From the IMG/VR virus record IMGVR_UViG_3300028833_000012: a stretch of DNA of 20,000 bases. One strand, written 5' to 3'. Of the stretch, positions 1 to 20,000 are shown in pieces; positions within the stretch are counted from its first letter, which is position 1, and the number at the start of each line of letters is the position of its first letter. Made by a program: the position numbers and the translations under genes. Source of the DNA: an uncultured virus (IMG/VR IMGVR_UViG_3300028833_000012). Taxonomy: Duplodnaviria > Heunggongvirae > Uroviricota > Caudoviricetes. The notes beneath the pieces were generated by a model. It was not told the origin of the DNA, did no database searches, and was given only the letters and a program-made list of their open reading frames with translations.

Positions 1-252
1 GAGCTGTGGAGCAACCCCGGCGAGATTGTTCTGACCCCGTTTATGGGGATCGGCAGCGAGGCCTACATGGCTGTCAAGCTGGGCCGCAAGGCAATCGGGA
101 TTGAGTTGAAGGAAAGCTATTTCCAACAGGCCGTCCGCAACGTGGAAGATGCGGCACACAAAAACCAGATTGACATCTTCGAGATTTTACAGCAGGTTTC
201 GGAAAATACGGAGGTTACGGATGCACGAGATGAAGCTGGGGAGTCTGTTTGA
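1..252 (+). CDS. N4/N6 DNA methyltransferase, C-terminal part (5' end outside window)
   Basis: Frame 1 reads ELWSNPGEIVLTPFMGIGSE...GRKAIGIELKESYF: SAM-binding motif I (FxGxG) and GIE at the C-terminus, as in beta-class MTases. Confidence 0.85.
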   Translation, partial: ELWSNPGEIVLTPFMGIGSEAYMAVKLGRKAIGIELKESYFQQAVRNVEDAAHKNQIDIFEILQQVSENTEVTDARDEAGESV

Positions 253-277
253 TAAGAGCAAAATGGCATGCCAATGA
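221..277 (+). pseudogene. N-terminal remnant of a C5-cytosine methyltransferase
   Basis: SD GGAGG at 210-214, then ATG 221: MHEMKLGSLFD-KSKMACQ*. MKLGSLFD matches the usual Dcm start (LGSLFDGxGG) but breaks off before GxGG. Confidence 0.4.
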
Positions 278-330
278 CAGAGACAACGGCGGACTTGAGA
301 TTTTCTGCGAAGTCGAATCGGAGGATGACG

Positions 331-540
331 ATGCTCCATAACGTAAAAATCACACCAATTGATGATGGCCACTACGCCGTAGAACTTGACGGCAAACCTG
401 TCAATGGCGTGACGGATGTGAAGATCACGATGTCGGTTGATAGTTTGCCGGTCGTATGGATGTGGGTCACTGCCAGATCCGTCGATGTCGAACTGTTGAA
501 CGCGGACGTTGAAATGGCGAACAGCAAGGAGAACGAATAA
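331..540 (+). CDS. hypothetical phage protein
   Basis: GGAGG at 320-324 before ATG 331; stop TAA overlaps the next ATG. Confidence 0.7.
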   Translation: MLHNVKITPIDDGHYAVELDGKPVNGVTDVKITMSVDSLPVVWMWVTARSVDVELLNADVEMANSKENE

Positions 541-988
541 TGCTTAACCAAGGCATGATGACATCCAACACGGACGAATGGGAGACGCCTCAATGGCTGT
601 TCGACCAGTTGAACGCTGAGTTTCACTTCACACTTGACCCGTGCAGCACAGACGAAAATGCTAAGTGTGAAAAGCACTACACCCGAAAAGATGATGGCCT
701 CACAAAAGACTGGTCGGGTGAGGTTGTCTGGTGCAATCCTCCATACGGAAAGCAGCTTCCGTTGTGGGTGGAAAAGTGCGCAAAACACGCAGCCGGGGGG
801 GTACAGCGGTAATGCTTATCCCAGCCAGGACAGATACCATGGCGTTTCACAAGTGGATATACGGCAAGGCCGAAGTACGGTTCCTTCAAGGGCGGCTCCG
901 GTTCGGCGATGCTAAGAATAATGCACCGTTTCCAAGCATGATAGTTATCTTCAGGGAGGGATATGATGGCAAAGGTTTGGTGCAATGA
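540..988 (+). CDS. dam: phage DNA N6-adenine methyltransferase (Dam-like), split by a frameshift at a G7 run (795-801)
   Basis: DEWETPQWLF, FTLDPC and WCNPPYG in frame 540..812; VMLIPARTDT, FLQGRLRF and APFPS continue in the -1 frame to 988. Confidence 0.85.
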
Positions 989-1220
989 CACCGACTGCTG
1001 GTACAACAACGGCAGGAAGTGCAAAGCGAAAGAGATCGCCGTGTTTGACGGCGAGTGCATCAGTTGCCGGTACGGCAAGCCTGAGAAGGGCGACAAGCGA
1101 CTCAGCCGTGACGCGGAGCAGGTCCGCAAAGACCGGGAGGCCAAGCGCGTGTCGAGCAAGATCATGAAGGACATGCTGGAGCGGATGAACGGGGAACTGA
1201 AGGGGGACAAGAAATCGTGA
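963..1220 (+). CDS. small Cys-rich hypothetical protein
   Basis: SD GGGAGG; CxxxxC...C...CxxC; overlaps both neighbours. Confidence 0.7.
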   Translation: MMAKVWCNDTDCWYNNGRKCKAKEIAVFDGECISCRYGKPEKGDKRLSRDAEQVRKDREAKRVSSKIMKDMLERMNGELKGDKKS

Positions 1221-1549
1221 CACTGAACGAGTACCAGCACTTGGCGGCACGGACCATCCGGACGGAGATGGGGTCTGACGCCATGATGAACCACGCCCTG
1301 CACGGGATGGTATCGGAGGTCGGCGAACTGCACGGCCTGCACCAGAAGGTATACCAGGGCCATCCGATGGACGAGGAACACGCGAAGAAGGAAGTCGGTG
1401 ACGCTCTCTGGTTTATCGCTGAATACTGCACCGCGCACGGGTGGGAACTGAACGAGGTCGGACAGATGAACATCGACAAGCTGAAGGCACGGTTTCCTGA
1501 CGGATTCTCTGAGGAGCGCAGTCTGCACCGGGCGGAGGGGGACGTATGA
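1217..1549 (+). CDS. MazG-like nucleotide pyrophosphohydrolase
   Basis: MTLNEYQ, ALHGMVSEVGE, KEVGDALWF, NIDKLKARFPDGF; GTG start in a GTGA overlap. Confidence 0.85.
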   Translation: MTLNEYQHLAARTIRTEMGSDAMMNHALHGMVSEVGELHGLHQKVYQGHPMDEEHAKKEVGDALWFIAEYCTAHGWELNEVGQMNIDKLKARFPDGFSEERSLHRAEGDV

Positions 1550-2172
1550 TCGAGATTGAAACGCTGAAAGTGAGTGGCTTCGGTCCGGCCTTGGTCGGAA
1601 TGCGAAACCCGCTGGACAGTTGGTCCAAGAGCGACACAGTAAACGCCAATACGGACAACGCCATCCAGATCGGCGATGCCGACAAGGATCTGTCCATCCG
1701 CCTCCAGAAGGCCGGTCCGGAACACTGCAAGCATCTGCGGATGGTGACAGTCTACGCCGACATCACCGCGCCGCTGTACTGGTACAAAGAGGCTGACACT
1801 TACAGGGCCGGGGTTGAGAAGGTGAGCTGCTCAACCATGCACACCATCACCAAGAAGCCGTTCGACATCACGATGTTCAGCCATGAGCACCTGACGGTCC
1901 GGTCAACCAACAGCCTGCAAATGACCATCGACACGCTGAACGACTACCGGACGTCCTATCTCAACGCGGACAGCGCAGAGGACAAGAAACTGTTCTGGTG
2001 GCAGCTGATCCAACTGCTCCCGACAAGTTTCAACCAGCGTCGAACCTACATGTTCAGCTACGCCGCGCTTCGGAACATTTACCGCCAGCGTGAAGGGCAC
2101 AAACTGGATGAGTGGCACAGATTCCGGGATTGGTGCGAGTCTCTTCCGGAAGCCTGGATGATTACAGAATGA
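1546..2172 (+). CDS. ThyX-like (flavin-dependent thymidylate synthase-like) phage protein
   Basis: GMRNP..SW.KSD, H.KHLR, APLYW.KE.DTY, SCSTMH, QLLP.S.NQ.R, R.GHKL.EW. The canonical ThyX RHR motif is absent. Confidence 0.65.
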   Translation: MIEIETLKVSGFGPALVGMRNPLDSWSKSDTVNANTDNAIQIGDADKDLSIRLQKAGPEHCKHLRMVTVYADITAPLYWYKEADTYRAGVEKVSCSTMHTITKKPFDITMFSHEHLTVRSTNSLQMTIDTLNDYRTSYLNADSAEDKKLFWWQLIQLLPTSFNQRRTYMFSYAALRNIYRQREGHKLDEWHRFRDWCESLPEAWMITE

Positions 2173-2231
2173 CACGGCCCGGATTAAGCGCCGACAGAGA
2201 GCGAGCATCCTGGGAGAATGACAGACTATTC

Positions 2232-2386
2232 CGGCGCGGCCACGCCCGCATGGGGGATATGTGACTTTCGACATCGCCGCCGGGCTCGGCACCAGAGGGT
2301 CGTTTGAAGGACTCAACAAGGCTTTGATTGTCGGCCTGTTCCCGTTTTGCTACCTCTGGCCCGCCGCAAAGCCCGACCGTGCGCCG
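2232..2386 (+). ncRNA. candidate structured RNA (long nested hairpin); strand assumed from the operon
   Basis: Nested complementary segments CGGCGC/GCGCCG, CGGGCT/AGCCCG, CGGC/GCCG, CCAGAGG/CCTCTGG, AACA-GGC/GCC-TGTT in a 280-bp intergenic gap. Confidence 0.35.
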
Positions 2387-2452
2387 CGCATCTTATCTTT
2401 GAGATCGCGAAGAAAAGTTTGCGATAGCGAACAAAAACAGGAGGAGAACATC

Positions 2453-3127
2453 ATGAAAGAAATCCCGTACATCGAGCCGAGAATGCTGAAACTGACCCAG
2501 ATCGACGAGTTCCACTACGCGAAGGTCGTGGACGTGGAGCGGCTGCTTCACGACATGCGGAAGGAAATCTACGACAACGCGGAGTACGAACTGAACGAGG
2601 ACGGCACGAAGAAGTGGCACCTTACCGAGGCGGAGAGTGCCGTCATCAATGCGCTGTTCTTCGTCGGCTCCTGCGTCCGCAAGCAGCTGATGGTCACCTG
2701 CGAGACCCCGGACGAAATCCGCGCGATGCACGAGCGCATCCGCAACATGTACTACGCCGGGAAATACTACCTCAGCGAAAAGAGCGAGGACGAGAACGGC
2801 AAACCGACGCTGATCTACTTCCGCAAGTACTGCCCCGGCCTGATGGCGTCGCGGCTGAAGGAAGAGGGCAAGACCGAGGAGGAAATCGAGGAGGCCATCA
2901 CCGAGCATCAGGGCGACCCGGCATTCACCGATGTCAGCAAGTACGCGATGCTGTTCGAGAGCCTGGAAGAGGCTGAGAGCCACAAGACCTACCTCAACCA
3001 CAACTTCAAGACCCATCTGGAAGTGCATCCGGCCTTCCTGCTCAACGGAAAGCGCTGCCGGCAGATGCTCGACACGCTGCTGAAAGGCGGTGCGGCAGAT
3101 GGGGAAGCTGAACGGCAGGAAGATTGA
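2453..3127 (+). CDS. hypothetical protein (224 aa)
   Basis: SD AGGAGG before ATG 2453; GC3-rich codon usage. Confidence 0.8.
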   Translation: MKEIPYIEPRMLKLTQIDEFHYAKVVDVERLLHDMRKEIYDNAEYELNEDGTKKWHLTEAESAVINALFFVGSCVRKQLMVTCETPDEIRAMHERIRNMYYAGKYYLSEKSEDENGKPTLIYFRKYCPGLMASRLKEEGKTEEEIEEAITEHQGDPAFTDVSKYAMLFESLEEAESHKTYLNHNFKTHLEVHPAFLLNGKRCRQMLDTLLKGGAADGEAERQED

Positions 3128-3401
3128 GGCGATGTACAGCAAGTTTGGTCCCGGCCCGGAAGGAGCTAACTGCCGCACTTGCGATAACTGCATCCGTTAC
3201 ATTCCGACCGACCACCACTACTGGAAATGCACGCAATACGGCGTGACCAGCGGCGAAAGCACCGACTGGCGTTTGAGCTGGCCCGCGTGCGGGTGCTACA
3301 ACCGCGAGAGCGGCGAAAGGCCCGTGATCGAGCAGCTGAAGCACACGCCACGCGCTGTCCTGACCCGGACGGAGTGCGAGGGGCAGACAACCATGTTTTG
3401 A
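3099..3401 (+). CDS. Cys-rich phage hypothetical protein
   Basis: CRTCDNC...KCTQYG...TDWRLSWPACG; C-terminus GQTTMF. Confidence 0.75.
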   Translation: MGKLNGRKIEAMYSKFGPGPEGANCRTCDNCIRYIPTDHHYWKCTQYGVTSGESTDWRLSWPACGCYNRESGERPVIEQLKHTPRAVLTRTECEGQTTMF

Positions 3402-3412
3402 AGGCCATTAGG

Positions 3413-3550
3413 GCACCAAATGAAAGGTGCGGCGGATTCAGAGGCCCGGCAAATGACCGGACACCGCGTGATCCGCAGGGCGGGACTGGCCATCCCATTG
3501 TACAGCGCATGGCGGGGGCGCTGAACCGGTTGCGAATTGTCACCAGTTCA
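3413..3550 (+). ncRNA. candidate multi-hairpin RNA element
   Basis: GCACC/GGTGC; GCGGAT/ATCCGC enclosing CCGG/CCGG; GGGA/TCCC; CAGCGC/GCGCTG; TGAAC/GTTCA. Two loops share AAATGA. Confidence 0.4.
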
Positions 3551-3570
3551 ACGAAGGAGGAACAGACGAA

Positions 3571-3858
3571 ATGACTGAGCCGCTGTACGATTTGACCGTG
3601 AATTTCAAAAACCTGACGGACGAGGGTGCGCGTGGTTTGGCGCTTTGGATCGTCTCGTCACCTGAGACGGCGCATATGGTCTACTGGATGAGCAAGGCAG
3701 AGGCGGAGGATGACGGCGAAACGGAGCGGACAGGGCATTGGACGGAACCAGAGCCGGGATTTTACGAATGTAGCGCATGCCGAAACACGCAGATTGACAA
3801 AACGGATTTTTGCCCAGACTGCGGGGCGCGGATGGAGGTTGAGCGTGATGAGGTATGA
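3571..3858 (+). CDS. hypothetical protein with C-terminal Zn ribbon
   Basis: SD AAGGAGG; GHW...CSAC...FCPDCGARM. Confidence 0.8.
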   Translation: MTEPLYDLTVNFKNLTDEGARGLALWIVSSPETAHMVYWMSKAEAEDDGETERTGHWTEPEPGFYECSACRNTQIDKTDFCPDCGARMEVERDEV

Positions 3859-4075
3859 GCGTGGCAACGTGGTTGTTGCCATTGAGACGATTGATGGATT
3901 CGGGAAAAACCCCGGCCTGTATATCGGCACAAACGTTCCAAACACGGTGTGGAAAGTTGCGAGCTTCAGAAGTGCGGACAAAGCACAGACGTTTTGCAAA
4001 TGGTTGGAGTACATAATGGGTATGATGGAGGAAGAGCCGGAGGAGGTGAGCGGGGATGAGGCCGATAGACGCTGA
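3848..4075 (+). CDS. hypothetical protein
   Basis: SD GGAGGT; ATG 3848, MRYERGNVVVAIE. Confidence 0.7.
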   Translation: MRYERGNVVVAIETIDGFGKNPGLYIGTNVPNTVWKVASFRSADKAQTFCKWLEYIMGMMEEEPEEVSGDEADRR

Positions 4076-4319
4076 TGAGCTGCTTGCCAGAATGCGAGAG
4101 CGTTGCGATTCGTGCCAGCACAGCGGCAATCGCGAGCATTGCCTCAATCTGTGCGAGTGGCGCGAGGCAATGGACGAGGTGGACGATATGCCGGAGATCG
4201 AGGCCAATGTGACCGCAACCGGCAACGGCGTGGCCATCGGCACGGTGCGCGGCGGGCTGGTGATCCAGCGGGCGAAAGAGATCACAAACATCAAGGACGT
4301 GGGGGTGTTCTACGGGTGA
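4056..4319 (+). CDS. hypothetical phage protein (MRxIDAD-type N-terminus)
   Basis: SD GGAGGTGA; MRPIDADELL start typical of small phage ORFs. Confidence 0.75.
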   Translation: MRPIDADELLARMRERCDSCQHSGNREHCLNLCEWREAMDEVDDMPEIEANVTATGNGVAIGTVRGGLVIQRAKEITNIKDVGVFYG

Positions 4320-4442
4320 GCGAGGACCTGACGAAGCAGGGCTACAGTACGTTGCTTCTTGGGAGTGCATTAACTGCGGGAAAATCGTTACGGAAAAAAC
4401 AGCGTATTGCCCAGGATGCGGGACGCGGATGGAGAGTGGGCA

Positions 4443-4610
4443 ATGAGGACGCTCTACAAGCGGATTGCCGATTGGCGCGGCACGGACTTCAAGCATAAGC
4501 CGAAATCATGGCGCGAATGGAAACAGGAGCAGACGCGGCGGTTCAGGCGGAAGGACAAGCAGGCAGTGAAAGACGAGGAAAAGATGAACGGAGGCGGTCG
4601 GGATGACTGA
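4443..4610 (+). CDS. small basic hypothetical protein
   Basis: SD GGAG; ATG 4443; overlaps next gene. Confidence 0.6.
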   Translation: MRTLYKRIADWRGTDFKHKPKSWREWKQEQTRRFRRKDKQAVKDEEKMNGGGRDD

Positions 4611-4866
4611 TATTAGAGCATTGCGGCATGCACTGAAACCCGCAATCGACACATCCTTTCGCAATAACCTTGGGGATGTGAAAATCCCTGCAGGTTTAGC
4701 AATGCAGATCGACGATGCGCTCCGGGAGCAGGAGCCTGTGAAGCCCGAGTTTGATTCACTCGATGGAAATGTTGGGAGATGGCGTTGCGGCAATTGTCAA
4801 GTTAGCTTGGGAGCCGTTCGTCCACCATACTGCTGGCATTGCGGAAGGAAGGTGAAGTGGGAATGA
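4603..4866 (+). CDS. Zn-ribbon protein, paralog 1
   Basis: EQEPVKP...WRCGNC...YCWHCGRKVKWE. Confidence 0.8.
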   Translation: MTDIRALRHALKPAIDTSFRNNLGDVKIPAGLAMQIDDALREQEPVKPEFDSLDGNVGRWRCGNCQVSLGAVRPPYCWHCGRKVKWE

Positions 4867-5141
4867 ATGAGCACGACAAGGTAGTATTATGGCTAAGCAG
4901 TTTTTTGAAAAACACTGAGCCTTTGGTGTTAGTTCCGAAGCATCTAATTAAACTAATATACGGCGAGTTGACAAAACAAGAAAAAATCGAACCGATTATA
5001 GGTCAGAGGGAGTCAGATTTCCGCTCCGAAATTGTAGATGTCCCCTTGTGCGGGAATTGCAGACATGAACTGGATAGATATGAACTGGGTCATGGTTGGC
5101 AGTATTGCCCACAGTGCGGAAAGGCGGTGAAGTGGGATTGA
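4863..5141 (+). CDS. Zn-ribbon protein, paralog 2
   Basis: ATGA overlap; LCGNC...YCPQCGKAVKWD. Confidence 0.8.
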   Translation: MNEHDKVVLWLSSFLKNTEPLVLVPKHLIKLIYGELTKQEKIEPIIGQRESDFRSEIVDVPLCGNCRHELDRYELGHGWQYCPQCGKAVKWD

Positions 5142-5383
5142 CTAACCAAGAAGCAATTGAGATTCTGAAAGCAAATTATCCCACATCAAACTATTCAGAA
5201 CTTCGTGAGGCTGTAGATATGGTTCTCACACTTCTTCAGAAGCAGGAGCCTGTGAAGCCAGAACTGCGTATGAGTAGGCACGGATTTAGACAATGGGTTG
5301 TATGCGGAAATTGCTATGGAAAGATAGATGGCGGAGACGACTATTGCCGCCATTGTGGAAGGAAAGTGGTATGGAATGAATAA
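5138..5383 (+). CDS. Zn-ribbon protein, paralog 3
   Basis: TTG start in a TTGA overlap; KQEPVKP...VCGNC...YCRHCGRKVVWNE. Confidence 0.75.
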   Translation: MTNQEAIEILKANYPTSNYSELREAVDMVLTLLQKQEPVKPELRMSRHGFRQWVVCGNCYGKIDGGDDYCRHCGRKVVWNE

Positions 5384-5672
5384 AAAGATGACGATTGAAG
5401 AAACTATCAATGGACTTCAAAGCATGATTCAAAGCAAAAAGTTTATTGAACATGATTTTAATGGAGTTGTAGATGAAGATGTTTGTGAACGTGCCATTGA
5501 ACTGCTGAAAGAGCAGGAAGCCGTTAAGCCGCATCTAGATGTAGATGAATAGAAGTGCGGGAACTGCGGTCACAGTTTGGAACATCAGGAAATGCTCGGT
5601 GACAATGTGCTGTTCCATGAATAGTACAATTACTGCCCGAATTGCGGGAGGATGGTGAAGTGGGATGCCTAG
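5376..5672 (+). pseudogene. Zn-ribbon protein, paralog 4, with two in-frame TAG codons (pseudogene or amber read-through)
   Basis: EQEAVKPHLDVDE*KCGNCGHSLEHQEMLGDNVLFHE*YNYCPNCGRMVKWDA*; TAG at 5550, 5622 and 5670. Confidence 0.75.
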
Positions 5673-5814
5673 ACTGATTGATGGAGACAGGCTTATTGAC
5701 TGGCTTCGCATAGTACCGCTTGAAAACGGGATGATTGACCCGGATGAGGTCGTAGACCATATTCGCGAAATGCAGATTATAAGGCCCGACCCGCCGAAGG
5801 AGGAAGAAAAATGA
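5665..5814 (+). CDS. small hypothetical protein (49 aa)
   Basis: MPRLIDGDRLIDWLRIV...PPKEEEK*; below the ORF-track cutoff; fills the gap and overlaps both neighbours. Confidence 0.65.
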   Translation: MPRLIDGDRLIDWLRIVPLENGMIDPDEVVDHIREMQIIRPDPPKEEEK

Positions 5815-6221
5815 AATATAACATCAAGGTCGGAGAAAAATATCTGGTTGGGGAAAACATACACGAAACATTAAATGGAACTGTAACAGGTGACACAACG
5901 GCAGTGTATAGCAGATTTGTAGGAGAAATGAGCGCGTATGATTTTTGTGAAACGGCAGACGAAGCGTCTTGCTTTGATCGAGTAACGGCATGTGATTATG
6001 TCCGCGGAATTATGGAGCGCCAGAACTACGGATTTTATCTTGGAGATATAAAATTGTTTGATGCCGAACACGAGGAAACGATTGTCCATTGCAAACACGA
6101 GGAAAATGCAAATGTTATTGCAAGAATCCTTGATATGGATGAAAAAGATACTTTCCTCGTTGAAGAAGAGATTTTTGGTAAAGACGCTGCAAACGAGCCC
6201 CCGAAGGAGGAAACGCCATGA
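5811..6221 (+). CDS. acidic hypothetical protein
   Basis: SD AAGGAGG; ATGA overlaps. Confidence 0.75.
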   Translation: MKYNIKVGEKYLVGENIHETLNGTVTGDTTAVYSRFVGEMSAYDFCETADEASCFDRVTACDYVRGIMERQNYGFYLGDIKLFDAEHEETIVHCKHEENANVIARILDMDEKDTFLVEEEIFGKDAANEPPKEETP

Positions 6222-6466
6222 CAATCGACTGCATTATCTGGGCCGTGACTGGCGTCTACGTGGGCGTGATCATTGGAATGTTTATAATGCTGTGCAAGAT
6301 CGAGCGGGACCTTGACAGTATGTACGACACAGCCTTCGACAGCGGCGTGGCATATGAGAAGGAAACACAGCAGATCGCGGAGCTGATCAGGGAGAATGAA
6401 CCGGGGGTGATAAAGGATGCCGATGTACGCAATGACCGTATCCAGCGAGCAGGCACGGGCGATTGA
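6218..6466 (+). CDS. hypothetical membrane protein
   Basis: N-terminal hydrophobic stretch IIWAVTGVYVGVIIGMFIML. Confidence 0.7.
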   Translation: MTIDCIIWAVTGVYVGVIIGMFIMLCKIERDLDSMYDTAFDSGVAYEKETQQIAELIRENEPGVIKDADVRNDRIQRAGTGD

Positions 6467-6782
6467 CAAGGCGGTGGAGCTGCTCCTGCGGCTGAAAATC
6501 GGGCAGTTTGACGTCCTGCCGCAGAACCTGATGGTGCTCGGATCAGAGGGCTACTGCGAGCACCGGGACGCGGCGAAACCGTATCTCGACAAGCTGGAGC
6601 AGGTGTTCTCGACATACTATCACAAAGACGATGAATGGCATAGGCTCTACGATCTTCATCAGGTGATCCGCAAGGCGATCCATGACGCGGAGCACCCGGA
6701 GACCGTGGGCGTGGACAGTTATCCGGTGGTGTGCACAGCCGGGGAGAAGATGGCGAGGATGGAGGTTTTGAAAAATGAGTGA
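6417..6782 (+). CDS. hypothetical protein
   Basis: SD GGGGTGA; GC3-rich ORF. Confidence 0.7.
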   Translation: MPMYAMTVSSEQARAIDKAVELLLRLKIGQFDVLPQNLMVLGSEGYCEHRDAAKPYLDKLEQVFSTYYHKDDEWHRLYDLHQVIRKAIHDAEHPETVGVDSYPVVCTAGEKMARMEVLKNE

Positions 6783-7086
6783 TATAAGCGACCTGATTCA
6801 GCGACTCGAATACAGGTTACGGTTCAAAACAGCGGATGGAGCAGCCTGCGTAATAGCGACTGACATGCTACAAGAAACGATTGAATTATTGCGCAAACAG
6901 GTTCCGCGAGAGCTAACAAAAACAGAGTGGGAAACGTGGAAGAAAACTAAGAATCGCGACCCGATCTGCATGATTTGGGAAGGAGACACGACACCGATTT
7001 GGGTGCTGAATCCGGAAGAAATTCATGAGCCGGCCTATCTGATGGGGCAACTTAGGCTATTCAACGGGAGGCCGTGCCGTGAGTAA
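6775..7086 (+). CDS. hypothetical protein
   Basis: SD GGAGGT; overlaps both neighbours. Confidence 0.7.
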   Translation: MSDISDLIQRLEYRLRFKTADGAACVIATDMLQETIELLRKQVPRELTKTEWETWKKTKNRDPICMIWEGDTTPIWVLNPEEIHEPAYLMGQLRLFNGRPCRE

Positions 7087-7504
7087 AAAGTCCCGTGTTA
7101 CAAAACAGTTTATTAACCACCTATTTGGTCTGTATCGTGTCCATCGAATCCCGGTTTATGTGCATTACCATCACGATTTTCTCGTAACGGACGAAGGCGA
7201 TACATCGTATGGGCTGTTCTGCTATGGAGATGGGATGCCGGAGTGTATTCACGTTGCCGCTGGGAAAACCGGATTGTTTCACACGCTGACGACGGTAGCG
7301 CACGAATTTTGCCACTATCTGCAATGGCTGCACGGGAGAGATATGTCTGACGGACAAATTGAAATCGACGCCATGTATTACGAAGGCCCAATGGTTGGTG
7401 CATGGTATATCAACAAAAAAAGCAAAAACGAGCACTGCTATGGCGCTCCGCCGGTATGGGAACCGCATGTGGAGGTGATGGACGATGCCGCCGAAGCTGA
7501 ATGA
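7079..7504 (+). CDS. putative zincin-like (HExxH) metallopeptidase
   Basis: TVAHEFCHYLQ followed by a downstream E.DA; GTG start after GGAGG. Confidence 0.6.
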   Translation: MSKKSRVTKQFINHLFGLYRVHRIPVYVHYHHDFLVTDEGDTSYGLFCYGDGMPECIHVAAGKTGLFHTLTTVAHEFCHYLQWLHGRDMSDGQIEIDAMYYEGPMVGAWYINKKSKNEHCYGAPPVWEPHVEVMDDAAEAE

Positions 7505-7769
7505 CGGCGGGTTTGTGCCGTATGAACTGCTTTTCCCAGGCGGAAGACCCGTGACCATCGGGACGGCAGAACTGCCGCCGGAACCGGGATGGGAACCGCC
7601 GGACTTAGGGTTACACGGATTCAGCGCGGACGTCCCGTTATCGCGGGCACAGACGAAGCGACTGATTAAGGCTTTTAACGCCGCTGTGAATGGGCATAAC
7701 CGGACGATTCGGTACGCAAAGAGACGGCGCGAAAAAGAGCGCAGACGGAGGTTAAAGGAATGCCACTGA
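7485..7769 (+). CDS. hypothetical protein
   Basis: SD GGAGGTGA; basic C-terminus. Confidence 0.65.
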   Translation: MPPKLNDGGFVPYELLFPGGRPVTIGTAELPPEPGWEPPDLGLHGFSADVPLSRAQTKRLIKAFNAAVNGHNRTIRYAKRRREKERRRRLKECH

Positions 7770-8134
7770 CTAAGATCGGGACGTGCGCATGGTGCGAGAA
7801 ACACAAAACAGTTGTTCGGTTTGCTGTGTATGTTGTGGATGGGCGCTATCATGCGTCCTACCTGTGCAAGCAATGTCTCGACACGTTGAAGTGGGAGATC
7901 AGGAAGGGCATCCGGTGTGATGCGCCCGTTGTTACGGCAGACAGCATCGACACTTTGGCAACAGATAACACGGGTGCATTCAGAAGCGCAAGGCGGCGAA
8001 GCGGAACAGATGCAAAGCACACCGAAACGCATTCAGAAACGCGCAAAGTCCATTCAGAGTCCATTCAGAAACATTCAGAAACATTCAGAAACAGAGGAGA
8101 CCAACACAATGAAATGCAAGGTTCAGACCAATGA
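7760..8134 (+). CDS. hypothetical CxxC-CxxC protein with a repeat-derived tail
   Basis: CAWC...CKQC; the C-terminus reads through the CATTCAGAAA repeats. Confidence 0.55.
   Translation: MPLTKIGTCAWCEKHKTVVRFAVYVVDGRYHASYLCKQCLDTLKWEIRKGIRCDAPVVTADSIDTLATDNTGAFRSARRRSGTDAKHTETHSETRKVHSESIQKHSETFRNRGDQHNEMQGSDQ
8030..8092 (+). repeat. CATTCAGA(A/G) array upstream of the clamp gene
   Basis: Five copies (TCAGAA at 8033, 8065, 8075, 8085; TCAGAG at 8054); the last three have an exact 10-bp period. Confidence 0.85.
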
Positions 8135-9197
8135 CATCGCGGCGGCGCTGGCTGTTGTCACGCGGGCCATCAGCACGAAAGCCATCAACCCGATCCAGAC
8201 TTGCGTCCTGCTTGAAGCGGAAGACAACGGGCTGACGCTGACCGGATCTGGCGGAGCAATGAGCATCCGGATGAGCATCCCGGCAATGGTCTCGGAGAAC
8301 GGCAGCGTGTCGGTAGACGGCGGCATGCTGGCGGCGCTGGCCCGGAAACTTCCGGCGGCGGATACCAACATGGAGACATCCGGCGGCACGCTCCGCATCC
8401 GGAGCGGTTCGTCCCGCACCAATCTGGCCGCACACAGCGGCGATGAGTATCCGCCAGCCATCACCGCCAAGGGCGGCACCGAAGCGACCGTGAAGAGCGG
8501 AACCCTCAAGCGCAGTATCTCGCAAGTGATCTACTGCGTGGCGCAGGATGAGGCGAGGCAGATCCTGACCGGCATCCTGATGGACGCATCCGGCGAGGGT
8601 ATCAAGATGGTCGCGCTCGACGGCTTCCGGATGGCGGAGGCCGTGACGGACGGTTTCTTCAGCGAGTGCCGCGCCGTGGTGCCCGGAGCCAGCGCCAAGG
8701 AGCTGGAGCGCATCCTCCCGGACACAGACGAGGACGTGAAGGTGACCGTCGGCGGCGGCAGGATGACGGCAGACTGCGGCGGTGTGGTGTTCTCGACTAC
8801 GCTGCTCGCCGGTGACTACATCGACTACGCAAAACTGATCCCGGCGGACTTCGCCACCCGGACGATGGCGGACCGGGACGCTCTGCTCCGCGCCATCGAC
8901 CGCGCCGAACTGATGGCACGCAACGCACACAACAACCTGGTGCAGCTGACCGTGTCGGATGAGGCCGTCAGCATCACGGCGCGTTCCGAGGTCGCCGACA
9001 CCGAGGAGACCGTGGCCTGCCAGACCAGCGGAAAGGGCCTGACCATCGCATTCAATGTCAAGTATCTGGCCGATGCCATCAAGGCGATGGAGGGCGACGA
9101 GATCGAGATCTGCTTCAACACGTCCACGTCCCCGGCGGTGCTCCGCTGTCCCGGACAGGGCGCGATGAGCCTGATCCTGCCTGTACGGGTGGCATGA
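8109..9197 (+). CDS. dnaN: DNA polymerase III beta sliding clamp
   Basis: 362 aa; VALDGFRMA, GDYIDY..LIP, IAFNVKYLAD, LILPVR; SD GAGGAG. Confidence 0.92.
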   Translation: MKCKVQTNDIAAALAVVTRAISTKAINPIQTCVLLEAEDNGLTLTGSGGAMSIRMSIPAMVSENGSVSVDGGMLAALARKLPAADTNMETSGGTLRIRSGSSRTNLAAHSGDEYPPAITAKGGTEATVKSGTLKRSISQVIYCVAQDEARQILTGILMDASGEGIKMVALDGFRMAEAVTDGFFSECRAVVPGASAKELERILPDTDEDVKVTVGGGRMTADCGGVVFSTTLLAGDYIDYAKLIPADFATRTMADRDALLRAIDRAELMARNAHNNLVQLTVSDEAVSITARSEVADTEETVACQTSGKGLTIAFNVKYLADAIKAMEGDEIEICFNTSTSPAVLRCPGQGAMSLILPVRVA

Positions 9198-9226
9198 CGC
9201 ATGACGCGGAAAGGGGGTGATGAAAT

Positions 9227-11146
9227 GTGAGCGGAAAGCAAGACGTGCCGACAGAAGTCCAGCAGGCAAAGCCGCTCGTCCCGCAATGGACGCTGGAAGA
9301 CTTCATGAGCGAGAAGCCCTACGCCTATCTCTACGCCTACAAGGACAAGAAGTTTCTGCTCCAGCAGATGCTCAACCGTGCGCAGGCGCAGGCTAAAGCG
9401 CTGAAATTCTCCGGTTTCATGCGGATGTGGAACAGCTATGTCGAGGCGAACAGTCCAAAGCAGACCATCCTCGGCGACTACCAGACCATGTTCCCGGAAC
9501 AGCCGCTCCAGTTGCGCTCCGGCCACTACAACTGCGACGAGTTTGGCGTGTCCTACACCGGACGTATGGGCGAGTCCGTCACGGTGTGCTCCCATCCGAT
9601 CATGCCGGTCATGCGCGTGGTCAATCTCGACAGCAAGGAGGAGAAAATGCAGATCGCCTTCCGGCGCGGGAGCAAGCAGAAGGAGTGGAGCACCCCCATC
9701 ATCTCCAAGGACGTGCTGGCCAGCAGCCAGAAGATCATCAGCCTTGCCAGACAGGGCGTGGCCGTCAACAGCGAGAACGCCAAGGACCTCGTCAGCTACT
9801 TGACCGACATGGAGAGCATGAACTACGACGAGATCCCGACACAGAACAGCACCGGCCACCTCGGCTGGCTCCCTGATGGACAGTTCTCTCCGTACTGTGA
9901 AGGCGTGGTCTACGACGGCGACAATCCGGAATTCAAGCGCATCTTCGACGGCTTCCGCGAGACCGGCAGCGAGAGCGTCTGGATGGGCATTGCCAAGGCC
10001 ACCCGGAGCGGGAAGAGCGTCCCGGCACGGCTGGCCCTGGCGGCGTCCTTCGCGGCCCCGCTGGTCAGCATCCTCAACGCCCTGCCGTTCTTCGTCCACA
10101 TCTGGGGTACACAGGGCTGCGGCAAAACTGTCGGCCTGATGCTGGCGGCAAGCGTCTGGGGCAACCCGGAAGTCGGCAAGTACATCAAGACGTTCGGCGG
10201 TACCAAGGTCAGTCAGGAATTGTACGCATCATTCTGCGGGAACGTGCCGATCATCCTCGACGAGCTGCAAATCATGGCAGACCGCAAGTCTTTTGACGAC
10301 ATCATCTACATGCTCTGCGAGGGCGTGAGCAAGGGTCGCGGTGCGAAAGACGGAGGACTCCAGTTACAGCGGCATTGGTCGAGCACCATCATCACGTCCG
10401 CAGAAATGCCCATCGTGCAGAGCAACAGCGGCGGCGGCGCGGCCGTCCGGACCATCGAAGTCAACTACGGCGGAGAACCGCTCTTTGAGGACAGCCGGAC
10501 CGTGGCGGAAACCCTCAAGCAGAACTACGGTTTCGCGGGCCGCAAGTTCATCGAGTCGCTCAAGGATCCGGAAACACTTCAAGCGCTCCGGGACATTCAG
10601 AAGCGGTACTACAGCCAGCTCTCCGGCGAGATTCAGGACAAGCAGGTGCTGGCCGCGTCCATCCTTCTGGCTGCCGACAAACTGGCTGATGCCGCCCTGT
10701 TCCATGACGGCAAGGCGCTGACGGTCGAAGAGATCAAGCCCTACCTGATCACGCGCGACCAGGCCGATGTCAACGTGCGGGCCTACAACTGGCTGTGCGG
10801 CTACATCGCCGGTAATCCACGCCGGTTCGACGCCAACGAGGAAAACCCCGGCGAGGTCTGGGGCGTGATCGAGAGCGGCATCTGCTATTTCAACCGCACT
10901 TTCTTCGACCGCGTGATGCACGCAGAAGCCTTCTCACCGTCCAGTTTCCTGACATGGGCCGACCGCAACGGCAAGATCATCCGGGAGTATTACGGTAAAA
11001 ACAGTGGGAATAACCGGATGACCGTTCGGAAAAAGGTCGGCGGCGCGAAGGTCGCCTGCGTGGCACTCCTCTTGCCGACCGACGATGATAAGGCACCAGT
11101 CCCGGTTATGATGACGCCTGTTCAGGATGACGATATGCCCTTCTAA
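9227..11146 (+). CDS. DUF927-domain replicative helicase/initiator (Cch-like)
   Basis: HLGW, Walker A GTQGCGKT, ASVWGNP, Walker B IILDE, G..KGRG.K.G, NYGFAG. Confidence 0.8.
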   Translation: MSGKQDVPTEVQQAKPLVPQWTLEDFMSEKPYAYLYAYKDKKFLLQQMLNRAQAQAKALKFSGFMRMWNSYVEANSPKQTILGDYQTMFPEQPLQLRSGHYNCDEFGVSYTGRMGESVTVCSHPIMPVMRVVNLDSKEEKMQIAFRRGSKQKEWSTPIISKDVLASSQKIISLARQGVAVNSENAKDLVSYLTDMESMNYDEIPTQNSTGHLGWLPDGQFSPYCEGVVYDGDNPEFKRIFDGFRETGSESVWMGIAKATRSGKSVPARLALAASFAAPLVSILNALPFFVHIWGTQGCGKTVGLMLAASVWGNPEVGKYIKTFGGTKVSQELYASFCGNVPIILDELQIMADRKSFDDIIYMLCEGVSKGRGAKDGGLQLQRHWSSTIITSAEMPIVQSNSGGGAAVRTIEVNYGGEPLFEDSRTVAETLKQNYGFAGRKFIESLKDPETLQALRDIQKRYYSQLSGEIQDKQVLAASILLAADKLADAALFHDGKALTVEEIKPYLITRDQADVNVRAYNWLCGYIAGNPRRFDANEENPGEVWGVIESGICYFNRTFFDRVMHAEAFSPSSFLTWADRNGKIIREYYGKNSGNNRMTVRKKVGGAKVACVALLLPTDDDKAPVPVMMTPVQDDDMPF

Positions 11147-11185
11147 TTCTTGACGGTCTCACTCCGGGTACGCTCAAAACAGCAG

Positions 11186-11436
11186 CGTACACCGGAGTGT
11201 ACACCCGCAAACCCGCATGGGCGTTGACTTTCAGAGGCCGATGCACGAAATGTACGTTTTGGCGGAAAAAATATAAACCTATACGCGCGAGAAAAAAATC
11301 ACAACACCCCTACCCGGAATAAGGCAAGCGCGCTCGCGCGCGTAAGATGAATTTACTCGCAGAACGTACATTTCGTACACCAGGCCATCTAAACTCAGTC
11401 GTGGTGCGGGTTTCAACGGTGTACACTCGGTGTACG
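11186..11436. repeat. long imperfect inverted repeat, putative replication origin
   Basis: Arms 11186-11291 and 11333-11436 share CGTACACC(G)GAGTGTACACC, AAACCCGCA, ACGAAATGTACGTT and CGCGCGAG in inverted orientation. Confidence 0.75.
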
Positions 11437-11527
11437 TTGTAAGTAGCGGCGTACACCAGAACACCACAAAACGCCATCAAAACACCATCAACACACCATC
11501 AAAACCACCAGAAACGGAGGCGATATC

Positions 11528-12310
11528 ATCAAAACCCTGATCGCAGTCCCCTGCATGCAGACCGTTCCGACAGCGTTCCTGCGCTCGCTGGAGGGCATGC
11601 GCCGTCTGCCGGACACCTACACGTCCATCAGCCAATGCACCCTGATCCATGACGCCCGCAACGAGTTCGCCAGCATCGCCATTCAGCACGGCTTCGACCG
11701 CATCCTCTGGATCGACAGCGACATGACATTCCCGCCTGACCTGCTGGAAAGACTGAGCAAGCACCTCGACAACGGCAAGTTCATGGCATGCGGTCTCTAC
11801 TTCAAGCGTGTCCTGCCGACCGGACCGGTGATCTACTGCCGTCAGGAGCGCCAAACCGACCCGGTACTCGGCGAACACATCCGCCCGGTGCCCTACACAG
11901 ACTACCCGCGCAACCAAACCTTCGAGATCGACGCCTGCGGTTTCGGTGCCGTCATGACGGACGTGGCTCTTGTCCGCGCTGTCTGGGATCGCTACGGTCC
12001 GCCCTTCACACCATACCTCAACATCGGCGAGGACCTGTCTTTCTGCTGGCGCGTCCGGGAGATGGGGCAGAAGATCTGGTGCGACTCGTCCATCTCTGCC
12101 GGACACATCGGCACCGCCATCTTCGATGAGGGCACCTGGATCGCCCAGCAGCGTGCTGTACCAGACAGGAACGACCATCAGAACGGTGACATTCAGAACG
12201 GTAATGACATTCAGAACAGCGGTGCCCATCCGGACGGTGAGGATGACCATCAGAGCAGTGACGGCATTCAGAACGAAACCAACCAGACCAACCACACAGA
12301 AGGGACGTGA
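11528..12310 (+). CDS. GT-A (GT2-like) glycosyltransferase, probable ATC start
   Basis: (I/M)KTLIAVPCM, ARN, WIDSDMTF (DxD), GFG, GEDLSFC, GHIG; GGAGG sits 7 nt before an in-frame ATC at 11528. Confidence 0.8.
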   Translation: MKTLIAVPCMQTVPTAFLRSLEGMRRLPDTYTSISQCTLIHDARNEFASIAIQHGFDRILWIDSDMTFPPDLLERLSKHLDNGKFMACGLYFKRVLPTGPVIYCRQERQTDPVLGEHIRPVPYTDYPRNQTFEIDACGFGAVMTDVALVRAVWDRYGPPFTPYLNIGEDLSFCWRVREMGQKIWCDSSISAGHIGTAIFDEGTWIAQQRAVPDRNDHQNGDIQNGNDIQNSGAHPDGEDDHQSSDGIQNETNQTNHTEGT

Positions 12311-12792
12311 CCAACACGAACTACTATGACGGCTATGTTGACCATATGTGGCGATTCTACGTCCGCAATCAGACCGCCACACTCGACACACTCGGCAACG
12401 CTTCACGCGAAAACTGGACGGTCTGCGACAGCATCTACCACAAAAGCAACCCGTTCCGCCAAGAAATCCTATCAGCATACTACGCCCCCTATTTCACCGG
12501 CACCGCCCAGGATAACCTGACCGTCTACTGTGAGGAACACAACGTCTCCACCGAGCAGGCCAACAACGCCCTCCGCTCCATCCGTACCATCACCGCTGTC
12601 GAGCGCGGCCTGCTTGACCGCCTGCCGCCAGAGCAGCGCAAAGCATTCCGCCATGCTCCGGGTTCAGGCAAGAGGACCGTTGTCACCAGTAGCGGGCTGA
12701 TCGAAATGACCGGTAAGACTGAGTTGACCGGGCAACATTCAGAACAAGACAACCAACATTCAGAAACTACAATAGCCCATACAGAGGAGTGA
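12307..12792 (+). CDS. phage hypothetical protein, possibly a late-transcription regulator
   Basis: GTGA overlap; YY..YV.H.WRFY...RGLL. The regulator role is inferred only from its position upstream of terS. Confidence 0.55.
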   Translation: MTNTNYYDGYVDHMWRFYVRNQTATLDTLGNASRENWTVCDSIYHKSNPFRQEILSAYYAPYFTGTAQDNLTVYCEEHNVSTEQANNALRSIRTITAVERGLLDRLPPEQRKAFRHAPGSGKRTVVTSSGLIEMTGKTELTGQHSEQDNQHSETTIAHTEE

Positions 12793-12798
12793 TTCAGA

Positions 12799-13365
12799 AT
12801 GCCAACGAGAAAACCGGAACAGCTTCCGGACGATGTCGTAAATACCGTCGTCAAACGCCACCGTGGTTCCTTTCCAACCGAACTGGACAACATCCACGTT
12901 GACCCAGGCGACAATTCCCGCTTCGTCCGCTACGCTATGGCCGCTTGGGACTTGCCGCCTATCGACATCTCCGACCCGCAACAGGTCCGTGACCGTATCA
13001 TTATGTATTTCCAACACTGCGCCGATAACGACCGCAAACCTCAGCTTACCGGCATGGCTAACTGGCTCGGCGTGTCAAGAGATACACTTAATTCTTGGAA
13101 AAGGGGAGAGTATAGGAAAGATACGCACTCCGACATTGTGCAAAAAGCTGTCAGTGCGCTTGAAGAAATGTGGGCTGACTACATGATGAACGGCAAGGTC
13201 AATCCGGCAAGCGGGATCTTCATTTCCAAGAACTGGTTTGGATATGCCGACACGCAGAACATTGTCGTCACACCAAACAATCCGCTCGACAACATGAGCC
13301 AGGACGATGCCCGCAACAGATACGCTAACGCTCTGCCTGAAATCGCTGACGATGGCAACGAGTAA
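12799..13365 (+). CDS. terS: terminase small subunit (P22 gp3-like)
   Basis: YF..C...RKP.LTGMA.WLGVSR.TL..W HTH; NPASGIF..KNWFGY.D. Confidence 0.8.
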   Translation: MPTRKPEQLPDDVVNTVVKRHRGSFPTELDNIHVDPGDNSRFVRYAMAAWDLPPIDISDPQQVRDRIIMYFQHCADNDRKPQLTGMANWLGVSRDTLNSWKRGEYRKDTHSDIVQKAVSALEEMWADYMMNGKVNPASGIFISKNWFGYADTQNIVVTPNNPLDNMSQDDARNRYANALPEIADDGNE

Positions 13366-13388
13366 CCAGCAAGCCCGGTAGCCATAAG

Positions 13389-13498
13389 AAAGCAACCTGT
13401 ACCCGACGAGACGTATATATAAGCTATAGCGTACAATATATATAACAAAATGTACGTTATAAATATATATATATGTCTATAACGTGTCAGGTTGCTTT
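13389..13498. repeat. AT-rich long hairpin/cruciform just after terS
   Basis: AAAGCAACCTG/CAGGTTGCTTT, AGACGTATATATA/TATATATATGTCT, TATAGCGTACA/TGTACGTTATA. Confidence 0.7.
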
Positions 13499-14138
13499 TG
13501 CCTATTGACTGGCTTCTGGGCGTGCAGTCTGTACCGCAACTCTGGCCGTCCGGGTGGTGTGATGGCGGCTTGTCTTCCTCCGGGCAGCGTCCGTGCTGGG
13601 CGGCGTTGACCATCAGAAGGTGCGTTTGGCGGCTGGCCCGGTTTGGGCGGCGGCGTGACTGTGCAGCGGGAACGAGACCGGCAGCACTCGCGCCCTTGGA
13701 TGGCAAAGCGACGGCGGTTCGGACCGTGACGGTTGGACAGGACCGGCGGCGGAATCATCCACCCCTGATTGCAAAACGCAGCAGAAGCGGACGATGCGCC
13801 CAGGAATCGCCGCTATGCTGTCCAGAATGCGCCAGGATCGTCTCGTGGCGTTTGGCGTGGGAAATATCCATCAGAAACAGGAAGCGCTCAGAAGGGCGTT
13901 TTTGTGGCTCTATGAGCGTGTCGCTTATAACATGGTTGATAACGCGGTTTATAGCCGGGTTGATAACGTCAAAACAGAATAGCGCAATCAGAATTGATTT
14001 TAGGGCGGTCAGAAGGGGCTTGCGAGCGTCTCGCTGTGTTTAGATTGGTTTGTGTCCATCTGGATAGTGAGCGCGTCAGAAGGGCGTTATTGACAGAATG
14101 CGGGCGTGGTGCGTCAGAACGGGCGGATTGTGCGCACG

Positions 14139-14162
14139 AAAAAAGCCCGCACGGTGGCGGGC
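14139..14162 (-). terminator. intrinsic terminator of the minus-strand operon
   Basis: Minus strand GCCCGC-CACCGT-GCGGGC-TTTTTT, about 20 nt after the last stop codon. Confidence 0.8.
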
Positions 14163-14183
14163 GGTGTGGGCGATTGGCGGTGG

Positions 14184-14597
14184 TCAAACAACGGTGAAAT
14201 TCTCATTGTACTTCTGGCGATGGCGTTCACAGTAACGGTTTACAAATTCCTGCGGATCGGTGATGCCCTCAGCATGGAGGTCTTCGCGGATGTCGTCGTC
14301 CATCAGGGATACGGCGCTGTCCAGGCTTACGAAGTCGCCGTTGACGTCAACAAGGCGTTCCGCGAGCTGCCACGCATAAGCGGTGACGAAGTTCGGCGTG
14401 AAGGTCGTGATGACGCGCTCACCGTCGAAGATCGGGCAGTCGTAGAGGTCGTCACAGGCGCGGTCGGCCATGCGCTGCTTGTCAAAGGACAGGTCGCGGG
14501 TGCTTGTGATTTCCTTGCCGTTGACCACAATGTGACGGTCGCCAATCAAGGATACGGTGACTGGGTTCTGGTTTTCGTCATAAGCGCGAATGATCAT
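14184..14597 (-). CDS. AcrIC5-like anti-CRISPR domain fused to an ~80-aa unknown N-terminal domain
   Basis: C-terminal VNGDFVSLDSAVSLMDDDIREDLH...QEFVNRYCERHRQKYNENF resembles AcrIC5 as recalled (NG..IDFDAAVNLMDAELREELH...QEFLDAY..AH..KF..EEF). Confidence 0.7.
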   Translation of the reverse strand: MIIRAYDENQNPVTVSLIGDRHIVVNGKEITSTRDLSFDKQRMADRACDDLYDCPIFDGERVITTFTPNFVTAYAWQLAERLVDVNGDFVSLDSAVSLMDDDIREDLHAEGITDPQEFVNRYCERHRQKYNENFTVV

Positions 14598-14644
14598 GAT
14601 GTTGGCTCCTTTCATTTTCGGGTGGCTTGTTATTCAGAATCTTA

Positions 14645-14809
14645 TCACGCAGGCAGCACGCTGTCAAGGGTGACAGTGACGCGCTGGCCAGGATAGCGGG
14701 CGTGAATCCATCGGCGGAGGCGGCTTTCCGCCTCGCTTGGATCGGCGGCAAGGCTGTTCCAGATGCCGCTGTGGTGACGGGTGCGCCAGGTCAGGATGTA
14801 GTACTTCAT
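14645..14809 (-). CDS. small hypothetical protein (54 aa)
   Basis: SD GGGAG; MKYYILTWRTRH. Confidence 0.65.
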   Translation of the reverse strand: MKYYILTWRTRHHSGIWNSLAADPSEAESRLRRWIHARYPGQRVTVTLDSVLPA

Positions 14810-14835
14810 GGTGTTATCTCCCTTCTTTGTGTCGG

Positions 14836-15111
14836 TCAGGTAAAGCAGAAGCGGCATGCGGTGGTGGTCTTGGTGTACTTGGCGGCGATGTCAGGCAGCG
14901 CCTTTTTCAACGCGGCGGTGTCGATGCGGCTGCTGGTGACGGTCTTCCAGGTGGCTTTCCATCCGGTGCCGGTCAGGATCTCGTCGCCGCTGTCAATCAT
15001 GGCGGCTTTGAATTCGTCCCGGATTGCGTCGGCCTCGGCGTTAAGCTCGTCAATCAGAGTCAGGATCTCACGCAGGCGGGCGGCTTTCGGGTCCAGGTGT
15101 TTCATGGTCAT
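14836..15111 (-). CDS. coiled-coil phage protein resembling the C-terminal part of YqaJ-type proteins
   Basis: SD AAGGAGG; coiled coil, then WKATWK..TSSRIDT.ALKK..P....Y.K....RF. Confidence 0.65.
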   Translation of the reverse strand: MTMKHLDPKAARLREILTLIDELNAEADAIRDEFKAAMIDSGDEILTGTGWKATWKTVTSSRIDTAALKKALPDIAAKYTKTTTACRFCFT

Positions 15112-15128
15112 GGTTTTATCCTCCTTCT

Positions 15129-15848
15129 TCAGGCCACGCAGGCCTTGCTTGTCCAATAGTCAATCAGAGCGTTTATCATGTTTTCCGGTATCATAGGCAG
15201 CTGGTAACGGTCCATGCCTTCCGGCGTCATGTAGTAGCCCTGGCCATATCGTGGCAGGTTCTCACAGCCGGACACGCCGAGGATGTTTCTGCTGTCTTGT
15301 GCTGATCGCGTCCTGAGCCCTACTCGCGCATCCATGTTGCACTTGATTTCCGTTGGGATCACTTTGGCAAGCGGGCACTGTGTCGCTGCGATCAGGTGTA
15401 CACGGGCCGCGCGGCCAAGCTGGCATATCCGCTGAATCAGGGGCTGCACTGTTTTTTTGTCGGTGAGCATCAAGTCTGCCAGCTCGTCAATCAGAATATA
15501 GACGTGACTGCCGCTGTAGGATCTCGCGCCGGTGCGCTGCATTTCAGAAAACCGGTCTTCCATTATCTGGACGGCATAGCGTAATGCTCGCGCTGGTTCG
15601 CCTGGTTCGCTTGCATAGGTCAGGACGTGCGGCAAGGCCTTGTACTGTACCAGCTCGACGCGCTTGGGGTCAATCAGAATCAAACGGCACGTTGCAGGGC
15701 TATGGTTCATCAGCAGCGCGTGGAGGATCCCATTGATCACAACGGACTTTCCGCTGCCGGTCGCGCCTGCAATCAGAAGGTGCGGCTGTTGCGCCATGTT
15801 GTAATACAGAGGGCTGTACTGACCGGCTGGTGTGCGGTATGTTGGCAA
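15129..15848 (-). CDS. stand-alone FtsK/SpoIIIE-family ATPase domain
   Basis: HLLIAGATGSGKS, LIDPKRVEL, ILIDELADLM, LGRAARVHLIAATQ, E.L...G; TTG start after AAGGGGTG. Confidence 0.88.
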   Translation of the reverse strand: MPTYRTPAGQYSPLYYNMAQQPHLLIAGATGSGKSVVINGILHALLMNHSPATCRLILIDPKRVELVQYKALPHVLTYASEPGEPARALRYAVQIMEDRFSEMQRTGARSYSGSHVYILIDELADLMLTDKKTVQPLIQRICQLGRAARVHLIAATQCPLAKVIPTEIKCNMDARVGLRTRSAQDSRNILGVSGCENLPRYGQGYYMTPEGMDRYQLPMIPENMINALIDYWTSKACVA

Positions 15849-15851
15849 GTT

Positions 15852-16043
15852 TTACACCCCCTTCCGTGGAATTGCACGGTAGAACGCCATGTATCCGCAT
15901 CTGTTGGATTTGGACCGCGTGGTTTCAATCAGAACATAATCTTTTTTCCATCGCCGTATGGAATTGTAGTGGCGGCTGTAGGTGGTTGGAAAATGATAGT
16001 ATGGGTTGCTGCCGTCCTCGAATGTTATGTGATAGCTATACAT
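15852..16043 (-). CDS. small hypothetical protein
   Basis: SD AAGGAGGT; MYSYHITFEDGSNPY. Confidence 0.7.
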   Translation of the reverse strand: MYSYHITFEDGSNPYYHFPTTYSRHYNSIRRWKKDYVLIETTRSKSNRCGYMAFYRAIPRKGV

Positions 16044-16046
16044 GGT

Positions 16047-16205
16047 TCAGACCTCCTTGATCTCTTCAACGGTGAACCAGGGGCAGCCGTGGGCCTCGGC
16101 AATGGTATATGCTTCCCAGAATCCAGGTTCTGTTTCGCTCTGCACGGTGGTTTCGTATGTGATTTCATTGGCGTCAGCAGAACAGACGATTAACCAGGTT
16201 TTCAT
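16047..16205 (-). CDS. small acidic hypothetical protein (52 aa)
   Basis: MKTWLIVCSADANEITYETTVQSETEPGFWEAYTIAEAHGCPWFTVEEIKEV*; not in the ORF track. Confidence 0.65.
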   Translation of the reverse strand: MKTWLIVCSADANEITYETTVQSETEPGFWEAYTIAEAHGCPWFTVEEIKEV

Positions 16206-16222
16206 TGTTGCGCTCACTTTCT

Positions 16223-16246
16223 CCCCGTATAGCCGGATAGGTCAGC
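16223..16246 (-). ncRNA. small pseudoknot-like motif, copy 2
   Basis: GCTG-ACCTATC-CGGC-TAT-ACGGGG. Confidence 0.45.
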
Positions 16247-16252
16247 TTGTTT

Positions 16253-16807
16253 TTACAGTCGAATCGGTAAGATTACGCCAACACCGTACTCAGAGCATGC
16301 CCAGATCGGAGAGAGAGATTTTTTACTGCGGTCGATGTAGAAATCGGCATCCGGCAGTGCCGTCAGCATGTCGCGGAGATATGCCGAATTATATACCGGC
16401 GAATCTGCATACCTTCCGGCACGGAAGCAGAGTGAACTTTTGCCGTGACTGAACGTGCCTGATTTTACGTCAGCCTCCGTAAATTTCAGAAGTTCGGAAT
16501 CCTCATTCGTCAGGTCGTATACGTTTTTCAGTAGCTTTTCAACAGTTTTGTGCATATTTGCCGTCCGTGCCTGATCTTCCGGGCCTGCAATGTGAATCCC
16601 GTAAAGCGCCGGGACGCCCTCAGCGGGTACCTTGGCGAGCGCGATTGCCCGATAACCGTCAGTTTGAATGTAGCCGATTGGTGAATCCCAGCCGTTGATC
16701 GGCTGATTGATTCGTTCCCCGGCAGCGTTGTACCGGGTAACTCTTGCAGAGTTTGCAAAGATCTTGCGAATGACTGCGGCGGCTTTTTTGTCAGTATAGC
16801 GCGGCAT
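16253..16807 (-). CDS. miniature beta-clamp-like protein
   Basis: TDGYRA, YNSAYL.D, SP and C-terminal VILPIRL mirror DnaN motifs; SD AAAGGAG. Confidence 0.55.
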   Translation of the reverse strand: MPRYTDKKAAAVIRKIFANSARVTRYNAAGERINQPINGWDSPIGYIQTDGYRAIALAKVPAEGVPALYGIHIAGPEDQARTANMHKTVEKLLKNVYDLTNEDSELLKFTEADVKSGTFSHGKSSLCFRAGRYADSPVYNSAYLRDMLTALPDADFYIDRSKKSLSPIWACSEYGVGVILPIRL

Positions 16808-16822
16808 AATGTCATCTCCTTT

Positions 16823-17419
16823 TCAGAATTTCCACGACTTGGTGTGAATGTGGTTCAGGTTGCTTAGCAAAATTCCATTGTGCTCTGTAAATTTCCCGAT
16901 GGTGACAATCTCTCCGGTTCCGTCCATGATTGCCAGTCTAGACCAACCGATCAGAGATTCGATCTCGGTCAGAAGTGCGGCGTCAATGTCGCTGGTTGTG
17001 CGCATCATGCCGGACAAATACCCGGCGACGAATAGCGCGGTGTCGCTGTAGTTGTGTTCGGCGGGATCGGCAGTGACCGGGATAATGCCGTTGTGCGCAA
17101 TGCCAACGGTGCAACGGACATCCAGCGCCTTGGTAATGGAAAGCCTCGACGTCAGTGGAAACGGCTGGGTCATCTCAGGATTTACACCGGCCTGTGTAGA
17201 AATGCGGAAATGATAGACAACCGGATCGGCGGCGGTCAGGCGCTCAGACCGGACGGCCCGCCAGAAATCATCAAACCACATGAACCCCTTATGTATTTCC
17301 ACACGTCCGCCACGGGCCAGCATATAGCCGGCCCCGTGCGGGTTGTGGTTGAACATGGCAAGCAGCTCGGCCTTGGTGGGTTGCCGCGTGCCGCGTTCAG
17401 AAACTGCAATTACACACAT
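16823..17419 (-). CDS. class II (Ntn) glutamine amidotransferase
   Basis: N-terminal MC, NPHGAG, HFRIST, PF, HNGII, SDT. Confidence 0.88.
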   Translation of the reverse strand: MCVIAVSERGTRQPTKAELLAMFNHNPHGAGYMLARGGRVEIHKGFMWFDDFWRAVRSERLTAADPVVYHFRISTQAGVNPEMTQPFPLTSRLSITKALDVRCTVGIAHNGIIPVTADPAEHNYSDTALFVAGYLSGMMRTTSDIDAALLTEIESLIGWSRLAIMDGTGEIVTIGKFTEHNGILLSNLNHIHTKSWKF

Positions 17420-17423
17420 GTGC

Positions 17424-17879
17424 TCAACCTCCGATCACAAATTCGCAAATGTCGCCGTTCGGTTTTTTGCAAAGTTCGCTGTAAATTTTCAAAATATCCT
17501 CGTCGGTGATCGACTCCGCCATTTTACACAGGTCTTTGTAATTCTTTCGCGGGTGCTTTCCGCCGTCCATGTCCCGCTGATGTCCGAAACCAGAGGAGAC
17601 CATAACGCCGGGCGTGCTGCTGGGCCGCCAGAAGGTCAGATCCATCTCGATATGGTAGTGCCCGGCAGGCGTCCGCCAGCGGCAGCCGTACTCGTTTACG
17701 TGATGTTCGACGTTTTCAACATACCAGAGTTTAGCGCGGAGCTCGCCGCCGTCCTTGGTCTCGATGCTGCGATAGATGGTCTTTTCACTCCACAGTACAT
17801 AGTATTTCCAATCAAAATGCCAGTTGCCGGGTGCCTGATTCTCCAACTTGTTTGCCTGTTCTCTCGTGATGGTTGCCAT
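17424..17879 (-). CDS. hypothetical protein (151 aa)
   Basis: SD GAGGTG before ATG 17879. Confidence 0.75.
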   Translation of the reverse strand: MATITREQANKLENQAPGNWHFDWKYYVLWSEKTIYRSIETKDGGELRAKLWYVENVEHHVNEYGCRWRTPAGHYHIEMDLTFWRPSSTPGVMVSSGFGHQRDMDGGKHPRKNYKDLCKMAESITDEDILKIYSELCKKPNGDICEFVIGG

Positions 17880-17913
17880 TGTTTTTTCCACCTCTCACTG
17901 TAATTTGCGGTTT

Positions 17914-17978
17914 TCCCGCGACGCCCTGTAAATTCAGAGCGTTTCGGCTGGGAACCATCCAGCACTCGTCAGGCGGGA
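17914..17978 (-). ncRNA. type I hammerhead ribozyme
   Basis: UCCCGC-CUGACGA-G(U)GCUGG-AUGGUUC-CCAGCC-GAAA-CGCUCUG-AAUUUA-CAGGGCG-UC^GCGGGA: full catalytic core and three stems. Confidence 0.9.
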
Positions 17979-17980
17979 TT

Positions 17981-18178
17981 TTACAGTTGGCCTTGTAAAA
18001 CCTCATTCAGAAACCAGTCGTAGCCAGGGACGCGGGACCCGTCCGGGCGGATATACTCGACACGGAATGTTTGCGGGTTCATCCGAACGGCGACGCCGGG
18101 AGCGTGCTGCGCTTCCGCAAGCTTGACGGCGGCACGCTCGTGCGGAAATTGCTTGAAGCTGGGATTGAACATTGTCAT
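17981..18178 (-). CDS. small hypothetical protein (65 aa)
   Basis: SD GGAGG. Confidence 0.7.
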   Translation of the reverse strand: MTMFNPSFKQFPHERAAVKLAEAQHAPGVAVRMNPQTFRVEYIRPDGSRVPGYDWFLNEVLQGQL

Positions 18179-18204
18179 GGTTTACACCCTCCACTGTATT
18201 TTTT

Positions 18205-18227
18205 GCCCGTGTTGCCGATAGCGCAGC
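18205..18227 (-). ncRNA. small pseudoknot-like motif, copy 1
   Basis: GCTG-CGCTAT-CGGC-AAC-ACGGGC. Confidence 0.45.
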
Positions 18228-18240
18228 GGTTTTTTACGGT

Positions 18241-18591
18241 TTACGCTGTAATTTTCTGCACCTGATCCCTTGTAAACCAGAACGCCTTGCGGAGATAGCA
18301 GCGGCCGCCCGTGACTGTTTCGCCGTCCGTATCGCCGTCGCCGTCTCCATCAGAATCGGCCCGGCGTCCGCTCTTGTACTTCCAGACCGGGAACGCGGCC
18401 CGCGCGTGTTCGCCCTTTTTGACGATAAAGCCGAGAGACTTCCAGCCATTAAAAGTGTGAATTTCTTCCGGCAGTGCAATCCTGACCGGTTCGCCGTTTT
18501 CGTTTTCGCCGTCCATGTATCCGGCAATTTTCAGAACGCCTTCCTGCATCAGCCGTACAGACTCATTCAGAATGATTTGATTGTTTGTCAT
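18241..18591 (-). CDS. ArdC N-terminal-like ssDNA-binding domain protein
   Basis: HTFNGWKSLGFIVKKGEHA...W....F...QV; lacks the ArdC zincin domain. Confidence 0.65.
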   Translation of the reverse strand: MTNNQIILNESVRLMQEGVLKIAGYMDGENENGEPVRIALPEEIHTFNGWKSLGFIVKKGEHARAAFPVWKYKSGRRADSDGDGDGDTDGETVTGGRCYLRKAFWFTRDQVQKITA

Positions 18592-18635
18592 AGCGCCCGC
18601 CTTCCTTTCTGTTTTTCCGTCGTGTGGTGTAAGTT

Positions 18636-18709
18636 TGCGCTGACTCTGTATTCTTCCGGGCTTGTCACCGGCGGCCGCCATTCAGAAGGTGACCGGCTAC
18701 ATTAGCGCA
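18636..18709 (-). ncRNA. type-P1 twister ribozyme
   Basis: UGCGC-U^AA-UGUA-GC-[CGGUC..GGCCG]-CCGG-UGAC-AAGC-CCGG-AAGAA-UACA-GA-GUCA-GCGCA: P1-P4 and both pseudoknots can form. Confidence 0.9.
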
Positions 18710-18724
18710 CCGGGCCGGGAACCC

Positions 18725-19690
18725 TCAGTCAAGGATCCCCGTTTCCGGCTTCACGTTGTGCTCAATCTCTACCATCTCATGCGGCATGAGCTGTCCTACG
18801 CTGTCAATCCGTTCGGCGACGTACTGATTGCACCCGGAAAATATAGCGGTCACGCTGTCGCACTGTTTCCATGTCAGCCGCTTCACACGGTCCACAAGGT
18901 GGAAGATAATTTCCATCGTTGCGCGGAATGTTTCAAAGTTGCTTTGCCCGCCCACAAGCCGAATCTCAATGCGTCCGCTGTTGTAGTGCCCGAGATTAAA
19001 GCTGCAATGATGGTTTGACATGAAATGGTTAAGGTCCATGCCCTGCGCGTTGAGATACTCCATCCGGTCACAATAGAATGTATCGCCGGTTCGGTTCAAC
19101 AGTCGGCACATGAGCTCAAAGTGACGGTTGATAATGTAATACAGTTTGCGGATTGCCTCCGCTTGATTCTCTTCAGTCGTTCCGAAACATGCGTTTGAAA
19201 TGTTTACGTGCATGCCGCAGTTGCCGGACCGGCTACAGGAAATGCCGAACAGCGGGAAATACTTGTCATACATTGCTTTGAATGCCGGATACATATTGCG
19301 CACGGCCTCTTTTGTCATCGGCATTGTGATGCATTCCGCGCTTGAATCTCCGCCCAAGCTTCCATCGCGCTGCATCTTGAAGAGCCCTGACGGGAAAAGC
19401 GGAAAGATGATACTATCGTAGACATTTGCAAGAATGTTGTCACTGTTGATCCCATAGCATTCCGTCTCAATCTCAACACCGTAACCTTTGACGGGCTTTC
19501 CGGTTTCAAGCGTGCGGCCGTCGTCCTGTATCGTGATCCATCTGTCAGTCGTGCGCAGTTTGAAACCGTTTTCATATCCCATCTGCGCATAGCTTTCGGA
19601 ATGTTCCATGCGGCCGCGGCCGTTGTCATGATAGGCCTGGACGTGTGCAATCCTGACGTCGATTGCCTGTTGATTCTTCTTGCTTGCCAT
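18725..19690 (-). CDS. putative amidoligase (COOH-NH2 ligase, glutamine-synthetase fold)
   Basis: GVEIET, RDGSL, AECIT, CGMHVNI, IEIRL motifs; ATG at 19690 after AGGAAGG. Confidence 0.8.
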   Translation of the reverse strand: MASKKNQQAIDVRIAHVQAYHDNGRGRMEHSESYAQMGYENGFKLRTTDRWITIQDDGRTLETGKPVKGYGVEIETECYGINSDNILANVYDSIIFPLFPSGLFKMQRDGSLGGDSSAECITMPMTKEAVRNMYPAFKAMYDKYFPLFGISCSRSGNCGMHVNISNACFGTTEENQAEAIRKLYYIINRHFELMCRLLNRTGDTFYCDRMEYLNAQGMDLNHFMSNHHCSFNLGHYNSGRIEIRLVGGQSNFETFRATMEIIFHLVDRVKRLTWKQCDSVTAIFSGCNQYVAERIDSVGQLMPHEMVEIEHNVKPETGILD

Positions 19691-19734
19691 TGTGATCCGC
19701 CTTCCTGCCGCTTGTGCGGCCGTCGCTTTGCTAT

Positions 19735-19833
19735 CCGGATATATCCGGCTGACAATGGATATTATACGGATATTTGCCGACTTTAACATACCATAGACGG
19801 ATTTCGTTATGGATAATACGGATAAAATCGGAT
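19735..19833 (-). promoter_or_regulatory. putative promoter/operator region of the minus-strand operon
   Basis: Perfect TATAAT (19766-19761) with no clear -35; palindrome CCGGATATATCCGG (19735-19748); seven GGAT boxes at roughly 10-bp phasing. Confidence 0.55.
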
Positions 19834-19873
19834 TGTTTGCGCTGTTTTATAACTTTTGAGTTTTTGCATACAT

Positions 19874-20000
19874 GATCCGGTTTTTCCGTCTGCGGCTGGA
19901 AGATCCGGTTTTTCCGTCTGCGGCTGGAAGATCCGGTTTTTCCGTCTGCGGCTGGAAGATCCGGTTTTTCCGTCTGCGGCTGGAAGATCCGGTTTTTCCG
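19874..20000. repeat. perfect 28-bp tandem repeat, at least 4.5 copies, truncated by the window edge
   Basis: Unit GATCCGGTTTTTCCGTCTGCGGCTGGAA at 19874, 19902, 19930, 19958 and 19986 (partial). Confidence 0.95.

Follow-up and report, generated by a model that had tools for sequence, protein, structure and literature searches.

Gene content and layout of the TCAGAA field

The 20,000-nt stretch of gut phage DNA analysed here (the window) carries on its plus strand a sliding-clamp gene, dnaN (8109..9197; Pfam PF00712/02767/02768), a DUF927/Cch-type helicase gene (9227..11146) with one TCAGAA copy inside, and the small terminase gene terS of the GP3_package family (12799..13365), with none. Rightward and leftward genes then converge on a non-coding gap (13366..14183), followed by an inverted accessory operon on the minus strand between terS and terL (14184..19687), which holds an AcrIC5 domain, a weak ArdC-N match, unknown genes and two ribozyme-like RNAs. 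One operon gene (15129..15848, minus strand) encodes a minimal FtsK-like ATPase of 239 aa, our candidate reader of the word described below. A Twister-P1-like ribozyme lies at 18638..18707 on the minus strand (46 bits, E 7e-8, under the Rfam gathering score of 67.2); an Rfam search at gathering level gave no match, a search for relatives of the 18725-19687 gene found none, and a promoter and terminator scan was near chance. The phage also codes for methyltransferases.

An exact count over the window gave 38 TCAGAA on the plus strand (3966-18687) versus two TTCTGA (29, 5163), and TCAGAA ranks first among the window's hexamers by both count and strand difference. Plus-to-minus counts are 3:2 at positions 1-7900, 6:0 at 7901-12100, 14:0 at 12101-14200 (the densest part, 6.7 per kb), 15:0 at 14201-18724 and 0:0 beyond; on the contig, the 4.8 kb preceding the window give 1:4. 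The field proper spans 7980..18687 on the plus strand, with 35 same-strand copies, none opposite, and an extended consensus of about (C)ATTCAGAA. Three more plus-strand copies (3966..5241) lie outside it at chance level. A sequence-only reading of this DNA had given the same 38 versus 2 and had placed 29 of the 38 copies beyond 12100, and both figures were reproduced. It had let the signal run from 3966 to 18687; the enrichment is real but regional, about 11 kb around terS, the first 7.9 kb being at chance. That confinement, and the word differences among relatives there, it had missed. The field falls in an anti-defence region.

The 10-bp tandem array CATTCAGAAA (3.2 copies plus a neighbour; 8033..8093, plus strand) before dnaN sits in the tail of ORF 7760-8134. 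This ORF has an orthologue in a relative, G001 (92% complete), where an orthologous cluster is present, and the array is therefore not non-coding, as had been supposed. Helical phasing was looked for in the FtsK-class word fields and found nowhere beyond this single array. Seven copies (12178..12799, plus strand) occupy the terS leader and the low-complexity tails of two ORFs, one glycosyltransferase-like and the other ORF 12307-12792. Seven others, as counted before, lie in the post-terS gap, where FtsK-less relatives carry a CGACT array; the extended reading TCAGAAGGGCGTT, previously ascribed to several copies, occurs in only two. The accessory operon holds 15, on its non-coding strand. The last (18682) does lie in the variable hairpin loop of the twister, as reported, although the twister itself scores below gathering (46 bits versus 67.2).

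Selection on the word and its confinement near terS

The enrichment factor depends on the null chosen. Base composition predicts 4.4 copies on the plus strand and 3.3 on the minus strand, giving about 9-fold, close to the tenfold first proposed, whereas a second-order Markov expectation of 8.3 gives about 4.6-fold. Polarity is the same in plus-strand genes (15 copies), minus-strand genes (13) and non-coding DNA (10), in agreement with the first account, and all three frames are used. In synonymous-codon shuffles of the window genes (n=2000), minus-strand genes had 13 copies against 3.4 expected (shuffle maximum 10) and plus-strand genes from 7760 onward had 12 against 2.3 (maximum 9). Plus-strand genes left of 7800, a group with one ORF in the wrong frame, had 3 against 1.8, which is not significant. 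Enrichment survives codon-preserving shuffles in the first two groups, and oriented word fields are present in related phages as well; neither of the outcomes that the first account had named as refuting it was obtained.

G001 gives a view of the same word across a larger part of a genome. TCAGAA counts there are 31:3 around terS versus 6:11 elsewhere, with no polarity switch or mirror field seen in this genome. In nearby genes TCAGAA ranks first of 4096 hexamers on the minus strand (11 versus 1.6 expected) and third of 4096 on the plus strand (12 versus 2.0); in far genes it is at expectation (6 versus 9.0). Among aligned sites, 21 of 23 are kept in G001, against 0.69 for all hexamers (p 0.012). 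A genome-wide TCAGAA signal is ruled out by the near-terS versus far counts in the window, its left flank and G001. Apparent genome-wide skews of GGAACG and GCAGAA in relatives agree with the codon expectation, except in G020 (46 versus 27.9), and the far-gene GCAGAA skew arises because GCAGAA encodes Ala-Glu.

That same coding property, the tandem placement of some TCAGAA copies and the xTT-CTG-A frame, which accounts for 9 of the 13 copies in minus-strand genes, would fit words without function, produced by local slippage, codon pairs and shared ancestry. Such an origin is largely refuted and very improbable, given the codon shuffles, the use of all three frames, the local word in non-homologous cargo, the lineage-specific words in homologous genes and a prediction that held in 36 new loci (below). 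We conclude from these comparisons that TCAGAA is selected, one-stranded, local and different between lineages. The oriented DNA-level signal proposed earlier is thus supported, and it is also under selection.

Decoy sites for an orientation-dependent restriction enzyme had been suggested. A type III, BREX or similar system might meet TCAGAA as a decoy or as a site kept in one orientation, and an asymmetric word in an anti-defence region of a phage with methyltransferases would suit this. Escape from orientation-dependent restriction depletes one orientation genome-wide (T7/EcoP15). Far from terS, by contrast, both orientations occur as often as expected, and what stands out locally is an enrichment; the word is common to distant hosts and tracks ftsK and no methyltransferase. 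We find no support for this option and rate it extremely unlikely.

Word and array classes across terminase loci

We compared 98 TerS-family loci, among them 50 FtsK-bearing and 35 complete FtsK-less ones. CGACT arrays occur in 0/50 FtsK-bearing versus 26/35 complete FtsK-less loci. Skew at p<0.002 for TCAGAA, GCAGAA, GGAACG or GGAGCG, four words picked on the very loci on which they were scored, occurs in 31/50 versus 2/35. Among 36 new loci fetched by FtsK alone, 22 were skewed for GCAGAA or TCAGAA and 0 had a CGACT array. FtsK-bearing loci without any tested word at threshold number 19/50 in the first set and 14/36 in the new one. Within 420 bp beyond the ftsK stop, GCAGAA stands at 119:8 (33 loci), and ftsK is adjoined by a TerS-family gene in 37/41 loci. 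In the fetched flanks (up to 10 kb), no other gene family tracked either class; nor did ORFs of at least 55-60 aa include a partner gene shared by the FtsK-bearing loci, or one confined to CGACT loci. A literature search, with thin coverage of subscription papers and supplements, found no published description of the TCAGAA word, the CGACT array or this gene pair.

GCAGAA and CGACT fields are alike in shape, with a left-hand ramp, a peak in the gap and a sharp drop. Within ftsK, the word matches the class set from DNA outside the gene. Non-homologous cargo genes carry the local word, and homologous genes differ in word between lineages. Pooled shared cargo genes likewise followed the local word, though 38/44 GGAGCG sites come from a single family and just 3 and 4 sites stand behind the TCAGAA and GCAGAA classes, respectively. 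At loci with the operon upstream of terS, the word field shifts along with it, to -5..-3 kb. CGACT arrays keep the terS orientation even with rightward downstream genes.

Every field lies on the rightward-transcription strand at a convergent junction. The words might be read by another phage protein or act on RNA, for instance to control termination, the rightward transcript carrying them in sense orientation as it runs into the inverted operon. The irregular 7-13-base spacing of CGACT arrays and the unphased FtsK-class fields would suit a single-strand binder, and small or divergent genes could have slipped past clustering. This reading is nonetheless improbable: no candidate family was found within the fetched flanks, the field ends at ftsK in the 36 FtsK-fetched loci without spanning the antisense operon, and CGACT arrays are kept at loci without a convergent junction.

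On trees, the FtsK/CGACT state changes at least 10 times for TerS and 9 times for TerL (raw change counts). Independent pairs on supported branches number only 4, with a median p of 0.25. The CAGAA versus GGARCG split takes 2 changes on each of three trees (FtsK, TerS and TerL) and therefore does not single out FtsK.

In the fetched flanks the CGACT array is tracked by no phage gene, which would suit a host reader. The words could be host Chi-like sites, along the lines suggested for P1: they would halt AddAB that enters at the right-hand end and so favour RecA-dependent joining between terminal repeats. P1 Chi sites are described as denser near the ends and as proposed drivers of circularisation; like TCAGAA with its putative terminus near terS, they are a selected short word near temperate-phage chromosome ends, in coding and non-coding DNA (10.1101/2021.07.08.451572). 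In the same account Chi is active when the enzyme arrives from the 3' side, a geometry that would fit here if an end lies on the right, and GGAGCGG has the B. subtilis Chi, AGCGG, within it and is similar to S. aureus GAAGCGG. Unlike P1 Chi, a host word present on both strands, the TCAGAA field is one-stranded and its word switches together with a phage gene. Sampled parts of three relative-carrying chromosomes, which may not be those of the window phage's host, showed no word enrichment or skew: GCAGAA was 80:67 in 400 kb of G006 (96 expected) and 52:59 in 160 kb of G007 (orientation unreliable), and CGACT 20:23 in 240 kb of G011. The same source cautions that tests for Chi by computation are fallible (10.1101/2021.07.08.451572). 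CGACT arrays span several host taxa, in records titled Lachnospiraceae, Dorea, Catenibacterium, Criibacterium and Collinsella, and Oscillospiraceae and Coprobacillaceae records hold both word classes, although many of these are bins in which phage contigs may be misplaced. The Chi-like option of the sequence-only reading is weakened by the host counts, and we hold it distinctly unlikely.

The FtsK-like ATPase and the putative chromosome end

The 239-aa ATPase (Pfam E 1.8e-38) consists of the beta (RecA-fold) domain only, without alpha, gamma or membrane anchor. Its model, built with an alignment, reached pLDDT 95.4, with 6t8b the best Foldseek match (TM-score 0.87). Walker A/B and the arginine finger are intact, and Walker A/B and R146 are invariant across 52 sequences. 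Longer relatives (~370 aa) have extra residues at the N-terminus only, and FtsK_gamma (PF09397) was found in 0/10 phage genomes searched. Since gamma is missing, bases would have to be read by the beta ring itself or by a partner. FtsK beta loops are described as contacting the DNA backbone only (PMC7321959), and in the phage protein two of four basic loop residues are replaced (R632 by C158, K657 by A183). Identical pore loops accompany TCAGAA, GCAGAA and GGAGCG. No FtsK column predicted whether the word was GGAACG or GGAGCG better than permuted data did (best 0.81, 95% bound 0.88), and a contrast of K/R with A at residue 183 reached p 0.043, without correction and among related sequences. 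A 5-residue insertion tracks GGARCG (23/26) versus CAGAA (23/26), in about one event. A complex prediction for TerS and FtsK scored 0.00 and counts for neither side.

Contig depth in the source sample rises about 1.8-fold near terS (from about 40 to 71-77), without a shared contig break. The step falls within 11600..13910, an interval that may mark where packaging starts or where a terminal repeat has its left edge. Two runs place the step about 1 kb apart (13.1-13.5 kb in X1, 11.6-12.7 kb in X2), from contig means in one sample with runs X3 and X5, of small share, left out. This suggests a DNA terminus, either packaging start or terminal repeat, near terS.

The field peak adjoins terS and coincides with the depth step, as would be expected if the words were boxes bound by TerS in a wide pac region, ftsK being just a passenger of the same module. 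CGACT arrays, 500-1000 bp from the terS start and in terS orientation, point the same way, as does the TerS tree, which fits CAGAA versus GGARCG equally well as the FtsK tree. The pac signals of P22, Sf6 and SPP1 are asymmetric and in or near terS at the packaging start, as the TCAGAA field would be, SPP1 pac having several contact points on both sides of the cut (PMC9611059); known pac sites span tens to a few hundred bases, however, whereas the TCAGAA field is multi-kilobase. A contrary observation comes from G001, in which dnaN and ftsK are 94% and 95% identical to the window's and TerS, with its N-terminal part swapped, only ~40%. Despite this swap G001 retains TCAGAA at 33:4. A search for close relatives of its TerS gave one 43% match, without FtsK or word field. 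One putative recognition helix accompanies TCAGAA, GCAGAA and GGAACG, very different putative helices accompany CGACT, and the field departs from terS where the operon lies upstream. Pac-type TerS, as reported in PMC9611059, binds DNA weakly in vitro and mostly without sequence preference. Searches found no solved TerS relative by sequence and no annotated cultured phage carrying this TerS. As a direct reading, the TerS-loading option raised earlier is weakened, and we consider it unlikely.

We tentatively favour, somewhat short of thinking it probable, the view that TCAGAA copies are signposts at the chromosome end, by which the minimal FtsK motor of the phage is loaded or steered. TCAGAA would be a phage-specific, one-way signpost that selection maintains in the neighbourhood of the packaged chromosome's end, just past terS. 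The neighbouring ATPase would assemble as a ring at the words, its beta ring or a partner protein reading the bases in place of gamma, and travel along the DNA to the terminus region; motor and words would take over the role of the compact CGACT array in FtsK-less relatives. Positioning or activating the terminase cut is a possible job, though a doubtful one, and we put it slightly ahead of end handling after injection, such as protection or joining of terminal repeats, which is rather unlikely. It is possible, though doubtful, that a large family of gut and rumen temperate phages repeatedly swapped an ancestral CGACT terminus array for a gamma-less FtsK ring that reads an oriented hexamer without a partner, runs to the end of the chromosome and there sets the packaging start. 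The word would then drift along with the motor, through TCAGAA, GCAGAA, GCAGAACG, GGAACGG and GGAGCGG.

If true, this would be an FtsK sequence-reading mode not known before, and pac recognition would gain a third component. The means by which a headful phage picks out its own DNA has yet to be settled, TerS-pac binding being weak in vitro (PMC9611059). The phage family offers a natural experiment: at one position it shows two mutually exclusive signal types and several variants of the word, and its candidate reader, at 239 residues, is within reach of expression and assay. It likewise provides a first lead on the function of stand-alone FtsK-like genes, which are common among phages (368 records), and word fields may serve as a sequence marker for the termini of uncultured phages. 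The CGACT array of FtsK-less relatives is a second conserved, unexplained signal and, occurring in cultured hosts, is testable now.

Among the four options first listed, the FtsK translocase has the best comparative support but lacks the gamma domain that reads KOPS. Like the KOPS/SRS words read by FtsK/SpoIIIE gamma (E. coli GGGNAGGG, B. subtilis GAGAAGGG, L. lactis GAGAAG; PMC8190038), the phage word is short, asymmetric and one-stranded and rises toward a putative target region, with an FtsK-family motor nearby. Unlike them, it is phage-encoded, local (~11 kb) and one-sided, with no polarity switch in G001, no gamma domain in the protein or in 10 genomes and no Xer/dif identified. Streptomyces TraB is similarly an element-encoded FtsK-like ATPase with its own element-specific direct repeats (8-bp clt), but is described as having a C-terminal clt-recognition domain and a membrane channel and as moving plasmids between cells (PMC4447253); the phage protein is beta-only, without anchor or recognition domain, and lies beside terS. 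A precedent for FtsK parts in packaging initiation is the TerS-FtsK_gamma fusion described for Bacillus phages Sam46 and Sam112: Sam46 has a gamma reader without a motor (PMC8190038), whereas the phages studied here have a motor without a gamma reader.

A polar TCAGAA field around terS

The window belongs to a phage contig of 24.9 kb. Methyltransferases, dnaN (8109-9197; one relative at 93%, otherwise nearest proteins at most 44% identical), a DUF927 helicase, a glycosyltransferase-like gene and a GP3_package-type terS follow one another on the + strand. After terS comes an inverted operon on the - strand, with a 143-aa ORF that ends in an AcrIC5 domain (14184-14615, E 2e-15), a weak ArdC N-terminal match (18241-18591, E 0.001), an FtsK-like gene and, at gene junctions, two ribozyme-like RNAs, one hammerhead-like (RAGATH-1, 17915-17994, E 0.014) and one twister-P1-like (18638-18707, E 7e-8), both on the - strand and under the Rfam gathering score.

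An exact count over the whole window gave 38 copies of TCAGAA on the + strand and 2 on the - strand, the very numbers that a sequence-only reading had estimated. Base composition predicts 4.4 and 3.3, and a second-order Markov model 8.3. The polarity is shared by + genes (15 copies), - genes (13) and non-coding DNA (10), as that reading had also claimed, and every frame is used. Against synonymous-codon shuffles, the excess persists in - genes (13 versus 3.4 expected) and in + genes from position 7760 onwards (12 versus 2.3), but is absent from + genes left of 7760 (3 versus 1.8). The skew is regional, at 35:0 (copies on + to copies on -) across 7980-18687 versus 3:2 in the first 7.9 kb; on the left the contig extends 4.8 kb beyond the window, and there the count is 1:4. 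Density is highest at 12.1-14.2 kb, with 6.7 copies per kb.

The word recurs in related phages, a check that the sequence-only reading had proposed. In G001, a 92%-complete relative genome (identity to the window 94% in dnaN and 95% in ftsK), the inverted operon separates terS from a resolvase, terL and the SPP1-type portal and capsid genes; the genome also carries an integrase and a repressor-like gene. There TCAGAA counts are 31:3 inside -6 to +7 kb of terS and 6:11 outside; skewed words also occur in other relatives. Among 4096 hexamers, TCAGAA ranks first in nearby - genes and third in nearby + genes, ranks that neutral repeats fit poorly. In far genes it is at expectation. This, with the 6:11 count away from terS, makes the earlier suggestion of restriction decoys a poor fit as well; T7/EcoP15 serves as the comparison for that reading. 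Of the TCAGAA sites alignable between the window and G001, 21/23 are kept, against an all-hexamer rate of 0.69 (p 0.012); more distant relatives keep 4/8 and 4/7 (p 0.11 each). We conclude that the TCAGAA field is real and selected.

The field's position suits TerS boxes, part of the packaging option raised earlier. However, G001 has the same field with a swapped TerS (~40% identical): relative to the window protein (12799-13365), the N-terminal 150 residues of the G001 TerS (L015:10001-10540) are replaced by a distant type and the C-terminal tail is identical. Nor does the putative TerS helix follow the word.

An 11-bp tandem array, AACACCATCAA (4.6 copies, 11460-11510, +), looks like a degenerate form of the TCAGAA context.

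Word classes across TerS and FtsK loci

TerS searches yielded 159 loci (15 + 74 + 70 new), of which 105 were left after removal of those >90% identical. Seven had less than 1.5 kb after terS and were dropped; the remainder comprised 50 loci with an FtsK-like gene and 48 without, and 13 of the latter, which stop short of terL or 4.5 kb, were excluded from counting. The post-terS gap holds an oriented CGACT array in 26/35 FtsK-less loci and 0/50 FtsK-bearing loci. TCAGAA, GCAGAA, GGAACG or GGAGCG is skewed on the terS strand (p<0.002) in 31/50 FtsK-bearing and 2/35 FtsK-less loci, p values that are post hoc because the four words were chosen on the very loci counted.

A fresh set was fetched by FtsK alone: the best 80 of 471 matches gave 41 loci after dereplication, and 5 already seen were dropped. 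Among these 36 loci from the best 80 of 471 matches, 22 are skewed for GCAGAA or TCAGAA (p<0.005) and none has a CGACT array. Within this same best 80 of 471, the reverse word occurs 16 times inside ftsK (2.7 expected), GCAGAA stands at 119:8 in the 420 bp beyond the ftsK stop (33 loci), and its density per 500 bp climbs over 5 kb from 0.8 to 4.3, then drops to 0.3; in contrast to the window, the field in these loci does not extend across the operon. Over codon expectation the GCAGAA ramp runs from 1.2- to 2.7-fold, and CGACT follows the same ramp (0.46- to 3.7-fold). The word inside ftsK matches the class set outside the gene, with 3.0, 1.2, 1.8 and 2.3 copies per gene in four classes and at most 0.8 for off-class words.

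In loci whose operon is upstream of terS, the word field shifts to -5 to -3 kb. This second gene order, with the FtsK operon inverted and terL directly after terS, was seen in L031, L127-L130, L150, L159-L166, L169 and L170.

A search of the complete CGACT genome G025 found no FtsK-like gene. CGACT arrays span Clostridia, Erysipelotrichia and Coriobacteriia records. Host Chi, another option of the sequence-only reading, suits the geometry and has a precedent in phage P1 (10.1101/2021.07.08.451572). Against it, the words show neither enrichment nor skew in the sampled portions of three carrier genomes, which may not include the window's host, and CGACT is common to records from Lachnospiraceae to Collinsella.

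The FtsK/CGACT state requires 10 changes on the TerS tree and 9 on the TerL tree, counts made without a shuffled control. Only 4 independent pairs fall on supported branches; they are never opposite (median p 0.25). The split between CAGAA (TCAGAA + GCAGAA) and GGARCG (GGAACG + GGAGCG) requires 2 changes on each of the TerS, TerL and FtsK trees and therefore cannot separate FtsK from terminase. No other gene family screened in the flanks tracks the FtsK class or the CGACT class.

In FtsK-less phages of the window's TerS family (L030-L168, e.g. L076, L078, L081, L090), the CGACT(A/T)T array is compact and oriented, spaced mostly by 7-13 bases, and lies ~500-1000 bp from the terS start. Other lineage-specific oriented words near terS, several of them tandem repeats, are (ATCGCTA)n in L093 (16:0), GATCCTG in L111 (34:1), GCTCCG in L151 (40:1; a short locus without FtsK match), AACGAAG in L167 (20:2) and CCTGCT in L109 (28:2). 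Far genes of the relative G020, alone among the genomes tested, show a mild GGAACG excess over codon expectation (46 vs 27.9).

A minimal FtsK as candidate reader

FtsK is the best correlate of the word, and the phage's minimal FtsK is the leading candidate for its reader. This protein, 239 aa long, consists of an FtsK beta domain: its model has a pLDDT of 95.4, and the best match is 6t8b (TM-score 0.87). Walker A/B and the arginine finger are invariant across 52 sequences. The protein lacks the gamma domain (PF09397 in 0/10 genomes searched); the link to the FtsK motor proposed earlier draws its support from the tracking of ftsK by word class. According to PMC7321959, gamma reads KOPS in FtsK, and beta loops K657/R661 and R632/K643 contact the backbone; the 239-aa protein retains R661 and K643 and has K657 and R632 substituted. 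Relatives of ~370 aa likewise accompany GCAGAA, and beta is thus the sole part common to all. Residue-word covariation in FtsK is weak.

In its way of working the TCAGAA system is most like KOPS/SRS or TraB/clt (the latter as described in PMC4447253). Unlike KOPS/SRS, it has neither gamma domain nor polarity switch, and therefore belongs to neither system. We read it as a further form of polar-word signalling; our literature search found no description of this word/FtsK system. Two papers report an FtsK gamma domain linked to TerS in phages Sam46/Sam112 (PMC8190038) and weak TerS-pac binding in vitro (PMC9611059).

A depth step near terS

Contig depth was compared between two sequencing runs of the source sample. 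In run X1, contigs left of 13.9 kb have a depth of 37.5-45 and those right of it 70.6-72.6; in run X2 the values are 38.5-43 on the left, 75-86 on the right and 52.1 for a contig covering 5457-15024. The right/left ratio is 1.8-2.1, with the step at 13.1-13.5 kb (X1) or 11.6-12.7 kb (X2). The joining of a second strain at the step is unlikely, because the breaks in the two runs' contigs do not coincide and each run is unbroken across the other's break. A step without a branch is the pattern that molecule ends give. It hints at a packaging start, or the start of a terminal repeat 6 kb or more in length, at about terS, and is only a hint because the data are contig means from assemblies of one sample, too coarse for fine reading.

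A serine resolvase separates the inverted operon from terL in 70/130 loci, FtsK-bearing and FtsK-less alike, and in G001, where it lies 5.4-6.0 kb to the right of where terS starts; it could conceivably help to join terminal repeats. A perfect 28-bp tandem repeat upstream of the inverted operon runs from 19874 through 20000 to the contig end, where the assembly stops. Farther left in the window, a Dam-type methyltransferase (PF05869, 540-988, +) seems to be divided between two frames, which match profile positions 6-81 and 76-146, and 3571-5552 (+) holds a run of small paralogue-like genes that end in CxxC...CxxC zinc-ribbon motifs.

Follow-up and report, generated by a model that had tools for sequence, protein, structure and literature searches.

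The locus described here lies in a window of 20,000 nucleotides of viral DNA and is best explained as an accessory operon, of the early type, in an uncultured rumen phage that infects Oscillospirales. As a whole, it is probably built around a pair of predicted enzymes, with exchangeable small genes between and behind them and a transcript punctuated by portable twister, hammerhead, hairpin and clamp modules, of which the ribozymes would process the RNA into three parts and insulate the genes from their context. Its 12 ORFs, numbered g1 to g12 in the direction of transcription, are each preceded by a Shine-Dalgarno (SD) sequence and are co-oriented on the minus strand between positions 19690 and 14184. 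They are bracketed by a presumed promoter, a -10-like TATAAT hexamer with a poor -35 region (19761..19766, minus strand), and by the only intrinsic terminator on the sense strand of the operon (14139..14162, minus strand), a stem of 6 G-C pairs followed by a T-run. This layout, and the order of the RNA elements within it (twister, small motif, hammerhead, small motif), are as claimed in the initial annotation. The assumption of a single transcript is less secure, as the consensus scan, which does not include the TATAAT at 19766-19761 among its listed sites, finds six promoter-like sites within the operon on its sense strand, which we count against the proposed processing. The best of these, a sigma-70-like candidate directly upstream of the AcrIC5-like gene g12 (14639..14667, minus strand; TTGACA-17-TAAGAT, 10/12 with a TG extension), is a good match to the consensus and is defined by that match only.

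The conserved backbone of the operon is the enzyme pair encoded by g1 and g5, a predicted amidoligase and a predicted glutamine amidotransferase, which occur together in 27 of the 29 lineages with enough sequence. The assignment of g1 (18725..19690, minus strand, 321 aa) as a glutamine-synthetase-like amidoligase holds at the level of the fold, where its AF2 model (pLDDT 88.4) matches glutamine synthetases and YbdK in Foldseek (probability 1.0, TM about 0.4) and 70% of its Atlas neighbours belong to PF12224, but is not supported by Pfam at the sequence level, since neither g1 itself nor any of the 37 members finds a match at E<=1. For g5 (16823..17419, minus strand, 198 aa), the proposed class-II (Ntn) amidotransferase is confirmed by the MC[IV][IV] start shared by all 25 homologues and by a model (pLDDT 93.8) that resembles the glutaminase domains of GlmS, PurF and EgtC (probability 1.0, TMq 0.5-0.6). 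The interval between the two genes is hypervariable, both in length (92 to 3101 nt) and in content, its genes being unrelated; in lineage L036, a homologue of g4 directly follows g1. A twister, hammerhead or pistol is found in this cassette in 6 of 50 lineages, with the slot just 3' of g1 holding a twister in four, a homologous hammerhead in L044 and a pistol in L037, the latter above its gathering threshold at 49.9 bits (the Rfam scans of related loci covered 33 of the loci). The ribozymes are optional, and the pair does not need them, since 44 of the 50 related lineages lack a recognised ribozyme in the slot, a count that weighs against our reading.

Both ribozymes are located where they had been initially placed. 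Rfam returned nothing at gathering thresholds on the window, whereas a search of 6.2 kb at an E-value threshold recovered the twister and the hammerhead; the other five of the seven matches listed were noise (E>1). The twister (18637..18708, minus strand) is of type P1 with a P3 helix and matches RF03160 (twister-P1) at 18707-18638 with 46 bits (E 5e-8), where gathering requires 67.2, and model R1 scored it at 39.7 bits. It begins 17 nt past the stop codon of g1, ahead of the SD-led g2, and its predicted cut at U18704/A18703 agrees with the Rfam model. The minimum free energy fold contains every helix from P1 to P4, and the element has in common with the family an AA at the site of cleavage, cores of GCC and CAAGCCCGG, and the potential for both pseudoknots, T1 as GC:GC and T2 as GAC:GUC. 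It differs from the consensus in T2, which is CCC:GGG in the family, and in the U preceding the cut site, which belongs to P1. An A-C mismatch in P3 counts against activity. Among the g1-linked twisters, T1 is either GC:GC or AC:GU, and T2 changes from GAC:GUC in the window to CGC:GCG in L053 and L055 and to CAC:GUG in L051 and L095; both pseudoknots are kept across lineages by compensatory change. A covariance model without pseudoknots, applied to 61 sources (374 kb), returned exactly these five twister lineages; one further match, weak and partial at 14.1 bits, was discounted. Among 33 unrelated viral loci holding the 17-mer, the variant GGUGACAAG loop occurs together with GAGUC in 18, as counted by eye.

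The hammerhead (17915..17977, minus strand) has a type-I core, whose predicted cut at C17920/G17919 is the same in the Rfam model and in a descriptor match comprising CUGACGA, GAAA, GUC and three stems, with all core-adjacent pairs present. Its match to RF03152 (RAGATH-1-hammerhead) at 17994-17915 reaches 33.5 bits (E 0.0099; gathering 56.3). As in that family, a 5' hairpin is followed by UAAAAU and the catalytic core is complete, whereas stem II is longer and contains a bulged U. Stem I begins 4 nt past the stop codon of g3, ahead of the SD-led g4, and the homologous hammerhead in L044 carries a compensatory pair in stem II. The 5' hairpin of the match is a UUACA-N8-UGUAA clamp (17981..17998, minus strand) that contains the stop codon of g3 and lies directly 5' of the ribozyme, and a relaxed version of the clamp pattern, UACA...UGUA (18176..18198, minus strand), has a loop that contains the SD of g3.

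The two elements initially described as small pseudoknot motifs do exist and represent a single conserved motif of 25 nt. It is a bulged hairpin, and no partner with which the loop could form a pseudoknot was found. Copy A (18203..18227, minus strand) is diverged, with G-C at pair 6/23 and an nhmmer E-value of 0.07, and is included in A5 as a registered 25-mer. Copy B (16221..16246, minus strand) has one extra C at the junction of the bulge at position 10/11 and is detected at E 3.7e-10 (1.2e-08 with a later profile), with blastn-short matches in five other lineages. The motif, absent from Rfam 15, is present in at least 119 viral contigs and in the cultured Dorea phage DO134P1. Its pairing is reflected at pairs 6/23 and 7/22, where 14 cells carry changes in both partners and none is unpaired; this covariation score was reached by 0 of 500 shuffles. 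Of 97 distinct copies, 63 are followed by a start codon at a distance of 13-16 nt, a fixed spacing that suggests a role in translation. The hairpin is not enriched near ribozymes, with two credible twisters in 118 motif-selected loci, which counts against our reading.

The description of the locus as an anti-defence operon is partly supported, as judged from sequence comparison, by a single AcrIC5-like domain and by a weak match to ArdC-N, while PADLOC matched no protein of the operon except the FtsK ATPase. The AcrIC5-like label of g12 (14184..14597, minus strand, 137 aa) is borne out by PF22147 (E 1.9e-15, residues 83-134) and by PDB 7yhr_A (E 1.6e-7), whose residues 4-58 (of 60) align with the last 53 residues of g12; in contrast to AcrIC5, g12 has an 80-residue N-terminal extension, and it would be a candidate inhibitor of type I-C CRISPR-Cas. 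For g2 (18241..18591, minus strand, 116 aa), the ArdC-like label is confined to the N-domain of PF08401 and falls below the cut-off (E 7e-4, 20.2 bits against 22.6); the protein also matches phrog_25027 (E 7e-11) and phrog_7245 (E 0.0023), and a PDB sequence search gave no match. The FtsK/SpoIIIE-type ATPase domain of g9 (15129..15848, minus strand, 239 aa, TTG start) is well founded (PF01580, E 1.8e-38; phrog_1358, E 1.7e-63). The putative mini-clamp g6 (16253..16807, minus strand, 184 aa) finds no family match and remains a lead from Atlas structure rows to DNA_pol3_beta clusters (TM 0.60-0.62 by query), all of them under the bar. Among the remaining minus-strand ORFs, g10 (14836..15111, 91 aa) resembles the C-terminal part of a RecE-like PHROG (phrog_434, E 7e-11), g3 (17981..18178, 65 aa) matches only phrog_16214 (E 0.005), g4 (17424..17879, 151 aa) finds no family match, and g7 (16047..16205, 52 aa), g8 (15852..16043, 63 aa) and g11 (14645..14809, 54 aa) have no matches.

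In the proposed mechanism, transcription would start mainly from the promoter near 19766, and both ribozymes would cut at their predicted sites without the help of proteins. These sites partition the operon into exactly the three RNAs that had been suggested initially: the g1 mRNA, which would end in a 2',3'-cyclic phosphate, a 784-nt g2-g3 RNA that retains both folded ribozymes, the twister at the 5'-OH end and the hammerhead at the 3' end, and a g4-to-g12 RNA starting with a 5'-OH. Cutting would uncouple the stability and translation of neighbouring cassettes, and the modules would therefore be context insulators, a natural counterpart of the synthetic RiboJ, so that swapped-in genes could be expressed independently of the upstream sequence. 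A similar function, in this case without cleavage, would be served by the hairpin ahead of the SD as a structure in the 5' UTR that sets translation initiation or stability. Two metatranscriptome runs contain the operon, and the adjacent region 13468-14169 is without RNA cover (one sample, contigs only). A contig from an RNA library (18508-18812) bridges the twister site; although contigs cannot show RNA ends, it implies that either uncleaved RNA or contaminating DNA exists and counts against cutting.

The same contig, the internal promoter-like sites, scores below gathering for both elements and the lack of ribozymes in most relatives would all fit genes that are expressed as an ordinary polycistron or from internal promoters, with processing by host RNases, while the ribozyme-like sequences are inactive or irrelevant. 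We regard this as unlikely, because all checkable catalytic core positions are intact and both pseudoknots are compensated across lineages, which is not expected of decaying sequence. A small but real chance remains that the RNA modules chiefly mark cassette boundaries, as short conserved recombination sites with secondary effects on expression, for which PeSLs of T4-type phages provide a precedent (PMC2839356). The variable g1-g5 interval with its unrelated genes would fit, as would the divergence of one relative's contig at 16250 and the breaks at 16245-16274 in contigs of the source sample itself, positions that border hairpin B. Across lineages, stretches of homology stop at the hairpin in 38 cases, compared to 9.8 +/- 3.7 at random sites (maximum 21, 200 replicates), but these random sites spanned all positions, whereas joints in phage mosaics fall at gene boundaries anyway. 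Moreover, recombination sites require sequence identity rather than compensatory base-pair changes or intact catalytic cores, and the spacing of the hairpin to start codons points to translation.

Two further readings accept cleavage and assign it a different purpose. Cutting could be conditional on translation. In this case, a ribosome ending at the stop codon of g1 or g3 would mask or unwind the neighbouring ribozyme or clamp in its 5' part, and cleavage would report on, or be timed by, translation of the upstream gene. The 4-nt distance between g3 and stem I, the stop codon within the clamp and the hammerhead of L044, which begins 3 nt past a stop codon, are in line with this idea, which we nevertheless find quite improbable, as it is drawn purely from spacing and as the twister, at 17 nt past its stop codon, lies outside the ribosome footprint. 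It is highly improbable that a host ligase of the RtcB type circularises the 784-nt RNA into an mRNA resistant to exonucleases, a step known from the engineered Tornado system. The flanking of this RNA by a twister on the 5' side and a hammerhead on the 3' side, with ends whose established chemistry suits such ligases, would permit it, but no back-splice joint was found among the metatranscriptome contig joints (contigs being poor at showing one), and relatives usually have either ribozyme alone. Circular or spliced products of clustered hammerheads were sought by Perreault et al., who reported none (PMC3088659).

Self-processing of phage transcripts by ribozymes, which we favour for this operon, is an idea known since 2011 and not new here, and the newer point is the hairpin, which is widespread, precedes genes and is listed in no RNA database. 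In the study of Perreault et al. (2011), clustered prophage hammerheads, one set of them flanking ardA, cleave in vitro and in vivo and processing of long transcripts is proposed (PMC3088659), as it is in a review (PMC6765202). In the prophage clusters as in this operon, ribozymes separate the genes of a single phage transcription unit and flank single genes or short blocks of varying identity, whereas here a twister is combined with a type-I hammerhead, cleavage is predicted, and the context is a conserved amidoligase/amidotransferase pair in phages of Oscillospirales hosts. The pair itself resembles that of LUZ24- and PaP3-like Pseudomonas phages, where an amidoligase and a class-II amidotransferase are encoded a few genes apart among early genes, separated by an HNH gene (PMC3890496); with 321 and 198 aa against 385 and 486 aa, the proteins described here are much shorter, and they do not reach the Pfam models. 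PeSL cassettes likewise place short conserved elements between the variable small genes of hyperplastic regions, with homology breaking at these elements, but PeSLs are promoter-plus-terminator DNA signals (PMC2839356; see also PMC4122927), whereas here ribozymes and a covarying hairpin beside the SD are found. Finally, RiboJ combines a ribozyme with a 23-nt hairpin before the ribosome-binding site (PMC6206723) and shares with the phage elements the placement of a self-cleaving ribozyme, a hairpin or both directly before this site, where upstream context would be removed or neutralised; RiboJ is engineered, whereas for the phage elements insulation is a proposed role.

The window corresponds to the reverse strand of bases 29–20028 in an IMG/VR virus record of 24,854 bases, which is rated 37% complete. 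Its plus-strand genes encode Dam-type methyltransferase fragments, MazG, a DnaN-type clamp, a DUF927 primase/helicase and the small terminase subunit, a set of functions in phage replication and packaging. Three adjacent short ORFs of 69, 90 and 90 residues at 43–812, each matching parts of DNA methyltransferase families, may result from a fragmented or mis-split methyltransferase gene, and a 333-residue ORF on the minus strand (11480–12478), flanked by the primase/helicase and small terminase genes, finds no match in Pfam or PHROGs. Relatives of the first operon gene (g1) are encoded on contigs of Faecousia, Pseudoflavonifractor phocaeensis and Clostridia/Eubacteriales genomes, DNA of the window is detected in sheep-gut runs and the source phage is one of rumen Oscillospirales-type hosts.

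The initial annotation had described an operon of twelve co-oriented genes, and we recover these as twelve minus-strand ORFs preceded by Shine-Dalgarno (SD) sequences, running from 19690 to 14184 and here termed g1 to g12 in transcript order. The TATAAT assigned to its promoter is present at 19766–19761, accompanied by a poor –35 element and not retrieved in a consensus promoter scan, and the proposed terminator at 14162–14139 is the sole intrinsic terminator on the sense strand. Just upstream of this promoter, a 28-nt unit is perfectly repeated in tandem at least 4.5 times (19874–20000), up to the end of the contig and at a DNA depth of 272–504, compared to about 72 alongside; the repeat suggests a longer collapsed array, possibly of iterons or of regulator-binding sites. 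Between 13000 and 20000, 12 promoter-like sites are found on both strands, compared to 5.0 ± 2.2 in shuffled sequences. Six sense-strand sites lie within the operon, the best of which, matching 10 of 12 consensus positions and containing a TG, is located just before g12 (14667–14639). From this arrangement of genes and signals, co-transcription of all twelve genes appears plausible. Two metatranscriptome runs derived from a single sheep-gut sample contain RNA contigs that extend from 14177 to about 19317 in a patchy manner and at low depth; in the same two runs there are no RNA contigs in the neighbouring stretch 13468–14169, and DNA runs cover everything. One contig of the RNA library (18508–18812) spans the twister cut site, and RNA cover of the hammerhead region is almost nil in both runs, where a gap between contigs proves nothing. 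Being assembled contigs, these data permit no reading of ends, strand or level.

Two of the spacers contain the twister and hammerhead ribozymes of the initial annotation. A comparison with Rfam supports both by E-value and neither at gathering thresholds, where no match is obtained in the window. In a scan of 6.2 kb with an E-value threshold, the type-P1 twister model matches at 18707–18638 with 46 bits (E 5e-8), compared to a gathering threshold of 67.2 bits, and the RAGATH-1-hammerhead model at 17994–17915 with 33.5 bits (E 0.0099), compared to 56.3 bits for RF03152; the remaining five matches have E-values above 1 and are noise. Both ribozymes occur once in the entire virus record. In the twister, the helices P1, P2, P3 and P4 are all found in the Rfam alignment and in the minimum-free-energy fold, in the order of the P1-open type, and both pseudoknots between the P4 loop and the internal loops are present (T1, GC:GC; T2, GAC:GUC). 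Its T2 loop triplet GAC replaces the consensus CCC and the partner GUC replaces GGG, a compensatory change that the nested model books as two errors, which explains the low Rfam score. Across five twister lineages, comprising the window and relatives of the operon, T2 is formed by GAC:GUC, CGC:GCG or CAC:GUG and T1 by GC:GC or AC:GU. This complementarity does not stem from the way in which the lineages were selected, since a covariance model that was derived from nine phage twisters and ignores pseudoknots (model R1) identified, in 61 sources comprising one per lineage (374 kb), the same five lineages as our descriptor, its sole extra being one weak partial match. In another lineage, the spacer after g1 (L106:1913–2055) harbours a twister-like core (GGUUGCAAGUCC ... 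GGAGCA) whose T2 is complementary, whose P4 comprises only 3 bp and whose T1 is unclear; missed by both the descriptor and model R1, this core possibly represents a degenerate or variant twister. Among 33 unrelated viral loci containing the 17-mer, a count by eye found 18 that combine the same GGUGACAAG loop with GAGUC in a twister-compatible place, some of them as circular permutations, and none of these 33 loci with the same variant twister core has a gene in common with the operon.

The hammerhead contains the core segments CUGACGA, GAAA and GUC and three stems, of which stems I and III comprise 5 and 8 bp, respectively, and stem II 1 + 5 bp with a bulged U. Standard pairs beside the core at positions 10.1–11.1, 1.1–2.1 and 15.1–16.1 have been used as criteria for this class (PMC3088659), and the respective pairs are G-C, C-G and A-U and thus standard in all three stems. 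The sequence of stem II, with one compensatory exchange of G-C to A-U, and an AUGG loop are common to the window and a hammerhead in a related locus (L044), and loop II possibly contacts an upstream segment on the stem I side in these two sequences, with CCA facing UGG in the window and CCAU facing AUGG in L044. The predicted cut sites, U18704/A18703 in the twister and C17920/G17919 in the hammerhead, coincide with those proposed earlier and would release a middle fragment of 784 nt.

To place this arrangement in the context of related loci, we collected relatives of g1, of which 365 were found among 868 candidates at E ≤ 1e-3. Clustering at 95% nucleotide identity groups the loci fetched with a 37-member g1 alignment (21 viral, 5 genomic and 57 metagenomic) into 60 lineages. 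Exact peptide words of g1 identified no close relatives, and a tblastn search of g1 against 50,697 phage records returned only one weak, unannotated match. Downstream sequence of at least 1.5 kb is available for 29 lineages, and in 27 of them a homologue of g5 is located after g1, at a distance of 92 to 3101 nt that is occupied by unrelated small ORFs. One metagenomic relative carries three tRNA genes upstream of its amidoligase homologue and in opposite orientation to it (L068:584–960). Using strict descriptors on the 50 lineages in which 150 nt or more follow g1, we detected a twister directly after g1 in four (the window, L053, L051/L085 and L093/L095) and a type-I hammerhead within the g1–g5 interval in two (the window and L044); in L055, a twister is located just upstream of g1. 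Rfam scans of 33 loci in all revealed a pistol ribozyme in the amidoligase-GATase interval of L037 (9691–9756; 49.9 bits, above gathering threshold) and the twister of L053 (32.1 bits), with nothing more in 27 further loci, including one set of seven without a match at E ≤ 0.5. These Rfam counts are lower bounds, because the L044 hammerhead recovered by the descriptor was missed in a scan of five loci. Altogether, a recognised ribozyme resides in this slot in 6 of 50 lineages and none was detected in 44. Within a gene context set by two conserved enzymes, one slot is thus filled by three unrelated ribozyme classes, depending on the lineage, which supports the published view that cutting itself and not the fold matters.

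The other two RNA elements had been interpreted as small pseudoknot motifs. They are real and related to each other, and each constitutes a bulged hairpin abutting the ribosome-binding site (copy A, 18227–18203; copy B, 16246–16221, both on the minus strand) with the 25-nt consensus GCUG-N-CC-UA-N-CGGC-NNN-ACGG-GG-A, for which a pseudoknot is not demonstrated: potential partners of the variable loop triplet in the flanks number 45 and 51, compared to 48.3 and 45.7 in shuffles. The spacers harbouring the two copies (18243–18179 and 16258–16206) fold no better than shuffled sequences (z of 0.63 and –1.0), and at E ≤ 10 no Rfam 15 family covers copy B in the 6.2-kb scan or three copies in a 1.4-kb scan. 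Spacer B shows significant nucleotide matches in five other lineages, where proteins are only about half identical. An iterated nhmmer profile places hairpin copies solely on the sense strand of operons, at up to three per locus and before unrelated genes, with copy A being a diverged member (E 0.07) that contains G-C as pair 6/23. In an exact search, the pattern was found in at least 119 viral contigs, compared to 4 for the pattern read backwards, and its sole match in five host genomes (about 12 Mb) lies within a prophage contig.

Within 1.01 Mb of fetched loci, we identified 149 distinct hairpin instances representing 97 distinct motif sequences, 84 of which are followed within 50 nt by an SD-preceded start that is located 13–16 nt downstream in 63. 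Besides the hairpin core, conservation is confined to an A-rich 5' flank and the SD. In this full set, pair 6/23 is formed by C-G in 86 sequences, G-C in 8 and U-A, A-U and G-U in one each, and pair 7/22 by C-G in 93, G-C in 2 and U-A in 1, with a single C-C mismatch. A formal covariation test was performed on 43 of 103 distinct 25-mers, comprising all 13 off-pattern and 30 of the 90 on-pattern sequences. It contained 14 cells changed on both sides and none that was unpaired, the covariation score was reached in 0 of 500 shuffles and the paired share dropped to 44–64% in slid controls. Such compensatory changes of pairs would be unexpected in a sigma-70-type promoter, whose hexamers and spacing also do not fit the motif, and we have thus rejected this interpretation of its position upstream of genes. 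Neither is an association of the hairpin with ribozymes supported, since 118 loci selected for the motif contain 2 credible twisters and no enrichment. The hairpin preceding start codons is thus frequent, shows covariation, is specific to phages and has no counterpart in Rfam; a literature search did not find its motif string. It is also present in the Dorea phage DO134P1 (OP172779.1, 24097–24126), at an unannotated spot 15 nt before the gene of a hypothetical 70-residue protein, at the head of a run of small genes beside a divergent region. As this phage is isolated and has a cultured host, the function of the hairpin is directly testable.

The hairpin may also coincide with boundaries of exchange. 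Homology blocks between lineages end at it in 38 cases, compared to 9.8 ± 3.7 at random sites drawn from anywhere and not from gene boundaries only, and contigs break at copy B in a relative and in the source sample. These block ends and breaks fit a shuffling of cassettes as described for the PeSLs of phage T4 (PMC2839356).

A further recurrent element is an inverted repeat of UUACA and UGUAA closing a hairpin, which we refer to as clamp. In 366 kb from 60 representative loci, TTACA-N4-40-TGTAA occurs 359 times, compared to 12.8 ± 3.9 in shuffles (about 28-fold), and clamps bracket the SD just before a start codon in 59 cases in sense and 8 in antisense orientation, compared to 0.1 in shuffles. 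Within the operon, a clamp comprising the stop codon of g3 forms a hairpin 5' of the hammerhead (17998–17981), and a clamp of four pairs presents the SD of g3 (18198–18176). In many lineages, the spacers following g1 consist of such inverted repeats closing hairpins of varied content. About a dozen lineages, not including the window, have in common a spacer of about 100 nt after the amidoligase gene with minimum free energies of –42 to –59 kcal/mol, which combines a GC-rich hairpin with a long perfect one closed by GGUUACAG...CUGUAACC and presents an SD in a UUACA/UGUAA loop (L064:2382–2487, L073:1855–1961, L078:2279–2385, L047:3652–3752 and L043:1411–1512, with further examples in L080, L065, L063, L109, L039, L036 and L104); it shows no Rfam match where scanned.

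With respect to the encoded proteins, the amidoligase assigned to g1 holds at the level of its predicted fold, which is of the glutamine synthetase/YbdK type, and lacks the corresponding Pfam match. Its model (pLDDT 88.4) finds glutamine synthetases and YbdK-type ligases as best Foldseek matches (probability 1.0, TM about 0.4), and 70% of its Atlas neighbours are Amidoligase_2 proteins (PF12224), yet none of the 37 aligned members matches the PF12224 model at E ≤ 1. The residues E73, E75, H161, R240, E242 and R244, which we take to be catalytic, are invariant in these 37 sequences. The assignment of g5 as a class-II (Ntn) glutamine amidotransferase (GATase) is supported by its start and its predicted Ntn fold: together with all 25 homologues it begins with MC[IV][IV] (26 of 26), placing a cysteine directly after the initiator methionine, and Foldseek relates its model (pLDDT 93.8) to glutaminase domains, namely those of GlmS, PurF and EgtC (probability 1.0). 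PDB sequence searches with profiles of g1 and g5 yielded nothing usable. In LUZ24-like phages, the annotated early genes likewise include an amidoligase and a GATase separated by a few genes (PMC3890496).

The initial annotation also proposed a role in anti-defence. The C-terminal domain of g12 is AcrIC5-like as annotated, scoring 57.2 bits with PF22147 (cut-off 27) and matching 7yhr_A with an E-value of 1.6e-7. ArdC proteins carry a C-terminal metalloprotease domain. In g2, described as ArdC-like, the N-terminal ssDNA-binding domain is matched below the cut-off (PF08401, 20.2 compared to 22.6 bits) and only across profile positions 68–116 of 123, and there is no second domain within its 116 residues. 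The operon can thus be linked to anti-defence by association and not as a finding, with the label drawing on the AcrIC5-like domain of g12 and the sub-threshold ArdC-N match of g2. Elsewhere, g9 is an FtsK-type ATPase as proposed, this domain being the only one found in NCBIfam, the mini-clamp g6 is reduced to a weak structural signal resembling a beta-clamp domain, and six small ORFs have no informative match.

Phage operons punctuated by ribozymes, the hypothesis of their processing and a link to anti-restriction have been in print since 2011 (PMC3088659). Twister and hammerhead ribozymes have been described to occur in common gene neighbourhoods for reasons left unexplained, and the role of twister, hammerhead and pistol ribozymes in bacteria and phages has been called largely elusive (PMC6765202), a question which the locus described here sharpens and does not solve. 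The hairpin, the grammar of clamps and the alternation of three classes in the amidoligase-GATase interval were not found in Rfam 15 or in our literature search; the motif or such gene associations may be listed in the supplements to Weinberg et al. 2017 or in the papers of Roth 2014 and Weinberg 2015, which lay outside this search.

Twister and hammerhead motifs self-cleave to generate a 2',3'-cyclic phosphate and a 5'-OH (PMC8782182), and clustered prophage hammerheads were described to cut in vitro and in vivo (PMC3088659). In the operon, a single transcript would in this way be cut into three RNAs, uncoupling the fates of the amidoligase, the g2–g3 pair and the g4–g12 block, while the hairpin and clamps might supply each cassette with a defined 5' context. 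As a tentative extension, which we regard as rather unlikely, the 25-nt hairpin could define an undescribed phage-specific class of cis-acting RNA that, together with clamps and interchangeable twister, hammerhead and pistol ribozymes, forms a host-independent grammar of 'cistron insulation', where the module of each cassette in gut and rumen phages fixes its 5' context by either cutting or folding and lets cassettes, including anti-defence genes, shuffle between phages and yet stay expressed. If these elements were natural expression insulators, they would help to explain the free swapping of accessory and counter-defence genes among phages and offer ready-made parts for engineering in Clostridia. 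The nearest analogue of the proposed insulation is a synthetic one, the RiboJ insulator as described in PMC6206723.

What the first reader, a model, noticed from the sequence alone, without database searches (positions are those of the whole stretch)
17905..17978. Type I hammerhead ribozyme with a likely loop II-tail pseudoknot
Seen: stem I UCCCGC/GCGGGA, core CUGACGA, stem II GCUGG/CCAGC, GAAA, stem III CGCUCUG/CAGGGCG and a GUC cleavage triplet (cut between 17920 and 17919). Loop II UGGUU can pair with AACCG just 3' of stem I. It begins 2 nt after a stop codon and cuts about 40 nt upstream of the next start.
Basis: partly seen in the sequence, partly recalled or inferred. Interest (0 to 1): 0.75.

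Follow-up and report, generated by a model that had tools for sequence, protein, structure and literature searches.

The report
Phage hammerhead ribozyme, with twister upstream
The flagged sequence is a genuine-looking self-cutting hammerhead RNA sitting between two genes of a sheep-gut phage; this kind of element has been known in phages since 2011, and a second self-cutting RNA (a twister) sits one gene gap upstream.

Summary
Every conserved hammerhead core base, three stems, a GUC cleavage triplet (cut 17920|17919) and open stem I (type I) are present.

Rfam misses it at curated thresholds: RAGATH-1-hammerhead 33.5 bits against 56.3, Hammerhead_1 17.3 against 34. A covariance model built from 51 other viral elements of the same build scores it 70.0 bits, the only hit in the window.

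The stems co-vary strongly in 52 aligned sequences. The loop II/3'-tail pseudoknot is supported by the family, not by this copy alone.

Placement is stereotyped: stop codon 2 nt before, start codon 40 nt after the cut.

It is not a RAGATH-1 hammerhead. It is a new member of the pseudoknot hammerheads of phages described by Perreault et al. 2011. This scan has already reported such phage hammerheads on other DNA.

Extra: a sub-threshold type-P1 twister ribozyme lies at 18707..18638 on the same strand. With the hammerhead it would bracket a 784-nt two-gene RNA.

No RNA evidence of cleavage was obtained. Biological role is inferred: processing of the operon transcript.

The parts
17973..17978 (-). 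Hammerhead stem I, 5' strand (UCCCGC)
   Evidence: Pairs with 17914-17919. 5 of 6 stem I pairs carry compensatory changes in the 52-sequence family alignment.
17966..17972 (-). Catalytic core C3-A9 (CUGACGA, N7 = C)
   Evidence: Matches the consensus CUGANGA. These columns are invariant in alignment A1, though the search pattern fixed them.
17946..17965 (-). Stem II: G10.1:C11.1, bulged U17964, GCUGG/CCAGC, 7-nt loop AUGGUUC (17952-17958)
   Evidence: 5 of 6 stem II pairs have compensatory changes. The extra bulged base is present in 27 of 52 family members (counted from the stem II lengths).
17943..17945 (-). Core G12 A13 A14
   Evidence: matches the consensus.
17921..17942 (-). Stem III (8 bp including A15.1:U16.1) with loop AAUUUA
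   Evidence: It is predicted in the MFE and centroid folds. 3 of the 5 counted pairs are compensatory and 100% of cells are paired.
17919..17920 (-). Predicted cleavage site: after C17 (17920), before G1.1 (17919)
   Evidence: Position of the GUC triplet in the consensus architecture. Not tested experimentally.
17914..17919 (-). Stem I, 3' strand (GCGGGA)
17908..17912 (-). Tail AACCG, proposed pseudoknot partner of loop II UGGUU (17953-17957)
   Evidence: Complementarity seen. Family covariation. The same UGGUU/AACCG pairing occurs in L060 and L071, and extended to AUGGUU/AACCGU in L080. Not significant for this copy alone.
17880..17907 (-). Rest of the 40-nt leader of the downstream gene, with Shine-Dalgarno-like GAGAGGUGG (17888-17896)
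   Evidence: The leader is similar in the orthologous locus L213, where it is 39 nt long.
17424..17879 (-). Downstream gene, 151 aa, function unknown
   Evidence: A 42%-identical homolog also follows a hammerhead in L213.
17981..18178 (-). Upstream gene, 65 aa, function unknown; stop codon 2 nt before stem I
18241..18591 (-). Gene with a weak ArdC N-terminal domain match. Its start is probably ATG 18591, not the listed 18681.
   Evidence: Pfam PF08401 19.5 bits, below the cut-off of 22.6. GAAAGGAAGG lies before ATG 18591. The choice of start is an inference.
18638..18707 (-). Sub-threshold type-P1 twister ribozyme; predicted cut U18704|A18703
   Evidence: RF03160 46 bits against a gathering score of 67.2, E 1.6e-7 over the window. 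Its two departures from consensus are mutually complementary (GAC:GUC for CCC:GGG), a co-variation seen in 37 of 41 twister-like viral matches.
18725..19789 (-). First visible gene of the operon, 354 aa, phrog_16683, function unknown
   Evidence: Relation to Amidoligase_2 not established.

Best explanation
Minus-strand 17978..17905 encodes a self-cleaving type I hammerhead ribozyme inside a leftward multi-gene operon of a phage of gut Clostridia.

As the operon is transcribed, stems II and III and the core form first. When the 3' strand of stem I and the tail emerge, stem I closes and the tail AACCG pairs with loop II (UGGUU). This holds stems I and II side by side, which is the active geometry. 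The 2'-OH of C17920 then attacks the adjacent phosphate.

The upstream RNA ends at C17920 with a 2',3'-cyclic phosphate and keeps its stop codon and almost the whole ribozyme as a structured 3' end. The downstream RNA starts at G17919 with a 5'-OH and a 40-nt leader carrying a strong ribosome-binding site.

The likely effect is to split the polycistronic message so that neighbouring genes can differ in stability and translation. Together with a twister ribozyme at 18707..18638, it would release a 784-nt two-gene RNA.

Shown here: the motif, family membership, covariation and stereotyped placement. Inferred: actual cleavage, the role of the pseudoknot in this copy, and the consequence for expression.
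For: - All consensus core bases and the three core-adjacent pairs are present; these are the criteria of Perreault et al. quoted.
- The leave-one-out model R2 (51 other viral elements) scores it 70.0 bits, E 1.2e-18, the sole hit in the window.
- In 52 aligned elements, 91.9% of cells pair against 25.5-41.8% in slid registers. 13 of the 17 stem pairs and 2 of the 5 pseudoknot pairs show compensatory changes.
- Of 124 distinct pattern matches in viral contigs, 92 have all three stems; I estimate roughly 4 in 10,000 by chance.
- Pseudoknot. In 11 elements with the same stems I and II, loop position 5 and its tail partner co-vary as U:A or C:G in 11 of 11.
- The hammerhead fold, at -28.6 kcal/mol without the pseudoknot, is within 0.8 kcal/mol of the MFE.
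- Context: in the long-stem-II class (n = 52) the upstream ORF ends a median of -1 nt from stem I (found in 51), and a start with a Shine-Dalgarno-like motif follows a median of 34 nt after the cut (found in 47). The window's values are +2 and 40.
- All flanking genes are on the same strand.
- An ortholog with identical stems I and II and core precedes a 42%-identical homolog of the downstream gene in L213.
- Perreault et al. 2011 showed cleavage of clustered prophage hammerheads in vitro and in E. coli, and showed that such pseudoknots are needed for fast cleavage (passages read).
Against: - There is no experimental or read-level evidence of cleavage. RNA-library contigs of two runs cover parts of both flanking genes but not the ribozyme.
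- The element is below the curated Rfam thresholds of every hammerhead family.
- This copy's pseudoknot is one base out of the family's usual register, because of an extra A in the linker. It is not above chance by itself: 7434 of 20000 shuffled tails pair as well.
- Among the 11 closest elements, the middle pseudoknot pair is mismatched in 6.
- RNAfold's MFE is a competing fold, 0.8 kcal/mol better than the pseudoknot-free hammerhead fold.
- My stem filters selected for pairing, so the percentages of paired cells in the stems are inflated. The pseudoknot was not selected for.
- The biological role of phage hammerheads is still described as largely elusive (review PMC6765202, passages read).
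Confidence: 0.8

Rival explanations
1. The motif is a real hammerhead by descent but is catalytically slow or dead in this phage. It would then be a relic kept only as an RNA hairpin or spacer, and the transcript would stay polycistronic.
For: There is no cleavage evidence. The pseudoknot register is offset by one base relative to most relatives. A competing MFE fold exists. Perreault et al. report some hammerhead-like sequences that were inactive in their assays.
Against: No core position deviates and all core-adjacent pairs are canonical. The same UGGUU/AACCG pairing is found in three other family members. The family model score of 70 bits is typical of the other members, which score 31-77 bits.
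Confidence: 0.08
2. It cleaves, but its main role is not simple operon processing. One version: it acts as a boundary or insulator of a movable gene cassette, giving the downstream gene a fixed 5' end whatever lies upstream. Another version: together with the twister, it supplies structured, ligatable ends to a stable or circular RNA.
For: - Window, L213 and a 90-95% relative in DNA run X5 keep ribozyme plus downstream gene, but differ immediately upstream of stem I.
- Of 132 locus pairs alike in at least one flank, 106 share only one flank.
- Flanking genes are very diverse: 212 flank fragments fall into 165 clusters.
- The twister cuts near its 5' end and the type I hammerhead near its 3' end, so the 784-nt RNA between them would keep both ribozyme bodies.
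Against: - Hammerheads resemble each other, so BLAST homology runs through them whatever their ancestry.
- The ribozyme fills the intergenic gap, so ordinary gene-boundary mosaicism gives the same picture. There was no control set and the pairs are not independent.
- Upstream-only pairs (83) outnumber downstream-only pairs (23), so the ribozyme does not generally travel with the downstream gene.
- Perreault et al. looked for spliced or circular products and found none.
- A twister followed by this hammerhead class on the same strand was seen in only 1 of 5 other twister-bearing records.
Confidence: 0.12
3. It is a member of the RAGATH-1 hammerhead family (Rfam RF03152), which gave the best Rfam match.
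For: RF03152 is the top Rfam hit, 33.5 bits, E 2.9e-4 on the 181-nt stretch. The A-rich 5' linker UGUAAAAU resembles the family's UAUAAAAU.
Against: The score is below the gathering score of 56.3. In the true RAGATH-1 copies I fetched, stem II is replaced by pairing with the loop of a 5' hairpin; for example CCAGG/CUGG, CCUAGG/CUAGG and CCCGGG/CCGGG co-vary, and L004 and L013 score 85.3 and 78.3 bits. The window element has an ordinary 5-bp stem II hairpin and no such 5' hairpin.
Confidence: 0.02
4. It is a chance match to a short degenerate motif.
For: The hammerhead core is short, and Rfam scores are sub-threshold.
Against: 70.0 bits, E 1.2e-18 with a model that excludes this sequence, and it is the only hit in 40 kb of searched strand. 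It sits exactly in an intergenic gap on the coding strand, with the family's typical spacing.
Confidence: 0.01

Closest known systems
Pseudoknot-stabilised hammerhead ribozymes of phage and prophage intergenic regions (Perreault et al. 2011, PMC3088659; passages read)
   Same: Consensus core; a pseudoknot linking the stem I side to loop II instead of loop-loop contacts; location between co-directional genes of a phage; neighbouring genes variable; occurrence in arrays in relatives; proposed role in cutting long phage transcripts.
   Different: Nothing fundamental. This copy has a 1-nt longer linker before the pseudoknot than most relatives, and a bulged base after G10.1 that is shared by 27 of 52 relatives. 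I could not see the paper's figures or its Dataset S1, so I cannot say whether this exact subfamily is in it.
RAGATH-1 hammerhead (Rfam RF03152)
   Same: Type I topology, 5-6 bp stem I, long stem III, A-rich 5' linker, viral habitat.
   Different: RAGATH-1 has no stem II hairpin; that helix is made with the loop of a 5' hairpin. Here stem II is a normal hairpin and the pseudoknot is made with the 3' tail. The score is 33.5 against 56.3 bits.
Rfam Hammerhead_1 (RF00163)
   Same: Type I topology and core.
   Different: The model expects short stems II and III. The window scores 17.3 against 34 bits. None of the 16 loci of this class that I tested reaches any Rfam hammerhead gathering score.
Twister/hammerhead-associated gene neighbourhoods of bacteria and phages (review PMC6765202, passages read; original papers recalled, not read)
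   Same: A twister and a hammerhead in the same operon. RAGATH-36 and RAGATH-4 RNAs lie beside an orthologous hammerhead in L321.
   Different: Both ribozymes here are sub-threshold in Rfam. The twister carries a GAC:GUC variant of its pseudoknot in place of CCC:GGG.

Membership tests
Hammerhead ribozyme, type I | Core C3 U4 G5 A6 N7 G8 A9, G12 A13 A14, A15.1:U16.1, H17 | tested here: met
   CUGACGA, GAA, A17942:U17921 and C17920. These are the criteria quoted from Perreault et al..
Hammerhead ribozyme, type I | Three helices with canonical pairs next to the core (1.1-2.1, 10.1-11.1, 15.1-16.1) | tested here: met
   G17919:C17973, G17965:C17946 and A17942:U17921. The helices co-vary in the family.
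Hammerhead ribozyme, type I | Stems II and III closed by loops, stem I open | tested here: met
Hammerhead ribozyme, type I | Tertiary contact holding stems I and II together (here a loop II/3'-tail pseudoknot) | tested here: inconclusive
   The family supports it. In this copy 5 pairs are possible, but they are offset by one base and not significant alone.
Hammerhead ribozyme, type I | Rfam RF00163 gathering score (34 bits) | tested here: not met
   17.3 bits. The model also misses all 16 tested loci of this viral class, so this reflects the model rather than the RNA.
Hammerhead ribozyme, type I | Site-specific self-cleavage giving 2',3'-cyclic phosphate and 5'-OH ends | not testable with these tools
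   RNA-library contigs do not cover the site.
Viral type I hammerheads with long stem II and tail pseudoknot (model R2, built here) | Score with a model built without the window sequence | tested here: met
   70.0 bits, E 1.2e-18. Other members score 31-77 bits.
RAGATH-1 hammerhead (RF03152) | Stem II formed as a pseudoknot with the loop of a 5' hairpin | tested here: not met
   An ordinary stem II hairpin is present and no 5' hairpin is found. The contrast with true members is visible.
RAGATH-1 hammerhead (RF03152) | Gathering score 56.3 bits | tested here: not met
   33.5 bits.
Twister ribozyme, type P1 (RF03160), for the second element at 18707..18638 | Gathering score 67.2 bits | tested here: not met
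   46 bits. The five other records with the same variant score 41.8-47.7 bits.
Twister ribozyme, type P1 (RF03160), for the second element at 18707..18638 | P1, P2 and P4 helices, conserved loop bases, and the pseudoknot between the P4 loop and the 3' internal loop | tested here: met
   Full-length alignment to the model. GAC:GUC replaces CCC:GGG, and 37 of 41 twister-like viral matches with a non-consensus base keep 3 of 3 pairs, against 13 of 68 other matches. The name 'T2' for this pseudoknot is recalled, not taken from a call.

The most novel reading that the evidence does not exclude
The twister (which cuts near its own 5' end) and the type I hammerhead (which cuts near its own 3' end) are oriented so that the 784-nt RNA between the cuts keeps both ribozyme bodies as structured end caps. 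That RNA carries the ArdC-N-like gene and the 65-aa gene. Its ends would be a 5'-OH and a 2',3'-cyclic phosphate, which (from recalled knowledge) are the substrates of RtcB-type ligases. The phage may therefore make an exonuclease-resistant, or even circular, messenger for an early accessory gene pair. More generally, these ribozymes may act as natural insulators that let accessory genes be swapped between phages without changing their expression.
Probability: 0.1. Interest if true: 0.7.

Novelty: new member of a known kind. Interest (0 to 1): 0.3.

Why it matters
On its own it matters little: it is one more phage hammerhead of a kind described in 2011. There are three modest points of value.

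1. Curated Rfam thresholds miss this whole viral class. None of the 16 class loci tested has a hammerhead hit at gathering score, and no hammerhead family is reported at E <= 0.01 in 12 loci where my family model finds 26 elements. The GAC:GUC twister variant is missed too. Standard annotation therefore under-counts ribozymes in phage genomes.

2. The family shows a very regular layout: stop codon at the ribozyme's 5' edge and the next start about 34 nt after the cut. This gives a concrete handle on the still-open question of what these ribozymes do.

3. This operon offers a compact natural test case: two different ribozyme classes bracketing two small genes, beside a protein with an anti-CRISPR AcrIC5 domain.

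Tried and rejected
- **RNA evidence.** Two sheep-gut metatranscriptome runs hold 100%-identical short contigs (17583-17787, 18133-18421, 18412-18605, 18508-18800 and 18760-18800, depth about 4). None covers the hammerhead or the twister, so nothing can be said about cleavage or even about transcription.
- **Protein-based search.** Searching for relatives of the downstream gene in viral contigs gave one 31%-identical locus, L003, which has no hammerhead at E <= 1.
- **blastn.** Searching 17400-18700 against GenBank phages gave no match.
- **Strict metagenome pattern.** Fixing this copy's stem I and tail gave 0 hits.
- **Mis-specified twister pattern.** My first twister pattern had one base too many. 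It returned 9 matches that look like chance hits in coding sequence and did not match the window. I discarded it and corrected it.
- **RAGATH-1 membership.** Rejected on architecture.
- **Terminator or promoter at the site.** None on the minus strand near 17900-18000.
- **Amidoligase link.** Four orthologous hammerheads follow Amidoligase_2 genes. The window's 354-aa protein shows only E = 0.04 to one of them and has no Pfam hit at E <= 10, so no relation is established.
- **Function of the flanking proteins.** No PHROG or Pfam family for the 151-aa and 65-aa proteins. The Atlas gives only unnamed viral clusters.
- **Mosaic-junction idea.** Counts are suggestive but confounded and uncontrolled, so I keep it only as a lead.
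- **Earlier notes on this genome.** None.

Full report
**What is there.**
Read on the minus strand, window 17978..17905 contains a complete hammerhead motif.
- Stem I is UCCCGC/GCGGGA.
- The core is CUGACGA.
- Stem II is G:C, a bulged U, then GCUGG/CCAGC closed by the loop AUGGUUC.
- GAA follows, then an 8-bp stem III closed by AAUUUA, then GUC.
- The predicted cut lies between C17920 and G17919.
- Stems II and III are capped and stem I is open, so the topology is type I.
- The stop codon of the upstream 65-aa ORF (TAA 17983-17981) lies 2 nt before stem I.
- The ATG of the downstream 151-aa ORF (17879) lies 40 nt after the cut, behind GAGAGGUGG.

**Is it more than chance?**
Rfam reports nothing in the window at gathering thresholds. 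With permissive filters the best matches are RAGATH-1-hammerhead (33.5 bits, gathering 56.3) and Hammerhead_1 (17.3 bits, gathering 34).

I therefore collected relatives without relying on Rfam. Of the 124 distinct matches, 92 have all three stems; I estimate a chance expectation of roughly 4 in 10,000.

By stem II length alone, 52 distinct elements including the window form a long-stem-II class and 39 a short-stem-II class. In the 52-sequence alignment, 91.9% of cells pair against 25.5-41.8% when the partner is slid. Compensatory changes occur in 5 of 6 stem I pairs, 5 of 6 stem II pairs and 3 of 5 stem III pairs. My filter selected for stem pairing, so the paired percentages are inflated, but the richness of pair types is not an artefact of that.

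A covariance model built from the 51 other sequences scores the window element 70.0 bits, E 1.2e-18. It is the only hit in the window on either strand. The virus record holding the window (24,854 nt, estimated 37% complete) has no second copy.

**The pseudoknot.**
In the window, loop II UGGUU (17957-17953) can pair with AACCG (17912-17908). Taken alone this means little: with G-U pairs and any register allowed, 7434 of 20000 shuffled tails pair equally well. The family gives the evidence.
- In the 52-sequence alignment, whose selection ignored the pseudoknot, the four in-register pairs are formed in 91.8% of cells against 18.3-59.6% when slid. There are 9 compensatory cells against 2.7 +/- 1.4 in shuffles, and 0 of 500 shuffles reach that. 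Two of the tail columns were fixed as A by my pattern.
It shows many different complementary pairs, for example GACUCA/UGAGUC, UGGAAUC/GAUUCCA, AACCC/GGGUU and UUGGCUU/AAGCCAA. In it 44 of 70 have 4 or more pseudoknot pairs against 28.5 +/- 3.0 after re-pairing loops with other tails, with 0 of 1000 permutations reaching that.
- In 11 elements that share the window's stems I and II, loop position 5 and its tail partner are U:A or C:G in 11 of 11. The middle pair, however, is mismatched in 6 of 11.
- The window's pairing is shifted by one base relative to most relatives because of an extra A in the linker. The same UGGUU/AACCG pair occurs in L060 and L071, and extended by one pair in L080.

So 'likely pseudoknot' is a fair description, not a proven one.

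**What it is not.**
The best Rfam hit, RAGATH-1-hammerhead, is a different architecture. In the true members that I fetched, there is no stem II hairpin. The segment after the core pairs with the loop of a 5' hairpin and co-varies with it. L004 and L013 score 85.3 and 78.3 bits. The window element has an ordinary stem II and no such hairpin.

**Context and host.**
The element lies in a run of minus-strand genes from 19789 down to about 11477. That run includes an FtsK-like ATPase, a protein with an AcrIC5 anti-CRISPR domain (56.9 bits) and a weak ArdC-N match (19.5 bits, below cut-off).

The record is viral. Its primase/helicase is 40% identical to those of phages of Anaerostipes (36-38% to those of Roseburia and Ruminococcus phages). 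The DNA occurs in sheep-gut runs. Hammerheads with identical stems I and II occur in gut and rumen MAGs, mostly Clostridia. A host among gut Clostridia is therefore likely, but this is an inference.

Placement is stereotyped across the class. The upstream ORF ends a median of -1 nt from stem I (found for 51 of 52). A start with a Shine-Dalgarno-like motif follows a median of 34 nt after the cut (found for 47 of 52).

Flanking genes are very diverse: 212 fragments fall into 165 clusters. In relatives the class forms dense same-strand arrays: 26 hits in 12 loci, two of which overlap on one contig. Four copies follow Amidoligase_2 genes.

One metagenome locus, L213, has an ortholog with identical stem I, core, bulge and stem II, and a 39-nt leader. 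It sits in front of a 42%-identical homolog of the downstream gene, but behind an unrelated upstream gene.

**A second ribozyme.**
A permissive Rfam pass over the whole window found a type-P1 twister match at 18707..18638 on the same strand: 46 bits, gathering 67.2, E 1.6e-7. It lies between the 354-aa gene and the ArdC-N-like gene, whose real start is probably ATG 18591.

Its two departures from consensus (UGAC for UCCC, GAGUC for GAGGG) are complementary. Among 41 twister-like viral matches with a non-consensus first base, 37 keep all three pairs, against 13 of 68 other matches. Six other loci carry the same GAC:GUC variant. Five records with this variant score 41.8-47.7 bits, all below threshold.

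The predicted cuts at 18704|18703 and 17920|17919 would release a 784-nt RNA that carries two genes and keeps both ribozyme bodies at its ends. In 1 of 5 other records with this twister variant, a hammerhead of this class follows on the same strand about 1.2 kb downstream.

**How it most likely works.**
Co-transcriptional folding, docking of stems I and II by the tail pseudoknot, and cleavage after C17 would split the operon RNA. The upstream piece keeps its stop codon and a structured 3' end. The downstream piece starts with a 5'-OH and a short leader with a strong ribosome-binding site. This matches the proposal of Perreault et al. that long phage transcripts are processed into gene-length mRNAs. 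It also matches the 2019 review's statement that processing could give transcripts of different stability or translation, although the role remains largely elusive. Whether cleavage stabilises or destabilises the downstream message in a Clostridia host cannot be told from sequence.

**What failed or stayed open.**
RNA-library contigs do not cover either ribozyme. The mosaic-junction idea rests on 106 of 132 related pairs sharing only one flank, plus the X5 and L213 observations. It is confounded by hammerhead self-similarity and by ordinary gene-boundary mosaicism.

**Verdict.**
This is a real, well-formed type I hammerhead with a probable tail pseudoknot. It is a new member of a kind known since 2011, and this scan has already reported such elements in other genomes (one search lists 8 of 22 notes). 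Interest is low to moderate. It is raised slightly by the neighbouring twister and by the finding that curated models miss both classes.

Noticed in passing
window 18638-18707 (minus strand): Sub-threshold type-P1 twister ribozyme (RF03160, 46 bits against 67.2) in the gap between the 354-aa gene and the ArdC-N-like gene. Its pseudoknot carries a compensated GAC:GUC variant that six other viral loci share. With the hammerhead it brackets a 784-nt two-gene RNA.
   Followed up: partly
window 14184-14615 (minus strand): A 143-aa protein whose C-terminal 52 residues match the anti-CRISPR AcrIC5 domain (PF22147, 56.9 bits, cut-off 27), in the same operon as the two ribozymes.
   Followed up: no
window 18241-18591 (minus strand): Weak match to the N-terminal domain of the anti-restriction factor ArdC (PF08401, 19.5 bits, below the cut-off of 22.6). 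The listed ORF start at 18681 lies inside the twister, so ATG 18591, behind GAAAGGAAGG, is the likelier start.
   Followed up: partly
window 19874-20000: A perfect tandem repeat, 28 nt x 4.5 copies, running to the window's end. This is almost the end of the viral record, upstream of the minus-strand operon. It could be a regulatory or terminal repeat, or an assembly effect.
   Followed up: no
L312, L313, L314/L315, L316 (gut and rumen Clostridia MAG contigs): Dense same-strand arrays of this hammerhead class, up to six within 3 kb, beginning after Amidoligase_2 (PF12224) genes and separating small genes, including DUF7678. Rfam reports no hammerhead family there at E <= 0.01.
   Followed up: partly
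L321:388-532, 873-953 and 2814-2945: RAGATH-36 RNA (96.5 bits, above threshold; a second copy at 42.8 bits) and a RAGATH-4-like match (43.8 bits) lie beside an orthologous hammerhead in a viral contig.
   Followed up: no
L004-L057 (viral contigs): In the classic RAGATH-1 hammerheads fetched as a by-product, the short segment replacing stem II co-varies with the loop of the 5' hairpin (for example CCAGG/CUGG, CCUAGG/CUAGG, CUUGGG/CCAAG). This shows directly that stem II is a pseudoknot in that family.
   Followed up: partly
viral loci, short-stem-II class (for example L112, L113, L122): A second viral type I hammerhead class has a 4-bp stem II and a conserved loop UGAGAUU or UGAAAUU. It shows little tail complementarity, so it probably uses another tertiary contact. 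L112-L114 hold six copies (three, two and one) on one 92.7-kb contig.
   Followed up: no
window 17939-17976, in DNA run X5: A 90-95% relative keeps the downstream gene and the ribozyme, but its contig continues as unlike sequence beyond 17976, near the ribozyme's 5' edge. Three differences inside the ribozyme could not be read from the output.
   Followed up: partly
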